DNA of 64,000 bases, from NCBI GenBank assembly GCA_050953065.1, contig JBMNLZ010000003.1, positions 128,001 through 192,000 on the forward strand, given 5' to 3'. The translations under genes were made by a program, and so were the position numbers. The notes under the pieces were generated by a model. The model did no database searches. It was not told the origin of the DNA and saw only the letters and a program-made list of their open reading frames with translations. The number at the start of each line of letters is the position of its first letter. The first letter of the stretch is position 1. This DNA comes from Bacilli bacterium. GTDB taxonomy: Bacteria > Bacillota_I > Bacilli_A > ML615J-28 > CAG-698. Positions 1 to 64,000 of the stretch are shown piece after piece.

Positions 1-1213
1 TTAATTGATAATAATCAAAAGGTAGTGCACTTACAACATTAAATGCATTATAAACATCATCTCCAAAAATCCCCATAGTCTTACAGCCACAATGTTTTAC
101 TAGTTCAATATCATGTGGAGTAATCTCACTATCATCATGAAATGAAAAACATAAATTATAACTCATTACTTCTACTTCTTCAAATCTAGCAAGTAATTCT
201 TTAAAGTTTTTCATATTTCTTATCATTTTAGGAGAATATTTAATGACAATCATTTCTTTAGTCATTTTATATTTAATCTTAGCAATATCATCAATTAAAA
301 TATTTAAAGCAATATCAAGAAGTTGTGTTAACTTTGGAGTCTTAGCAGCAACTGTAAAATAATCATCACTTGTCATAACACCCTTAATTGGATCAAATAA
401 TAAGAACTCTGTATCAACAAGTCTTACTTCTTGGTCTTGAATATGAAGAATTGGTTGATATCTAAATTCAAAAGGATAAATCGGGATATATTCAATATCA
501 TCTAAGCTTAATCCTTTTTTCTCTTTTTTAATTTGTTTTTCTTTTTTTATTTCTTTAAATTCTTTAGTAACAGCTATTTTTTCAAAATTAGCTTTTAAAA
601 TATTTAAGAATTCTTTTTCAACACTTAAAAAGAAATCAACAATTTCTCCGTCAAATTTAGCAGACTTTTCAGATACAAGTTTCTTCATTGCATATTCATG
701 TGCATCTTGATAGTTTAAGCCATCAGCTAACTTTTCTAGTGTTATGTTATCATATGAATTACTTACCGCACAAAGTCTTGCATAAAGTGGAATGTCCTCA
801 TCAGCCAACCCTCTAGGGTACCCCGACCCATCCCAAGCCTCATGATGGGCTTGCATTACAGAAACCAGCGCTACAACAAAAGGACTTGGTCTTTCTCCAG
901 CTAAGTTTTCCATTTCAACTGATGTATGATTTATTAATTGTTTTTCTTCAAACGGTGTTAATTCATCTTTTTCTAAGATATCTACATCAATTCCAATCTT
1001 CCCTAAATCATGGAATTTCATAATATCATAGACATCTTTTTCACTTAATAGTTTATCTTCACTATAAGAATCTGAATTAATCATTTGTTTATAGATATGT
1101 TTAGAATAATCAGCCACTCGTTGAGAGTGGTCTTTGACATTTTTAGGTAGCGTATCTAATAAGGGTGCAATCTCAGCAACAGTTGAGTTATATTTGATTT
1201 TTAATTCTTTCAT
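1..1213 (-). CDS. HD-GYP domain protein fused to a degenerate EAL-like domain (3'-truncated by window edge)
   Basis: Not in ORF track; translated by hand from ATG 1213, open to position 1. HD-GYP motifs DHSQRV, FHDLGK, HHEAWDGSGYPRGL, IPLYARL, KFDGEIV, then EAL-like FEFRYQPILHIQDQEVRLVDTEFLLFDPIKG. Confidence 0.85.
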   Translation of the reverse strand, partial: MKELKIKYNSTVAEIAPLLDTLPKNVKDHSQRVADYSKHIYKQMINSDSYSEDKLLSEKDVYDIMKFHDLGKIGIDVDILEKDELTPFEEKQLINHTSVEMENLAGERPSPFVVALVSVMQAHHEAWDGSGYPRGLADEDIPLYARLCAVSNSYDNITLEKLADGLNYQDAHEYAMKKLVSEKSAKFDGEIVDFFLSVEKEFLNILKANFEKIAVTKEFKEIKKEKQIKKEKKGLSLDDIEYIPIYPFEFRYQPILHIQDQEVRLVDTEFLLFDPIKGVMTSDDYFTVAAKTPKLTQLLDIALNILIDDIAKIKYKMTKEMIVIKYSPKMIRNMKNFKELLARFEEVEVMSYNLCFSFHDDSEITPHDIELVKHCGCKTMGIFGDDVYNAFNVVSALPFDYYQL

Positions 1214-1334
1214 TAAGCAAACTGGGCAAAACTGTTACTTAAGAACTAGTTTTGCACTCTCCTTTCTAAGAATGAATTGCTTACCTTTTAATATACAATT
1301 AAGGGGTAAAACAGGGTGCAGAATTCCTTATCTT

Positions 1335-1363
1335 ATTTTATCATTTTTTTTTTAAAATGTAAA
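1335..1363 (-). promoter_or_regulatory. sigma-A promoter of HD-GYP gene
   Basis: TTTACA-17bp-TAAAAT with extended TG. Confidence 0.55.
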
Positions 1364-1466
1364 GTATTTAGACCTTTTATTCTATGTTTTTTTGCTTATT
1401 TTTATGTTGTTTTCAAGTCTTTTTTAATAAAAAAAAGAAAGTTTTAAAAAAATATAAAATATGGAC

Positions 1467-1501
1467 AAAAAACTCCTAGAAATTTTATTTTCTAGGAGTT
1501 T
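1467..1501 (-). terminator. Rho-independent terminator
   Basis: AAACTCCTAGAAA/TTTCTAGGAGTTT inverted repeat followed by T run on minus strand. Confidence 0.8.
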
Positions 1502-1524
1502 GGATATCTTAAACTATAAAGTTT

Positions 1525-2391
1525 TTAAGTCCATTTATCAGCATCATCCATTGCAAAATCAAGTGATAACATAACTGTTTGTCCTAAGTTAGCATCAATT
1601 GCTTCAGCATCTGTTCCTTCTATCCACATTACAACTGATACTTTTTGAGCAGCTGCTTTAGCTGTACCAGTATTAACTTCTAAAATTTTTGTAGCTGAAG
1701 TAGAAGTATTATGTGCTATAATTCTTTTAATTTGTCCTGCTGTTGGAGTAGTAGCAATCTCACCTTTAGGTTCATTCGTTGTCGCAGCCGCTCCAGCCGA
1801 TGTAACAAATGGAATAGGTTCAGTTGCATCAGTATAAGGTGCCCAAATACCAACGATATTATTATTACTATCTAGGAAGGCAACTCTAACAGCCTTTCTT
1901 ATTGTAACATCATTTATTACAGATCCACCCGTTAAATAAACTCCTTTGTCAACACCTGCTCCAGCAACACCAGAAAATCCTGTGAAATACAAATCAAAAG
2001 TTATATACTTATGCAATTCTCCACTAATCGCAGAAAATTCAACTGGAGTTTCTTTAGTTAAATAAAAGAAAGCTTTACCATTTCCTGAAATATTTGATTT
2101 TTCTTGTTCTACAAGACCAGAAATTTTAAAAGGAGAAGATCTAAAGTCAACATTATTAACAAAATCACCATATTGTAAAGATGCAAAAGCAATAGGAGTA
2201 TTATCTCCAGGCTCTATAAGACTAGCATCTACAGCAGGATAAATTTTTAAAACACCTTTACTAGTAGCAACAATAGATGCACCTTGACCTTTAGAAGTTT
2301 CACTTAAACTAAACCACGCAAATACACCAACTACTAATAATACCATCATAACCGCAAGGAACGTATAACTAAAAATTAATTTCTTTTTCAT
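1525..2391 (-). CDS. Secreted protein with SipW-type signal peptide (TasA/camelysin-like class), paralog 2
   Basis: MKKK + hydrophobic helix ending VFAWFS; C-terminal VVMWIEGTD...LSLDF; shares motif blocks with 2569..3471. Confidence 0.65.
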   Translation of the reverse strand: MKKKLIFSYTFLAVMMVLLVVGVFAWFSLSETSKGQGASIVATSKGVLKIYPAVDASLIEPGDNTPIAFASLQYGDFVNNVDFRSSPFKISGLVEQEKSNISGNGKAFFYLTKETPVEFSAISGELHKYITFDLYFTGFSGVAGAGVDKGVYLTGGSVINDVTIRKAVRVAFLDSNNNIVGIWAPYTDATEPIPFVTSAGAAATTNEPKGEIATTPTAGQIKRIIAHNTSTSATKILEVNTGTAKAAAQKVSVVMWIEGTDAEAIDANLGQTVMLSLDFAMDDADKWT

Positions 2392-2512
2392 TTTTTTAAA
2401 TACCTTTCTATATTTTTTTAAACATTTAATCGTTCACACCAATATAATAACATATTCTTATTTATTTTACTAGTATAATTTTATTTTTTATTTTTTAAGC
2501 AATAACAATTAA

Positions 2513-2543
2513 TAGAAAACCACTGAAAAACAGTAGTTTTCTA
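2513..2543 (-). terminator. Probable terminator hairpin
   Basis: TAGAAAAC-CACTG/CAGTA-GTTTTCTA inverted repeat downstream of stop. Confidence 0.55.
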
Positions 2544-2568
2544 AAAAATCTTTCCAACTTAAATATTT

Positions 2569-3471
2569 CTAAGCTTGTGGTTGTTCCGCAAATTCAGTTA
2601 GCGTAGCAACACCAAAATTCATCTTAATGTTTGAAAGCGCTCTAAGGTTAGCATCCACAGTAGCTGCATCAGCTCCCTCAATCCAAATTCTTACAACCAT
2701 AGCTTGGCTCGTACTATGAGCAGTACCTAATACTACTGGTAATAAAGGCGTTGCTTGAATTTTACCACCATCTAAATCTCCATTTATTACTCTTAAAGTC
2801 TCATAAAGAGGAGTATCACCACTCTTTGTATAACCTAAAATTCCACTAGCACTTGGGTATGTATCAGTTGATTTAACATAATTAAGGTTACCAGCATGTG
2901 TTGCTCCAGAAACTACTGTTGCATGAGGTGCCCATATTCCAATTGTTGAAGTACCTGCTGCATTCAAAAATGCAACACGTATACCAGCAATAATTGAAGG
3001 ATCACTTGCTTCTCCAACTTTTGTAATTGCTGAGTTTCCTGTTAAATAAACTTGTTTTACAGTAGTATCAGTTTGGTCCCCATTATAACCAGTAAAATAA
3101 AGTTTAAACTGAACATAATCGTGAATTCCATCTACTCCCGCTGAATATGATGGTGAATCTCCACCAATCAATCTAAAAAACGAAGTTCCATTTCCAGAAA
3201 TATTAGTACGTTTTGCATTAGCAATCGCTGCATCAGCGAATTGTCCTGATGAGAAGTTAACATTATATTTATAATCACCAAAACCAGTAGGCTCTACAGT
3301 TTGGTTTGGTGAAACAGAGTAAACCCTCAATGTTCCTTCAGTAATAGCTTGGATTTGAGCGTTTTCAACTGTTGAAGTTGCTGTTACCGTAAACCATGCA
3401 AATGCACCCACTGCAAACAATAACAATGAAATCCCTAACATTGCATAAAGCATAACAAATTTTCTTTTCAT
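2569..3471 (-). CDS. Secreted protein with SipW-type signal peptide (TasA/camelysin-like class), paralog 1
   Basis: Signal ending AFAWFT; NISGNG, LYFTG, VYLTG, RVAFL, GIWAP, WIEG.DA...DANL blocks shared with neighbour; AAGGAG RBS. Confidence 0.65.
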   Translation of the reverse strand: MKRKFVMLYAMLGISLLLFAVGAFAWFTVTATSTVENAQIQAITEGTLRVYSVSPNQTVEPTGFGDYKYNVNFSSGQFADAAIANAKRTNISGNGTSFFRLIGGDSPSYSAGVDGIHDYVQFKLYFTGYNGDQTDTTVKQVYLTGNSAITKVGEASDPSIIAGIRVAFLNAAGTSTIGIWAPHATVVSGATHAGNLNYVKSTDTYPSASGILGYTKSGDTPLYETLRVINGDLDGGKIQATPLLPVVLGTAHSTSQAMVVRIWIEGADAATVDANLRALSNIKMNFGVATLTEFAEQPQA

Positions 3472-3635
3472 ATTTTTTCTCCTTTTTATAGATAGTTTTC
3501 TTTAAAAATAAAACTAAATTTCTTCAACCTTAGAAAAAAAATAATTAGTTTTTAAACAAAACTATTTGGTTAACTTCCTTTGTTTTCATTAAATTTCCTA
3601 TCTAACGAGAGCAAACGAGAGTTTTCCTTAACTAA

Positions 3636-3664
3636 ATTGTATCATTTATATTTTGTTATTGCAA
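3636..3664 (-). promoter_or_regulatory. sigma-A promoter of TasA-like gene
   Basis: TTGCAA-17bp-TACAAT with extended TG. Confidence 0.65.
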
Positions 3665-3707
3665 GTATTTTACATAAAAATGATTTTATTTTTATTTTTT
3701 AATAAAC

Positions 3708-3756
3708 AAAAAACACCATTTTGTTTAGTATCTTCTAAATAAAATGGTGTTTTTTT
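3708..3756 (-). terminator. Terminator of polysaccharide operon
   Basis: AAAAAACACCATTTT/AAAATGGTGTTTTTT long inverted repeat. Confidence 0.8.
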
Positions 3757-3775
3757 ATGAAATTTTTTTAATAAA

Positions 3776-4750
3776 TCATAAATTCTTCTTATACCATTCA
3801 ATTGCCTCAATTATTCCATCTTTAAAACTCCAACTAGGGTTATAACCTAACAATTTTTTTGCTTTAGAAATATCTGCATTGCTGTGTTTAATATCTCCTA
3901 CTCTTGCTTCTTTAAATATAGGTTTAATATCCTTACCTAATACTTCACATAATAAATCATAAATATCAATTAAATATTCTCTTCCGCCATAAGCGATATT
4001 AAAAGCTTCACCCGAAGTACCTTCAAAAGCATTACATGCTTTTAAATTAGCTTCAATGACATTTTCAATATAAGTAAAATCTCTACTTTGTTTGCCATCA
4101 CCATAAATTGTTGGAATTTCTCCATTTAATAATTGTTTAATGAATTTAGGAATAACTGCAGCATAATCACCATATGGATTTTGTCTTTTTCCAAAAACAT
4201 TAAAGTATCTTAACCCAATTGTTTCTAAGCCATATAACTTATAATAAAGTTTTGCATATTCTTCATTTGTTTTTTTAGTTAAAGCATAAGGAGATAAAAT
4301 ATTGCCTTCACTTCCTTCTTTTTTAGGTAAAGAGATACTATCTCCATAAACAGAAGAACTTGATGCATAAACAAACTTTTTTACTTTGTTTATTCTAGAT
4401 GCTTCTAACATATTCAATGTCCCTCTAATATTTATATCTTCATAAAGCAAGGGCATCTCAACATTTCTTGGAACGCTTCCCCAAGCAGCCTGATGCAAAA
4501 CATAATCTGCTCCTTTACAAGCATTAATACAATCTTCTAAATTTCTAATATCTTTTTCTAAAAATTCAAATTTTTTATTTTTTAAAAATGGTTTGATGTT
4601 ATTAATATTACCAGTTGATAAATCATCTAAACATCTAACATAATAACCCATTTCTAAAATTTTTTCGCATAAATTAGAACCAATAAATCCAGCTCCGCCA
4701 GTAATCAAAAAAACTGTATTCTTTGGAAAACTAATATTACTATATCCCAT
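3776..4750 (-). CDS. wbpP: UDP-GlcNAc(A) C4-epimerase, WbpP/TviC-like SDR
   Basis: [33 protein letters not shown]; start moved to ATG 4750 (GGAG RBS, TAATG coupling). Confidence 0.8.
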   Translation of the reverse strand: MGYSNISFPKNTVFLITGGAGFIGSNLCEKILEMGYYVRCLDDLSTGNINNIKPFLKNKKFEFLEKDIRNLEDCINACKGADYVLHQAAWGSVPRNVEMPLLYEDINIRGTLNMLEASRINKVKKFVYASSSSVYGDSISLPKKEGSEGNILSPYALTKKTNEEYAKLYYKLYGLETIGLRYFNVFGKRQNPYGDYAAVIPKFIKQLLNGEIPTIYGDGKQSRDFTYIENVIEANLKACNAFEGTSGEAFNIAYGGREYLIDIYDLLCEVLGKDIKPIFKEARVGDIKHSNADISKAKKLLGYNPSWSFKDGIIEAIEWYKKNL

Positions 4751-6066
4751 TAAAGTCTCCAATACTTATAATTATTTGTTTCAAAAGTATTTCTATTAAA
4801 TATACCCTTTACATCAATTAAAACTTTATTTGTTTTTCTATTATACATTTTATCTAAAGCATCAATAGATAATGCTTTAAATTCATTATGACTAACAGCA
4901 ATAACAATTGCATCCACATCTTTTATTTCTTCTTTTTCATTAAAAGAAAAACCATATTCACGTTTTGCTTCTTCTTTGTCCGCTACAGGGTCTACAATTA
5001 ATGGAGTTATACCATACTCTTTTAATTCATTAACAATATCAATCACTCTTGTATTTCTTGTATCAGGACAATTTTCTTTAAAGGTAAACCCTAGAATCGC
5101 AACTTTAGCATTTTTTACAGAAACATTAGCTTTGATTAATACTTTAATCAAATTCTCAACAATATACCTTCCCATATTATCATTTATTCTTCTACCTGAT
5201 AATATAATTTGAGAATGATAACCAACTTGTTCTGCTTTGTAAGTTAAATAATATGGGTCAACACCAATGCAGTGACCTCCAACTAAACCTGGTGAAAACT
5301 TTAAAAAATTCCACTTAGTCCCAGCCGCTTCTAACACTGCTTTTGTATCAATATTTAATCTATTAAAAATAATTGATAATTCATTCATGAAAGCAATATT
5401 AATATCTCTTTGAGAATTTTCAATTACTTTGGCAGCTTCAGCTACTTTAATAGATTCTGCCTTGTAAACTCCAGCCTCTACTACTAATTCATAAACTTTA
5501 GCAACTACATCTAGAGTTTCTAAATCCATTCCTGAAACTATTTTTATAATAGTTTCTAAACGGTGCACTTTATCTCCTGGATTTATTCTTTCAGGAGAAT
5601 ATCCCACTTTAAAATCAACCCCGCATTTTAAACCTGATTCTTTTTCAAGAATCGGAACACATACTTCTTCTGTTACACTAGGATAGACTGTTGATTCATA
5701 AACTACAATTGAACCTTTCACAAGATTTCTTCCTAAAGTTTTAGAAGCACTTTCAACTGGTCTTAAGTCAGGTGTGCGATCTTTATTAACAGGCGTAGGG
5801 ACAGCGACTATATGGAATTTAGCTTCTTTAAGCTTTTTTTCATCAGTTGTAAAATCTACTGTAGTAGATTTTATAACATCATTACCAACTTCTTTAGTTG
5901 GATCAATTCCTTTTTTATATAAAGCTATTTTTTCTTCACTAATATCAAAACCAATAACTTTTATCTTTTTACTAAAAGCAACAGCAATAGGCATACCAAC
6001 ATAACCTAAACCGATTAGCGACATGCTTTCTTTTTTTTCTATAAGTTTTTCATATAATTTATTCAT
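4750..6066 (-). CDS. wbpO: UDP-N-acetylhexosamine C6-dehydrogenase, WbpO/TviB-like
   Basis: [38 protein letters not shown]; likely start ATG 6066. Confidence 0.85.
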
Positions 6067-6088
6067 AAATCTCTCCATTTAAATTTGC

Positions 6089-7102
6089 TTATTTATAATG
6101 TTTTGCCATAAATCTTAAATATTCGCCACTTTCAATATTTTTAAGCCATTTTTGATTATCTATGTTCCATTTAATAGTTTGTTTAATCCCAGAATCAAAA
6201 TTATATTTAGGCTTCCAGCCTAAAGAGTTTTCAATTTTAGTAGCATCAATTGCATATCTTAAATCATGCCCTGGTCTATCAGTAACAAACCGAATTAAAC
6301 TTTCAGGCTTATTTAATTCTTTTAAAATTATTTTTACAACCTCAATATTGGTTTTCTCATTATGTCCACCAATATTATAAACTTCCCCTATCGCACCTTT
6401 ATGGATGATTAAATCAATTGCTGTACAATGATCATATACATGTAACCAATCTCTAACGTTTTCTCCCTTACCATAAACTGGTAAGAATTTATCTTCTAAA
6501 GCATTTTTAATCATTAAAGGAATTAACTTTTCAGGGAATTGATAAGGCCCATAATTATTAGAACATCTTGAAATAGTAATAGGCAAGCCAAAAGTTCTAT
6601 TATAAGCATGGACTAATAAATCAGCCGATGCTTTAGATGCCGAATATGGGCTTGAAGTTTGAAGTGGCGTTTTTTCAGTAAATAATAAATCTTTTCTATC
6701 AAGAGGTAAATCTCCATATACCTCATCAGTTGATACCTGATGGAATCTTTTAACGCTATACTTTAAAGAAGCATCCATCAAAACTTGCGTTCCAATGATA
6801 TTTGTCTTTAAGAAAATTTCCGGATTTTCTATTGATCTATCAACATGTGATTCAGCTGCAAAATTAATTACAACATCAAATTTTTCTTTTTCAAATAACT
6901 CAAAAACCAATTTTCTATCCGTAATATCTCCTTTAACAAATTTAAAATTAGGCTTTCCCATTATGGGTTCTAAGGTTTCTAAATTACCTGCATAAGTTAG
7001 AGCATCTAATACCAAAATGTTATAGGTAGGATATTTATCAACCATATAATGGCAAAAATTTCCGCCAATAAATCCAGCACCACCAGTTATTAATATTTTC
7101 AT
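6089..7102 (-). CDS. rmlB: dTDP-glucose 4,6-dehydratase
   Basis: [31 protein letters not shown]. Confidence 0.95.
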
Positions 7103-7983
7103 TTTAAACCCCTCTTTTTAAAATCAGTCAACGAAAGAATATATTGACCATATTCAGTCATCTTTAAACTTTTACCAATATTATAAAGTTGTTCTTCAGT
7201 TATAAATCCCCTTCTCCAAGCAATCTCTTCAATACAAGAAATATAGAAACCTTGTCTTGATTGAATAGCCTCAACATATTGAGAAGCATTTAACAAGCCA
7301 GTTGGTGTTCCTGTATCAAGCCAAGCCATTCCTCTACCTAACAAAACGACATTTAATTTATTCATTTTTAAGTATTCATTATTAACGCTAGTAATCTCAA
7401 GCTCTCCTCTTGCAGAAGGCTTAATATTTTTAACTATCTCAACAACTTTATTATCATAAAAATACAAACCAGGTACAGCATAATTAGATTTTGGATTGGC
7501 AGGTTTTTCTTCTATAGAAATCACCTTATTCGATTCATCAAATTCTACTACTCCAAATGAAGATGCATCCTTTACAGGATAGCCAAAAATAACCGCCCCA
7601 TCTTTTATTTCTTTAGCTTGATTTAATACTTTTGTTAAATCTTGTCCATAAAAAAGATTATCTCCAAGAATCAAACAAACACTATCATCCCCAATAAATG
7701 ATCTTCCTATTATGAAAGCATCAGCTAAACCTCTTGGTGTTTCTTGAATTTTATAATTAATATTTAATCCTAAAGAACTCCCATCATTAAATAGTTTTTC
7801 ATATAATGGTGTATCCTCTGGAGTTGAAATTATTAAGATATCTTTAATTCCTGCTAACATCAAAACAGAAAGCGGATAATATATTAAAGGTTTATCATAA
7901 ATAGGTAACAATTGTTTTGAAATAACTTTAGTCATTGGGTAAAGTCTTGAACCTTTACCTCCCGCTAATATAATTCCTTTCAT
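7099..7983 (-). CDS. rmlA: Glucose-1-phosphate thymidylyltransferase
   Basis: [38 protein letters not shown]. Confidence 0.95.
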
Positions 7984-7986
7984 AAT

Positions 7987-9084
7987 TTATCTCCCTTCTT
8001 TTATTATCTTGCAAACCCTATCAACATTATCTAACTCTAAATCAGCATACATCGGAAGGCATAAGATATTATTTGTTATTTTAGATGCTACTAAAGTATC
8101 AGAGATTTTAAAACCTATTTTATATGCATTAAAATCACTTGTTAGAGGATAAAAATATTTTCTAGCATATATTTCGTTTTCTTTTAATAAATTAAAAACT
8201 TGATCTCTAGTCAATTTATAACTATCAAATAATACAGGAAAATAAGCATAGTTTTGAATTACATCTTCTTGTTTGAAATTTAGTCTTATTCCTTTTATTC
8301 CTCTTAAATTTTTTTCATATCTTTCAAAAACTTTTTTACGTTTTTTTATTTCATCACTTACTATTTCAAGATTGCATAACCCCATCGCTGCTCTAAACTC
8401 ATCTACTTTAGCATTTCCACCAATGTAATCTACTTCTTCTTGCGATACAATACCAAAATTTTTTAAAGATTCTAACCTTGTCTTTAACGAAGAATCATTA
8501 TAAGTTAAAGCTCCGCCCTCACCCGTATGAAACACTTTTGTAGCATGAAAACTAAACATCGAAATATCGCCATAAGTTGCAATACCTTTGTTTTTATATT
8601 TTACCCCAAAAGCATGGGCTGCATCATAAATCACTTTTAAATTATATTTTTTAGCAATTCTTTCAATTTCTTCCACATTGCAAACATTACCATAAACATG
8701 CACCGGCAATATCGCTATAGTTTTATCAGTTATTAAACTCTCAATTTTAGTCTCATCAATCGTATAGTCTGTTTCTTTAATATCACAAAAAATAGGAATA
8801 TTACCAGTTCTAACAATCGCATTAGTTGTAGAAACAAACGTAAAAGGCGTAGTAATAACTTCACCTTTTTTCCCCAAAACTTCTAAAGCATATTCTAACG
8901 CTATATGTCCATTAGAATAAAGCGATATAAAAGGCGTTTCAAGATATTCCTTTAATCCCTTTTCTAATTCCATATGAAAGGTGCCCATATTAGTTAAATG
9001 TTTAGTACTCCATAAAGTTTTGATTTTTTCTATATATTTTTCATAACTTGGTAAAGATGATTGTGTTACATTAATTCTTTTCAT
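7987..9084 (-). CDS. vioA: DegT-family sugar aminotransferase, VioA-like (dTDP-4-amino-4,6-dideoxyglucose)
   Basis: PVHVYG, YDAAHAFG, FSFHATKVF, RKYFYP; next to rmlAB with no rmlCD; likely start ATG 9084. Confidence 0.75.
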   Translation of the reverse strand: MKRINVTQSSLPSYEKYIEKIKTLWSTKHLTNMGTFHMELEKGLKEYLETPFISLYSNGHIALEYALEVLGKKGEVITTPFTFVSTTNAIVRTGNIPIFCDIKETDYTIDETKIESLITDKTIAILPVHVYGNVCNVEEIERIAKKYNLKVIYDAAHAFGVKYKNKGIATYGDISMFSFHATKVFHTGEGGALTYNDSSLKTRLESLKNFGIVSQEEVDYIGGNAKVDEFRAAMGLCNLEIVSDEIKKRKKVFERYEKNLRGIKGIRLNFKQEDVIQNYAYFPVLFDSYKLTRDQVFNLLKENEIYARKYFYPLTSDFNAYKIGFKISDTLVASKITNNILCLPMYADLELDNVDRVCKIIKEGR

Positions 9085-9646
9085 TTTTCTTCTCACTTAA
9101 ATATTTTTCTTCTAATAATAATAATTTTTTACTTCTTTCTTTCAAAACCCTTGCTGGTTGACCAATATTTACAGTCCAAGGAAGAGATGACTTATTAATA
9201 AAACTCATAGCACCAAAAGAACTTCCCTCTTCTAACACTACACCTGGTAAAACAACTGAACTAGCACCTATTAAAACATGTTTTTTTATGATTACTTCTT
9301 TAGAAATAATATTTTTATATTTGCTAGGAATGGTAGAATTAGTTAGATAATCTCCTAAATAGTCATCTGTAATAGCATAAACTGTAACTCTAGAAGATAA
9401 GCATGAAAAATCCTCCATTACTATTCCAGCATCGCCTGCAAACATCGCAGCATAAGCTGCAATATGAATGTTATTCCCTAAGTTGATTTTTCCACTTAAT
9501 AAGCAAAAATCATCTATTCTAACATTTGAACCAATCGATATTTTATCAGCTGAATAAATTCTAGCAAATCTACTTATTAATACATTTTCACCATATGATT
9601 TTAATCCTAGCGATTTTAATTCTTCTTTGCTTAAAAAACTATTCAT
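9071..9646 (-). CDS. Hexapeptide-repeat acetyltransferase, VioB-like
   Basis: LbH repeats, VRIDDFC, HIAAY, TDDY; adjacent to vioA-like gene; likely start ATG 9646. Confidence 0.75.
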   Translation of the reverse strand: MNSFLSKEELKSLGLKSYGENVLISRFARIYSADKISIGSNVRIDDFCLLSGKINLGNNIHIAAYAAMFAGDAGIVMEDFSCLSSRVTVYAITDDYLGDYLTNSTIPSKYKNIISKEVIIKKHVLIGASSVVLPGVVLEEGSSFGAMSFINKSSLPWTVNIGQPARVLKERSKKLLLLEEKYLSEKKNEKN

Positions 9647-9680
9647 CCATCTCACCTTTTCTAAAAAAATTTTCTAATAA

Positions 9681-10739
9681 TTACTTTCTTCTAATTTTAT
9701 TAACTAATCCTTGAAGCTTAAGAATGAATATTAACAATAATACTCTTTTTTTAGCCATTAAACGTCTAACTATTTTATATCTAATTATTTTTATATCAAT
9801 ATTGTTTACTATTTTTATAGTTATTTCATGATTTAAAATATCGCGAATTCGTTTTTTTATAATTTTTGTTTTTTCATAAGATAGGTACAATAAATAATCC
9901 ACAATCATTTTAAAATGAGCATAATTTATACTTCGACTATATTTATCGCATAAATTCCAACATTCCAACAAATCGTTAACTTTATCTTCAATATAAACTA
10001 TAGAATTAAAATAATTATCTAGTGCTTTTGAATATTTATAATCTTTTTTCTTTTTTACTTTTTTTCGTTTATTATTTAAACGAATATTGTAAAATGTATT
10101 AGCAATGATTTCTGCATTGTTAATGTGTTTAATATATTCTAAATTAAATAAAATATCTTGAGAGATTCTAAAATCTGGAAAAACCAACTGGTTTTCTTTA
10201 ATAATTGATGTTTTATAAAGTTTACTTATCGGACCATATAAAGAACCTTCTATATACATCTCAATAAGATGTTGATGTAGCAATTCTATATCATCAATGT
10301 TTTTTTTATGTATTGCTTCTTCTTTAACAAATTTTAAGTTGTTGAAATCATCGCCAACAATTTGAAATAATCTCATCCCACAAAAAACCATATCAGCTTT
10401 AGTATTATCAGCTTTTTGTATTAAAGCACTAACATAATTATTATCTATCCAATCATCTGCATCTATAAATAAAATATAATCACTTTTCGCTAGTTTTAAT
10501 CCTGTATTTCTAGCAATTGCAGTTCCCGAATTTTTTTGACTAATAACATTGATTCTTTTATCTTTTTTTTGATATTCTTCAAGTATTGGTAAAGTATTAT
10601 CTACAGATCCATCATTAACAACAATTACTTCAAAATTAGGTTCATCTTGATTTAAAATACTATCTAAACAAATTGAAATTGTTTCTTGATCATTAAATGT
10701 AGGAATTATGATGCTTACCTTCGTTAACTTTTCTTCCAT
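9681..10739 (-). CDS. Glycosyltransferase family 2
   Basis: VSIIIP, VNDGS.D, ARNTGL, FIDADD. Confidence 0.9.
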   Translation of the reverse strand: MEEKLTKVSIIIPTFNDQETISICLDSILNQDEPNFEVIVVNDGSVDNTLPILEEYQKKDKRINVISQKNSGTAIARNTGLKLAKSDYILFIDADDWIDNNYVSALIQKADNTKADMVFCGMRLFQIVGDDFNNLKFVKEEAIHKKNIDDIELLHQHLIEMYIEGSLYGPISKLYKTSIIKENQLVFPDFRISQDILFNLEYIKHINNAEIIANTFYNIRLNNKRKKVKKKKDYKYSKALDNYFNSIVYIEDKVNDLLECWNLCDKYSRSINYAHFKMIVDYLLYLSYEKTKIIKKRIRDILNHEITIKIVNNIDIKIIRYKIVRRLMAKKRVLLLIFILKLQGLVNKIRRK

Positions 10740-12295
10740 AAATCGCTCCTTTTAAATTTCAAAATTCTAATTTTCTCTTCCTTTGTTAAAACAAAAATAA
10801 AACTTAATGCTACGTAAACTATACTGACAAGCATAATTTTAATTATCAAATTTTTAATCGAATATTCTTCAATTAGTTGTTTTATATATATACCAAAAAC
10901 TAACGTAACAGCCATTGGAATTACTGACCTCAAATGAACCTTTTTATAAAAATCAATCATATTAAAACCAATTATTTTATGATAAAAAATATTCATAATT
11001 ATCACTTGACCAATAAAATTTCCTCCAAAAATTGCAATTGATGCACCTAATGCCCCGTAATGAGGAATTAAAAAAACTGCTGAAGTTAGTGTTATCACTA
11101 ATGAAATTATTAGTGATAATGCATAATATTTTACTTTTTTTACCACCAACAAATAAGTATAAGCAATTCCATATGTATATGTAAAAAGTCCTGTAACTAC
11201 TAAAAAGAAACCAACTAAAGCCGCAGGCTCTAAGTCTTCACCAACCCATAAATTTACGAACTCTGGTCCTAACAAATAAAAGCCTAAGATTATTAGCCCC
11301 ATAAAGAATAGTTGGAACCTTCCAACCGCAATCATTGTTTGATTTATCTCTTCAGTCTTGCCATCAATATTTAATTTAGTAATTTTTGGCAAAAAAAGTC
11401 CATTCAGAGCATTAGAAAATGTCCAAATATACCCCTCTATAGATAGAGCTATTGTAAAAAGTGCAATTTCAGCGGTCCCAGAAAAAAAACCTAATAACGA
11501 AGGAACTATGTTATAAGTTAATCTCTGAGTCAAAAGTGCAACCATATTCCAACCTGAGAATATAATAATTGATTTATACATTTTTCTACTAACACGAACA
11601 AACTTAAATTCAAACAATTTATTTTTTAATATATAGATAAATTTTAACACTATGACTAAAGTCCCAGCAGCAATATATGCAAAAATTAAACCATATACAT
11701 CAAAATTAAAAACCAAAGCAATAGTTGTTATTATAATAATTGTTAATTTATTAATTAATTCAACAATTTTAATAAAAATAAATCTGCCATTTCCAATCAA
11801 AATACCATTAAACGGACTAAATAATATGTGATATGAACAAAACAATGCTGAAAAAACAAAAACTTTTTTAAATTTAACTAATTCTTCATAAGTCAATTCA
11901 GCATATATTTTATCTATATTAAAATATATAACCATTAAACTTAAAAAAATAAATATCGCAATCGCTAAAAATATTTTTGTTATGGCATTAAATAACTCTC
12001 TTAATTTTTCATCATTATTCTCAAGTCTGTATTTTGAAACATATCTAGATATAGTTTCACCTAATCCAAAATCAATTGAAAAAAAACTAATGATTGAAAG
12101 AGTTAAAGTATAGATAGCATAACTTGATTTTCCCACATTTGAAATAATCCATGGTAAATAAAAAACACCAAAAAGGATATTTAAAATAATTAAAAAATAT
12201 GAGAAAACAGCTGCTGCTTTTATTTTATTATTAGATTCTATATTACTAGATTCTATACTAGATTTAACTTTTGTATCCCTAATTGGTTCATCCAT
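10724..12295 (-). CDS. wzx: Wzx oligosaccharide flippase
   Basis: Many hydrophobic segments, DFGL motif in N-terminal part, GA.GASIA; located in polysaccharide cluster. Confidence 0.85.
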   Translation of the reverse strand: MDEPIRDTKVKSSIESSNIESNNKIKAAAVFSYFLIILNILFGVFYLPWIISNVGKSSYAIYTLTLSIISFFSIDFGLGETISRYVSKYRLENNDEKLRELFNAITKIFLAIAIFIFLSLMVIYFNIDKIYAELTYEELVKFKKVFVFSALFCSYHILFSPFNGILIGNGRFIFIKIVELINKLTIIIITTIALVFNFDVYGLIFAYIAAGTLVIVLKFIYILKNKLFEFKFVRVSRKMYKSIIIFSGWNMVALLTQRLTYNIVPSLLGFFSGTAEIALFTIALSIEGYIWTFSNALNGLFLPKITKLNIDGKTEEINQTMIAVGRFQLFFMGLIILGFYLLGPEFVNLWVGEDLEPAALVGFFLVVTGLFTYTYGIAYTYLLVVKKVKYYALSLIISLVITLTSAVFLIPHYGALGASIAIFGGNFIGQVIIMNIFYHKIIGFNMIDFYKKVHLRSVIPMAVTLVFGIYIKQLIEEYSIKNLIIKIMLVSIVYVALSFIFVLTKEEKIRILKFKRSDLWKKS

Positions 12296-12300
12296 TTATT

Positions 12301-13311
12301 TCACGTCTCTTTTTTGTTTCTTTTTTTCTTTTTCAATTTACGCTTCAACCCTTTGAAGCCTTCATATCTTAATAATTTAAAAACTGTAATAACTTTTCGT
12401 CTAAAACTTATAAAAGGATGCCCAACACCAGTTATTTTTCTAGCTTTTTTCCCGTAACATTCATCTTCAATAACATATTCATTATGCTTTAAAGGAAACT
12501 CTAATTCATATGTTTTCATATAGTACATTCTTTGTACTTCTTTAGGCATAGTAATATAAGTATTTTCATGTTGCGATTCGTTAACACAACCAATATTTGA
12601 AATCATATTATATTTTGGAACAACCGAAACTCTATTATTTATAAATTTATCTAAACCAAAATAATATTCAAAGCCTGCTACATGGCCATCACTTACACTA
12701 TGCTTTACATAATTTATAACTCTTTTAAAGTTAGAACGAGGCATATTTTTCTTTAAACGTTTTAATAAATATTCGTTCTTACCATAACTATGCTCACGAT
12801 CAAAACTTAGATAAGTTCTTCTCCACAAGCCAAACCCCCAAATTGAAGTTTCTTTTGAGTAAAAATAGCTATCACTCAAATTCTTAGGATATATATCTAA
12901 AAAATTCATTCCAGATATTTGTTGGATTCTTTCATCATCTTTAAATTTTTCAAGAAGATCTTCCATAAAATAGAAAAATGATACACTAGGAACAACATCA
13001 TCTTCTAAAAAAATACATCTATCATATTCTTTAAAGACCTTATCCATTGAAGACCATAGCATCGTATATAAGCCTTGATTGGTTGTTTCATATATTTTAA
13101 TGACTCTGCATTCCCAATCAATTTCAGAAACAACCTTTCTACTTTCCATTACTTTGTCTTTTTCACCTTGCACAAAATCTCTTGGTGCATCTGAAACCAA
13201 AAACAAAACTTTAGGTTTAACCTTTTTCAAAACATCAAAAACTTTTTTTAAAGTATCTGGTCTTGAAAAAACAAATAATACTACTGGTACATTTAAGTTA
13301 TCTCTCTTCAA
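12301..13311 (-). CDS. GT-A fold glycosyltransferase (HlpA-like)
   Basis: PVVLFVFSRP, SDAPR, IFLEDD, WGFGLWRR, NMISNIG; TTG start after GGAGG. Confidence 0.75.
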   Translation of the reverse strand: MKRDNLNVPVVLFVFSRPDTLKKVFDVLKKVKPKVLFLVSDAPRDFVQGEKDKVMESRKVVSEIDWECRVIKIYETTNQGLYTMLWSSMDKVFKEYDRCIFLEDDVVPSVSFFYFMEDLLEKFKDDERIQQISGMNFLDIYPKNLSDSYFYSKETSIWGFGLWRRTYLSFDREHSYGKNEYLLKRLKKNMPRSNFKRVINYVKHSVSDGHVAGFEYYFGLDKFINNRVSVVPKYNMISNIGCVNESQHENTYITMPKEVQRMYYMKTYELEFPLKHNEYVIEDECYGKKARKITGVGHPFISFRRKVITVFKLLRYEGFKGLKRKLKKKKRNKKET

Positions 13312-14491
13312 GACACACCTCTTTTTCTTCTAAAACTATATCATTATTAATAATTATATCTTTTGAGCTCATCATAAAAAACACAAAGCCAAAAACAATA
13401 ACCCAAACATTTCTATAAAAAATATCTTCAAAAGAACCATGCAAGAAAAGTAAAGCAAAAGCAACAAGCGCAACTCTATTAATTTGTTTGTTTTTTTGAC
13501 CCACTTTTTTATAAACTATAGTTAAAAAATAGCTCATAAAAATAAAGAATGCAAAGATTCCATACCCCCAAGCAAAACTTAAATATATATTGTGTGCACC
13601 TTGAGAAATATATAGAAAATTATCCATATCCAAATAGTGACTATTTAAAAATAAAGATATTTTGCTAGGTACCTGAATCCAAATATGTTCTCGATTTGTA
13701 AAAACTGTTCTTCCTAAAATAGTCACATTTGAAGAACCTAAAATTTTCCAAAGTGCTATATAAATAAGAGGTAAGAGAATCGGAAATAACATTCCTGTAA
13801 ATATTGTAGCTTGGCAAGCAAATTTATTTGTTTTTTTCTTTAGCAACATAAACAAAACTGATAGTCCAAAAATTATGGCTATGATAAACGATGTTCTTGA
13901 ACCTGTAAAATATAGAAAAATCATAGATAAAGCCAGTGAAATTAAGCCAATTATTTTAAATATAATTTTCTTTTCTGAAAGTAAGCATAAAACATTATTC
14001 ATAAGAACTAATAACATATATAAAGCAAAACTATTTTGATTTTCAAAACCAAACCTTAATTCGTTATTGCCAATTAAAGAAAAATTAGTAAGTAATTTAA
14101 TCAATAATATATATGGTAAAAAATAATATAATTTACTTAAATATCTCATTTCGGATATATTAATATCAGAGCGATAAGCTATATAAATCATTATAATCAA
14201 CGATATTATTGCTCCATACTCTGCAAAGTTGCCTCTAAGCATATCTAAATTAAAGCCTATTAATGCACCTATAAAAAAAATTAAGATAAAGATAAAGATT
14301 AGCAAAATTCTATCTTCATAAAGATTCTTATATGCAGTAATTATAAACCATATTACTAGCAGGATAAAGAGAATATCTAAAAATAGACTATAATAACTGT
14401 ATAAAGCAAAAGTATAAAATAAAAACATCAAAAATAATACGCAAAAGATAACTGAAAAGTAAATCTTAGAATTTAAAAATTTTTTATTCAT
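13298..14491 (-). CDS. wzy: Wzy polymerase / O-antigen-ligase-like membrane protein
   Basis: Multi-pass membrane protein with FENQN, TGSRT, TNREHIW, AHN motifs. Confidence 0.75.
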   Translation of the reverse strand: MNKKFLNSKIYFSVIFCVLFLMFLFYTFALYSYYSLFLDILFILLVIWFIITAYKNLYEDRILLIFIFILIFFIGALIGFNLDMLRGNFAEYGAIISLIIMIYIAYRSDINISEMRYLSKLYYFLPYILLIKLLTNFSLIGNNELRFGFENQNSFALYMLLVLMNNVLCLLSEKKIIFKIIGLISLALSMIFLYFTGSRTSFIIAIIFGLSVLFMLLKKKTNKFACQATIFTGMLFPILLPLIYIALWKILGSSNVTILGRTVFTNREHIWIQVPSKISLFLNSHYLDMDNFLYISQGAHNIYLSFAWGYGIFAFFIFMSYFLTIVYKKVGQKNKQINRVALVAFALLFLHGSFEDIFYRNVWVIVFGFVFFMMSSKDIIINNDIVLEEKEVCLEER

Positions 14492-14493
14492 AA

Positions 14494-15606
14494 TTAAGCC
14501 CTTTCCACAACCAGAGAATCATAATAATTTTGCAGTTCTTTAGATTGTTTGCTTATAGAGTAACCAGATTCTTCTACTTTTAATAAATCAACTAATCTAT
14601 CATACTTACGTGTTTCTAAAATTTTATCAACCCATAAGTCTAATTTAGCATTACTGATAAAATCAACTTTATCTAAAATGTTAACTTCAGAGGGAATATT
14701 ATTTGAAGCAATGCATTTTAAACCATTCACTTGGGCTTCAACTAATACAATCCCTAATCCTTCAAAATGAGAAGGTAAACAAAAAATATCAAAAATATTA
14801 TAATAATCATAAATATTCTTAACACCATCAATAAATAACACGTTGTTTTCAACATTTATTTTTTTAGAATACAGTTTTATTTTATTTTTTAAATGACCAT
14901 CTCCAATCATTATCAATAATGTATTATTATTTTTATTGCTAATTTTTTTTATAAGTTCAATTAAAAATTTATGATTTTTTTGATAATCAAACCTTCCTAT
15001 ATGGCCAATTACAAACTCATCTTCTATATTATATTTTTCTCTTATTTCTTTTCTTTTATCTTCATTAAAGACAAACTTCTCATAATCAATTGCGTTTGGG
15101 AAAATTTTAACTTCACCTTTTTTTATTTTCCTTTTTCCAAACATCCATTTACCTGCTGGCGAAGAACATGCCACATAATCAGTAGCATAAAATCTAATTA
15201 AAAATCTTGCAATTTCATTTAAAAACCATTTTAAGATATTATTGGTTAAATGTCTTGTATTATGGCTATGTGCAATTCGCACTTTAACTTTATGTTTTTT
15301 AGCAATTCTAAGTGCTATTACACCCATAGCATCCAAATGAGAGTGAACAATGTCATAATTACCTTTGGCAATTATTGTACTAATTTGTTTGTAATTACTG
15401 ATTGGATGCCTTCCTCTTGTGGGTACATTAAATATTTTCATGCCTTTTTTTATAATTTCTTGATCATACACTCCAGTTTCAAAGCCATCAATAACAAAAT
15501 CAATTTTAAATTTATTAGTATCAAAAAGTCTTATATTATTCATTATGAAGGATTCAATTCCGCCCAAGCTCATAGGGCCACCTACTAAATATAAAATTTT
15601 TATCAT
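14494..15606 (-). CDS. Glycosyltransferase family 4 (EpsF/CapH-like)
   Basis: GGIESF, RIAHSHN, GHIGRF..QKNH, EGLGIVLVEAQ. Confidence 0.9.
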   Translation of the reverse strand: MIKILYLVGGPMSLGGIESFIMNNIRLFDTNKFKIDFVIDGFETGVYDQEIIKKGMKIFNVPTRGRHPISNYKQISTIIAKGNYDIVHSHLDAMGVIALRIAKKHKVKVRIAHSHNTRHLTNNILKWFLNEIARFLIRFYATDYVACSSPAGKWMFGKRKIKKGEVKIFPNAIDYEKFVFNEDKRKEIREKYNIEDEFVIGHIGRFDYQKNHKFLIELIKKISNKNNNTLLIMIGDGHLKNKIKLYSKKINVENNVLFIDGVKNIYDYYNIFDIFCLPSHFEGLGIVLVEAQVNGLKCIASNNIPSEVNILDKVDFISNAKLDLWVDKILETRKYDRLVDLLKVEESGYSISKQSKELQNYYDSLVVERA

Positions 15607-15671
15607 ATTTTTCTCCTAATTATTAAACTTTTTATAATACTAACAAATTTATCTTAATATTTTAATATTCA

Positions 15672-16664
15672 TTATTTATAATTTTTTTCAAAATTCCAAG
15701 CATCTCTTACCATGTCTTCAATTGTAAGTTCCGCTTTCCAACCTAATTCTTTAAAAGCTTTTGAAACATCAGCAAAACTTGTTGCAACATCCCCTTTTCT
15801 TCTTTCAACTATTTCATAAGGGATTTTAATATCATTTATTTTTTCAAAAGTATTAATTAATTCTAATACTGAAGTTCCTTTTCCAGTTCCAAGATTATAA
15901 ATACTAACTCCAGGCTTAATATTTTCTAAAGCTTTAATATGACCTTTAGCTAAATCCATTACATGTATATAATCTCTTACTCCAGTTCCATCAACCGTAT
16001 CATAGTCATTTCCAAACACTTTTAATAATTTTTGTTTTTTGCTAGCAACTTGTGTAATAAAAGGCATTAAATTATTTGGAACCCCGTTAGGAACCTCTCC
16101 AATCAATCCCGATGGATGTGCTCCCACTGGATTAAAATATCTAAGTAATGAAACACCTAATTTTGGGTATGCATATACTGCATCCATTAAGATTTTCTCA
16201 TTAATTGCTTTTGTTTCTCCATAAGGATTAGTCGTTTTACCAGTTTGCATATTTTCTTTTAAAGGACTTTTATTTTCACCATAAACTGTTGCGGATGAAG
16301 AAAAAACAAATTTTAAAACTTTATATTCTAAAGCACATTTAATTAAACAAATTGTACTAACAACATTGTTATAATAATATTCAAGTGGTTTAGAAATAGA
16401 TTCACCGACCGCCTTAAAACCAGCAAAATGAATTATTCCATCAAAATTATTTCTAGCAAAAATTTCCTTCATTTTAGCATCATCAGTAACATCTGCTTTA
16501 TAAAATTTAAAATCATCATTACTGATCTTTTTAAGTTTTTGTAAAACATCTAATTTAGAATTAGATAAATTATCAACTATTACAACCTCATGCCCTGCCT
16601 CTTTTAAAAGTAAGGCAGTATGAGAGCCAATATATCCCAACCCTCCAGTAACAAGTATTTGCAT
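15672..16664 (-). CDS. galE: UDP-glucose 4-epimerase
   Basis: GYIGSHT, KAVGES, YGETK, LRYFNPVGAH, DGTGVRDYIHV. Confidence 0.95.
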   Translation of the reverse strand: MQILVTGGLGYIGSHTALLLKEAGHEVVIVDNLSNSKLDVLQKLKKISNDDFKFYKADVTDDAKMKEIFARNNFDGIIHFAGFKAVGESISKPLEYYYNNVVSTICLIKCALEYKVLKFVFSSSATVYGENKSPLKENMQTGKTTNPYGETKAINEKILMDAVYAYPKLGVSLLRYFNPVGAHPSGLIGEVPNGVPNNLMPFITQVASKKQKLLKVFGNDYDTVDGTGVRDYIHVMDLAKGHIKALENIKPGVSIYNLGTGKGTSVLELINTFEKINDIKIPYEIVERRKGDVATSFADVSKAFKELGWKAELTIEDMVRDAWNFEKNYK

Positions 16665-16681
16665 AAACTACTTCTCCCTTA

Positions 16682-17878
16682 TTAGTTTTTATAAAGTTTA
16701 AAATATTCTTTAAACATCTTTTCTTTTGAATAGAGTGTTTTACCTAATAGTACACACTCATCTTTTTCTTTAAATATCTTTTCTTGTTTTTCTTTTAAAA
16801 TCAATTCTTTTATCTTTTTTATATCTCCATAAGGAACAAACTCTCCACATCCTTTTGGTGCTGTTTCTTTTGCACCACCTACATCATATCCAATAACAGG
16901 AGTCCCACATGCGATAGATTCTATACAAGTTGTTGGAAAATTTTCCTTTTCACTTAACATTACAAAAACATTAGCTAAAGAATAATACTTAGCAAGTTCT
17001 ATTTGATTAGCAGTTCTAGGTAAGGCAATAACATTATCTAGATTAACTTTTTCAGGTTCATCTAGGCCAATCATTATAAATTTAATATCTTTTTCTTTCA
17101 AACTTTCAGCTAATTTTAAAACTTCAGGTCCACCTTTTTCTTTACTCATCAAATTAGGTGCTACCGCCAAAACAATAAATTCATCTTTTAAATTGTGTTT
17201 TTCTTTTATTTCTTTCGTATCATATTCTTTAAAGATATTAACATCAATTCCATTATTAATTACTAACATCTTTTTATCTTTTAAAAAAGATGTTTTTACT
17301 CTTTCTAAAAGCCATTTAGAAGGAGTAACTATTGTTAAGTTGTCAAAACCTTCATACATCTTTATTTTTTGTTTATACATACGTTTAGTAAAATCAAAAA
17401 ATAAAGATTTAGGATATTCTTTTAATCTTGGACATTTAAAACATAATGCTTTAAATTTCTCGCATTCATATGCATGTCCGCACTTTCCTGTATACATAAA
17501 CTCACAATGAAAAGTATGAATTACTTTAATATTTTTTTTCTTTAAATACTTAATTAAAGGTTTTAAATTAACAAAATATGCATGTAGTTCATGAATATGA
17601 ACTACATCTGGTTTAATCCTTTTTATATATCTAATTAATCTAAAAGTAGAAAAAGGTGAATATATTCCAGTTAAACCCGTAAGCCTAGTCATTATCATAT
17701 GGAAAATAGTTTCTAAATCAAGACCAAATTTATAAATATTTTTTTCTTTAATTTTTGGTCCTCTTCCATAGGCAATGTGTGCTTCTATATTATTTTTATT
17801 TAATTCTTGATATAAATCATAAACAATTTTTCCAGTACTACTTCTTTTACAATTTACATCAATTAATAATACTTTCAT
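16682..17878 (-). CDS. Glycosyltransferase family 4 (WcaC-like)
   Basis: STGKI, HIHELH, YTGKC.H, ENFPT..IESIACGTPV. Confidence 0.85.
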   Translation of the reverse strand: MKVLLIDVNCKRSSTGKIVYDLYQELNKNNIEAHIAYGRGPKIKEKNIYKFGLDLETIFHMIMTRLTGLTGIYSPFSTFRLIRYIKRIKPDVVHIHELHAYFVNLKPLIKYLKKKNIKVIHTFHCEFMYTGKCGHAYECEKFKALCFKCPRLKEYPKSLFFDFTKRMYKQKIKMYEGFDNLTIVTPSKWLLERVKTSFLKDKKMLVINNGIDVNIFKEYDTKEIKEKHNLKDEFIVLAVAPNLMSKEKGGPEVLKLAESLKEKDIKFIMIGLDEPEKVNLDNVIALPRTANQIELAKYYSLANVFVMLSEKENFPTTCIESIACGTPVIGYDVGGAKETAPKGCGEFVPYGDIKKIKELILKEKQEKIFKEKDECVLLGKTLYSKEKMFKEYFKLYKN

Positions 17879-17891
17879 AATTTATTCCTTT

Positions 17892-19028
17892 TTATCTATA
17901 CTGTCTTTTTTCAATTCCTAAAAGCCTAGCTATCTTAACTGCCAAAGCAATTCTTTTAGCACTTGAAGCATAATCTTTATATGATTTGTTTTCGCCGTTC
18001 ATTAAAGTAATAAATTCATCTTTTGAAATGCCAAGTTTTAAAGCAATATATTCTAAATCTTTTAAAGCTTGCTCTTCACTATATGGAGGTTTTTTTAAGA
18101 TTTCTAAAGCATCACTTCTTTGAAGTTGATTTGTAAGAATCAAACTTGAAAAATGAGCTCTTCTTTTATCAAATCCAAATTTCTTAATTAACCAATAACC
18201 TTCATAAAATCTTGTAAAAATACTTTCATAATGTTTATTAGCATAAGGTTCCCAATTAAACTTTTCTTTTAAAGTTTTTATGGCATCCTCTTTTGTATAA
18301 GGAATTAAATCAAGCGGACGAAATACTTTCATTCCTTTAAAGAAACGATAATAAATCTTATATTTAAACATACTACATAAAGGTAGTTTTTTTAATTTTT
18401 TAGTTCCAAACCTTTTATGAATATCTTTGATTTGTTTTAAATCGTTTTGATAAACCCATTCGATAGGCTCTCTTACACACTCTGTAGAATAATTTCCACC
18501 AGTTAAAACATACTTAATTTTATGTTTAACAGCATAATTATAAAGTGATGCAAAAATTACATGATCTTGAGGAATGTCTTGATAAGGAACTTGTGATTTA
18601 AAAAAAGCAAGCTGTAAATCCTTCATTTCTTCAAAATCAACAGTTTCATGACAAATTTCTAATCCTAAGCCTTTGGCAATTTTTTCTACATTACTAATAG
18701 CTACATCTAAATTCCAACCCGTATCAACTGAATAAAGTAAGACTCTTAAGCCTAAAACTTCTTTAGCATAATATGCTAAATAAGAACTATCCACCCCACC
18801 ACTTATTCCTATAATACAATCATATTTTTTATGTCTTGTTTTTTTCTTTATTAAAGCAACTTGCTTTTCTAGTTTTGCTTTACCTACATCATCTGTACGC
18901 CAAGAAGGTAGGATATTTTCATAATAATTATGACAATGATCACACAGCCCTTTCTCATCAAATTTAATTTGTGAGTCAGTTGTATCCATTACACAATTAC
19001 TACAAACCTGATATTTTCTTTTTTCCAT
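17892..19028 (-). CDS. N-acetyl sugar amidotransferase (WbuX/WbpG family)
   Basis: N-terminal CxxC...CxxC, PP-loop SGGVDSS, KHYES, GFDKRRAH. Confidence 0.85.
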   Translation of the reverse strand: MEKRKYQVCSNCVMDTTDSQIKFDEKGLCDHCHNYYENILPSWRTDDVGKAKLEKQVALIKKKTRHKKYDCIIGISGGVDSSYLAYYAKEVLGLRVLLYSVDTGWNLDVAISNVEKIAKGLGLEICHETVDFEEMKDLQLAFFKSQVPYQDIPQDHVIFASLYNYAVKHKIKYVLTGGNYSTECVREPIEWVYQNDLKQIKDIHKRFGTKKLKKLPLCSMFKYKIYYRFFKGMKVFRPLDLIPYTKEDAIKTLKEKFNWEPYANKHYESIFTRFYEGYWLIKKFGFDKRRAHFSSLILTNQLQRSDALEILKKPPYSEEQALKDLEYIALKLGISKDEFITLMNGENKSYKDYASSAKRIALAVKIARLLGIEKRQYR

Positions 19029-20152
19029 TACTTACTCCATACAACTCTATTTACATAATCAATATAAGAAGTTATAATTCTTAATACTTTATCAGAAACA
19101 TTTGGATAACTATAATCTCTTACTGGACACAATGTATCTTTTTCTTGAGTTTCTAAAATTTCTAAACCTTGTAAAATTCGGTCTTTTTTAAGACCTACCA
19201 TCATTACACTAGCTTCTTCCATCGCTTCAGGTCTTTCATGAGCTTCTCTAATATTTAAAGCTTTAAAACCTAAGATACTAGACTCCTCACTTATAGTACC
19301 ACTATCGCTTAAAACAGCTTTAGCATTAAGTTGAAGTTTATTATAATCATTAAAACCAAGTGGTTTTAATGTTTGAATTAAAGGATTAAATCTAACATTC
19401 TTAGCTTCAATCATTTTTCTAGTTCTAGGATGTGTACTTACAATAATCGGTAATTTATAAATTTCAGCTATTTCATTTAAACTTTCAATTAAATCAATGA
19501 AATTTTTAACTGCATTAATATTTTCTTCTCTGTGAGCTGATACTACGAAATACTTATTTGGTTTTAAATTAAGACGTGTTAAAACATCACTTGCTTCAAT
19601 ATCTTTAATTCTAGAATTTAAAACTTCAAACATCGGACTACCAGTTTTGATTACTCTATCAGCAGGTAAGCCTTCACGAAGTAAATACTCTCTTGCAATA
19701 TCACTATAAGTAAGGTTAATATCAGCAATATGATCTACTATTTTACGGTTAGTTTCTTCTGGTACTCTTTGGTCAAAGCATCTATTACCTGCTTCCATAT
19801 GAAAAATTGGAATTTTTCTTCTTTTAGCAGCAATTGCACATAAACAACTATTAGTATCACCTAAGACTAAAAATGCATCTGGTTTTTCTTTTTCTATAAT
19901 TGGATCTATTTTCACTAAAATATTTCCGATTGTTTCTACAGCTGTTGTTACTGCAGCATCAAGAAAATAATCGGGTTTTTTTAATTTAAAATCCTGAAAA
20001 AAGATTTCATTTAATTCATAATCATAGTTTTGACCTGTATGAACTAAAATATGTTCAACAGCATTTGAAGATTCTAACTTTTGGATCACACAAGAAAGCC
20101 TAATTATTTCTGGGCGTGTTCCAACTACAGTCATTATTTTTATTTTTTTCAC
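19028..20152 (-). CDS. fnlC: UDP-2-acetamido-2,6-dideoxy-L-talose 2-epimerase (FnlC/CapG)
   Basis: VGTRPEIIRL, HTGQNYDYEL, EAGNRCFD..VPEE; GTG start 20152 behind GGAGG. Confidence 0.9.
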   Translation of the reverse strand: MKKIKIMTVVGTRPEIIRLSCVIQKLESSNAVEHILVHTGQNYDYELNEIFFQDFKLKKPDYFLDAAVTTAVETIGNILVKIDPIIEKEKPDAFLVLGDTNSCLCAIAAKRRKIPIFHMEAGNRCFDQRVPEETNRKIVDHIADINLTYSDIAREYLLREGLPADRVIKTGSPMFEVLNSRIKDIEASDVLTRLNLKPNKYFVVSAHREENINAVKNFIDLIESLNEIAEIYKLPIIVSTHPRTRKMIEAKNVRFNPLIQTLKPLGFNDYNKLQLNAKAVLSDSGTISEESSILGFKALNIREAHERPEAMEEASVMMVGLKKDRILQGLEILETQEKDTLCPVRDYSYPNVSDKVLRIITSYIDYVNRVVWSK

Positions 20153-20156
20153 TTTC

Positions 20157-21266
20157 TTATACCTCCAAAAAATAAGTGTCTGGATTATTAGGGTCAAAAG
20201 CTTCGCTTGCCCACATGATAGTGACTAAATCAGTCTCACCTATATTTTCAATATTATGAGTATATCCTGGCATAATATTAACAACTTCTAAAATATCTCC
20301 ACTCACATAAACTTCAATTACTTCAGTAGAATGAACTTCTCTAAACCTAATCACACCTTTACCAAAAACTACTAAAAACTTTTCACATTTAGTATGATGC
20401 CAATGGTTTCCTTTTACAATTCCAGGTTTTGAAATATTTACTGAAACCTGACCTTTATCGTCTGTTTTTAAAAACTCAGTAAAAGAACCTCTATGATCAA
20501 CATTCATTTTTAAATTATAACTAAAGCTTTCAATTGGTATAAAACTTAAGTAAGTAGCATAAAGTTTTCTAACAAAATCATTTTTCATATCAGGAACAAA
20601 TAAATCAAACTTTTCAGCTTTAAAAGAATAAATTGTTTTAGTTAGTTCTTCTAAAGTAACTTTATAAGATGTCTTTACTTTACAAAATTCATTATCTTTT
20701 GTAGGATTCCCCTCTAATGCACTAATTAATTCTTTTACAACATCATCAATATAAACTAAATTAACTACTGCATTAGGATCACTTACCATAATCTCTAAGC
20801 CTCTTGAAATATTATAACAAAATGTCGCAACAGCACTATTGTAATTTGGTCTTGACCATTTTCCAAAAATATTTTGGAATCTATACACTAAAACTTCCAC
20901 CTTGTTTTCTCTACCATATTCAAATACTAAATCCTCACCTGCTTTTTTACTTTTTCCATAAGGATTATCAAGAGCAGCTTGGATTGATGAAGATATCATC
21001 AATGGGGCTTTATTATTATATTTTTTAAGTAAGTTAAGTAAAGTATTAGTAAATCCAAAATTACCTTCCATAAATTCGCTTTGTTCTTTTGGACGATTTA
21101 CTCCTGCAAGATGAAAAATAAAGCCAGCTTCTTTACACGCTTTTTCTAAATCTTCTATTTTAGAATCAATATCATATTCAAAAATATCTTCATATTTTCT
21201 AGCTCTTAATTCAGCAATTAAATTTTTACCGACAAAGCCTTTTGCTCCTGTTACTAAAATCTTCAT
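20157..21266 (-). CDS. fnlB: UDP-2-acetamido-2,6-dideoxy-hexulose reductase with cupin domain (FnlB/CapF)
   Basis: HLAGVNRP, NPYGKSK, RPNYNS, KGNHWHHTK. Confidence 0.9.
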   Translation of the reverse strand: MKILVTGAKGFVGKNLIAELRARKYEDIFEYDIDSKIEDLEKACKEAGFIFHLAGVNRPKEQSEFMEGNFGFTNTLLNLLKKYNNKAPLMISSSIQAALDNPYGKSKKAGEDLVFEYGRENKVEVLVYRFQNIFGKWSRPNYNSAVATFCYNISRGLEIMVSDPNAVVNLVYIDDVVKELISALEGNPTKDNEFCKVKTSYKVTLEELTKTIYSFKAEKFDLFVPDMKNDFVRKLYATYLSFIPIESFSYNLKMNVDHRGSFTEFLKTDDKGQVSVNISKPGIVKGNHWHHTKCEKFLVVFGKGVIRFREVHSTEVIEVYVSGDILEVVNIMPGYTHNIENIGETDLVTIMWASEAFDPNNPDTYFLEV

Positions 21267-22273
21267 TCTTTTTTTCCTAATTCTTCTTTTATATAATCTA
21301 ATTTCAATAATTTTTCTTTTATTTCTTCAATATTTAATATCTTTGTATTATGCGAATTATATTCATCCCCCTCAGATAACTCGCTACATCCTTCAACAAA
21401 ATATTTATCATAGTTTAAATCTCTTTTATCAGCTGGTACTCTATAGTAATCTCCTAAATCAAGGGCTACAACTTTTTCTTCTTTAGTAAGCAGTGTTTCA
21501 TAAAGTTTTTCACCATGTCTTGTACCAATGATTTTTATCTTAGAGTTAGAATTAAACAATTCCTTAACAGCTTGTGCTAAATCACCAATTGTTGAAGCTG
21601 GTGATTTTTGAACCATAATATCACCTGCTTGAGCATTTTTAAAAGCAAAAATAACCAATTCTACTGCTTCATCTAAACTCATAAGAAATCTTGTCATATT
21701 GGGGTTTGTTACTGTTAAAGGGGCTTTATTTCTAATTTGGTCAACAAATAAAGGAATTACAGAACCGCGTGAAGCCATAACGTTACCATATCTTGTTCCA
21801 CAAATTACAGTATCAGTCACTGTTTTTGATTTAGCAACAAAAACTTTTTCCATCATTGCTTTTGAAATTCCCATTGCATTAATCGGATAAGCTGCTTTAT
21901 CAGTAGACAAACAGATAACTTTCTTAACTTTAGCATCAATTGCTGCTGTTAAAACATTATCAGTTCCTATTACATTAGTTTTTACAGCTTCTAGTGGAAA
22001 AAACTCGCAAGATGGTACCTGTTTTAAAGCTGCAGCATGAAAAACATAATCAACATTATACATTGCATTTTTAATACTTGAAAGATCTCTAACATCACCT
22101 ATATAGAATTTAAGTTTATCTGATTTATAAAACTTTCTCATATCATCTTGTTTTTTCTCATCACGAGAAAAAATCCTAATCTCTTTGATATCAGTATTTA
22201 AAAATCTTTTCATGACTGCATTTCCAAAAGAACCAGTTCCACCTGTAATTAATAATATCTTATCTTTAAACAT
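21263..22273 (-). CDS. fnlA: UDP-GlcNAc 4,6-dehydratase/5-epimerase (FnlA/CapE)
   Basis: GGTGSFG, KQVPSCEFFP, STDKAAYPINAMG, DLNYDKY. Confidence 0.92.
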   Translation of the reverse strand: MFKDKILLITGGTGSFGNAVMKRFLNTDIKEIRIFSRDEKKQDDMRKFYKSDKLKFYIGDVRDLSSIKNAMYNVDYVFHAAALKQVPSCEFFPLEAVKTNVIGTDNVLTAAIDAKVKKVICLSTDKAAYPINAMGISKAMMEKVFVAKSKTVTDTVICGTRYGNVMASRGSVIPLFVDQIRNKAPLTVTNPNMTRFLMSLDEAVELVIFAFKNAQAGDIMVQKSPASTIGDLAQAVKELFNSNSKIKIIGTRHGEKLYETLLTKEEKVVALDLGDYYRVPADKRDLNYDKYFVEGCSELSEGDEYNSHNTKILNIEEIKEKLLKLDYIKEELGKKE

Positions 22274-22306
22274 ATCTGTCTTCCTTTCAATTTAACCAAG
22301 ATTGTT

Positions 22307-23611
22307 TTATTCTTCATCAATTTTTTTTATTCTTTGTTTTGCAACAATTGCGACCTTTTCTTTTACTTCAGGTTTTCCTAAAGTCCCTTTTTCTAAGCCA
22401 TCAAATATCTTATCCATTCTATCTAATAATTTAATTTTATCAAATTTTTCTTTTCCGTAATTTAAAGCATTATTCTTTATAACCACTCTTTGGGCAGGGT
22501 ATAATTGGACAAATTCTTCAATTGCATCAGCTAATTCTAAAACATTCCCTGGAGCCCCACAAAAACCAATTTGGCCTTCATCAATAATCTTTTTAACTTC
22601 ACCCTTAGCACTAGCAATAACAGGTAATCCACAGGCAAGATATGATTGAAGTTTTGCAGGAATTGTTTTTTCTAAAATCGGACTATCATTAAAAGTAATT
22701 AATCCAGCATCACAATATGCAAAATAATATGGGATTTCAGTTGCTGGTATTGGATCGATAAAGTTAAAGTATGGTTCTACGATAAAATCTTGAACCTTTT
22801 TAACTAAGTTTGCTTTTTCTTTACCATCTCCAATTATATTAAATCTTACTTTAATTCTTCTTCTTTCTAATTCAATCGCACAACGTGGTAAAACCTCTAA
22901 CCCTTGAGCCTTACCAATATTTCCAGCAAACACAAGATTTACTCTTGAGTCTTGAGGAATAACAGTAATTGCTTTAGCAGATTTTTCTAAAGGTTTATAA
23001 AACTCCTCAGCATATTGTGGCCAAAACTCTAACTTAATTTCAGGAACTTTAAACTTCTTAATTATTGAATCAATAAAAGATTTCGAAGAAGTTAAAATAT
23101 AATCAGTATTTTTATAAATCTTTTTAACAGTTCTTGTAACACTTCTAATAATACATTTATTATTAATATTTCCAGCCGCAATTAAATTATCTGGCCATAA
23201 ATCCATTACATATAAAACGCTTGGAATCTTTCTTCTTTTGGCATACCAAATACCAATTTTAGCTTGATAGATTGGTGAAACTTCATAAGTAAAAACATAA
23301 TCTGCTTTTAATTTAGTAAACTTAGCAAAAAACCAGCCGAAGAAAACAAAAGATTTATAGTTTAAATATAAACTAAAGGGATTTTTTCTTCTTGCAAAAA
23401 GAGGAATTCTAATAACATTAACTCCGTTAATGTTTTCTTTTCTTTTTCTAAACCAGCCATATCCTTTATAAAATTTCCCTTCAGGATAATTTGGAATTCC
23501 AGTAACAACAGTTACTTTATATCCCTTTTTTACCCACTCCTCACAAATATCATTAATTCTAAATTGTTCAGGATAATAATATTGTGAAACAACTAAAATA
23601 TGTTTACTCAT
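22307..23611 (-). CDS. GT4 glycosyltransferase, WbuB/WciJ-like L-FucNAc transferase
   Basis: SQYYYPE, PNYPEG, DLWP, FAGNIGKAQGL, TIPAKLQSY; adjacent to fnlABC. Confidence 0.8.
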   Translation of the reverse strand: MSKHILVVSQYYYPEQFRINDICEEWVKKGYKVTVVTGIPNYPEGKFYKGYGWFRKRKENINGVNVIRIPLFARRKNPFSLYLNYKSFVFFGWFFAKFTKLKADYVFTYEVSPIYQAKIGIWYAKRRKIPSVLYVMDLWPDNLIAAGNINNKCIIRSVTRTVKKIYKNTDYILTSSKSFIDSIIKKFKVPEIKLEFWPQYAEEFYKPLEKSAKAITVIPQDSRVNLVFAGNIGKAQGLEVLPRCAIELERRRIKVRFNIIGDGKEKANLVKKVQDFIVEPYFNFIDPIPATEIPYYFAYCDAGLITFNDSPILEKTIPAKLQSYLACGLPVIASAKGEVKKIIDEGQIGFCGAPGNVLELADAIEEFVQLYPAQRVVIKNNALNYGKEKFDKIKLLDRMDKIFDGLEKGTLGKPEVKEKVAIVAKQRIKKIDEE

Positions 23612-23623
23612 GATTTTTCCCCC

Positions 23624-24484
23624 TTAAAGTGATTTTTTAATTGAATCTTCAAAGCTAATTACATTGTATTTAAAATCAAAATGATTCGAAACATTTAAAT
23701 CATATGTCTTATTTCCAAAAACTTGATTTATTATAGGTAAGATATAAGAACCTATTACTAACATCCAATTAAAGATTTTTGTTTCTCTATATTTTTTATC
23801 GTTTTCTTTTCTAACAAGTCTTACTAAATCTTTAATAGCAACATAATTCTTATTTTGCGGATAAAAAACTCCACTAGATTCATTATCAATTAATAGTTTT
23901 ACAAACTCACATAAATTATCAATATGAATCATACTTTTTTGATTTTTAATATTCAAGAAAAAAGGAAACTTTAAAGCAAATTTTACCAATCTTGGGAAAT
24001 TCCCCTTACACCCCTTACCATAAACTACAGGAGTTCTAATAATATTTACTTTGAAATTATCACTTTCTAATTTTTGAATTTCAAGATCAGCTTCTAATTT
24101 TGACTTCCCATATGCATTAAGTGGAGCATATTTTTCTACATCAATATGATTGTATTTTCTAACTTTATTATCTTTTCCATAAATTATCATACTACTCATA
24201 AAAATGAATTGCTTGACATTTTCATCCTTAGCTTTTTTAGCAACCTCAATTGCTAAATCTCTATTCACCTTAAAATATAACGGTGCCATCTTTTTTTTGC
24301 TTGAAACATGAGCAATTCCTGCAACATGATAAACTACATCATAGCCAGAAAAACTATAATTTTTCCATGTTTCATCCATCATATCTAAAGTATTGATTAT
24401 ATATTTATCTTCATTTTTTTTAAGCCATGATTCCACATGAGTACCAATAAAACTCCCCTTACCCGTGATTAATATTTTCTTCAT
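23624..24484 (-). CDS. NAD-dependent epimerase/reductase (CapN/WbpV-like SDR)
   Basis: ILITG..SFIG, HVAGIAH, YGKSK, KGNF. Confidence 0.8.
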   Translation of the reverse strand: MKKILITGKGSFIGTHVESWLKKNEDKYIINTLDMMDETWKNYSFSGYDVVYHVAGIAHVSSKKKMAPLYFKVNRDLAIEVAKKAKDENVKQFIFMSSMIIYGKDNKVRKYNHIDVEKYAPLNAYGKSKLEADLEIQKLESDNFKVNIIRTPVVYGKGCKGNFPRLVKFALKFPFFLNIKNQKSMIHIDNLCEFVKLLIDNESSGVFYPQNKNYVAIKDLVRLVRKENDKKYRETKIFNWMLVIGSYILPIINQVFGNKTYDLNVSNHFDFKYNVISFEDSIKKSL

Positions 24485-24485
24485 G

Positions 24486-25079
24486 CTATTTTCCCTCTTT
24501 TACTCCATCACTTTTTAAAACACTAAAAATAGTTTTAAAAAATATTTTTATATCAAAGAAAAGACTTTGACGCCTAACATACTCACCATCTAAAGCCGCT
24601 TTTTCTGGAATTGGCAATTCATCACGACCATTTATTTGAGCCCAACCAGTTAAACCTGGTCTTAAGCTATTAACACCATATTTATCTCGTTCTTCAACTA
24701 AATCATCTTGATTCCAAAGAGCAGGACGTGGTCCTACTATACTCATCTTTCCAAACAAGATATTAAAAATTTGAGGAAGTTCATCAAGCGATGTTTTTCT
24801 TAAAAATTTTCCAATTTTAGTAATATATTGTTCAGGATTTTCTAACATATGAGTTGGCGTATCGTGTGGTGTGTCAATTCTCATAGTTCTAAATTTATAT
24901 ATTTTAAAAATCTTTTTATTTTTTCCAATTCGTTTTTGTTTAAAAAGAATTGGCCCCCTTGATGTTAGTTTAATAATTAACCCCAAAATTATAAAAACTG
25001 GTAATAAAATTATAAGTCCAATTAAAGATATAAAAAAATCTAAAACATATTTTATAAATCTATACATTTTCCCCTTCAC
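24486..25079 (-). CDS. Initiating polyprenyl-phosphate sugar-1-phosphate transferase (small PGT)
   Basis: KFRTM, LRKTSLDELPQ, GPRP, PGLTGWAQINGR; alternative start ATG 25067. Confidence 0.92.
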   Translation of the reverse strand: MKGKMYRFIKYVLDFFISLIGLIILLPVFIILGLIIKLTSRGPILFKQKRIGKNKKIFKIYKFRTMRIDTPHDTPTHMLENPEQYITKIGKFLRKTSLDELPQIFNILFGKMSIVGPRPALWNQDDLVEERDKYGVNSLRPGLTGWAQINGRDELPIPEKAALDGEYVRRQSLFFDIKIFFKTIFSVLKSDGVKEGK

Positions 25080-25088
25080 CCTATCTTT

Positions 25089-25709
25089 TTATTCAAAAAA
25101 TTTTACTATTTTTTCAGAATTATAACCAATCCCTTTTAAAGAATTGATTATTTTTTCACGATGAACATAACTTGAAACAACAATTGCATCATGATTATAC
25201 TTTTTTAGTTCATCTTTACTAATGATTGGAACATTAACCATAACCCTACCTTGTTTTTCCTTGTCATCATCAATAACACCAACAACTTTTAAAGGCACGT
25301 TATTATCACTAACAATTACTTGAAGCATAATCTCAGCTACTTCTCCTGCTCCGTAAAATAAGACTTTAGTAATTCCTTTTTCTATAATTTGGTTTAAAAA
25401 GTTCGTTACATCTTCTTTTGCTTTTTTAAAAATATTTAAAGTATCTTTTAAAAACCAAATATTTAAAAGACGTTTTCTTTCAACACCTTTTTTGGTTAAA
25501 ACATAATTAACATTTTTTAAATTGTAATATTCCCTTATAACAAAACCATACTTTTCACATTCTTCTAAGTATTGATTTACCATTGATACAGAAATATCTA
25601 AGTCCTCACTAATCATTCTTTGAGTGATTGACTCGTTTTGTGAAATCATTTCTAGAATCCTGTATTCTTTATAGATTGGTGTTGGTTTAAAAAAGTTAAT
25701 TTCTGCCAT
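25089..25709 (-). CDS. EPS-associated winged-helix (MarR-like) regulator with C-terminal Rossmann-like domain
   Basis: ITQR.IS..L.IS.SMVN.YL HTH, YVLTKKG wing; FYGAGEVAE and VIDDD nucleotide-binding-type motifs. Confidence 0.75.
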   Translation of the reverse strand: MAEINFFKPTPIYKEYRILEMISQNESITQRMISEDLDISVSMVNQYLEECEKYGFVIREYYNLKNVNYVLTKKGVERKRLLNIWFLKDTLNIFKKAKEDVTNFLNQIIEKGITKVLFYGAGEVAEIMLQVIVSDNNVPLKVVGVIDDDKEKQGRVMVNVPIISKDELKKYNHDAIVVSSYVHREKIINSLKGIGYNSEKIVKFFE

Positions 25710-25719
25710 TTTTACTCCT

Positions 25720-25742
25720 AATTGTTCGATAACCGAACAATT
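25720..25742. promoter_or_regulatory. Palindromic operator at polysaccharide-operon transcription start
   Basis: AATTGTTCG-ATAAC-CGAACAATT perfect 9-bp inverted repeat between -10 box and RBS. Confidence 0.65.
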
Positions 25743-25744
25743 AT

Positions 25745-25773
25745 ATTATTGCATAATATATAAAAAAAAGCAA
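25745..25773 (-). promoter_or_regulatory. Promoter of polysaccharide operon
   Basis: TTGCTT-17bp-AATAAT with extended TG. Confidence 0.5.
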
Positions 25774-25799
25774 GCATAAAAATGTAATTTTTATGCTTG
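25771..25799 (-). terminator. Terminator after AAA ATPase gene
   Basis: CAAGCATAAAAAT/ATTTTTATGCTTG hairpin then C and T8 on minus strand. Confidence 0.7.
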
Positions 25800-25871
25800 T
25801 ATTAAGTAACTTCAAAACTATATTAATTCGGTTTAAAAAATAATAACATTAACAGTATTTATCTTTTTTCT

Positions 25872-27161
25872 TTAGTATTTCAAACATCCAATTGGTATAA
25901 CAAAAACACCATCAGGTCTTGCATAGCCGTATTTCCCACCAGTTAATATAATCTTTAAATCTGGTAATCTTAACGATGACTCTTTTCTTTTTTTATTATG
26001 TTCTATAATTAGTTTTTCCAATTCTAATAAATGAGATGCTGCTTTTTCAATTTCATGTGAACCTAATTTACATTCAATTAACGCATATCTACCATCATTT
26101 AAATGTAAAACAACATCAGTTTCAAGACCATATCTATCATGATAATAAGATAATTCACCATGCATATGACTTGAATAAACACGCAAATCTCTTATGCATA
26201 GTGTTTCAAAAATAAAGCCAAATGTTTTTAAATCCAATTTAAAATAATCTGATGAAACACCCAAAGCAGCAACTGCTATAGAAGGATCAATAAATTCCCT
26301 TTTTTTACCACTTCTTATAGCAGTAGCAGATCTTATGGCAGGACTCCAAGCATTTAAATCTTCCACTATATGAAGTCTTTCCAAAATATCTAAATAATCA
26401 TTTAAAGTATTTATACTAAGCGAATTTGTTATATTAACATCTTCTAAAATGTTTTTTGTTTTTACAAGTGTTGAGATATTTCTTGCATAAGACCTTAAAA
26501 TATCTCTCATTAAAATACTATTCCTTTTTACCTCATCCACACAATACATATCTTTTTCATAAATTTGTTGGAAATAGTCTCTAGCAACCTCTAATTTAGC
26601 CATATCAGTTTTTTTTCTTAAACTACCAGGCCAGCCACCTCTGCAAGCTGAAAAAATTAAATCTTCAATTGTAAGCTCTGATATTGCGCCATTTTCAAGT
26701 TTATTTTTATTATCAAATAAATCTAACAAAGAAACTTGCCCATTAGACTCTAAAGATTCATATAAACTCATTGGATACATTTTCATAGTACTTATTCTAC
26801 CAGTTCCTGTATGTTGAGTTTTAACCTTTTTAGAAGTAGATCCAGTTAAAACAAACAAACCTTCTTCCCTTCTTTCATCAACTGCATTTCTAACAGCATC
26901 CCATATTTCAGGAGCATCTTGCCACTCATCTATAAGCCTTGGGTTTTCACCTATTAATAAAAAAGCAGGATTAATCTTAGCAGTTTCTATTAGTTCATCT
27001 TTATTTGGATCTTTTTGTAATCTTATTGCACTTTTACATACTTGCTCAGCCGTAGTAGTTTTACCACACCATTTTGGGCCAATTATATTTACAGCTCCAA
27101 AAGCATCTAACTTAAATTTCAAAATATCATCAGCAACTCTCTTTAAATATTCTTTATTCAT
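25872..27161 (-). CDS. AAA+ ATPase (AAA_14) with DUF4143 C-terminal domain
   Basis: Walker A GPKWCGKTT, Walker B LIDEWQ, VLTGS, GGWP, FIDPS, C-terminal ETDVVL...IECKLG. Confidence 0.85.
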   Translation of the reverse strand: MNKEYLKRVADDILKFKLDAFGAVNIIGPKWCGKTTTAEQVCKSAIRLQKDPNKDELIETAKINPAFLLIGENPRLIDEWQDAPEIWDAVRNAVDERREEGLFVLTGSTSKKVKTQHTGTGRISTMKMYPMSLYESLESNGQVSLLDLFDNKNKLENGAISELTIEDLIFSACRGGWPGSLRKKTDMAKLEVARDYFQQIYEKDMYCVDEVKRNSILMRDILRSYARNISTLVKTKNILEDVNITNSLSINTLNDYLDILERLHIVEDLNAWSPAIRSATAIRSGKKREFIDPSIAVAALGVSSDYFKLDLKTFGFIFETLCIRDLRVYSSHMHGELSYYHDRYGLETDVVLHLNDGRYALIECKLGSHEIEKAASHLLELEKLIIEHNKKRKESSLRLPDLKIILTGGKYGYARPDGVFVIPIGCLKY

Positions 27162-27181
27162 ATCTCGTACCTCTTAATAAT

Positions 27182-27210
27182 ATTATATACTTAAATTAAT
27201 AAAAAAGCAA
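27182..27210 (-). promoter_or_regulatory. sigma-A promoter of AAA/DUF4143 gene
   Basis: TTGCTT-17bp-TATAAT. Confidence 0.65.
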
Positions 27211-27214
27211 TAGT

Positions 27215-27283
27215 ATTGATACTTTTTGCGGCATTTCATTGACATTTTTTGTGGCATTTCATTTATACTTTTTGTGGTAAATC
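27215..27283. repeat. Three tandem 23-bp imperfect direct repeats
   Basis: attgatactttttgcggcatttc / attgacattttttgtggcatttc / atttatactttttgtggtaaatc. Confidence 0.9.
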
Positions 27284-27289
27284 ACAAAT

Positions 27290-27317
27290 AAAAAAAGCCA
27301 AAGTTTCCTTTGACCTT
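27290..27317 (-). terminator. groEL terminator
   Basis: GGTCAAAG-GAAA-CTTTGGCT hairpin + T run. Confidence 0.75.
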
Positions 27318-27330
27318 CTATTACTAATTT

Positions 27331-28947
<1,617 letters not shown>

Positions 28948-28956
28948 TTAACTCCC

Positions 28957-29241
28957 TTACTCTATAATTGCTAGAATATCTTTTTCAGAAACAATTAGAT
29001 ATTCTTTATCTTTAAATTTGAATTCAGTTGTTGCATACTTTTTATAAACAACACGATCATTAATCTTAACTTTTACTGGCTGTAAGATGCCTTTATCATC
29101 CACTAAGCCTTCACCAACTGCTACAACCTTACCAATACTAGGTGTTTCTTTTGTAGCATCACTTAAAATAATTCCACTCGCAGTTTTTTTCTCAACTTCT
29201 GCTTTTTCTAAAATCACATTGTTGTGTAACGGTTTCAACAT
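28957..29241 (-). CDS. groES: Co-chaperonin GroES
   Basis: LKPL, KTASGII, VVAVGEG, DILAI. Confidence 0.97.
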   Translation of the reverse strand: MLKPLHNNVILEKAEVEKKTASGIILSDATKETPSIGKVVAVGEGLVDDKGILQPVKVKINDRVVYKKYATTEFKFKDKEYLIVSEKDILAIIE

Positions 29242-29261
29242 CTTAAATTAAATCCTCCATT

Positions 29262-29687
29262 TTACTTAATTTCAATTTCTTTTTTTGTTTCTTTTTTTAG
29301 ACTAACCTTTGGAATAACAATCTTTAAAGTTCCATTAACATACTCTGCCTTAATATCCTTTTCAGTAACATCTCCAACATAAAACGATCTAGAAGCCTCA
29401 CCATAATTACGCTCTCTTCTAATGTATGTTTCGCCTTCTTTTTCTTCTTTCGTTTCTTCTTTAGAAGCTCTAATAGTTAGATATCCATTATCTAAACTTA
29501 AACTAATGTCTTTTTTATCATATCCTGGAATATCAATATCCATTAGATAATTTTCTTCTGTCTCCTTAACATCAGTCTTCATTAGATTAGCAATATCTCC
29601 TCTTCTTACTGGTAAATTAAAGAACCCATCAAAAAAGTCATCATTAAAGAAACTTGAAATTTGATTTCTTCTTGGTAATAATTTCAT
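29262..29687 (-). CDS. Small heat-shock protein Hsp20/alpha-crystallin family
   Basis: MKTDVKE, DIPG, RRER.YG..SRSF, A.Y.NG.L.I.IPK, terminal IEI. Confidence 0.93.
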   Translation of the reverse strand: MKLLPRRNQISSFFNDDFFDGFFNLPVRRGDIANLMKTDVKETEENYLMDIDIPGYDKKDISLSLDNGYLTIRASKEETKEEKEGETYIRRERNYGEASRSFYVGDVTEKDIKAEYVNGTLKIVIPKVSLKKETKKEIEIK

Positions 29688-29713
29688 AATATTCCTCCTT
29701 TATATTTTTATTA

Positions 29714-29740
29714 TTAGCACTCTAACACCACGAGTGCTAA
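29714..29740. promoter_or_regulatory. CIRCE element (HrcA operator)
   Basis: Perfect TTAGCACTC-N9-GAGTGCTAA. Confidence 0.97.
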
Positions 29741-29744
29741 TTCT

Positions 29745-29772
29745 ATTATACTCTATTTTTAGAATTTGTCAA
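29745..29772 (-). promoter_or_regulatory. sigma-A promoter of hsp20-groESL
   Basis: TTGACA-16bp-TATAAT immediately upstream of CIRCE. Confidence 0.8.
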
Positions 29773-29819
29773 GGGTTTAACACAAAATTTTTCATTTTTT
29801 TAAATTTATTACATAAAAA

Positions 29820-29853
29820 TAAAAAAATCTCACCATAAAAATACAGTGAGATA
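29820..29853 (-). terminator. Terminator after GHL10 pair
   Basis: ATCTCAC/GTGAGAT hairpin + T run. Confidence 0.65.
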
Positions 29854-29861
29854 TAAATTTT

Positions 29862-32318
29862 TTATTTTCTACGTTTTATAAAGATAACACCAAAGCCAAC
29901 AAATAAGAAAAACATATTCGTTAAAGCAAGAACACAACCATTTTCTGTAGAGTTAGTTGGTGGTTTTGATGCACTCGCTGTTTTAATACAATATGTAAAA
30001 TCATCATAAAGCAGTCTTCCACCACTATCTTCTATTTGTAAGGTTACTACGTTTTCTCCAACTATTAAGCTTTCTGTTACATCATATTCACTAATTGCTT
30101 CGGTTAAGACTTCTACTTCTATATCATTAACTAAAATAGTAATTTGTTTAATCATTTCTAAAGGACAACCAATGTCCCACTTAAGTAAATAAGTATCTTG
30201 ATTTTCTACTATCTCAACATCACTTATAGCGATATGATTTAACTCTTCAATTTCATAAACTATAGTTTTATCATAAACCAAAGTACTACCTTTATAAGCT
30301 TTTAATGTAATATTATTTCTGCCTTGTTTTAAATAATAATTTAATGTAAATTCAGAAACAATTTGTTCTAGCAAAAATGTATATTTGTTATTTATATTTA
30401 TTACTTGCATATCCATTTCATAAGGTAAGTTATTCCCCCAAAGCAATTTGTAATCACCATCCACTATATTAACATGCAAATTACTAATCACAGGAACTGC
30501 TTGGTCTTCAACATAATGTGTTAGGTTTTGACTAAATATTTGAACATCACTTGTATCAAAAACTTTTAAGGTAACTGTGTTGTTTCCAACTGTTAGATAA
30601 TCTGTAATTTCGCATTGATTAACCACAGTATTAAAAGTCCTTACTACTTCTCCATCCACATAAACTTCCATTTTTTTAATTAATGCAACTGGATACTCAA
30701 CATTCCATTTTAAGATATGGGCATATTTAGTTGATTCTACTCTTAAATTACTAATTGAATTTAAAACTCCTTCAATAGCATAAGTTAATTCACCTTCAGT
30801 ATTGGTTCTTGAAATTGCAGCAATTGCATAAGTATAGTTTGTATTTGGTTCAGCTGAATTATCAATAAACGTTTTAGTTTTATTTCCAACAACAGCAATT
30901 AATTCATCAATAGTTTGATTAATAGTTGAAGACTTACTTCTATAAATCGCATATTTAATCGCATCATCCATTAAACTCCACTGTAAAGTTTTTCCACTTA
31001 CTACTAAATCAGAAACTTCACCTAAACTAACCGGAGCCATCGTTCTAATCTCAGGAGTTAGTGCTTGATAATTCCACAAAGGCAAGATGTTTCTTGCATT
31101 TTTAGCTTGCGGAGTAGTAGCTCCACTTAATCCTGCTGTTAAATTCTTATAACTAAAAATACAATGTCCTTGAACTAAAGGATGTTTTGTAACATACCTG
31201 ATTTGTCTATCTGCTTCATATTCTTCTGCCCATGATTCAGATGTCCTATAAATCCCCATACCAGAATATAAATTAACTTTTTTCTTTGCAACTGCTTTTG
31301 CCCACCAATCAACAACATCAGCAAAACCAGCTACCGAATGAGAAAATCCCCAATAAGATTGCGGAATAATATAATCTATCCATTCGTTATCTACCCATTT
31401 TTTAGTGTCTGCAAACAAATATGATGCATAATGTTCTTGAGCAGATGTATTAGAACCATAACTTGAATAATCACCACTTGCATTATATGTTCCATTCATC
31501 GCTTGATTATATGAACTAACATTTCTATAAACTCCAGTTGGAGCAATCCCAAGTTGAACATGTTTATTATTGTTTCCATTGTATTCCCTTATTGAATTAC
31601 TTAAATCTAGGATAAAAGCATTGATATCTTCTCTTTTTTCATCACTTGTCCTTGACATAGTAATTCCATCAGTATAGAAATAATCATCAAAGTGGATTGC
31701 ATCAATATCATAGTTTTCAACAACTTCCATGCATGTATCTACTAAAAAATCTCTAACTAATTGAAGCGATGGATTTAGAATAGTAGTGTTTCCGTATAAT
31801 AAATTAGCAGATCTTGAAGCAGGATTTGCTTCAGGATAAACATAACTAGTGCCAACTCGATAAGGATTCATCCAAGCATGAAATTCAATTGCTTCTTCAT
31901 GGCATCTTTCAACCAACCATTCAAGCGGATCAAATTCTTCAAAATTTATATTGCTAACATAACTTGCTTTAGGATTATATTGTGATGGATAAAGCGCATC
32001 ATTATGAATTCTTATATGAAACATCATCGCATTTAAATTGTATTGTTTCATAGTATCGATTGCTGCATTCATCGCATTTTTAAAAGTATCAACTCCATTT
32101 ACCCTAACATCTCCTGTTAAAGGTGTAATCCAAACTCCACGCATATCATATTTTTGCTTTTCATAAACATCAGGAATTTGAACTTGTGTACTTGTTCTAT
32201 AGTAATAAACTGCTTCATTGTCAATTTCTAAGCCTATTAAATTATATCCTTTGACATTAACTAATACTATAAACATTAAAACTATTGATATTAAAAAGGC
32301 ATTCAGTATTTTTTTCAT
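29862..32318 (-). CDS. Surface glycoside hydrolase-like GHL10 (DUF187/YddW-DigH-like) protein with Fn3/Ig-like repeats and C-terminal anchor
   Basis: Signal peptide, MRGVWI, EFHAWMNPYR, YDIDAIHFDDYFY, WIDYIIPQSYW; tail ENGC-hydrophobic-KRRK. Confidence 0.85.
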   Translation of the reverse strand: MKKILNAFLISIVLMFIVLVNVKGYNLIGLEIDNEAVYYYRTSTQVQIPDVYEKQKYDMRGVWITPLTGDVRVNGVDTFKNAMNAAIDTMKQYNLNAMMFHIRIHNDALYPSQYNPKASYVSNINFEEFDPLEWLVERCHEEAIEFHAWMNPYRVGTSYVYPEANPASRSANLLYGNTTILNPSLQLVRDFLVDTCMEVVENYDIDAIHFDDYFYTDGITMSRTSDEKREDINAFILDLSNSIREYNGNNNKHVQLGIAPTGVYRNVSSYNQAMNGTYNASGDYSSYGSNTSAQEHYASYLFADTKKWVDNEWIDYIIPQSYWGFSHSVAGFADVVDWWAKAVAKKKVNLYSGMGIYRTSESWAEEYEADRQIRYVTKHPLVQGHCIFSYKNLTAGLSGATTPQAKNARNILPLWNYQALTPEIRTMAPVSLGEVSDLVVSGKTLQWSLMDDAIKYAIYRSKSSTINQTIDELIAVVGNKTKTFIDNSAEPNTNYTYAIAAISRTNTEGELTYAIEGVLNSISNLRVESTKYAHILKWNVEYPVALIKKMEVYVDGEVVRTFNTVVNQCEITDYLTVGNNTVTLKVFDTSDVQIFSQNLTHYVEDQAVPVISNLHVNIVDGDYKLLWGNNLPYEMDMQVININNKYTFLLEQIVSEFTLNYYLKQGRNNITLKAYKGSTLVYDKTIVYEIEELNHIAISDVEIVENQDTYLLKWDIGCPLEMIKQITILVNDIEVEVLTEAISEYDVTESLIVGENVVTLQIEDSGGRLLYDDFTYCIKTASASKPPTNSTENGCVLALTNMFFLFVGFGVIFIKRRK

Positions 32319-32329
32319 AATTTCTTCCT

Positions 32330-34627
32330 TTAATTATAATTTTCTTTTCTTTTTATCATCATAAACCCAAAGCCAACAAACAAGAAAAATAGATTAACTG
32401 CAGTTGCCTTACAACCCTTTTTAGGAGTCTCTTCTTCTGGCGGAGTAATAGGAGTAGGATCTATATATTGATATAAAATATAATTATCATAAACTAAATT
32501 ATCATATATATCTAAAACTTCTAAAGAAACAGTATTAATACCATCAGCTAAAAAGCTTGTTATATCAAAGTCTGAATTTGGATCAATCAAAGTTTTAACT
32601 AAATTATCTTCAACAAACACCTTAATTTCTTTAAATTGTTCTTCCGGCATTCCTAAATTCCACTTTAATAAGCAACTAGTAATCAAAGTATCAGGATTTG
32701 TTCTTTCTTCAATCATTACATCATTTAAAGTATATTTATTCACTGCAGTTGTTTCATAGGTTAGGCTTAAAGATTTTACTTCTGAATTTGATTTATATGC
32801 TTTTAAAGTGATATTATTTGTTCCTGCTTTTAATAAATATGAAATATCATATTTATTAAGCATCTCATTAACATTTAATAAATAATTATTATTTATTTTA
32901 ATTTTAAAACTATCAATTTCATCTAGAAAGTTGTTTTTCCAAATTAAAGTAGGATTACCATAAATTACATCAATTTCTAAATTATCAATTACTGGAATTA
33001 TTACTTTTCCACTTACTGGATAAGTTAATTCTCCTTCAGTATTTGTTCCTGAAATTGCTGTTATCGCATATGTATAACTCTTAGTAGGATCATTTGTTTC
33101 ATCTACAAAATACTTTGCTTTATTACCAACTACTGTTAATAACTCTGATGCAGTTTGATTAACTGTATCAGACTCACTTCTATAGATTGCATAACGCCTT
33201 GCGTTAGCTAAACTATCCCAAGATAGTTTATTTCCTTCAACTCTAAAATTACTAACTTTCCCTAAACTAACTGGAGTCATTGTTCTAATTTCAGGAAGAA
33301 GCGAAGGATAATCCCACAATTCTTTTAAATTATTAGCGTTTATAGCATTAGTTGTTAGGACACCATTCTTAGCAGCCTTTAACTCCCCATATTTATAAAT
33401 AAAAGTTCCTCTAACACTTTCAAACTGAGATGTGTATGTTACTTGCATTGCTGCTTCATGTAAGTTGGTTCTCCAAGAACCTTGGGCCATATAAATCCCC
33501 ATTGAAGCATATAGGTTTACTTTCTTCCTAGCAGTAGCTAGCGCCCACCATTCAACTAAATCCGCAAACTGCCCAGGATTATCCATAAAAGACCAATAAG
33601 TTTGAGGAGCAATATAATCTATCCACTCATTATCTACCCACTTTTTAGTATCAGCATATAAATAAGAACCATAATGAGCATTACATCCACTATTGTTTGA
33701 GCCTACCGCTGAATAAGTCCCACTATCATCATATGTTCCACCAATTGCTTGAGCACGAGTGTTAACTGTTCTATAAACTCCAGTTGGAGCAATTCCCAAC
33801 TGAACATGGCGATTATGTTCCTCATTGTATTCTCTCATAGTAATACTTAATTTTTCAATAAACATATTAACTTGTTCTCTTCGCCAATCTGCAATATTTA
33901 AGCCCTTCGGATTATAAGCATTATATGTTGCAGTATCATTAATTCTAGCTGCATAGAAATAATCATCAAAATGAATTGCATCTATATCATAATTTTCAAT
34001 AATTTCCATACATGTATCTACTAAGAAATCTCTTACCAAAGGAATTCCTGGATTTAAAATCAAACCTTCCTTTATACCATCATGCATTGTTAAAAGATTC
34101 GCAGAATTTTTTGCAGGATTTGCATCAGGATAATAAGATTCTGGCATCGCAGTAGCACGATACGGATTAAGCCAAGCATGAAATTCATAACCTTCTTCAT
34201 GGCATCTCTTAATTACCCATTCTAAAGGATCAAAAGTATCAAAATCAATATTTAAGACTCTAGTAGATTTAGGATTTAGTCTTGATGGATAATAAGCATC
34301 ATTGTGTGATCTAACATGAAATACTAAAGTATTAAGATTAAAAAACTTCATTGTTTCAAAAACTTCTTCTAATTCTGTTCTAAAATTAACTTCATTATTA
34401 ATTCTAATATCACCAGAAATAGGCGTTACCCAGATTGCTCTCATATCAAACTTTCTTTTTTCATAAGCATCTGGCGTTTGAACTTGAGTTTGAGTTCCTT
34501 TGTAGTAAACTTTTTCTCCATCAATTTCAAGCCCTGTTAATTCATAAGCTTTACTTTCGCCTAAACTAATTACTATAATAAACATCAAGATTAAAGAAAG
34601 GATACTGAATTTTAAAAGTTTTTTCAT
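32330..34627 (-). CDS. Surface GHL10 (DUF187) glycoside hydrolase-like protein, paralog
   Basis: MRAIWV, EFHAWLNPYR, DAIHFDDYFY, WIDYIAPQTYW; tail KKGC-hydrophobic-KRK. Confidence 0.85.
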   Translation of the reverse strand: MKKLLKFSILSLILMFIIVISLGESKAYELTGLEIDGEKVYYKGTQTQVQTPDAYEKRKFDMRAIWVTPISGDIRINNEVNFRTELEEVFETMKFFNLNTLVFHVRSHNDAYYPSRLNPKSTRVLNIDFDTFDPLEWVIKRCHEEGYEFHAWLNPYRATAMPESYYPDANPAKNSANLLTMHDGIKEGLILNPGIPLVRDFLVDTCMEIIENYDIDAIHFDDYFYAARINDTATYNAYNPKGLNIADWRREQVNMFIEKLSITMREYNEEHNRHVQLGIAPTGVYRTVNTRAQAIGGTYDDSGTYSAVGSNNSGCNAHYGSYLYADTKKWVDNEWIDYIAPQTYWSFMDNPGQFADLVEWWALATARKKVNLYASMGIYMAQGSWRTNLHEAAMQVTYTSQFESVRGTFIYKYGELKAAKNGVLTTNAINANNLKELWDYPSLLPEIRTMTPVSLGKVSNFRVEGNKLSWDSLANARRYAIYRSESDTVNQTASELLTVVGNKAKYFVDETNDPTKSYTYAITAISGTNTEGELTYPVSGKVIIPVIDNLEIDVIYGNPTLIWKNNFLDEIDSFKIKINNNYLLNVNEMLNKYDISYLLKAGTNNITLKAYKSNSEVKSLSLTYETTAVNKYTLNDVMIEERTNPDTLITSCLLKWNLGMPEEQFKEIKVFVEDNLVKTLIDPNSDFDITSFLADGINTVSLEVLDIYDNLVYDNYILYQYIDPTPITPPEEETPKKGCKATAVNLFFLFVGFGFMMIKRKENYN

Positions 34628-34727
34628 TTTTCACCTGCGGTTTTTAAATTTTTTATTTATTATAAAGCGCATACATTTTATTATATCATAAAAAACGTTT
34701 TCTGCATATTTTTTTATTTTTTTTACA

Positions 34728-34763
34728 TAAAAAGAAAGATAAGATACATAAATATCTTATCTT
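34728..34763 (-). terminator. Terminator at end of pst/pho operon
   Basis: AAGATAAGATA/TATCTTATCTT hairpin followed by T-rich tail. Confidence 0.65.
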
Positions 34764-35454
34764 ACATTTTAGAAAGTTCATTTGCTCTGTCTTTAAAAAT
34801 CGCAGCAATTTCTTTATGATTTAGATTTTTCTTTTCTAACTCTAAAAAAGAGACCGCTTTATCTATAACTAGAGTCTTCTTCTTCCTTTGAAAATACATA
34901 TTATAGATTTTAATATCTCTTTGGTATTTTTCATAAAACTTAGAAGCTAGAAAATAAAATCCTCCGTAATATTCTTTTAATTCATCATGATAACCATCAC
35001 TTGAATTTTCCGGAAAAATCAAAATATTAGTGCCTTTATCTAACAAATCCAAACTATATTCAATTGTTTTTATCATTCTTTGATCAGTATATGTCGGAAT
35101 TAATTGCATCCCCTTATAAAAAAGCCCACTAAAAGGAGCAATTAAGCTCGCTTTTATAACAGATACAAACTTTGAATTATGTTTCTTTTTTAAAAAATAG
35201 TTCTTAGCTAAATAATCCCATCTAGCCTTAATCCCACCACACATCTCATATGTTCCCCAAAACCTAAAATTTTTTGGAAAATATAATTCTAAAGTAATCG
35301 GGCCATTAGCCCCTACGTGATTACTCACATAGATTGCTGAATCCTCTAAAGCTCCACCTAAATTAATAAATTTAGGTTTTCTTTTAAATATTCTTAATAT
35401 ACACTTTATAAATCTAAAAAATGGTTTTCTTTTTGGCTTCGTTGATAACTGCAT
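34762..35454 (-). CDS. Lysophospholipid acyltransferase (PlsC-like superfamily)
   Basis: YVSNH motif I, LIP, ILIFPE motif III. Confidence 0.7.
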   Translation of the reverse strand: MQLSTKPKRKPFFRFIKCILRIFKRKPKFINLGGALEDSAIYVSNHVGANGPITLELYFPKNFRFWGTYEMCGGIKARWDYLAKNYFLKKKHNSKFVSVIKASLIAPFSGLFYKGMQLIPTYTDQRMIKTIEYSLDLLDKGTNILIFPENSSDGYHDELKEYYGGFYFLASKFYEKYQRDIKIYNMYFQRKKKTLVIDKAVSFLELEKKNLNHKEIAAIFKDRANELSKM

Positions 35455-35475
35455 GAATATATTTTCTCCTATTAG

Positions 35476-37149
35476 TTAGTTTTTAAAGTCAATTGTAAAG
35501 ATTGTCCCTTCATTTTTCTTGCTCTTAAACGAAATATCAAAATTATATAAAGAACAAATATGTTTAACAATTGCTAGTCCTAACCCTGTACCACCCAGTT
35601 CTTTGCTTTTACCTTTATCAACGCGATAAAATCTTTCAAAAATCCTTGATTGATGTTCCTCATCAATTCCAATACCACCATCTGCAATAGTTAAAGATTT
35701 TTTTTCTAATTTTATATTTATAAATCCTTCATTAACATTATATTTGATAGCATTGTCTATTAAATTTCTTACTAGATGAACTGCATGATCAGTGTTCATC
35801 TTTATTATAACATCTTTTAAGTCTAAATTGATAGAAAGATTTTTACTTTTTATATTATTATCATAACTATTTAAAACATCTTTAATTGTTAGTGGTAAAT
35901 CAACATCCGTTACTTGCACTTTTTTAACGTTTTCTAGTTTTGATAATTCAAGCATTTCAGAAAGAATTGCATTCATTCTTGTTGCTTCTTTAATTGTATT
36001 TTCTGTTGCTTGAGCGATTTCTTTTTTATCTTTAACAATTCCTTCTTTAATCATTTGTTGGTAACCAATGATTGTAGTTAAAGGACTTTTTAACTCATGT
36101 GATGCATTCGCAAAAAATTCTTTTTTCATAATTTCAATTTTTTTAGCTTTTGTAATATTAGTGAAAAGTAAGGCAACACCTGCTTTGCCATTAGACCTTG
36201 TCAACCAACTACTTTTAATCGTATTAAAATACACCGAATATGTTTGATCGCCTATTTTTATATCTGTAGTACTAATTATGCTATCCTCAATTGCTTTAGA
36301 AATTTGAATTTGAAGGTTAACATCTCTTATTAGATATAAATAATCTCTATTAATTACTTTTTCTTTTTTAACATTTAAGACATTACAAATATAATCATTT
36401 ACTAAAACTACTTCTTTTTCAGATGAAATTACGATTAACCCTTGATTCATATTATTAAGTACGAAATCAACTTTTTCTTTTTCATCAGCAATAGCCTTTA
36501 TTTTTTCATCAACTAAATTGCTTATCTTATCAATATGATGAGAAAATGTTTCAATATTATCGTAATAATAATCGCCACTAAACTCAACTATTTTTTCCAT
36601 CTTATCAACTACTTTTCTTAATGGTTTTAATGTTTCTTTATTAATAGGCATCATTATTAAAACAGAAAGAATTGTAATTGCAATTAAAACAAATAATGCA
36701 ACAAACATAAAATTAATAATAATTTTATTAATCGATGCAACAGGAATTGCAACTCTTAAATAAATTCCATGCTTAATACTTGCCACATACATCATTCTTA
36801 ATTTAAAAGTATCAGAATATCTAGCAACAACACGTCCAAGATCAACAATCTCAGGACGATTTATATGAGAATCAAATTCCTCAGTATCTGACAAAGTATC
36901 ATATAATACATCACCTTCTAAAGATATAAAAGTCATTCTTACATTTGGTTTAGCATTATTAATAATTTCAGAGGTTTCGGCAAAATTATCTCCAGTAAAA
37001 ACACCTTCTGCAATATATAAATAACTTTCAATTTCATTTTTTGTATTATTATAATTAACTCTAGATATTATAATCATACTAACAGATAGCAATAAAATAA
37101 GAGCTACAAAAACAATAATCGAATTAGTAATAATTAATCTTTTTCTCAT
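35476..37149 (-). CDS. phoR: Sensor histidine kinase PhoR-like
   Basis: 2 TM, PAS-like region, H-box ASHELKSPLT, NLIDNAIKY, D.GIGI, FERFYRVDK, GTGLGL; in pst operon. Confidence 0.88.
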   Translation of the reverse strand: MRKRLIITNSIIVFVALILLLSVSMIIISRVNYNNTKNEIESYLYIAEGVFTGDNFAETSEIINNAKPNVRMTFISLEGDVLYDTLSDTEEFDSHINRPEIVDLGRVVARYSDTFKLRMMYVASIKHGIYLRVAIPVASINKIIINFMFVALFVLIAITILSVLIMMPINKETLKPLRKVVDKMEKIVEFSGDYYYDNIETFSHHIDKISNLVDEKIKAIADEKEKVDFVLNNMNQGLIVISSEKEVVLVNDYICNVLNVKKEKVINRDYLYLIRDVNLQIQISKAIEDSIISTTDIKIGDQTYSVYFNTIKSSWLTRSNGKAGVALLFTNITKAKKIEIMKKEFFANASHELKSPLTTIIGYQQMIKEGIVKDKKEIAQATENTIKEATRMNAILSEMLELSKLENVKKVQVTDVDLPLTIKDVLNSYDNNIKSKNLSINLDLKDVIIKMNTDHAVHLVRNLIDNAIKYNVNEGFINIKLEKKSLTIADGGIGIDEEHQSRIFERFYRVDKGKSKELGGTGLGLAIVKHICSLYNFDISFKSKKNEGTIFTIDFKN

Positions 37150-37817
37150 AATGATATTCTATATCCTATTCCATGTACTGTTTTAATAATTTTCATATCT
37201 TTATCACCTAGTTTTTCTCTAATAGATTTAATATGCATATCGACTGCTCTGGTTTCCAAAATACTGTCAACTCCCCAAATTTGATTAATTATTTCTTCTC
37301 TTGAAACAGCTTCTCCAGCTTTATTCATTAACAAAGTTAAAATTTCAAATTCTCTAACAGTTAAAAAGATTTCTTCTTTTCCTTTAAAACAAGTATGTTT
37401 ATTAACATCTAAAACTATATCTCCTTGTTGAAGTAAGTTTGTTTTTTTACGTCTTCTAAATTTAGCATTTATCCTAGACATTAATTCTAAAATATTAAAA
37501 GGTTTTTCAATATAATCATCTGCCCCCAAATCAAGCCCATCGATTTTATTGACAAGCAAAGTATTAGCAGAAATTATAATAATATCAATATCATTATTTT
37601 TTTCATCACTTCTAATTTCTTTTAAAATTTCAGAACCACTAATATCAGGCAACATCATATCAAGCAAAATCATTTCAGGCTTTTCTTTTTTAAATGCTTC
37701 AAAAAAACTTTTTCCATTATAAAAAGTTTTTACTTCATAACCTTGTTTTGTAAGAGTGGTATTAATAATATAGGCAATATCCTTATCATCTTCAACCGAA
37801 TAAATTAAATGTTTCAT
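37146..37817 (-). CDS. phoP: OmpR-family response regulator PhoP/PhoB
   Basis: VEDD, LLDMMLP, GADDYIEKPF, ETRAVDMHI, TVHGIGY; follows phoU. Confidence 0.88.
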   Translation of the reverse strand: MKHLIYSVEDDKDIAYIINTTLTKQGYEVKTFYNGKSFFEAFKKEKPEMILLDMMLPDISGSEILKEIRSDEKNNDIDIIIISANTLLVNKIDGLDLGADDYIEKPFNILELMSRINAKFRRRKKTNLLQQGDIVLDVNKHTCFKGKEEIFLTVREFEILTLLMNKAGEAVSREEIINQIWGVDSILETRAVDMHIKSIREKLGDKDMKIIKTVHGIGYRISL

Positions 37818-37824
37818 ATTTACC

Positions 37825-38472
37825 TCAAAAAATCTTTTCTTCTTTATGGAAACCGCTACTAATATAAATTACCCATTCAGCAATATTAACAGCATGGTCA
37901 GCTATCCTCTCTATATATTTTACCACCAAAGTGTTGTAAATAGCAAATAAAACTCCAATTTTTGCATGAGTTCCTTCTTCAACAAAATATTCAATCATTT
38001 CTAAATACATTTTATCAACTATTTCATCTCTTTTTATAACCTCTCTTGCAAGAGGAATATCTTTATTAATATAGCTTAAAATTGACTCTTTAACCATCGA
38101 AAGAGTTACATTAACAAACTTTTCCATTCTTTCTATTTTACCATTTTTTAAAGCATTAATTTTATAGCTAACTTCTACAATATCTTCTGCTTGATCTCCA
38201 ATTCGTTCTAAATCTGCTACTAACTTTAAAACCCCAGTTACTTGACGTAAATCTCTAGCATAAGGACGTTCTCTTAAGATAATACTTAAGCATAAACTTT
38301 CGACTAACTTTTCATACTGATCAACGATATCATCATTGATATCAATTTCTTCTTCAGTAATTTCTCCTTTATAAAAACTAAAGGCTTCTGCTATATTTTT
38401 TACAACAAGATCCGACATTTGAAACAACATTTTATTTAACAATTCTAAATCTTTATCTAATTGTTTATTCAT
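37825..38472 (-). CDS. phoU: Phosphate signalling protein PhoU
   Basis: P.ARDLR, DLERIGD, ERIADHAVNIAEW; likely start ATG 38472. Confidence 0.92.
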   Translation of the reverse strand: MNKQLDKDLELLNKMLFQMSDLVVKNIAEAFSFYKGEITEEEIDINDDIVDQYEKLVESLCLSIILRERPYARDLRQVTGVLKLVADLERIGDQAEDIVEVSYKINALKNGKIERMEKFVNVTLSMVKESILSYINKDIPLAREVIKRDEIVDKMYLEMIEYFVEEGTHAKIGVLFAIYNTLVVKYIERIADHAVNIAEWVIYISSGFHKEEKIF

Positions 38473-38476
38473 ACTT

Positions 38477-39226
38477 TTAACCAAACCTTCCTGTTATATA
38501 ATCTTCAGTTTTTTTGTTTTTAGGATTTTTAAAAATGTTTTCGGTTCTATCATACTCAATGATTTCACCTAACAAAAAAAAGGCCGTGTAATCACTAACT
38601 CTAGCTGCTTGTTGCATATTATGAGTTACGATGATTATTGTATATTGTTGCTTAAGTTCAAAAATCAACTCTTCAATTTTTAAAGTAGCAATCGGATCAA
38701 GTGCACTGGTTGGTTCATCCATCAAAATTACTTTTGGTTGCATCGCAATACATCTAGCAATGCAAAGACGTTGTTGCTGGCCACCTGATAGGCTCAAAGC
38801 ATTATCCTTTAGTCTATCTTTAACTTCTTCATAAAGAGAGGCTTTTTTTAAGGATTCTATTACTATTTCTTTTAATTTAGCTTTATTTTTTATTCCCTGG
38901 CACCTTAAACCATAAGCTACATTATCAAAAATGCTCATTGGAAATGGATTCGGAGTTTGAAAAACCATTCCTACCATAGTCCTTAATTTAATAACATCCA
39001 TATTATTAATATTCAATCCATCATAGAAAATATCACCAGTTATTGAACAACCACTAATTAAATCATTCATTCTATTTAAAGATCTTAGGAAAGTGGATTT
39101 CCCACAACCAGAAGGACCAATAAAAGCAGTTACGTTATTTTCAAAAATGTCTAAATTAATGTCTTTTAAAACATGATTATCATCATATTTTAAATTCATA
39201 TTCTCAACTTTAAAAACACTATTCAT
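38477..39226 (-). CDS. pstB: Phosphate ABC transporter ATPase
   Basis: [44 protein letters not shown]. Confidence 0.97.
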
Positions 39227-40437
39227 TAGTTTTCCTCCTGAAATCTATTTATTTTTTTACTAACATATTTAACTGAAATACTAAGAATAAAGACTATCAT
39301 TAAAATAATTATTGAGATAGCACAAGATAATTCAAAGTTAGGATTCTCCCCACTCATCATACTCCAAATATGAACAGCTAGAGTTGTTGATTTATTTGAA
39401 ATAGAAACTCTGTCTTTTATGGCAGTTCCTACCGCATAAATTAAAGCAGCGCTTTCTCCAATAATTCTACCAATTGAAAGTAGGGTTGCTGTTAGAATCC
39501 CTGACAAAGCATTTGGAATAACAACTTTAAAAGTTGTTTGAGTTTTGCTGGCACCAAGGGCAAGTGAAGCATGACGATACTTATCTGGTATTGCTTTTAG
39601 TGCTTCTTCGGTAGTTTTTGCAATCGTTGGCAATAAAATAACTGCTAAAGTTAAAGCACCACTTAAAAGGTTCCCACCATTTGCATTAAGAAGTTTACTA
39701 GTAAACGGAATAAAAACAGTAGCTCCCATTAACCCAAAAATAATTGATGGCATCCCTGCAATTAAATCAATTGATGATTTAATTAAATTGGTAAACTTAT
39801 TTTGTTTAGCAAATTCATTTAAATAAATCGCTGTACCAATTCCTAATGGTAGAGCAAAAATAAGCGTTAGGATTATTAGATAAAGTGTTGTTAAAAGAGA
39901 GCCTCTAATTCCACCACCTGGTTCTAACATTATCATATCTTTTATAACATCACCTTGTTCAAACTTTTCAATTAAACTTTCTGCTTTATCTCTGCTTAAT
40001 CCCATAATAAAACTAGATTCATCGCTTGAAAGTATGATTTTATTAATCGCACTTCCTACTTTTAAAGATTTGTATTCTTTTGTTTGAACATCTGACATGT
40101 TTCTTAATGGAGACCTTTCATCTAAATAAGCAATTTCTACAATTGGCTTATTTTCATTATCAACTGCATCTTTTAAAGCAATTCCCCATCTAGATGAAAA
40201 ATATGTATTGTTTAAATCTGGATCAACATAACCTCCTAGAATATAGTTTTCCCTATCTTCTAGTTTTAAATTTGTTACATAATCAAAATAATTTCCTGTA
40301 ATTAATTTAAAAGAAATTAATTTATAACCATTTGAAAAAATAAAAATTAATAAAGCTGCTAAAACTACCAACCCAACACTTGAAAATAAATACGTAACAA
40401 TATTAATACTAATTTCTTTTACTTTTCTTACGTTCAT
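39226..40437 (-). CDS. pstA: Phosphate ABC permease PstA with large extracytoplasmic insertion
   Basis: [37 protein letters not shown]. Confidence 0.92.
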
Positions 40438-41384
40438 TTTAATAACCTCTTTTTAAAATATGTTAAAACTAAATTGCTGATGATTATCAAAAAAATCAAG
40501 ATTATTCCTACACTAAAACGTATATCATAATCAAGTCCGGTAGTTTCTTTTAATCCTAAAAGCATAGTTGAGGTAAGAGTTCTTGTTGTATCAAATAAAT
40601 TAAAGTTTGGTCCACTCCCAGCATTTCCTGCAACCATTGAAATAGCTGTTGCTTCTCCTAAGGCTCTTCCAACAGCCAAAATTATTCCAGCAAAAATTCC
40701 AGATTTTGCACTAGTAATCACTATTTTAAAGTTTGTTTGAGTCTTACTTGCACCAAGTGCTAAAGAACCATGAATTAAATCAGCCTTAACTGCATTCATA
40801 CTAGTAATACTAATTAAAGTAATTGTGGGAATAACCATAATTGTTAGAACTAATATTGTCGATAGAGTAGAAATTCCTCCAGCACTCTGATAGCCAAAAA
40901 AAGTTGAAATATTTTTAACTATTTTTGTTATAACACCCATTCCAAAAAGCCCATAAATAATTGAAGGAATACTTGCTAGTAATTCTATAATTGAACTCAA
41001 TATTTTTTTTATTGGTTTGGGGGCAATCCTAGAAATTACTAAAGCTGTTAAAACTGAAATTACTGTAGCAAGAAATGTTGCAATCATAACGACGTAAAAT
41101 GTATTAATAATTATAAAACCAACCCCATAGATATTTGGACTAACAAACCAAGTATTACCTGTTAAAAACTTCCAAACATTAACTCTATAGTTTTCTCCAT
41201 TTATGTTGTAATAACTGAAAAAAGGCATTAATCCTTTTCTAAGGATAAACGCCAAGATTATAATTATGAAAGAAGCACCTATTAAGGTTATTCCAAAAAA
41301 ACTATTTCTGGTTATTATATCTGTAAGTGCCTTCTTTTTGAAATCGACTTCACTTTTGTCTTTTTTTATTCTAGCTCGCTCCAC
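40434..41384 (-). CDS. pstC: Phosphate ABC permease PstC
   Basis: [29 protein letters not shown]. Confidence 0.92.
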   Translation of the reverse strand: MERARIKKDKSEVDFKKKALTDIITRNSFFGITLIGASFIIIILAFILRKGLMPFFSYYNINGENYRVNVWKFLTGNTWFVSPNIYGVGFIIINTFYVVMIATFLATVISVLTALVISRIAPKPIKKILSSIIELLASIPSIIYGLFGMGVITKIVKNISTFFGYQSAGGISTLSTILVLTIMVIPTITLISITSMNAVKADLIHGSLALGASKTQTNFKIVITSAKSGIFAGIILAVGRALGEATAISMVAGNAGSGPNFNLFDTTRTLTSTMLLGLKETTGLDYDIRFSVGIILIFLIIISNLVLTYFKKRLLK

Positions 41385-42286
41385 TTTGTGATATCTCCTT
41401 TATATACACTCTTTAAGTTAGCAGCTGTGATATTAGATAATTTATTTTTTGTATTAACAACTGCAACTATTGCGTCTACACAAATTGTACCAGATGTATT
41501 TAAAGCAGCTTTTTCTGTATCAGGCTTAAACTCTCTTGATGCAAAACCGATATGTAGTTTGTTAGCACCATCTTTTTCTGATCCTTGTGTTCCTTTAAAA
41601 GCTTCTCCACTTCCTACATGACCATGTTCAGGAACAAAATTACCACATTTTGCTGCAAACTCAGCTGATAAAGCTTTTGCAATACTTTCTACAGATGTAG
41701 AACCACCAAATTTAATTGTAATTGCACTATTATCTTCTGAACATATTGGATGTTGTGTTTTAATATCATCCCATGAAGGATCAGTAGTTTTTACTTCTAC
41801 AATTCCACTTTTATTTTTGATTGTTGCTTTACCTTCTTTTGTTCCTAAATAAGCAATGAACGCTTTTACAATTTTTTCTTCAGCTTCAGAAGCAAATGTT
41901 TCTCTAATTATATAGTTAAAGTTTCTCTTCATTGTATATGTTCCAGCAATAACATTAGCTTCAGTTGGTTCAACACCTTCATACTTTAGCCCCTTTAATC
42001 CCGATGTTTCAAGTGATGCCATTGAAATATAACCGATTCCATATTCATCATTTTTAACTGCATTAATAATTCCGCCATTACTTTCTAATTCAACAAACCC
42101 TTCAACTAATTCTGTATTTTCCTTAACCGCATCTTTAAAACCAATCGCTGTAAAAAAACCATCTCTTGTACCACTTGATGTATCTCTTGTATAAACAGTG
42201 ATCTTGTGATCTGTTTCCGCCTTTTTACAACCTACAAATAAAACTGCACTAAACATTAAAACTAATACTAATAAAATTTTTTTCAT
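41366..42286 (-). CDS. pstS: Phosphate-binding lipoprotein PstS (domain order permuted)
   Basis: Lipobox LFVGC; RDTSSGTR, IGYIS, GSTSV, GSG, ASRE, DAI motifs; first gene of pst operon. Confidence 0.9.
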   Translation of the reverse strand: MKKILLVLVLMFSAVLFVGCKKAETDHKITVYTRDTSSGTRDGFFTAIGFKDAVKENTELVEGFVELESNGGIINAVKNDEYGIGYISMASLETSGLKGLKYEGVEPTEANVIAGTYTMKRNFNYIIRETFASEAEEKIVKAFIAYLGTKEGKATIKNKSGIVEVKTTDPSWDDIKTQHPICSEDNSAITIKFGGSTSVESIAKALSAEFAAKCGNFVPEHGHVGSGEAFKGTQGSEKDGANKLHIGFASREFKPDTEKAALNTSGTICVDAIVAVVNTKNKLSNITAANLKSVYKGDITKWSELE

Positions 42287-42350
42287 TCTTTTCTCCTTTT
42301 CATTACACCACCATTATATATGCTATTAATAACCCAAAAAATCTTATATC

Positions 42351-42378
42351 TGTAAAGAATTGTAAAGAAATTGTAAAG
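42351..42378 (-). promoter_or_regulatory. Pho boxes upstream of pstS
   Basis: Three CTTTACA repeats (minus strand) at 10-11 bp period, upstream of TATAAT at 42313-42318; matches TT(A/T/C)ACA PhoP boxes. Confidence 0.8.
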
Positions 42379-42405
42379 CTACCCAAAATTAATCTTGGGT
42401 AGCTT
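42376..42405. terminator. Hairpin/terminator after GH114 gene
   Basis: AAGCTACCCAA/TTGGGTAGCTT inverted repeat. Confidence 0.7.
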
Positions 42406-42436
42406 ATTTATTCTTTTAAGCATTAAACTATTTTTC

Positions 42437-43246
42437 CTAATTTAATTCTAAGTTATTAGCATTATACCATGTAAAACCATTTTCTTTACAATAAGAATTA
42501 ATTTCTTTAGAAAGACTATTACTTGCATGATATTCTAATAAATAAACTTCTAAACCATAATCCTTAACACTTTTTAAATATTTTTTAAAATATGTAGTTT
42601 CTTCTATTAGTTGTTTCTCATAAGTTTTACTTTCAAAATCAATCATAGTAAAAACTGTTTCTTGATTTACTCCATCAAATAAATTTAAAGCAATATCTTT
42701 TTCAATGCATCTAGAAACAAAAGTGTCTCCACCATTAATAATTAATTTCAGATCAAATTCTTTTAAACTTTCTAAAATTAAACATAATCCATTAAAGATA
42801 TCATCCGTTTCAAAAAAATAATAAACGTCTAAATTATCTAAAAACAATCCATCAAAGCCCATATTATTATATTCGCTTGCAAGTTCATTGACAATGAAGT
42901 CTTGCCAAGTTTTTGATGAAACATCAATCCATCTTTCATCAGGCCAATCTTCATATACTCCTAACGATAGACTTTTAAACCTATCAAAATAGGTTCTATA
43001 CTCTTCTAAAGCACCAACATTTAAATAGCCATAAATCTTTTTTTCTTCATTATGCAGTTTATCAATACTTTCTTTTGAAAATTCTTGAGGTTCAATTACA
43101 ACCTGTTTATAATCATTTAACTTTTTAATTTCATCATCATTTATCCCTAAAAAAACACCATATTCATTTTGAAGTTTTTTTGCACACCCTGATATAAATA
43201 GCAAGGTGATGTTAAAGATAACGATTAACATTAAACTTTTTTTCAT
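42437..43246 (-). CDS. Lipoprotein, GH114-like endo-alpha-1,4-polygalactosaminidase
   Basis: Lipobox ISGC; YLNVGALEEYR, WPDERWID, GFDGLFLDNLD, GVNQE, VYLLEY. Confidence 0.8.
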   Translation of the reverse strand: MKKSLMLIVIFNITLLFISGCAKKLQNEYGVFLGINDDEIKKLNDYKQVVIEPQEFSKESIDKLHNEEKKIYGYLNVGALEEYRTYFDRFKSLSLGVYEDWPDERWIDVSSKTWQDFIVNELASEYNNMGFDGLFLDNLDVYYFFETDDIFNGLCLILESLKEFDLKLIINGGDTFVSRCIEKDIALNLFDGVNQETVFTMIDFESKTYEKQLIEETTYFKKYLKSVKDYGLEVYLLEYHASNSLSKEINSYCKENGFTWYNANNLELN

Positions 43247-43721
43247 TTTAAATTCTCTTTCTTTAATAAATACCTTTATAAAATTATAACATAGTACGAA
43301 AGCAATTTTTAAAAAGCACTTCGTTGCTTTTTATACCTTATATGTTTAACTTAACTATCACTGTTATAATTATTTTTTACCTATATATTTTATACTATAA
43401 TTGAGGTAAAAAGCAACTTATTTTTGAGGTTTTTGGTAAGTTGTATATTGTAAATCTAATTGCAACACTTTATTCCTACCTTCCTTTTTAGTTTTCCTTT
43501 TTTAGAACAAATTATTGTTTAATCATATCATCATTATAAAATGGTCTTATTTTTCTTAAATACATCTTCCATTTTATTATAATACACCTCATTTAAAGGT
43601 AATAGTTTTAATTTTTTTTCATTTCTATTCCCTTTATTGATAATAACCTAAAATCTTATGAAAATTGTAATTACTTTTAAAAATATCATATATTAAAACT
43701 TTACAAAACAGTTTCTCCAAC

Positions 43722-43745
43722 AAAAAAAGCCATCCCTTGATGACT
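43722..43745 (-). terminator. Terminator after tRNA-Leu
   Basis: AGTCATC/GATGGCT hairpin + T7. Confidence 0.65.
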
Positions 43746-43763
43746 TCTCTTTTGCTTGTTTTA

Positions 43764-43847
43764 TGGTGCGGGTGACAGGAATCGAACCTGCACTCCGAAG
43801 AACTAGATCCTAAGTCTAGCGCGTCTGCCTAATTTCGCCACACCCGC
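43764..43847 (-). tRNA. tRNA-Leu (anticodon TAG), CCA encoded
   Basis: GCGGGTG/CACCCGC acceptor stem, CTAGA-CTTAGGA-TCTAG anticodon arm, long variable arm, GGTTCGATTCC T-arm, ACCA end. Confidence 0.97.
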
Positions 43848-43863
43848 ACAACCATGCTATACT

Positions 43864-43892
43864 ATAATAGCACGATTTTATTTTTTATGCAA
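43864..43892 (-). promoter_or_regulatory. tRNA promoter
   Basis: TTGCAT-17bp-TATTAT with extended TG. Confidence 0.6.
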
Positions 43893-43915
43893 TATTTAAG
43901 TTTAAATTTTTTGTG

Positions 43916-44563
43916 TTATCTTTTATCAAGTTCAACCTTGATATCATCCCAAGTAATTTCAAACTCAGCCATTAAAACCGTTAAATGATAAATTAAATCC
44001 GAAATCTCAAAAACTACTTGTTCTTTGTTTTTATCTTTAGATGCAATTATTACTTCACTTGACTCTTCACCAATTTTTTTTAAAATCTTATCAATTCCCT
44101 TAGCAAACAAATAATTAGTATATGATCCTTCAACAGGGTTTTTCTTACGATCAATAATAATTTCATAAAGTTTAGTTAAAGCATCATCACTTGTTGATGC
44201 TTTTTCTCTGTTTATAACCATCGAAACATTTTCAGTTAATTCTTGGTAAAAGCAAGTTGCTTGTCCTGTATGGCAAGAAATTCCACCCTTTTGTTCGATT
44301 TGAAGAAGTAAAGCATCTCCATCACAATCAACACTGATTCCTTTTAAATATTGAAAATATCCAGAAGTTTCTCCTTTTAACCAAATCTCATTACGACTTC
44401 TACTAAAATAATATACTTCACTAGTTTCTAAAGTTTTCTCTAATGCTTCTTTATTCATATAGGCTACCATTCTAACCTTTTTAGAATGATAATCTTGAGC
44501 AACAGCTAAAACTAAACCCTTATCATCATATTTTACTTTACTTAAAAATTCTTTCTTATTCAT
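43916..44563 (-). CDS. hisIE: Bifunctional phosphoribosyl-AMP cyclohydrolase / phosphoribosyl-ATP pyrophosphatase
   Basis: WLKGETSG, DCDGD, CHTG...CF, GSYT, KKIGEE. Confidence 0.96.
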   Translation of the reverse strand: MNKKEFLSKVKYDDKGLVLAVAQDYHSKKVRMVAYMNKEALEKTLETSEVYYFSRSRNEIWLKGETSGYFQYLKGISVDCDGDALLLQIEQKGGISCHTGQATCFYQELTENVSMVINREKASTSDDALTKLYEIIIDRKKNPVEGSYTNYLFAKGIDKILKKIGEESSEVIIASKDKNKEQVVFEISDLIYHLTVLMAEFEITWDDIKVELDKR

Positions 44564-45315
44564 TATAACCTCACACTTACTCCATTTTGAATTAAATATT
44601 TTTTCAATTCTTCAATCTTAACTGTTTGAAAATGAAAAATTGAAGCAGCTAGGGCCGCATCAGCTCCTGCTTCTTTAAAGACATCTAAAAAGTCTTCTGC
44701 TTTACCAGCCCCGCCTGATGCAATAACAGGTATTTTAACTGCATCAACGATTTTTTTTGTAAGACTCAAATCATAACCTGATTTCTTACCATCTTTATCA
44801 ATACTGGTAAGAAGTATTTCTCCAGCTCCACGCATTTCAACTTCTTTTGCCCAATTAAAAGCATCTATTCCAGTTGCTTTTTTCCCGCCATTAATATAGA
44901 CTTCATAAAACTTTCCATTCCACGAAACATCTATCGCTATTACGATAGAAGGTTTTCCAAACCTTAATGAAACTTCGTTAATAAAATCAGGATTCTTGAC
45001 AGCAATAGAATTAATAGATACTTTATCTGCTCCTGCATTTAAAATATCACTAATATCACCAAATGTCTTAATGCCACCACCCACAATAAAAGGAATCGTA
45101 ACAACTCTTGCTACTTCTTTTATAACATCAATGATTGTTTTTCTTTCTTCAATAGTTGCTGTAATATCTAATAATACTAACTCATCAGCACCAAGTTCAT
45201 TATAGCGTTTTGCTATTTCAACAGGATCACCTGCATCAACTAAAGAGTTAAAATTAACTCCTTTTACAACTCTACCACCCTTTACATCTAAACAAGGTAT
45301 AATTCTTTTATTCAA
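44563..45315 (-). CDS. hisF: Imidazole glycerol phosphate synthase cyclase subunit
   Basis: [30 protein letters not shown]; TTG start. Confidence 0.96.
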
Positions 45316-45326
45316 ATCTTTTTACC

Positions 45327-46046
45327 TCAAACTCTCTCAAACATTTCTATTGCTTCTTTTAAAGCAATTTTTTCTAAATATAGTGCTTTCCCTATAATAA
45401 CACCTTCACAATTTATTTTTTCTATTTCTCTTAAATCATCAATGCTTGATGCTCCACCTGAAGCTATAATTTTTAGAGAAGTTTTATCTACAATTTCCTT
45501 AGTAGATAAAACATTATACCCAGAAAGCATTCCATCTCTTGCAATATCAGTGTAAACTACATACTTTACACCAAGTTTTTCTAACTCTAAACAAAAATCA
45601 ATTGCTTTAAGATTAGTTTTATCTAACCAACCGTGGATTGCAACAAATCCATCTTTAGCATCAACTCCAACAACTATTTTTTCATCTCCCCATTTATTAA
45701 TAGCTTCTTTAACTATATTAATGTTCTTAACCGCAATACTTCCTAAAATTACTCTTGTAATACCTAAATTAAGCAATCTTTCAATATCTTCCAACGTTCT
45801 AATTCCACCACCTAGTTGAATTGGAATTTTAATTGCTTTAATAATCCCTTTAATTGCTTCTTCATTAATTGACATACCAGCTTTAGCCCCATCTAAATCT
45901 ACCAAATGCAAAAAAGAAGCCCCTTCTTTTTCCCATTTTAAAGCCATTTCAACCGGGTCTCCAAAAACTGTTACTTTATCATAGTCACCTTGGACTAATC
46001 TAACACATTTTCCATCTTTTAAATCAATTGCTGGATATATTCTCAT
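45327..46046 (-). CDS. hisA: ProFAR isomerase
   Basis: [31 protein letters not shown]. Confidence 0.96.
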
Positions 46047-46067
46047 AATTTTACCTAATTTATCTTT

Positions 46068-46652
46068 TTATAATATTGCTTTTGTTGAAGGAATCTTATC
46101 CATTCTTTTATCTAAACTAACTGCTTCTTTTAGGCTTCTAGCAAAAGCTTTAAACATACATTCAATAATGTGGTGATAATTTTCCCCTCTAATAATTTGA
46201 AAGTGCAAATTAATCCCCGCATTCATTGCTAGGGCTCTAAAAAATTCTTCCACAGTATCTGTTTCAAAATCACCGATTTTTTCTTTCTTAAACTTTTTAT
46301 CAATTTCAAGATAACCTCTAGTAGATAAATCAATCGCACATAAAACTAAAGCCTCATCCATTGGAATAATACATGATGCAAAACGATTAATCCCTTTTTT
46401 ATCTTTTAAGGCTTCTTTAATTGCTTGACCTAAAACAATCCCTACATCTTCTACTAAGTGATGTGTATCCACATGCAAATCTCCAATTGCTTCAATTTTT
46501 AAATCACAAAGTGAGTGGAAAGAAAAACTCATCAAGACATGGTCAAAAAATCCGATGTTAGTAGTAACAGTCCCACTACCAGTCCCATCAAGATTTAATT
46601 CTAATTTAATCATTGTTTCTTTACTATTTCTTTCAATTTTAGCAGTTCGCAT
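46068..46652 (-). CDS. hisB: Imidazoleglycerol-phosphate dehydratase
   Basis: GFFDH, D.HH.VED, PMDEAL, N.HH..E. Confidence 0.96.
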   Translation of the reverse strand: MRTAKIERNSKETMIKLELNLDGTGSGTVTTNIGFFDHVLMSFSFHSLCDLKIEAIGDLHVDTHHLVEDVGIVLGQAIKEALKDKKGINRFASCIIPMDEALVLCAIDLSTRGYLEIDKKFKKEKIGDFETDTVEEFFRALAMNAGINLHFQIIRGENYHHIIECMFKAFARSLKEAVSLDKRMDKIPSTKAIL

Positions 46653-47679
46653 ATTTTGACACCACCTTTACAAATTTTTTCATCTCTAAACTAGAACCAA
46701 TTGTAATCCTAGAATACATTTGGTCTTTAAAAGCTATACTTCTAATATAAACTTTATTCTCTTCTAAAGCTTTCTTTATTCTATCATCTAGTTTACACCA
46801 AAGGAAATTAGCTTTTGATGGATAAACCTCAATTCCTAAACCTTTTAATATATTATAAGTTTCTTCTAATTCTTTTTTTATTTCTATTATATTATCTAAA
46901 ATTAAAGCCTTATTTTTAATAGCTAAAATTGCCATTTCATTAGATAAGACATTTAAATTATAAGGCATTTTAACAACATTAAGCAGTTCAATATTTTCTT
47001 TAGTACTTATTGCATAACCTGTTCTAATTGAAGCTAGTCTAAAAGCCTTTGAAAAAGTTCTTAAAACTATTAAATTATTGTATTTTTTAATTAAATCTAA
47101 AGCAGTTTTATCATCAAATTCAGCATATGCTTCATCTACTACAACTAACCCATTAGCCTCTTTTAAAACTTTTTCAATCTCACTATTAGAAAGGCTTGTT
47201 CCTGTTGGATTGTTTGGAACACATAAAAAAATTAATTTTGGATCATGTTTTTTAATTTCTTCAACAAATAAACCTATATCATAATTAAAGGCATTATCCA
47301 ACTCTACTTCTATAACACTTGCTCCTGCATAAAACCCGAGTTGCTTATACATCGTAAATGATGGATAAGGCACAACAACTTTATCGCCTTTTGATATAAC
47401 TGCTTTAAAAATTAAATTAAGCATTTCATCGCTTCCAACACCAACACAAACATTATCAATTTCTATTCCATAGCTTTTAGCAATCGCTTCTTTTAATTTT
47501 AGATTGTCAGTATCAGGATAACGGTTAAAATTTACATCATCTAAAACGCTCTTAAACTTTTCTAAAATCCCTTTAGGAATATTTAAAGGTGATTCATTAG
47601 CATTAAGAATTATACCTTCTGATATATGTTTTGAATGATATGGTTTTAAATTTCTAAATTCTTCTTTTAAATATTTCAC
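46639..47679 (-). CDS. hisC: Histidinol-phosphate aminotransferase
   Basis: LNANESP, NRYPD, PNNPTG, DEAYAEF, RTFSKA. Confidence 0.95.
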   Translation of the reverse strand: MKYLKEEFRNLKPYHSKHISEGIILNANESPLNIPKGILEKFKSVLDDVNFNRYPDTDNLKLKEAIAKSYGIEIDNVCVGVGSDEMLNLIFKAVISKGDKVVVPYPSFTMYKQLGFYAGASVIEVELDNAFNYDIGLFVEEIKKHDPKLIFLCVPNNPTGTSLSNSEIEKVLKEANGLVVVDEAYAEFDDKTALDLIKKYNNLIVLRTFSKAFRLASIRTGYAISTKENIELLNVVKMPYNLNVLSNEMAILAIKNKALILDNIIEIKKELEETYNILKGLGIEVYPSKANFLWCKLDDRIKKALEENKVYIRSIAFKDQMYSRITIGSSLEMKKFVKVVSKYANC

Positions 47680-47701
47680 CTTTTTTCTCCTTAAAAAAAG
47701 T

Positions 47702-48988
47702 TTATTTTTTTCTAACTTCTAAAGACTTTGCATGCATATCAAAGCCTTCAAGTTTCGCAAACTTAATTGCTTTATCACTAATTTTATTTAGTGATTCTTT
47801 AGTAAAATATAAAATACTACTCTTCTTAACAAAGTCTTCAACATTTAAAACTGAAGAAAATTTAGCAGTTTTTGCAGTCGGCAAAACATGATTTGGACCA
47901 GCTAAATAATCTCCAATTGCCTCAGGCGTATAATGCCCTAAAAAAATCGCACCTGCATTTTTAATATCATCTAAATATTTTTCAGGATTTTCTACTGCTA
48001 ACTCTAAGTGTTCAGGAGCAATTTCATTTGCTAAATCTATTGCTTCTTTAATGTTTTCAACTATAATAATTTTTGAATATTTCCTCAAAGATTTCTCTAG
48101 AATGTCCTTTCTTGAAGCATCATTATAGCTCTCTTTGACCTCTTTAAACACATCTAGAGCCAAATTTGGGCTGCTAGTAAGCAAAATACTAGATGCTAGC
48201 TCATCATGCTCTGCTTGCCCTAATAAATCACTTGCAACGTATTTTGGATTAGCAGTTTCATCAGCAATTATCAAAATTTCACTAGGTCCAGCAAAACTAT
48301 CTATCCCAACATCACCATATACAATTCTTTTAGCAAGTGCAACATAGATATTTCCAGGACCTACAATTTTATCAACTTTTGGAATTAAAGCAGTCCCATA
48401 AGCTAAAGCTGCAATTGCTTGAGCTCCACCAATTTTAAAGACTTTTGTAGCTCCAGCAACATATGCAGCAGCTAAAACTACACTTGATACTACTCCATCT
48501 TTACTTGGAGTTACCATAATAATTTCTTCAACTCCAGCTACTTTAGCAGGGATAATATTCATCAAAACACTTGATGGATAACTTGCCTGTCCACCTGGTA
48601 CATAGACTCCGACTCTTTTTAATGGTGTTACTTTTTGCCCCATTTTTTCACCATTCCTAAACTCTTTCAACCAAGTTTTCTGTTTTTGGTGTTGATGAAA
48701 ATCAGCAATTCTATTCTTTGCTAGAGTTAAAATTTCTTGCGTTTCTTTGTCTAAAGATTCAAATGCTAATCTTAAATCTTTTAGGTTTACCTCTAAAGAA
48801 TTTAGAGTAGCATTTTTAAATTCAAACTTTTTAGTATATTCTAACAAGGCTTCATCTTTTCTTTTTTTAATATCTTCTATAATATTTTGAACTATTTCAA
48901 AATACTTATTCTTGTCAGTTTGAGAACGAAGATCTAGAACCTTTAAGAATTCCTCAAGTTTATTTTTTTCTTTTATTATTTCAATCAT
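47702..48988 (-). CDS. hisD: Histidinol dehydrogenase
   Basis: YVPGG, GPGNIYV, AGPSE, QAEHD, APEHLE, GPNHVLPT. Confidence 0.97.
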   Translation of the reverse strand: MIEIIKEKNKLEEFLKVLDLRSQTDKNKYFEIVQNIIEDIKKRKDEALLEYTKKFEFKNATLNSLEVNLKDLRLAFESLDKETQEILTLAKNRIADFHQHQKQKTWLKEFRNGEKMGQKVTPLKRVGVYVPGGQASYPSSVLMNIIPAKVAGVEEIIMVTPSKDGVVSSVVLAAAYVAGATKVFKIGGAQAIAALAYGTALIPKVDKIVGPGNIYVALAKRIVYGDVGIDSFAGPSEILIIADETANPKYVASDLLGQAEHDELASSILLTSSPNLALDVFKEVKESYNDASRKDILEKSLRKYSKIIIVENIKEAIDLANEIAPEHLELAVENPEKYLDDIKNAGAIFLGHYTPEAIGDYLAGPNHVLPTAKTAKFSSVLNVEDFVKKSSILYFTKESLNKISDKAIKFAKLEGFDMHAKSLEVRKK

Positions 48989-49620
48989 TATTTAATCATT
49001 CCTTTTAAGCCTTCAATAATATAATTAATGTCATCGTATTTAACTTTTAAACTAGCACTATTAGCAATTAATCTTGCAGAAATATTAGCTATTTCTTCTA
49101 TTACTTCTAAGCCATTTTCTTTTAATGTTTTTCCACTTTCAACAATATCAACAATAACATCACTAAGTCCTACTAAAGGGCCAAGTTCAACACTTCCATT
49201 TAATTTTATTATTTCAGCATATCTATTAGTTTTCAAGAAATACTCTTTCGCAATATTTGGATATTTAGTAGCAACACGAATATTTTTCTTGCTTGCAAGA
49301 AGTTTTCTAGCATCACTAAAGCCAGCTACAGCTAGCCTACAAGCACCAAATTTTAAATCTAAAACTTCAGTTACACTACGTTTTTCTTCCATAATTGTAT
49401 CTTTTCCAACAACACCAATATCAGCAATTCCATATTCAATATAAATTGGAACATCAGTTGGCTTTGCTAGAAAGATTTTATATTTTTTATCAGCACTATA
49501 AAAAACTAATTTTCTAGTTTTCTCTTCAATTTCTAAAGAAAGAATTCCTAAAGCTTCTAACATATTAATAATTTCTTGAGCAAGTCTTCCCTTAGAAAGT
49601 GCAAAAGTAATTGTATTCAT
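48988..49620 (-). CDS. hisG: ATP phosphoribosyltransferase, short form
   Basis: KGRL, ADIGVVGKD, ATKYP, GSVELGP, DIVESG.TL. Confidence 0.96.
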   Translation of the reverse strand: MNTITFALSKGRLAQEIINMLEALGILSLEIEEKTRKLVFYSADKKYKIFLAKPTDVPIYIEYGIADIGVVGKDTIMEEKRSVTEVLDLKFGACRLAVAGFSDARKLLASKKNIRVATKYPNIAKEYFLKTNRYAEIIKLNGSVELGPLVGLSDVIVDIVESGKTLKENGLEVIEEIANISARLIANSASLKVKYDDINYIIEGLKGMIK

Positions 49621-49632
49621 ATCTATCCTCTT

Positions 49633-50829
49633 TTATAAATTTATAATTTTTTCTTTATTATTTTCATAACTAATAACTTTTTTAGCTTTGATTTTTTTAG
49701 CATAAGCAATAGTTTCTTCTAAACTATCCTCTAAACTATCAATAACAATTTTATCTTTTCTTAAGATTTTATTTTGTCGATATGCAAAATCATAACTAAC
49801 TTTGTCATAAAAACTAACGATTATCTCTTCTTCTATTTTAATTAAATCATTTTGAATAATATATTCTAATAATAAATCAATATTAAGTCCAAAGCCAATT
49901 GCTTTTAAATCAGCACCAAAATGACTTAATAAATTATCATATCTTCCACCTTCAATTATAGCGTCAGCAATTCCTTTAACAAAAATTTGAAATATAATTT
50001 TATTATAATACTTAGCATATGAGTAAATACTAAAATCAAATAAAACATATTTTGCCATATCAATTTCTTCAAGTGCTAAATAGAATTCTTCTAACTCGCA
50101 AAGAACTTTATTAGTTTTTGGAAAAGCGATTTTTTCTTTTAATCTTCTAATAAAATTAATTCTTCCAGCGGATTGCATTAATTCTATAATTAATTCTTTT
50201 TCACTGTTTTTTATATCTAGTGAATCTAAATATTCTTTTAAAGTAACAAAATCCTTTGCTTCAATTATCTTATAAATTTCCCTCTTAGACATTTCTTCTA
50301 TTCTTAACTCAGTAAGTAAAGTTTCGATAAAATCAACACTTCCAATATGAATTGAAAAGGAATTAACGAAATTTTCTTTTAAAGATGCTAGAGCAATTTT
50401 TAAAACTTCTAAATCGGCTTTAATTCCAGCTTTACCAATCAATTCAATTCCTGCTTGAGTAAATTCGTGTGAAGCACCTTGATATACTTTAGGATATCTA
50501 AAAGTATTAGCTACATAAAAATATCTTTTAGGCATAACTCCTTCACTATCCTTACTTGAAACAAATCTAGCAATTGATGCTGTCATATCACTTCTTAATG
50601 CTAGAATTTCGTTATCTCTATTAATAAGATTATATAAAGATGGTTTTTGAGAAGTATTTTTACCAACACTAAAAACATCAATATATTCAAAAGTTGGTGT
50701 TTGAACCATTTTATAGCCAAAAGATGAAAAACTAGATTTAATATTAGCAATTAGTTTTTCTTTTATTTTAAGTTCATTACCAAAGAAATCTCTAACACCT
50801 TCTGAGGTATGTAACATATAGTTTTTCAT
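49633..50829 (-). CDS. hisZ: ATP phosphoribosyltransferase regulatory subunit
   Basis: HisRS-like GVRD, TPTFEY, LRSDMT..IAR, EFTQAGIELIG, GGRYD; precedes short hisG. Confidence 0.92.
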   Translation of the reverse strand: MKNYMLHTSEGVRDFFGNELKIKEKLIANIKSSFSSFGYKMVQTPTFEYIDVFSVGKNTSQKPSLYNLINRDNEILALRSDMTASIARFVSSKDSEGVMPKRYFYVANTFRYPKVYQGASHEFTQAGIELIGKAGIKADLEVLKIALASLKENFVNSFSIHIGSVDFIETLLTELRIEEMSKREIYKIIEAKDFVTLKEYLDSLDIKNSEKELIIELMQSAGRINFIRRLKEKIAFPKTNKVLCELEEFYLALEEIDMAKYVLFDFSIYSYAKYYNKIIFQIFVKGIADAIIEGGRYDNLLSHFGADLKAIGFGLNIDLLLEYIIQNDLIKIEEEIIVSFYDKVSYDFAYRQNKILRKDKIVIDSLEDSLEETIAYAKKIKAKKVISYENNKEKIINL

Positions 50830-50838
50830 AAAAACCTC

Positions 50839-51630
50839 CTATAATTCAATCTTGCTTAAAACGTTTAATTTTAATTCCTTCGCAAAATCAAGAGCTTTTT
50901 TAACATTTTCACCATGAAAATCTTTAACATAGTGCGCATCACTATTTAAAATGATTTTTACATTTTTATATTTTCCAACAATTTCCCAAAACTCTTTTCT
51001 TGGATATTTTGGTTTAGTTGAGTTAAAATTAAAACCATTAGCATTAATTTCTAAATAAACATCATTTTTCATCGCTGCAAAAATTATCTTTTTAGTAATT
51101 TCTTCATGAAGTGGTAAAAACTCATCCTCATGATATAAGAAAAGTTCAGGATGTGCTAAAATTTTATATAGCTTAGTATCTAAAGCTTTTTCTACTATCA
51201 AAGCATAATTATATAAATCTTTATCTGATAATGGTTCATAAGTAGAAATAAATTTCCCATCACTCTTATAAAAATGCACTCCTAAAACCAAATAATCTAA
51301 ATGCATTAAAATTCTTTTATAAAAAGTCTCTTGTCCTTCAACATATTCTGTTTCTACTGCTTTTAAGATTTTTATATCTTTATGTTTATTAATACTATAT
51401 TCTAGTTGAGGTAAATATTTTTCATAAAAATCATCTTCATTCATTTGTTGGTCTAACCAAAGGAATTTATATAACTCTTCCTTCATCCAACTTCTAGGAA
51501 CTGGACAATGATCAGAAATACCAATTTCTTCGTATTTGTGTTTTAAAGCTTCTTGTACATAATCCTCAACTACACCTTCAGCATGCCCACACAAAGCTAC
51601 ATGACTATGATAATTTGCTACTCTTTTCAT
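50839..51630 (-). CDS. hisK: Histidinol-phosphatase, PHP family (HisJ/HisK)
   Basis: NYHSH..LCGHA, ISDH, LAHPE, EIN, SDAH; first gene of his operon. Confidence 0.8.
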   Translation of the reverse strand: MKRVANYHSHVALCGHAEGVVEDYVQEALKHKYEEIGISDHCPVPRSWMKEELYKFLWLDQQMNEDDFYEKYLPQLEYSINKHKDIKILKAVETEYVEGQETFYKRILMHLDYLVLGVHFYKSDGKFISTYEPLSDKDLYNYALIVEKALDTKLYKILAHPELFLYHEDEFLPLHEEITKKIIFAAMKNDVYLEINANGFNFNSTKPKYPRKEFWEIVGKYKNVKIILNSDAHYVKDFHGENVKKALDFAKELKLNVLSKIEL

Positions 51631-51669
51631 TGTATAACTCCTTCCTAAATTTACATAATTTAATACCCT

Positions 51670-51698
51670 ATTTTATCATAAAATTTGTTATAAAGCAA
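51670..51698 (-). promoter_or_regulatory. his operon promoter
   Basis: TTGCTT-17bp-TAAAAT with extended TG. Confidence 0.6.
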
Positions 51699-51726
51699 TA
51701 AAACAAGATAAAACTGAAGTTTAAGT

Positions 51727-51765
51727 AAAAAAAGATAGATTTAAAAAATTTTTAAATCTATCTTT
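51727..51765 (-). terminator. met operon terminator
   Basis: AAAGATAGATTTAAAAA/TTTTTAAATCTATCTTT hairpin + T run. Confidence 0.8.
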
Positions 51766-51772
51766 AAAATTT

Positions 51773-54124
51773 TTATAGGATTTTTTCTAATAATTTTACA
51801 GTGCTTATAGCATCCTTACAATAATAATCAGCGTCTATCTCTTTGGCATATTCACTAGTCAAAACTGCTCCACCTACTAAAATTGGACAATCTACATTAA
51901 CTTTTCTTAATAAGTAGATAGTCTTTCTCATTGATTCAACTGTAGTAGTCATTAAAGCACTTAATCCTATTGCTTTAGGCTTATATTTATGATAAGCCTC
52001 AACCACCACTTCAGCCTTAACATCCTTTCCTAAATCAATAACCCTATATCCATAACTTTCTAAAACAACTTTAACTATGTTTTTACCAATATCGTGGATA
52101 TCTCCTTCAACGGTTGCTAAAATTATAGGTCCTTTTTTATCATCCTTACTTTCAAAACTTTTTTGGATTACTTCAAAAGCTTCTTTAGTAGCCTCAGCCG
52201 ATAAGATTAACTGAGGTAAGAAGATTTTTTTAGTTTCATACAAAACCCCAACCTCATCTAATGCTTTAATTAAAACTTCGTTGATAATATCCATTGGAGC
52301 CATAGTTTTTAATAATTCTTTAACAGCCTTTTTTGCTTCATCTTTTAAGCCCTGCTTTACAACATCATAAAGACTAAGATTAGTTTCACTTTTCTTTTCT
52401 ATTACAACATCAGTTTGTTTAGCAATATAATCAGTTGCATTTACATCCTTATTATAAAGAACATTAAAAGCACTAATAGCATCCATCATCTCTTTATCCA
52501 AAGGGTTAATAATTGCTAAATCAAGCGAATTTGCTAGAGCAGCAACTAAAAAAGTTTTATTAAGTAAATTTCTATTAGGAAGTCCAAAAGAAACATTACT
52601 AATACCTAAAGCTGTTTTTATTTTATATTTTGCTTTAATATTTCTTACTGCCTTTAGAGTTTCTACAACTTCAGCTTGTTGAGCTGAGGCAGTCAAAACT
52701 AAGCAATCAACAATAATTCTCTCTTCACTAATTCCATATTTTTTAGCTTCCTTTATAATTCTTTCTGCAATTTTTTCTCTTTCTAAAGCTGTCTTTGGTA
52801 AATCAGATCCATCAAGTGTTAATGCAATAACCAGTGCACCATATTTTTTCACAATTGGAAAGACTTTATTCATTGATTCTTGTTTACCATTAACTGAATT
52901 AATAATCGGTATTCCATTATAATAACGTGCACTTTTTTCTAACGCTTCATAATTTGCACTATCAAGTTGTAATGGTAACATTACAATTTCTTGAATTAGT
53001 TTTACTACTTTAGGTAAAACATTAACTTCATCGACACCACTTGCTCCAACATTAACATCTAAAATATCAGCTAAAGCTTTTTCTTGTAAAATTGCTTCAT
53101 GAATTACATAATCAAAATCTTGTTTTTGAAGTGCTTCTCTTAATAATTTTTTCCCAGTTGGATTAATCCTTTCCCCACAAACCAAAGGCTTAATTCCAAG
53201 TTCAACCGTCATTTGAGAACTTGAGGCTTTTGTTTTAACTGAATTAACTACTCTATTTAACTTAATATTTTTACATCTTTTAGCCAAAGCTTCTATATAC
53301 TTAGGAGTTGTTCCACAACATCCCCCAAGAACACTAACGCCAGATAATGCAAACTCTTCCATAACGTTTACATATTCTTCAGCCCCTATATTATAGCAAG
53401 TTTTACCATCTTTAAAACATGGTAATCCTGCGTTAGGTTGAACTAAAACTGGTAAATTAGTTGATTCTAAAAGTTTAAAAACAATTGGTTTTAATTCTTT
53501 TGGACCTAAAGAACAATTAACTCCGATTGCATCTACTCCTAGGTTTGTTGCGATATTTGCATATGTTTCAACATCAGTTCCCATTAAAGTTCTTTCATCA
53601 GCCTCAAATGACATACTAGAAAAAACAGGTAAATTTGAATTTTCTTTAACTGCAAGTATTGCTGCTTTTAATTCATAAACATCACTCATTGTTTCAATAA
53701 TAAATAAGTCAACCTTATCTTTAGCAAGTAAAACCTGTTCTTTAAATAATTCATATGCTCTATCAAACTCTAAAGCACCAAATGGTGCTAATAACTGACC
53801 AATCGGTCCAATATCATATGCTAAAAACTTATCTTTTTTAGCATATTTTTTTAAAGCATCACGTGCAACATCAATTGATGCGTTTACAATTTTTTCTAAA
53901 CTATATTTAGCTCCTTCTAATTTATAGCTATTAGAACCAAAAGTATTTGTAGTAATAACATCAGCACCAGATTCTAAATAGTTAAGATAAATACTTTCCA
54001 AAAACTCAGGGTCTTCGATGCTTACTAGCGAAGTATCTTGGCCTAGTTTTTGTTTTTCTTGAAGCAAAGTTCCCATAGCTCCATCAAAAATTATTATTCT
54101 TTTACCTAATATTTCTTTTAGCAT
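51773..54124 (-). CDS. metH: Cobalamin-dependent methionine synthase (Hcy-, folate- and B12-binding domains; no reactivation domain)
   Basis: DGAMGT, GVNCSLGP, GGCCGT, GERINPTGK, GDIHDIGKN, SALMTTT. Confidence 0.95.
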   Translation of the reverse strand: MLKEILGKRIIIFDGAMGTLLQEKQKLGQDTSLVSIEDPEFLESIYLNYLESGADVITTNTFGSNSYKLEGAKYSLEKIVNASIDVARDALKKYAKKDKFLAYDIGPIGQLLAPFGALEFDRAYELFKEQVLLAKDKVDLFIIETMSDVYELKAAILAVKENSNLPVFSSMSFEADERTLMGTDVETYANIATNLGVDAIGVNCSLGPKELKPIVFKLLESTNLPVLVQPNAGLPCFKDGKTCYNIGAEEYVNVMEEFALSGVSVLGGCCGTTPKYIEALAKRCKNIKLNRVVNSVKTKASSSQMTVELGIKPLVCGERINPTGKKLLREALQKQDFDYVIHEAILQEKALADILDVNVGASGVDEVNVLPKVVKLIQEIVMLPLQLDSANYEALEKSARYYNGIPIINSVNGKQESMNKVFPIVKKYGALVIALTLDGSDLPKTALEREKIAERIIKEAKKYGISEERIIVDCLVLTASAQQAEVVETLKAVRNIKAKYKIKTALGISNVSFGLPNRNLLNKTFLVAALANSLDLAIINPLDKEMMDAISAFNVLYNKDVNATDYIAKQTDVVIEKKSETNLSLYDVVKQGLKDEAKKAVKELLKTMAPMDIINEVLIKALDEVGVLYETKKIFLPQLILSAEATKEAFEVIQKSFESKDDKKGPIILATVEGDIHDIGKNIVKVVLESYGYRVIDLGKDVKAEVVVEAYHKYKPKAIGLSALMTTTVESMRKTIYLLRKVNVDCPILVGGAVLTSEYAKEIDADYYCKDAISTVKLLEKIL

Positions 54125-54153
54125 CTTACATATCCCCCTTTTTAAAGTGTATT

Positions 54154-54696
54154 TTAATTATATCCAATAATACCAACCATTGATTTAAGCGGCGTCATCA
54201 AAGAATCTTTACCTAATGTAAGCCCTATTTTTTTATCTGCTTGTAATACTTTGATTATGTCTTTATTTAATCCTAAGCTTGTACGTTGATATCCTGGACA
54301 AAAACGACGAGTTCTTTGAATTATATTTAGTTGTTCTTCTTCCTTATCTGCTACTTCTTCAACATAAGCACTACTTACAGCATCAAATACAACAGCTTTT
54401 GAAATATTTGTTTGTTGATAAAACTTAATTCTTTGATCAATTTCAAAACCTAAAGTTACCGCTAATAACAAACAATTATTAAACCCATCTAATAATTTAG
54501 AATATGGTCTTTCAGTTAATTCTATATTTGTATTAACTATCGTAATTTTTTCATGCTTTTCTAATTTAAAACTTTGAATTATGATTTTAGGTCTAGCAAT
54601 TTTTTTAACTTCCTCTAAACATTCATCAATTATCTTTTCTGTTTCAAGCGATTTACTTGATACTTTTAAATATGCTAAAGCTCGTTTTTTAATCAC
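54154..54696 (-). CDS. Stand-alone methionine synthase reactivation (AdoMet-binding) domain
   Basis: AVTLG, DAVSS.YVE, RF.PGY, MTP.KS..GIIG; directly upstream of truncated metH. Confidence 0.8.
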   Translation of the reverse strand: MIKKRALAYLKVSSKSLETEKIIDECLEEVKKIARPKIIIQSFKLEKHEKITIVNTNIELTERPYSKLLDGFNNCLLLAVTLGFEIDQRIKFYQQTNISKAVVFDAVSSAYVEEVADKEEEQLNIIQRTRRFCPGYQRTSLGLNKDIIKVLQADKKIGLTLGKDSLMTPLKSMVGIIGYN

Positions 54697-55582
54697 CTTT
54701 CATCACACTCGCTAACAAACTAGGAATATTATCAAAAATAGCTTGAGCTATTTTTGGCCGATTCATCGAATAAATATGAATGCCATCAACATCATTTGCT
54801 AGTAAATCTATGATTTGATGAGTCGCATAATTAATTCCTAATTCAAGTGCTGCATCATCATCTTCATAAAATTTATTCATAACTTTTTCTAAAGCTTTAG
54901 GTATAGAAGCTCCACACATTTTAGTCATTCTATTAATTAATTTAATGTTTGTTACTGGCATAATTCCAGCAAGAATTGGAACAGTAATCCCTATTTTTCT
55001 TGCTTCTCTAACAAGTTTGTAAAAGTATTCATTATCAAAGAATAATTGGCTAACTAAAAACTTAGCACCAGCATCTACTTTTTTCTTTAGATTTGCCAAA
55101 TCTTCTTCAAAACTTTTAGCTTCAGGATGAACCTCAGGATAACATGCTCCACCAATACAAAACTCATCTTTAAAATTAGTGTTGATATATTCTGTTAACT
55201 CACTAGCATATTTAAAATCAGATGATAATTCCTTTGTACAATCTTGCGGCATATCTCCTCTTAATGCTAAAATGTTTTTTATTTTGTTTTTCTTTAATTC
55301 AAGGCATGCTTCATCAACATCTCCTTTTGAATGAACAATACAAGTAAAATGAGCTACAGCTGAAATATTATGCTTTTCTTCTATATATTTAGCAATTCTA
55401 ATAGTATCTTTTGAAGTAGATCCACCTGCTCCATATGTTACACTAATAAAATCTGGATTCAATTTAGCTAAAGAGTCAATTGTATCAAAAATAGAATCTA
55501 TATTAGTGGAATCCTTTTTGGGTGGAAATATCTCAAGAGAAATCGTTGTTTTCTTTTTTAAAAAAATTTCTTCGATTTTCAT
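54689..55582 (-). CDS. metF: 5,10-methylenetetrahydrofolate reductase
   Basis: EIFPPK, SVTYGAGG, LALRGD, YPEVH, QLFFDN, GIMP. Confidence 0.96.
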   Translation of the reverse strand: MKIEEIFLKKKTTISLEIFPPKKDSTNIDSIFDTIDSLAKLNPDFISVTYGAGGSTSKDTIRIAKYIEEKHNISAVAHFTCIVHSKGDVDEACLELKKNKIKNILALRGDMPQDCTKELSSDFKYASELTEYINTNFKDEFCIGGACYPEVHPEAKSFEEDLANLKKKVDAGAKFLVSQLFFDNEYFYKLVREARKIGITVPILAGIMPVTNIKLINRMTKMCGASIPKALEKVMNKFYEDDDAALELGINYATHQIIDLLANDVDGIHIYSMNRPKIAQAIFDNIPSLLASVMKGD

Positions 55583-55591
55583 TTGTTTTTC

Positions 55592-56494
55592 CTAACGATC
55601 TATATCATAAGGTGTTACTTGATATACAAAGTAATTAAGCCAGTTTGAAAAAATAATATTAGCTGTACTTCTCCATCTAACTAAAACCTCTCCAGTTTTT
55701 GAAAAATAGTTATCTGGTTCATGAATATCTAACCCCTTAGCAAGATCCCTTTCATATTCTTGTTTTAAAGTATTTTTATCATACTCTAAATGACCTGTTA
55801 TAAAAATCTTTTTATCATCAATTGATCTAAAAATTGCAATACCTGTTTCATCTGATTCTGCTAAAGGTTCTAGATATTTACAATCATAAATTAGTTTTGA
55901 ATCAACAGCTGAATGTCTTGAATGAGGTATATAAAAAATATCATCCAGTCCCTTCAATAACGGAGAAAACTCAACACATTTTCTATGTTTATAGACTCCA
56001 AATAATTTATCATCTAACATATATTTAGGTATACCATAGTAATGGTATAGTGCAGCTTGTGCTCCCCAACAAATATAAATTGTACTAGTAACTTTTTTCT
56101 CAGCAAAATCCATAATATTTTTTAACTCATCCCAATACAAAACATCTTCAAAATCAAAGTTTTCAACAGGTGCTCCAGTTATAATCATCCCATCATATTG
56201 CTTATCTTTAATTTCATCAAATGTTTTATAAAACTTATCAAGATATGATTGTTCTGTATTTTTAGATGAATAAGTTGCAGTATTAAGTAAAGTAATATTT
56301 ACTTGAAGTGGTGAGTTTGAAAGTAATCTCATTAATTGCGTTTCAGTAACAATCTTAGTAGGCATTAAATTTACTATAACAATTTCAATCGGTCTAATAT
56401 CTTGAGTATCAGCTCTTAAGGAACTCATCACAAAAATATTTTCTTTTTCTAGCGTTTCATACGCTGGAATATCTTTTGGAATTACAATCGGCAT
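55592..56494 (-). CDS. metA: Homoserine O-acyltransferase, MetA family (probably acetyl-specific)
   Basis: NLMP, ITGAPVE (Glu at the acetyl/succinyl specificity position), CWGAQA, PHSRH, GHLEY. Confidence 0.94.
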   Translation of the reverse strand: MPIVIPKDIPAYETLEKENIFVMSSLRADTQDIRPIEIVIVNLMPTKIVTETQLMRLLSNSPLQVNITLLNTATYSSKNTEQSYLDKFYKTFDEIKDKQYDGMIITGAPVENFDFEDVLYWDELKNIMDFAEKKVTSTIYICWGAQAALYHYYGIPKYMLDDKLFGVYKHRKCVEFSPLLKGLDDIFYIPHSRHSAVDSKLIYDCKYLEPLAESDETGIAIFRSIDDKKIFITGHLEYDKNTLKQEYERDLAKGLDIHEPDNYFSKTGEVLVRWRSTANIIFSNWLNYFVYQVTPYDIDR

Positions 56495-56505
56495 ATTTAT
56501 TCCTC

Positions 56506-57771
56506 CTAAACTTTTTCTAAAGCTTGTTTGATATCTTCAATAATATCACTAATATCTTCTATTCCAATAGAAAGTCTTATTAAATCACTGCCAACTCCAC
56601 ATTTTTCTAAATCACTTGAAGACATTTGTCTGTGTGTAGTTGAAGCTGGATGAAGTACTGAACTTCTTAAGTCTGCAATATGAGTAACTAAAGATAGTAA
56701 TTTAAGGTTTTCTAAAAAGACAGCGACCTTATCTAATCCGCCTTTTATTCCAAATGAAAGCATACCACCACATCCGTTCGGCAAATATTTTAAAGCTAAT
56801 TTATGATATTTATTTTCTTCTAAATAAGGGCTGTTTACCCAAGCAACCTTAGGGTGTTTACTTAAAAAGCGAGCTATCTCTTTAGTATTTTCACTATGTC
56901 TTGCCATCCTTAACCCTAAAGTTTCAACACCTAGTATAGTTAAAAATGCAGTTTGAGGTGCCATAGTAGCGCCTAAATCTCTTAATAATTGAACTCTTGC
57001 TTTAGTTGTAAAAGGACTTTTATTTTGATAATACTTAACCCCGTGATAACTTTCATCAGGAATATAAAAGTCTTTATATCTTTTATTATTATTATAATCA
57101 AAATTACCTAAATCTACTATCACTCCGCCTAATGCTACAGCGTGACCATCTAAATATTTACTTGAAGAATAAACAACTACATTAGCCCCATATTCAAGTG
57201 GTCTAATTAAAACTGCTGTTGCTAAAGTATTATCAACAACAAATATAATTTTATGTTTTTTAGCAATTCTTGCGATTTTTTCAAAGTCAAGAACTATCAT
57301 AGAAGGATTTGCGATTGTCTCACCAAATATTAATTTTGTTTTATCATCGATTAATTCTTCTATTTTCTCTTCACTTGCATCCGGATTAAAAAATCTCGCT
57401 TCAATTCCATACTTTCTTAACGTAACATTCATTAAATTATGTGTTCCACCATATATTGAATTTGATGCAACGATATTATCTCCTGCACTACAAACATTTA
57501 AAATCGTTAATAAAGTTGCAGCTTGTCCTGAAGCACAAGCAAGACCGCCCACTCCACCTTCTAAAGCTGAAACCTTTTTCTCTAGCACATCAACTGTCGG
57601 ATTAGCAATACGAGTATAGAAAAAACCATCAGTTTTCAAATCAAAAAGATCAGCTAACTGAGATGCTTTTTCATAATAAAATGTTGTACTTTGAACAATT
57701 GGAGTAACACGTGGTTCTCCTTTTTTTGGTTTATAACCTTCTTGAACACAGATTGTATTAATTTTAGCCAT
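56506..57771 (-). CDS. metY: O-acetylhomoserine sulfhydrylase
   Basis: YTRIANPT, SGQAA, VDNT.AT, SSKYLDGH, HPASTTH.Q, RLSIGIE. Confidence 0.9.
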   Translation of the reverse strand: MAKINTICVQEGYKPKKGEPRVTPIVQSTTFYYEKASQLADLFDLKTDGFFYTRIANPTVDVLEKKVSALEGGVGGLACASGQAATLLTILNVCSAGDNIVASNSIYGGTHNLMNVTLRKYGIEARFFNPDASEEKIEELIDDKTKLIFGETIANPSMIVLDFEKIARIAKKHKIIFVVDNTLATAVLIRPLEYGANVVVYSSSKYLDGHAVALGGVIVDLGNFDYNNNKRYKDFYIPDESYHGVKYYQNKSPFTTKARVQLLRDLGATMAPQTAFLTILGVETLGLRMARHSENTKEIARFLSKHPKVAWVNSPYLEENKYHKLALKYLPNGCGGMLSFGIKGGLDKVAVFLENLKLLSLVTHIADLRSSVLHPASTTHRQMSSSDLEKCGVGSDLIRLSIGIEDISDIIEDIKQALEKV

Positions 57772-57791
57772 TTTATTTTCCTCCTAAAAAA

Positions 57792-58058
57792 TAAAAAAAT
57801 GTTTCAAATCCATAAGGACGAAACATAGTCGTGGTACCACCTTAATTCGCTTATCGCCTCACAGCAATAGGCCTCTTCGAGTACAATTATACTCTAGCAA
57901 AATAACGTTTGCAGACGTCTTGACCTAAACCTTACGAAAGCCTCAGCCAAGCAACTCCAGGGCCATTTTCAGATATAAATAACTTATTTGCTTTCCACCA
58001 TCAGCAAACTCTCTAGAAAGTATTTTTATACTTACTTTCCCCTTCACAGTCTTTTCAC
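57792..58058 (-). ncRNA. T-box riboswitch, Met (AUG) specifier
   Basis: AGTA, AGAGA and GGTGGAA stem I motifs; GAAAATG specifier (AUG 57966-57964); T-box AAGGTGGTACCACG 57843-57830; terminator ATGTTTC/GAAACAT + T run. Confidence 0.93.
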
Positions 58059-58073
58059 TTTGAAATTACCATA

Positions 58074-58102
58074 ATTATACTATTAATAAAAGAAATTGTC
58101 AA
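58074..58102 (-). promoter_or_regulatory. met operon promoter
   Basis: Perfect TTGACA-17bp-TATAAT. Confidence 0.85.
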
Positions 58103-58128
58103 TAATAAGCGATTATTATTTTAAAAAA

Positions 58129-58611
58129 TTATAGTTTTGGATAAATAGTATTAACTTCATTCAAATTGTTTATCACATCTTCTAAAAAATTAAGGGAATA
58201 TTTTTTAGCTTCTCTTAAATTCATATCAGTATAATTTCCACAATCCTTTGGACTTGCTCCTGGAATTTCTTTTGCTTCTAAAATATAATTTAACATCTTT
58301 TTAAGTAAATCTCTAATATCAAAAGAATTTAAATTCCCATAAAGTAATAAATAAAACCCAGTCCTACACCCCATTGGACCAAAATAGATAATTTTATCTT
58401 TAAATAAAAAATCGTTTCTTAAAAAAGTAGCTCCTAAATGTTCTATGGCATGAACTGCTCCTGTTGACATTACTTCTTCTTTATTAGGTTTTATAAACCT
58501 CAAATCAAAAGTTGTAATAACAACTTCTCCTTTTAAATAGTCTTTTCTTGAAACATAAATTCCTCTTTCTAATAAATTATGATTTATTTGAAAACTCGCT
58601 ATTTTTTCCAT
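58129..58611 (-). CDS. luxS: S-ribosylhomocysteine lyase
   Basis: SF..NH, FDLRF..PN, HAIEHL, GPMGCRTGFY, CGNY; start moved to ATG 58611 (GAGGT RBS). Confidence 0.95.
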   Translation of the reverse strand: MEKIASFQINHNLLERGIYVSRKDYLKGEVVITTFDLRFIKPNKEEVMSTGAVHAIEHLGATFLRNDFLFKDKIIYFGPMGCRTGFYLLLYGNLNSFDIRDLLKKMLNYILEAKEIPGASPKDCGNYTDMNLREAKKYSLNFLEDVINNLNEVNTIYPKL

Positions 58612-58715
58612 TATTTTTACCTCGTAATAATTATACTTCATTTTATAAGAAAAATGTATGTTTTATTTTCTTTTTTTCTTCTTTTATGTTAAAATAATTA
58701 AAAAAGGAGGATTAA

Positions 58716-59468
58716 ATGAAATTTATATCATGGAACGTTAATGGTTTAAGAGCAGCAATTAAAAAAGGGTTTTTTGATTTCTTTAACAAAATGGATGCAG
58801 ACATCTTCGCAATTCAAGAAACTAAAATGCAAGAAGAACAAAAAGATTTTGTTTTCCCTGGATATCATGAGTTTTGGTCTTCTGCTATTAAAAAGGGATA
58901 TTCAGGCACTTTAATTCTTACTAAAAAGGCTCCTTTAAGTGTTCATTATGGTTTGATGGATAATTTATATACTGATGAGGGAAGAGTAATCACATTAGAA
59001 TATGAAAAATATTATTTTGTTTGTGTGTATTCACCTAATTCTCAAAGAGAATTAACTCGCTTAGATTATAGAATGGAATTCGAAGATAGGTTTAATGAAT
59101 ACCTAAATTCTTTAAAAAATAAAAAAGCCGTTGTTGTTTGTGGGGACTTAAATGTTGCACACGAAGAAATTGACCTTGCTAACCCAAAAACAAATACTAT
59201 GAATGCTGGTTTTACAATTGAAGAACGAACTAAATTTTCCATTCTTTTAAAAAGTGGCTTTACTGATACTTTTAGATATCTATATCCAGACAAAATAAAA
59301 TATACTTGGTGGAGTTATATGCAAATGTCACGCTTTAAAAATATTGGATGGAGAATTGATTATTTTTTAGTATCAGATGACTTAAAAAACAATATTAAAG
59401 ACAGTTTAATCTATGATCAAGTCCTAGGAAGTGATCACTGTCCAGTCTCTTTAATCATTGATTTTTAA
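58716..59468 (+). CDS. xth: Exodeoxyribonuclease III / AP endonuclease
   Basis: SWNVNGLRA, QETK, GDLNVAH, YTWWSY, GWRIDY, GSDHCP. Confidence 0.96.
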   Translation: MKFISWNVNGLRAAIKKGFFDFFNKMDADIFAIQETKMQEEQKDFVFPGYHEFWSSAIKKGYSGTLILTKKAPLSVHYGLMDNLYTDEGRVITLEYEKYYFVCVYSPNSQRELTRLDYRMEFEDRFNEYLNSLKNKKAVVVCGDLNVAHEEIDLANPKTNTMNAGFTIEERTKFSILLKSGFTDTFRYLYPDKIKYTWWSYMQMSRFKNIGWRIDYFLVSDDLKNNIKDSLIYDQVLGSDHCPVSLIIDF

Positions 59469-59485
59469 TTTTTTTTTAAAGTATA

Positions 59486-59514
59486 TTGCATATTCTAATT
59501 TTAAGTGTTATAAT
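59486..59514 (+). promoter_or_regulatory. sigma-A promoter
   Basis: TTGCAT-17bp-TATAAT with extended TG. Confidence 0.65.
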
Positions 59515-59542
59515 TTAGGTGTGATACGAAGGGGGTAATTTA

Positions 59543-59758
59543 ATGGAAGGTTATGTAAAGTTTATTGATGGGCTACCAAAGTTCTTAAAAGTAATATTTG
59601 CTTTACCCGTTTTAGATGGTATTTTTTATGGATTATACCGCATTGGAAAAGGAAAGATTCTTGAAGGAATTTTTTGGTTTTTTATTGGGTTGGTAATTTT
59701 TTGGATTTTAGATGTAATTTGGATAATTAAATTTAATCAACCTTGTATTATTACTTAG
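59543..59758 (+). CDS. Small membrane protein, unknown function
   Basis: Own promoter, GGGGG RBS, hydrophobic helices, downstream terminator. Confidence 0.75.
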   Translation: MEGYVKFIDGLPKFLKVIFALPVLDGIFYGLYRIGKGKILEGIFWFFIGLVIFWILDVIWIIKFNQPCIIT

Positions 59759-59769
59759 AAATATTAAAT

Positions 59770-59800
59770 AAGGAACTGATATTGATATCAGTTCCTTTTC
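59770..59800. terminator. Bidirectional terminator between convergent genes
   Basis: AAGGAACTGATA/TATCAGTTCCTT. Confidence 0.85.
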
Positions 59801-59801
59801 T

Positions 59802-61172
59802 TTATTTTCTTTCATCAAACTTTTTATATTCTTCTCTTGGAGAAACAGCAATATAAGCTGGTCTTATAATTTTACCATTATTAGCTAACTCTTCAATTCT
59901 ATGAGCGCCCCAACCAACCACTCTAGCAATTGCAAATAAAGTAATATACATTTCAGTTGGGATTTTTAACATTTGATAAATCAAGCCAGTATAAAAATCT
60001 ACATTAGGGCAAACACCTTTATAGATTTTTCTTTTCTCAGCAATTATTTTAGGAGCTATTTTTTCGATTTTATCATATAATTCAAATTCTTTATCCCAAC
60101 CACTTTCTTTAGCTAAATCCTTTGCAATACTTTTTAGAATGCCAACTCTTGGATCAGATAAAGAATATACCGCATGTCCCATACCATATATCAAACCAGT
60201 TTTATCAAAAACTTCTTTGTTTAGCATTTTATTTAAATATTCAGAAATTTTATCATCACTATAATCAGCAATGTTTTCTTTAATATGAGTCATCATTTCA
60301 ACTACTTTTAAAGCCGCCCCACCATGACGTGGACCTTTTAATGAAGCAAGGGAGGCAACGATAGCTGAATATGTATCAGTCCCTGATGATGTTACAACAT
60401 GAGTTGTAAAAGTAGAGTTATTACCACCACCATGTTCTGCTTGAATAACTAAACATAAATCTAAAGCTCTCGCTTCTAATTCAGTAAATTTATTACTACC
60501 ATGAAGCATATATAAAATATTTTCAGCTGTTGAATATTCTGGCTTTGGATTTCTAATTACAAGATTACCTTTATTATAATAATGATTATACGCTTGATAA
60601 CTATAAACTGTTAAGAGTGGGAATTTAGCTACTAATTCAATAACTTGTCTAAAAACATTCTCAACTGTAACATCATTAGCTTTATTATCATATGAATAAA
60701 GCGTTAAAACGCTTCTTGCAAGCATATTCATCATATCATTATTCGTAGCTTTTAAAATAATATCTCTAACAAAACTATCTGGTAAACTTCTAAAACCACT
60801 CATTAATTCATCAAATTCTTCTAATTCTTCTTTAGTTGGAAGTTTCCCACAAATAAGCAAATAAATTATTTCTTCAAAACCATATCTTTTTTCTTTAATA
60901 AAACCACTAACTAAATCTTTTATATTATAGCCTCTATAGAAAAGTTCTCCATCAGCAGGAATTTTATTCCCGTTTTCATCTATTATGAAACCATTTATCT
61001 CTGAAATTTTTGTTAAACCACAAACTACACCCTTACCATTTATGTCTCTTAAGCCTCTGTATACTTTGTGATAAGCATATAACTCATTTTCAATAACATC
61101 ATTAATTGTAGCTTTTTTACTTAATGTTATTAACTTCTTTTCAGCCTTTTTTAAAAATTCTTCAAATACCAT
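59802..61172 (-). CDS. gltA: Citrate synthase (Si-type family)
   Basis: GELFYRGY, EHGGGNNST, GPRHGGA, GMGHAVY..SDPR, PNVDFY, IIRP. Confidence 0.92.
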   Translation of the reverse strand: MVFEEFLKKAEKKLITLSKKATINDVIENELYAYHKVYRGLRDINGKGVVCGLTKISEINGFIIDENGNKIPADGELFYRGYNIKDLVSGFIKEKRYGFEEIIYLLICGKLPTKEELEEFDELMSGFRSLPDSFVRDIILKATNNDMMNMLARSVLTLYSYDNKANDVTVENVFRQVIELVAKFPLLTVYSYQAYNHYYNKGNLVIRNPKPEYSTAENILYMLHGSNKFTELEARALDLCLVIQAEHGGGNNSTFTTHVVTSSGTDTYSAIVASLASLKGPRHGGAALKVVEMMTHIKENIADYSDDKISEYLNKMLNKEVFDKTGLIYGMGHAVYSLSDPRVGILKSIAKDLAKESGWDKEFELYDKIEKIAPKIIAEKRKIYKGVCPNVDFYTGLIYQMLKIPTEMYITLFAIARVVGWGAHRIEELANNGKIIRPAYIAVSPREEYKKFDERK

Positions 61173-61239
61173 ACATCTGTCCCCTTTTATATAGTATATA
61201 TTATACCATAAAACTCATTTTTTTTCAAACTCTAATTTT

Positions 61240-61268
61240 AAAAAAAGCCCTAGAATATCTAGGGCTTT
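61240..61268 (-). terminator. Terminator after YwqG-like gene
   Basis: AAAGCCCTAGA/TCTAGGGCTTT + T run. Confidence 0.8.
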
Positions 61269-61274
61269 AAAAAC

Positions 61275-61907
61275 TTAATCGCTAACTATACAAGTTCTAA
61301 CTCTTGAAAAATTCTCTTTTTCTAAGTCGTCCTCATCGATATAAAACACCAAAATACCTGTGTCTCCAAATTCGATTTCAAAATCTTCACCTAAAAAACT
61401 CTTAACTTGTAAAAGTGGAATCCAATCATCAATCATTTCATCAATAAAATCTTCAAATTCAAGAATTTCATATCCCAACATTTTATGAGGATTACCGTCA
61501 ACAATATCATCCTCATCATCTTCTGCAGCTTCAAAATTCATTGCAAGCGGAGCATATTCTTCTACCACAGTATGATCATGATCACCTTCATACGGTACTA
61601 GGCTACTGGTATTACCATCATAATATATGATGCGACATGAATTTGGTTCAATTGTAGAATCAGCCATTGTTTCTAAATCATAGAAAACATAAAGCATTCC
61701 CTTTTTAGGCAATCTTCTTTCTTTATCATATTTGGCTAATTCTTCTAAATTAATTTGACACAAGAAATTTAAATCATACTGATCTCCAGACTCAAGATAA
61801 TACGGCCATTGAAAACCTTCAAAGACATCTGGAATCCCCCAAAATCTACTAGCGCCTATTTCTAAACATTTATCATCATTTTCTAACCCTATTTTAATGC
61901 AATTCAT
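61275..61907 (-). CDS. YwqG/DUF1963 family acidic protein
   Basis: SRF.G.PD, FLCQINL, LP.KGMLYVFYD, HKMLGY, LLQ, FGDTG...FYI. Confidence 0.85.
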   Translation of the reverse strand: MNCIKIGLENDDKCLEIGASRFWGIPDVFEGFQWPYYLESGDQYDLNFLCQINLEELAKYDKERRLPKKGMLYVFYDLETMADSTIEPNSCRIIYYDGNTSSLVPYEGDHDHTVVEEYAPLAMNFEAAEDDEDDIVDGNPHKMLGYEILEFEDFIDEMIDDWIPLLQVKSFLGEDFEIEFGDTGILVFYIDEDDLEKENFSRVRTCIVSD

Positions 61908-62036
61908 AACTTATATAAATAGTAATTTTATTACTATTTTCCCCCTTTCAGAAAAATATTAAATAGTGTTTTATATAAATTCCTCCTACTTTAATTCTAA
62001 CATATAACTTTTCTTTAATCAACACTATACGGAATG

Positions 62037-62061
62037 AAAAACTCTCTTTTAAAGAGAGTTT
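62037..62061 (-). terminator. Terminator after decarboxylase beta gene
   Basis: AAACTCTCTTT/AAAGAGAGTTT. Confidence 0.7.
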
Positions 62062-62065
62062 AAGA

Positions 62066-63208
62066 TTAGCCAAAAAACGTTAATAACGCTCCAGCTGCAA
62101 TCGCTGAACCAATAACACCTGCAACATTTGGTCCCATTGCATGCATTAATAAATAATTAGTTTGATCGTATCTTTGACCTTCTTTTTGAACAACTCTAGC
62201 TGACATTGGCACAGCACTAACTCCAGCTGCTCCAATTAAAGGATTAACTTTACCCTTTGTTGCCCAGCACATTATTTTACCACCTAATACTCCACTAAAT
62301 GTAGAGAAAGAAAAAGCAATAACTCCAAGCCCTAAGATTAACAAGGTTTCAACAGCTAAGAATCTTTCTCCAGTTGCAGTTGCTCCAACGCTTACGCCTA
62401 GTAAAATAGTAACAATATAAAGCATTGCATTAGCAGAAACTTCTGTAAGTTTAGGTACAACACCTGATTCTTTAAATAAATTTCCAAGCATTAAGCAGCC
62501 AACTAAAGGTGCGCATGACGGTACTAATAACAATACTACTAAGGTAACAAGAATTGGAAATAAGATTTTTTCTAATTTACTCACTTCTCTTAATTGTTCC
62601 ATTTTAATTTCACGTTCTTTTTTTGTAGTCATCATTCTCATAATAGGAGGTTGAATTACAGGAACAAGTGCCATATAAGAATAAGCTGCTACACTAATCG
62701 CACCCAATAGGTGAGGTGCTAACTTATTAGTAAGATAAATTGCAGTTGGCCCATCAGCTCCACCTATTATAGCAATTGATGATGCTTCTAATCCATTAAA
62801 TTGAGGAAGTAAAATAGCTGCTAAGAAAGTTAAAAAAATTCCAAGTTGAGCAGCTCCCCCTAACAAAATGCTTTTAGGATTTGCAATTAAAGGCCCAAAA
62901 TCAGTTGTTGCACCAATTCCTAAAAAAATTAAAGCAGGATATATACCAAGTTTAACACCTTGATATAGATAATAAATTAATCCTCCAGCTTCTGTTTCGG
63001 TTGGTTCTGCCATAAGATTAGTAAAAGGTAAATTTACAAGTAGCATACCAAATGCAATCGGAACTAATAAATAAGGTTCAAATCCTTTTTTAATAGCTAA
63101 ATAAATTAAAACTAAAGATATTACTATCATAATTAAATTTTTCCAATTGCCTTCAAAAAAACTATATAACCCTGTTGATTTCCAAAACTCTATTAAAACT
63201 TCGCTCAT
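62066..63208 (-). CDS. Na+-translocating decarboxylase beta subunit (OadB/GcdB/MmdB family)
   Basis: FEPYLL, TDFGPL, IIGGADGPT, AAYSYMALVP, SAVPMSARV, HAMGPNVAGVIGS. Confidence 0.95.
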   Translation of the reverse strand: MSEVLIEFWKSTGLYSFFEGNWKNLIMIVISLVLIYLAIKKGFEPYLLVPIAFGMLLVNLPFTNLMAEPTETEAGGLIYYLYQGVKLGIYPALIFLGIGATTDFGPLIANPKSILLGGAAQLGIFLTFLAAILLPQFNGLEASSIAIIGGADGPTAIYLTNKLAPHLLGAISVAAYSYMALVPVIQPPIMRMMTTKKEREIKMEQLREVSKLEKILFPILVTLVVLLLVPSCAPLVGCLMLGNLFKESGVVPKLTEVSANAMLYIVTILLGVSVGATATGERFLAVETLLILGLGVIAFSFSTFSGVLGGKIMCWATKGKVNPLIGAAGVSAVPMSARVVQKEGQRYDQTNYLLMHAMGPNVAGVIGSAIAAGALLTFFG

Positions 63209-63226
63209 TTTTCACCATACCCCTTA

Positions 63227-63565
63227 TTAATTTGTTTTTTTAATAGATACGACATTAGCTTCTTCATTTAATTCATTTTTATATTCTATCGCTGCAACAA
63301 TTGCTGCAACTTCTGCTTCTTCATCATCGGTACTAACACCTACTGGTTGATGAACTATTTTGGGTTCAGTTTCAAGTGTTGCAACAGTTTTATCTTTTTC
63401 TGAAACTTCGCTTTTAGTAATTTTAATTCCCTTCAAAAAATTAATTAAGCCATATAATAATATTAAAATAATAAAAACTAAAAACATTGATACAAAAGTA
63501 ACAATCAAAGCCTCACCAAAATTTTCAGCTCCAAAATTTTCACCATCGTAAACTGCAAGAAACAT
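63227..63565 (-). CDS. Na+-translocating decarboxylase gamma/delta subunit (OadG family)
   Basis: Single TM (M.LVF.IL), linker, VAAIVAAI; upstream of beta subunit. Confidence 0.8.
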   Translation of the reverse strand: MFLAVYDGENFGAENFGEALIVTFVSMFLVFIILILLYGLINFLKGIKITKSEVSEKDKTVATLETEPKIVHQPVGVSTDDEEAEVAAIVAAIEYKNELNEEANVVSIKKTN

Positions 63566-63614
63566 TTTTCCACCTCAATAATACATTTTAACCTTTATAA
63601 GCCTATCTTTTTAT

Positions 63615-63643
63615 ATTTTATCATTTTATATAGAGTTTTGCAA
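63615..63643 (-). promoter_or_regulatory. Promoter of decarboxylase gamma-beta genes
   Basis: TTGCAA-17bp-TAAAAT with extended TG. Confidence 0.6.
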
Positions 63644-63665
63644 TCATTTTATATACTAGTTTTAC

Positions 63666-63694
63666 TTGTAAAAAAAACTATATTGTCTTATAAT
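63666..63694 (+). promoter_or_regulatory. Divergent promoter
   Basis: TTGTAA-17bp-TATAAT. Confidence 0.55.
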
Positions 63695-63721
63695 AAGTAT
63701 ATAAATAGAAAGGAGTTTATT

Positions 63722-63985
63722 ATGGCTAAAAGTTCTTTTGATGGAAAATTTATTGGTTTACTATCTTTTATTGCACTTGTAGTATGGGGCATTTGTAAGT
63801 TAATTGCTCAATTAGGTGGAGATGCTGGTGCCCTTGGTCACATTGGTACTATCTGTTTAATCGTAGCAACTTTTTTATCAGCTTGGAATTTTGTTTGCAA
63901 TAAAGCACAAGTTTGGAAAATCATCTATTTCGTACTTTTAATTTTTGTGATTATAATGTATCTATGGCCACATGTATTTAAATAA
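63722..63985 (+). CDS. Small 3-TM membrane protein, unknown function
   Basis: AAGGAG RBS before ATG 63722; three hydrophobic segments. Confidence 0.75.
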   Translation: MAKSSFDGKFIGLLSFIALVVWGICKLIAQLGGDAGALGHIGTICLIVATFLSAWNFVCNKAQVWKIIYFVLLIFVIIMYLWPHVFK

Positions 63986-64000
63986 GTCTTCATTAGAAGA

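Follow-up and report, generated by a model that had tools for sequence, protein, structure and literature searches.

We determined that positions 1-3471 of the window, the whole 64,000-nucleotide stretch of DNA analyzed here, likely form the end nearest the promoter of a CoCoPALM-type locus for surface fibres and adhesins, which covers 31.5 kb on one strand. The core of this system, a membrane McrB-like GTPase and its McrC-like partner, lies outside the window and was absent from an earlier, sequence-only reading of the DNA. The long polysaccharide operon that adjoins the locus is probably a variable surface-glycan locus outside the fibre system.

Extent and composition of the proposed fibre locus

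Within window positions 1-25742, every family-matched open reading frame of at least 80 amino acids sits on the minus strand, and the co-oriented arrangement described in the sequence-only reading was confirmed: a glycan operon, two paralogs with an AWF leader and an HD-GYP/EAL gene, with terminators separating the blocks. A GH114 gene (42437-43246) and luxS (58129-58641) also lie where that reading had placed them. The features at this end of the locus, together with two peptidase genes beyond the left edge (positions on contig C3), are the following; L041 denotes the locus of a close relative.

2..1213, minus strand: HD-GYP plus degenerate-EAL gene, N-terminal 404 of 488 codons, running off the left edge
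1214..1269, minus strand: 56-nt leader element, SD-like AAAGGAGAG then a hairpin, ending at an ATG without a nearby SD
1335..1363, minus strand: promoter-like site (TTTACA, 17 nt, TG-extended TAAAAT), conserved in L041
1467..1498, minus strand: intrinsic terminator after P0001 (10-bp stem, 6-nt loop, T6), read in the sequence, conserved in L041
1525..2391, minus strand: P0001, AWF-leader fibre-family paralog, 288 aa
2513..2543, minus strand: intrinsic terminator between P0002 and P0001 (by scan, 13 pairs and a loop of 5)
2569..3471, minus strand: P0002, AWF-leader fibre-family paralog, 300 aa, with a 73% identical orthologue in L041
3472..3635, minus strand: structured 5' leader of P0002 (MFE -35.2 kcal/mol, z -3.23)
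3636..3664, minus strand: promoter-like site of P0002 (TTGCAA, 17 nt, TG-TACAAT), both hexamer regions conserved in L041
C3:119054-119611: SipW-type peptidase (TIGR02228, 70 bits, above the cut-off of 51.85)
C3:122538-123338: second SipW-type peptidase (39 bits, below the cut-off; Ser and His motifs kept)

The terminator at 1467-1498 is absent from the list returned by the consensus scan. None of 200 shuffled sequences folded as well as the leader of P0002, which shares 78% column identity with L041 and has no match in Rfam. The 56-nt leader hardly changes from the window to L041, in contrast to the variable 60 nt that precede it; its hairpin appears in the centroid fold, with a whole-leader z-score of only -0.76. 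The promoter-like site at 1335-1363 would drive the HD-GYP/EAL gene and probably also the genes downstream of it, and the minus-strand gaps between the later genes of the locus contained no terminator-like sites.

The locus spans C3:100007-131471 of this genome (G000) on a single strand. From 5' to 3' it comprises P0002, P0001, the HD-GYP/degenerate-EAL gene, a TM-anchored variant without the AWF motif, three further AWF paralogs, SipW-long, the membrane McrB-like NxD GTPase, a nuclease-less McrC-like protein (DUF2357), SipW-short and three giant proteins. Six AWF-family paralogs lie in the locus; the seventh and last of the genome, outside it, is of lipoprotein type and fused to a Big_2 domain. 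The sequence-only reading had suspected a sipW gene beyond the left edge, and the two SipW-type genes were indeed found 5-9 kb past it, with SM and HR motifs that are invariant in all 12 aligned sequences. The GTPase has a single TM segment (residues 55-73), matches McrB and PDC-M26A weakly, and keeps its Walker A, Walker B and N-x-D motifs in 7 of 7 aligned sequences. The gene beside it matches DUF2357 (36.7 bits against a cut-off of 23.3); its product is short, at 413 aa versus 626-819 aa in relatives, and no nuclease domain was found in it or in its counterparts in four relatives. The giant proteins (1467, 2495 and 2364 aa) are adhesin-like and have leaders of the AWF class, and the one that was scanned contains Listeria-Bacteroides repeats.

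The core order of TM variant, AWF genes, SipW, GTPase, DUF2357 and SipW recurs in L041, in four genera of the same family (G003, G004, G023, G024) and in three MAG contigs from Clostridia or Oscillospiraceae. The GTPase is the best-conserved gene of the locus: between L041 and this genome it is 90% identical, whereas the AWF orthologues are 52-77% identical. Five Bacilli MAG loci (L008, L011, L012, L013, L015) hold a TM variant and 3-4 AWF genes, with no SipW, GTPase or DUF2357 genes in their fetched flanks and no EAL or GGDEF domain among the scanned ORFs of four of them (L012, nearly identical to L011, was left out); the linkage is therefore not universal. Relatedness among many of the genomes compared means that locus counts overstate independence. 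A same-genus genome, G001 (86% complete), contains no AWF family member.

The host genome is 94% complete in 3 contigs. Genes for PBP transpeptidases and FtsW/RodA were not found in it, which marks the host as wall-less, and TGA is read as stop. The sequence-only reading thought the lineage possibly Acholeplasmatales-like; this was not supported, the only named near homologue among the matches listed coming from a MAG labelled Candidatus Izemoplasmatales.

Fibre-family proteins and c-di-GMP elements

P0001 and P0002 are 36% identical, and each has an N-terminal hydrophobic segment closing in A-W-F. A profile search with the paralogs returned 2121 cluster representatives at E<=1e-3, and across 85 members the tryptophan of the leader is invariant and the alanine and phenylalanine nearly so. 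The AWF family is un-annotated, and modelling suggests a fold that is weakly TasA- or pilin-like. The AF2 model of P0001 (pLDDT 89.9) consists of an N-terminal helix followed by a beta-sandwich, and its top match in both VIA structure searches is the TasA fibre 8aur_A (Z 6.6, rmsd 3.6, 140 residues). Other donor-strand filament subunits are among the best structural matches: FimA (6.1-6.3), the TasA monomer (5.5), archaeal bundling pili, the Tafi pilus and the 0406 filament. However, a Z of 6.6 is, by the tool's own note, in the range reached also by models without a true relative, and a Foldseek search with the model gave no match at E<=1e-3; the TasA-like fold is therefore suggestive only. 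The sequence-only reading had taken these proteins for SipW-class fibre proteins; homology to TasA/CalY was not detectable: Peptidase_M73 matched 0 of the 85 members, and TIGR04088 matched five of them weakly, the window's proteins not included. One protein that does match Peptidase_M73, encoded in the locus of a relative, can be aligned with the leader and first strand (hhalign probability 93%).

The whole HD-GYP/EAL gene (C3:127747-129213, 488 aa) overlaps, by its last 20 nt, the start of the TM-anchored variant. Its HD_5 (HD-GYP) match reaches 51 bits, above the cut-off of 27.2, and with the HD and HHExxDGxGYP motifs legible in the translation, the phosphodiesterase domain is apparently intact. 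The EAL match, weak in the window part, reaches 53.6 bits in the full-length protein (cut-off 31.3). The genome has no other EAL domain, and the catalytic positions of this one are replaced, as in the degenerate-EAL c-di-GMP receptors LapD and FimX; c-di-GMP binding is predicted, and the catalytically dead domain may sense this nucleotide. With no TM segment found, the protein is predicted to be cytoplasmic. An 87% identical orthologue occupies the same position in L041, and the HD-GYP/EAL fusion architecture was seen in 3 of the best 120 of 969 matches, the query included. Diguanylate cyclases, which the earlier reading had proposed looking for, are represented in the genome by GGDEF matches, two over the cut-off and one weak.

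c-di-GMP elements are present at all 8 core loci with upstream sequence, and relatives too show linkage of these elements to AWF and SipW genes. An EAL-domain gene stands at the start of the locus or beside it in G003, G023, G024, G004, L014, L010 (below cut-off), L041 and this genome. Riboswitches of the c-di-GMP-I class (GEMM-I, RF01051) control adhesin and pilus genes in Firmicutes, and three of the four same-family relatives have RF01051 aptamers, scoring over the gathering threshold, immediately upstream of the TM-variant gene, the first fibre gene (G003, as a tandem pair, G023 and G004). No c-di-GMP riboswitch was found in the locus of this genome or in G024, L009, L010 or L014; unlike the riboswitch-run systems, the variant here carries a cytoplasmic HD-GYP domain fused to a degenerate EAL domain in its place. 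Three c-di-GMP-I riboswitches occur elsewhere in this genome, each preceding a small protein with an AY[FW]D leader.

The polysaccharide operon

The 22-kb polysaccharide operon of the sequence-only reading corresponds to 21 genes over 21.9 kb (3776-25709), with gaps of at most 66 nt and the following features.

3704..3751, minus strand: operon terminator (11-bp stem, 18-nt loop, T-run), read in the sequence
3776..6078, minus strand: TviC-like epimerase and TviB-like UDP-GlcNAc 6-dehydrogenase (TIGR03026 NDP-sugar dehydrogenase, 393 bits, over cut-off)
6089..9655, minus strand: RmlB, RmlA, DegT-type aminotransferase and hexapeptide acetyltransferase, dTDP-(acetamido)-dideoxyhexose branch
9681..10739, minus strand: GT2 glycosyltransferase
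10724..12295, minus strand: Wzx-type flippase (Polysacc_synt, 38.3 bits, cut-off 28.2; 12 hydrophobic segments)
12301..13311, minus strand: soluble 336-aa protein without family match, DxD-like EDD motif
13298..14491, minus strand: Wzy-like polymerase candidate (10 hydrophobic segments; EpaQ family, 20.7 bits, cut-off 100)
14494..17878, minus strand: GT4, GalE (TIGR01179, 412 bits), GT4
17892..22273, minus strand: WbuX-type N-acetyl-sugar amidotransferase and FnlC/FnlB/FnlA-like enzymes
22307..25079, minus strand: WcaI-like GT4, 286-aa SDR and monotopic initiating phosphoglycosyl transferase (Bac_transf) with one TM segment
25089..25709, minus strand: first operon gene, winged-HTH plus Rossmann-like domain (HTH_24, 36.9 bits)
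25719..25743, no strand: perfect 10-nt inverted repeat with a 5-nt spacer, candidate operator flanked by a TATAAT-like box and the RBS of the regulator
25771..25799, minus strand: hairpin terminating the DUF4143 ATPase gene upstream (13-nt arms 100% complementary, then a T-run), isolating the operon

The scan missed the terminator at 3704-3751 because it accepted only loops of 3-8 nt. The operon is a separate, terminator-bounded unit for a predicted Wzx/Wzy-dependent heteropolysaccharide, with FucNAc-type, amino-dideoxyhexose and GalNAcA-type sugars predicted in the polymer. The TviC/TviB-like pair is predicted to make UDP-GalNAcA. The WbuX-type match (TIGR03573, 274 bits, cut-off 203) and those of the Fnl-like region (Polysacc_synt_2, 347 bits; Polysacc_synt_C; Epimerase_2) point to a branch that, going by the FnlABC/CapEFG literature, we take to be that of UDP-L-FucNAc, possibly with an acetamidino product. 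The EDD motif suggests that the 336-aa protein is a GT-A glycosyltransferase. The winged-HTH/Rossmann protein, which has weak similarity to MarR_EPS (36.9 bits, cut-off 88) and to the N-terminus of NeuD, is a candidate operon regulator that may bind the putative operator at 25719-25743.

Proposed assembly, known systems and rival readings

The products of the locus are predicted to be expressed, cleaved and assembled into fibres. Subunits would insert in the membrane via the N-terminal hydrophobic leader and be cleaved at the invariant A|W-F by the pair of Ser/His peptidases of SipW type, and the released beta-sandwich subunits would polymerise, probably by donor-strand exchange like TasA and BsaA. 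The uncleaved TM variant would be the membrane anchor on which the polymer grows, which is relevant in a host without a wall. The giant proteins would serve as adhesive cargo, and the GTPase/McrC-like pair may act from the cytoplasm, as an energy source or a checkpoint. The level would be set by c-di-GMP, through the riboswitch before the first fibre gene in relatives and through the locus-encoded HD-GYP/dead-EAL protein here.

The CoCoPALM class was named in one paragraph by Bell et al. 2024 (PMC11090510), with fuller analysis deferred; on that paragraph it is a named but uncharacterised class. As described there, an McrB-like NxD GTPase with an N-terminal TM and a coiled-coil region adjoins a DUF2357 McrC homologue with a charged helical tail, and signal-peptidase-family genes lie nearby; the locus described here shares these traits, although its McrC-like protein is unusually short. 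The same paragraph likens the peptidases to SipA, an inactive pilin-assembly factor, whereas those found here are SipW-type and retain Ser and His, and it makes no mention of AWF subunits, a TM-anchored variant, giant cargo, c-di-GMP genes or riboswitches, or wall-less hosts (PMC11090510).

Like Bacillus tapA-sipW-tasA and B. cereus sipW-tasA-calY, the locus places a dedicated SipW-type peptidase beside secreted beta-sandwich substrates and also encodes an accessory or anchor protein. P0001 is itself matched best in structure by the TasA fibre, and the leaders, which combine an aromatic residue with Phe where cleavage would occur, presumably belong to the same class as that of TasA. Unlike the Bacillus operons, it lacks Peptidase_M73 homology and SinR/SinI-type control, has two peptidases, six paralogs and a GTPase/McrC-like pair, and belongs to a host without a wall to pass or anchor to. 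A related operon of Clostridium perfringens, sipW-bsaA-bsaB-bsaC, was reportedly described by Obana et al. in 2020. It likewise combines SipW with TasA-like paralogs, and its BsaA polymer, which uses isopeptide locking through an N-E-K triad, is reported to be anchored through the cytoplasmic membrane, as the TM variant would provide here; by analogy, the multiple paralogs in both suggest heteropolymers, and the Bsa account, as far as it goes, reports no McrBC-like pair and no c-di-GMP element (Melville lab preprint, PMC11580942).

Rather than forming fibres, the AWF proteins might be SipW-processed or membrane-retained monomers, variable coat proteins or adhesins of a wall-less cell, with the GTPase pair serving quality control or turnover. 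The missing TasA sequence homology, the middling fold score, the Big_2 fusion of the seventh paralog and the divergence of the AWF orthologues, faster than that of the GTPase as in antigenically variable proteins, all fit this possibility; we nevertheless consider it somewhat unlikely, since the best structural neighbours are enriched in donor-strand filament subunits and since several paralogs plus an uncleavable TM variant in fixed first place resemble sets of major, minor and anchor pilins. That the McrB-like/McrC-like pair is an anti-phage restriction module, in the island by chance and without a role there, seems highly improbable: despite the descent of the family from McrBC, the partial GTPase match to the PADLOC candidate defence model PDC-M26A (E 1.7e-34) and the frequency of defence genes in variable islands, the pair is fixed between two SipW genes in four genera of the family and in Clostridia contigs. 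Moreover, this GTPase is the most conserved gene of the locus and carries a TM anchor in place of the DNA reader of McrB, its partner is nuclease-less here and in four relatives and had a PADLOC match in 0 of 4 scanned, and the genome contains another, longer McrB/McrC-like pair (C3:465097-469357).

The sequence-only reading had proposed a single matrix cluster, in which the glycan operon, SipW-processed fibres and c-di-GMP gene would be co-selected and co-regulated, like Bacillus eps with tapA-sipW-tasA. The linkage of c-di-GMP, AWF and SipW genes held up, but conservation of the glycan operon beside them did not. The blocks are adjacent and in the same orientation, c-di-GMP commonly controls matrix polysaccharides, and in L041 a glycan operon again adjoins the AWF and HD-GYP/EAL genes. 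That operon, however, is made of other genes (GT4s 32-33% identical, Wzx 25%, the rest unmatched), as expected of a variable, serotype-like locus, and no polysaccharide cluster was found within ~20 kb of the locus in any of four family-level relatives or in 8 more distant loci; the sole matches were one marginal PP-loop and one 2-epimerase. An integrated EPS-plus-fibre unit is therefore unsupported, and we regard this reading as unlikely; the blocks are also split by terminators and have their own promoters, the operon comes with a regulator and candidate operator of its own, and a family search of it detected no PilZ or other c-di-GMP receptor.

Wzx/Wzy loci with FnlABC/CapEFG, WbuX and TviBC-type genes include S. 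aureus cap5/8, E. coli O145 and Vi antigen. The operon differs from such O-antigen and capsule loci in its wHTH-Rossmann gene at the head, in a host without peptidoglycan or outer membrane to receive the polymer, and in its gene set, in which we saw neither a chain-length regulator or tyrosine kinase nor an LCP or WaaL-type ligase. As in those loci, a Bac_transf initiator, Wzx, a Wzy-like protein, GT4 and GT2 enzymes and nucleotide-sugar branches are gathered in one operon, its centre is low in GC (25%), and the genes at the same site have been replaced in a close relative.

Layout of the locus and its McrB/McrC-like core

The core of the locus is a CoCoPALM system linked to c-di-GMP, a kind of locus that has barely been described. 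This class, composed of an McrB-like GTPase, an McrC-like DUF2357 partner and signal-peptidase-family genes, was described by Bell et al. (eLife 2024); in the parts of that paper available to us, analysis of these systems is postponed and the supplement gives two HHpred rows on them. The name occurs in the searched literature only in this paper and its preprint. CoCoPALM loci are widespread in Firmicutes-type bacteria and have never been studied, and the placement of a restriction-enzyme GTPase between two signal peptidases is the question on which the present locus bears.

The gene block described by the sequence-only reading was confirmed: a glycan operon is followed by P0002, a terminator, P0001, a second terminator and an HD-GYP/EAL gene, which runs out of the left edge of the window. 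Every ORF with a family match from 1 to about 57 kb of the window lies on the minus strand. Reading 40 kb to the left on the same contig (C3) of the genome under study (G000), we found that C3:100007-131471 is one unbroken minus-strand locus, and that the CoCoPALM locus reaches 28 kb past the window. Its genes, from the locus start (L007 being our own-locus coordinates), are:

Window 2569-3471, minus strand: P0002, AWF-leader protein, at the locus start
Window 1525-2391, minus strand: P0001, AWF-leader paralog, also at the locus start
Window 2-1213 and beyond, minus strand: HD-GYP/EAL gene, 488 aa, after P0001
Minus strand: TM variant, 263 aa; N-terminus basic, one TM segment present, AWF motif absent
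Minus strand: three further AWF paralogs, 406, 393 and 284 aa, two with a terminal Listeria-Bacteroides repeat
Minus strand: SipW-long peptidase, 266 aa
L007:12898-14415, minus strand: AAA protein (McrB-like GTPase), 505 aa, one TM segment
L007:11637-12878, minus strand: DUF2357 protein (McrC-like), 413 aa
Minus strand: SipW-short peptidase, 185 aa
Minus strand: three giant proteins (1467, 2495 and 2364 aa), their leaders being of the AWF, SWF or AWY type

The start of the TM variant overlaps the stop of the HD-GYP/EAL gene by 20 nt, and terminator-like sites are absent from the minus-strand intergenic gaps downstream from the TM variant. The 2495-aa giant protein contains eight Flg_new stretches in a partial read of 2210 aa; beyond the giant genes lie glycine-cleavage and lipoate genes.

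That a sipW gene might lie past the left edge had been guessed from the window alone, and TIGR02228 matches were indeed found 5-9 kb to the left. We tested for the SipW-type class with profiles TIGR02228 and NF046067 at their curated cut-offs and with the catalytic Ser and His. Of the two TIGR02228 matches, C3:119114-119587 exceeds the cut-off and C3:122790-123281 falls below it (short copy 70.1 bits, long copy 38.9 bits, cut-off 51.85), and both copies are under the Bacillus SipW equivalog cut-off of 190 (75.5 and 34.1 bits, respectively). The SM and HR motifs, whose residues we take from the SipW literature to be catalytic, are unchanged in 12 of 12 aligned SipW-type sequences. Both proteins are SipW-type peptidases (archaeal/ER-type signal peptidase I) with predicted catalytic activity.

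Walker A (GISGTGKTS), Walker B (ILDEMN) and N-x-D-D are kept in all seven aligned GTPase homologues, and the GTPase has the NxD variant of the McrB-family signature, which is a CoCoPALM criterion. It matches the McrB model NF008457 (E 1.5e-4) and AAA_5 weakly, and its AAA domain partially matches the PADLOC candidate PDC-M26A; a PADLOC scan of the McrC-like proteins gave no match. CoCoPALM GTPases are further marked by an N-terminal region that combines a transmembrane segment with an FtsB-like coiled coil. Here, one strong hydrophobic segment (residues 55-73) is followed by what, judged by eye, is a charged heptad-like helical stretch; in the rows available from Bell et al., the FtsB match for the N-terminus of the CoCoPALM GTPase is weak (HHpred E 1.2). 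The partner protein matches DUF2357 (PF09823) with 36.7 bits against a cut-off of 23.3 and has a K/E-rich C-terminal tail, and no nuclease domain was matched in it by a domain profile scan. DUF2357 is the N-terminal domain of McrC, and in CoCoPALM the McrC homologue next to the GTPase usually has a coiled coil. At 413 aa this protein is short compared with the 626-819 aa of its counterparts in seven relatives; its C-terminal part is absent, and the next gene begins 26 nt past its stop. Another McrB-like/DUF2357 pair, encoded elsewhere on the contig by longer ORFs (C3:465097-469357; about 895 and 528 aa), is presumably a restriction-type McrBC of the ordinary kind.

The two signal-peptidase-family genes flank the GTPase/DUF2357 pair as they do in four same-family relatives from four genera (G003, G004, G023, G024) and on three more distant contigs (L009, L010, L014). 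The four relatives share the order TM variant, three to four AWF genes, SipW-long, GTPase (matching at E about 1e-140) and DUF2357 (626-819 aa), then small proteins that include SipW-short copies. A giant protein of 2238 to 3209 aa follows in all but G024, which instead has a 789-aa Flg_new protein between SipW-long and the AWF genes. The G007 locus was left out of this comparison as too fragmented. L009, L010 and L014, two of them from Clostridia MAGs and one from Oscillospiraceae, carry the same core, and L041, a metagenome contig from a close relative, has exactly the gene order of G000 (identity 90% for the GTPase, 87% for the HD-GYP/EAL protein, 52-77% for the AWF proteins). However, the core linkage is not universal, since in five Bacilli MAG loci with a TM variant and AWF genes the fetched flanks lack genes for a peptidase, the GTPase and DUF2357. 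The G000 GTPase is 61% identical to the Clostridia and Oscillospiraceae MAG copies (L009, L010, L014) but only 42-43% identical to its own-family copies (L028, L030, L032); judging from these identities, horizontal acquisition of the locus is possible, as is the coexistence of two subtypes.

The AWF-leader family

The likely CoCoPALM cargo is the AWF-leader family, a very large group of beta-sandwich proteins that carries no annotation. Within the family to which G000 belongs, it is present in 10 of 24 genomes, as compared with none of 16 sister-family genomes; it was not found in the one same-genus genome (86% complete). G000 holds seven paralogs according to our local profile, six of them within the locus. 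The seventh (C3:486200-487393; L037:10200-11393) sits apart, and a lipoprotein-type leader and a Big_2 domain replace the AWF leader. Pfam and NCBIfam provided no named family for the AWF paralogs of the window.

As a word-index homologue search with P0002 returned only six proteins, an exhaustive profile search was used instead, with a profile built from the paralogs and a few close homologues. Among 1.84 billion proteins, it matched 2121 cluster representatives at E<=1e-3, of which 122 reached E<=1e-10; most of the matches are full-length (about 260-330 aa). A related-locus search with a 10-row alignment returned distant loci only. Across 85 aligned members, the leader W is invariant and the adjoining A and F are nearly so. 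None of the 85 matches Peptidase_M73 (PF12389), and the SipW-cognate leader model TIGR04088 matches five of them weakly (best E 0.0032) and neither P0001 nor P0002 at E<=0.01. In the G004 locus, a 209-aa protein between two SipW genes (L035:4618-5247) does match Peptidase_M73 (27.5 bits vs 22.5), which indicates that true TasA/camelysin members and AWF proteins occur together. Of the AWF profile, only the leader and first strand align to that protein, with 93% probability, pointing to a leader class common to the AWF family and true TasA/camelysin-family members. Leaders of class III (type IV pilin-like) were weighed as an alternative and discarded: no short polar prepeptide precedes the hydrophobic stretch, and Arch_flagellin is matched, weakly, by only two of the 85 members.

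An AlphaFold model of P0001 based on the 85-sequence alignment (pLDDT 89.9, pTM 0.84) supersedes a poor AF2 model from 10 sequences (pLDDT 56.2) and consists of an N-terminal helix followed by a beta-sandwich. Foldseek revealed no match to this model in the PDB at E<=1e-3, and a PDB sequence-profile search gave one meaningless match (E 0.3). In an exhaustive structural alignment, the top match was the TasA fibre (8aur_A; Z 6.6, rmsd 3.6 A over 140 residues), and the top 13 included other donor-strand filament subunits, namely those of the Hyper2 tube, cannulae, Pyrobaculum bundling pili, the Tafi pilus of Natrinema and the 0406 filament of Sulfolobus. A second structural search returned FimA pilins (Z 6.1-6.3) and monomeric TasA (5of1_A, Z 5.5). 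The Z values of the TasA matches fall, according to the tool's own note, in the range of chance-level best matches; with values this middling, the modelled AWF fold is pilin- or TasA-like at best. A three-copy complex prediction for mature P0001 scored 0.00, which in a run without controls gives no verdict either way.

The leader of P0002 (3472-3635) folds far better than its shuffles (z -3.23, with 0 of 200 as stable); compared with Rfam, it matched no family.

c-di-GMP elements of the locus and the genome

The HD-GYP domain encoded next to P0001 matches HD_5 with 51-52.7 bits (cut-off 27.2) and keeps the HD and HHExxDGxGYP motifs; it is a c-di-GMP phosphodiesterase type of predicted activity. 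The C-terminal half of the protein has an EAL fold (PF00563, 53.6 bits full-length vs a cut-off of 31.3). The canonical catalytic positions of EAL domains are Glu/Asn/Glu/Asp/Lys/Glu/Gln; the positions kept by the relatives' canonical EAL domains are replaced here, the first Glu excepted, and this part is best read as a non-catalytic EAL-fold domain. The HD-GYP plus EAL architecture is rare: it occurs in three among the best 120 of 969 matches, namely the query, its orthologue in L041 and one further protein, 79% identical, whose MAG bears the label Candidatus Izemoplasmatales.

Upstream of the HD-GYP/EAL gene (window 1214-1269) there is no Shine-Dalgarno sequence near the ATG. A conserved, SD-like AAAGGAGAG and a hairpin, nearly invariant in L041, lie 42 nt upstream of the ATG, and the SD-like sequence is followed by a readable three-codon mini-ORF (GTG CAA AAC TAG).

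In the relatives, the tie to c-di-GMP takes other forms. In G003, G023 and G004, c-di-GMP-I aptamers (RF01051) that pass the gathering score immediately precede the TM-variant gene, G003 having a tandem pair, and further ones lie inside the G003 and G023 loci; none were found in the loci of G024, L009, L010 and L014. A GGDEF-EAL gene comes right before the TM variant in G003 and G023, and G024 has one at a distance of about 1.4 kb. The equivalent position is occupied by a stand-alone EAL gene in L014, and the head of L010 has a sub-threshold EAL-like gene; the L009 contig begins at the TM variant, so that its upstream gene content cannot be judged. There is also a GGDEF-EAL gene after the giant protein in G004, and GGDEF and GGDEF-EAL genes downstream of the G024 locus.

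Neither the window nor L007 contains an RF01051 aptamer at the gathering score, and the leaders have no Rfam match to it at E<=5. About 40 kb to the right of the window, G000 has three c-di-GMP-I riboswitches (C3:232072-235332, L038-L040, the aptamers spanning C3:233069-235332; 55-58 bits, gathering score 35), which are followed by five small genes (110-207 aa), one or two per riboswitch, all encoding proteins with AY[FW]D-type SipW-class leaders. Pfam gave no match for these five proteins, nor for three small proteins from the relatives' loci. From these aptamers and the HD-GYP/EAL gene, every c-di-GMP output found in G000 points to SipW-class exported proteins. The genome has two clear GGDEF domains, one of its HD-GYP domains is fused to GGDEF, and its sole EAL domain is that of the locus; the network is made up of two cyclases, two HD-GYP domains, this one dead EAL and three riboswitches. 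The earlier predictions of a SipW-type peptidase, a diguanylate cyclase and a linkage to c-di-GMP among relatives hold, given the SipW matches, the two GGDEF domains and the relatives' EAL genes and aptamers.

A more far-reaching reading, which we regard as improbable, is that almost the whole of this small network switches an McrBC-derived, GTP-driven machine, the dead EAL sensing c-di-GMP and acting post-translationally on the GTPase or the peptidases in place of the relatives' riboswitch. The machine would then assemble SipW-cut fibres on the bare membrane of a wall-less cell, and this would be the first effector link of c-di-GMP to a restriction-enzyme-derived motor.

The one member of the AWF family that is predicted to be uncleavable and membrane-anchored, the TM variant, holds a fixed first position. 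Whether through the relatives' riboswitches or the HD-GYP/dead-EAL protein, the c-di-GMP tie offers an experimental switch and hints at a sessile or adhesive function, and a wall-less host with a minimal c-di-GMP network would allow the membrane anchoring of fibres to be studied without peptidoglycan.

Our literature searches found no link of SipW-type loci or CoCoPALM to c-di-GMP and no work combining SipW with Acholeplasma. By title and abstract, papers with SipW, c-di-GMP and riboswitch concern Bacillus or C. perfringens, and in PMC7395162 these words occur only in the reference list. Among the best-ranked matches, Izemoplasma was not combined with c-di-GMP or signal peptidase. For the wall-less relative Acholeplasma laidlawii, c-di-GMP signalling has been noted at the genome level (Galperin 2008, PMC2408644).

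The neighbouring polysaccharide operon and the host

The polysaccharide operon runs from 25709 down to 3776, with 21 closely packed genes bounded on both sides by hairpin and T-run terminators. In order, they encode:

Minus strand, genes 1-4: winged-HTH/Rossmann-like protein; small Bac_transf initiating transferase; SDR; WcaI-like GT4
Minus strand, next: FnlA/B/C-like enzymes; WbuX amidotransferase; GT4, GalE, GT4
Minus strand, next: 10-TM Wzy-like protein; soluble unknown protein; 12-TM Wzx; GT2
Minus strand, last: acetyltransferase, DegT aminotransferase, RmlA, RmlB; TviB- and TviC-like enzymes

Of the three parts that mark a Wzx/Wzy-dependent locus, an initiating transferase (Bac_transf, 213 bits) and a flippase (Polysacc_synt, Wzx, 38.3 bits) are present; the third, a Wzy polymerase, is a candidate with 10 hydrophobic segments and an EpaQ match under the threshold. 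A gene for a chain-length regulator was not seen among those of the operon. The WbuX-type amidotransferase (17892-19028) has no HisH/HisF-like partner genes beside it, and the nearby his operon (43916-51630) has HisF and HisA, with no HisH ORF of at least 80 aa between its genes.

The operon had been described as self-regulated. A perfect inverted repeat of 10 nt, its arms separated by 5 nt (25719-25743) and located between a -10-like box and the RBS of the wHTH/Rossmann gene, fits that description as a candidate auto-operator, the binding itself being inferred.

The proposal that this operon and the fibre genes form one integrated EPS-plus-fibre unit was not borne out. Apart from one marginal PP-loop match and one 2-epimerase match, counterparts of the 21 operon proteins were found neither near the loci of four family-level relatives (40 kb each) nor at eight distant loci. 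In L041, a glycan operon does adjoin the AWF genes (L041:2-9640), with other genes than those at window 3776-25709: the GT4s are 32-33% identical, Wzx is 25% identical, and five ORFs are unmatched. With this replaced gene content, the low-GC centre, a regulator of its own and the terminators around it, the operon is consistent with a serotype-like surface-glycan locus of variable content that occupies a fixed site, rather than with a component of the fibre system. The operon is therefore probably an independent neighbour of the CoCoPALM locus; it is possible that glycan and fibres function together in a matrix. An Acholeplasma-type lipoglycan was considered as the product, and a literature search on it gave nothing usable.

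The G000 assembly comprises 1.55 Mb in three contigs (completeness 94%). Neither a PBP transpeptidase nor FtsW/RodA was found in it, its single Mur-ligase-domain match is isolated, and 104 of 799 long ORFs end in TGA; the commonest source of the Atlas cluster nearest P0001 is Mycoplasmatota. A wall-less lineage, as suggested earlier, agrees with these results; the label "Acholeplasmatales-like" came near, the best pointer being the one Candidatus Izemoplasmatales MAG label. The stretch is present in DNA runs from anaerobic digesters, bioreactors and sludge, and 38-53% of sampled words of window 1-4200 are present in seven metatranscriptome runs.

GH114 (42437-43246) and luxS (58129-58641) were correctly placed elsewhere in the window by the sequence-only reading. 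Two large GHL10-domain proteins are encoded at 29862-34627, and a T-box leader (57811-58056, 122.8 bits) precedes methionine genes.
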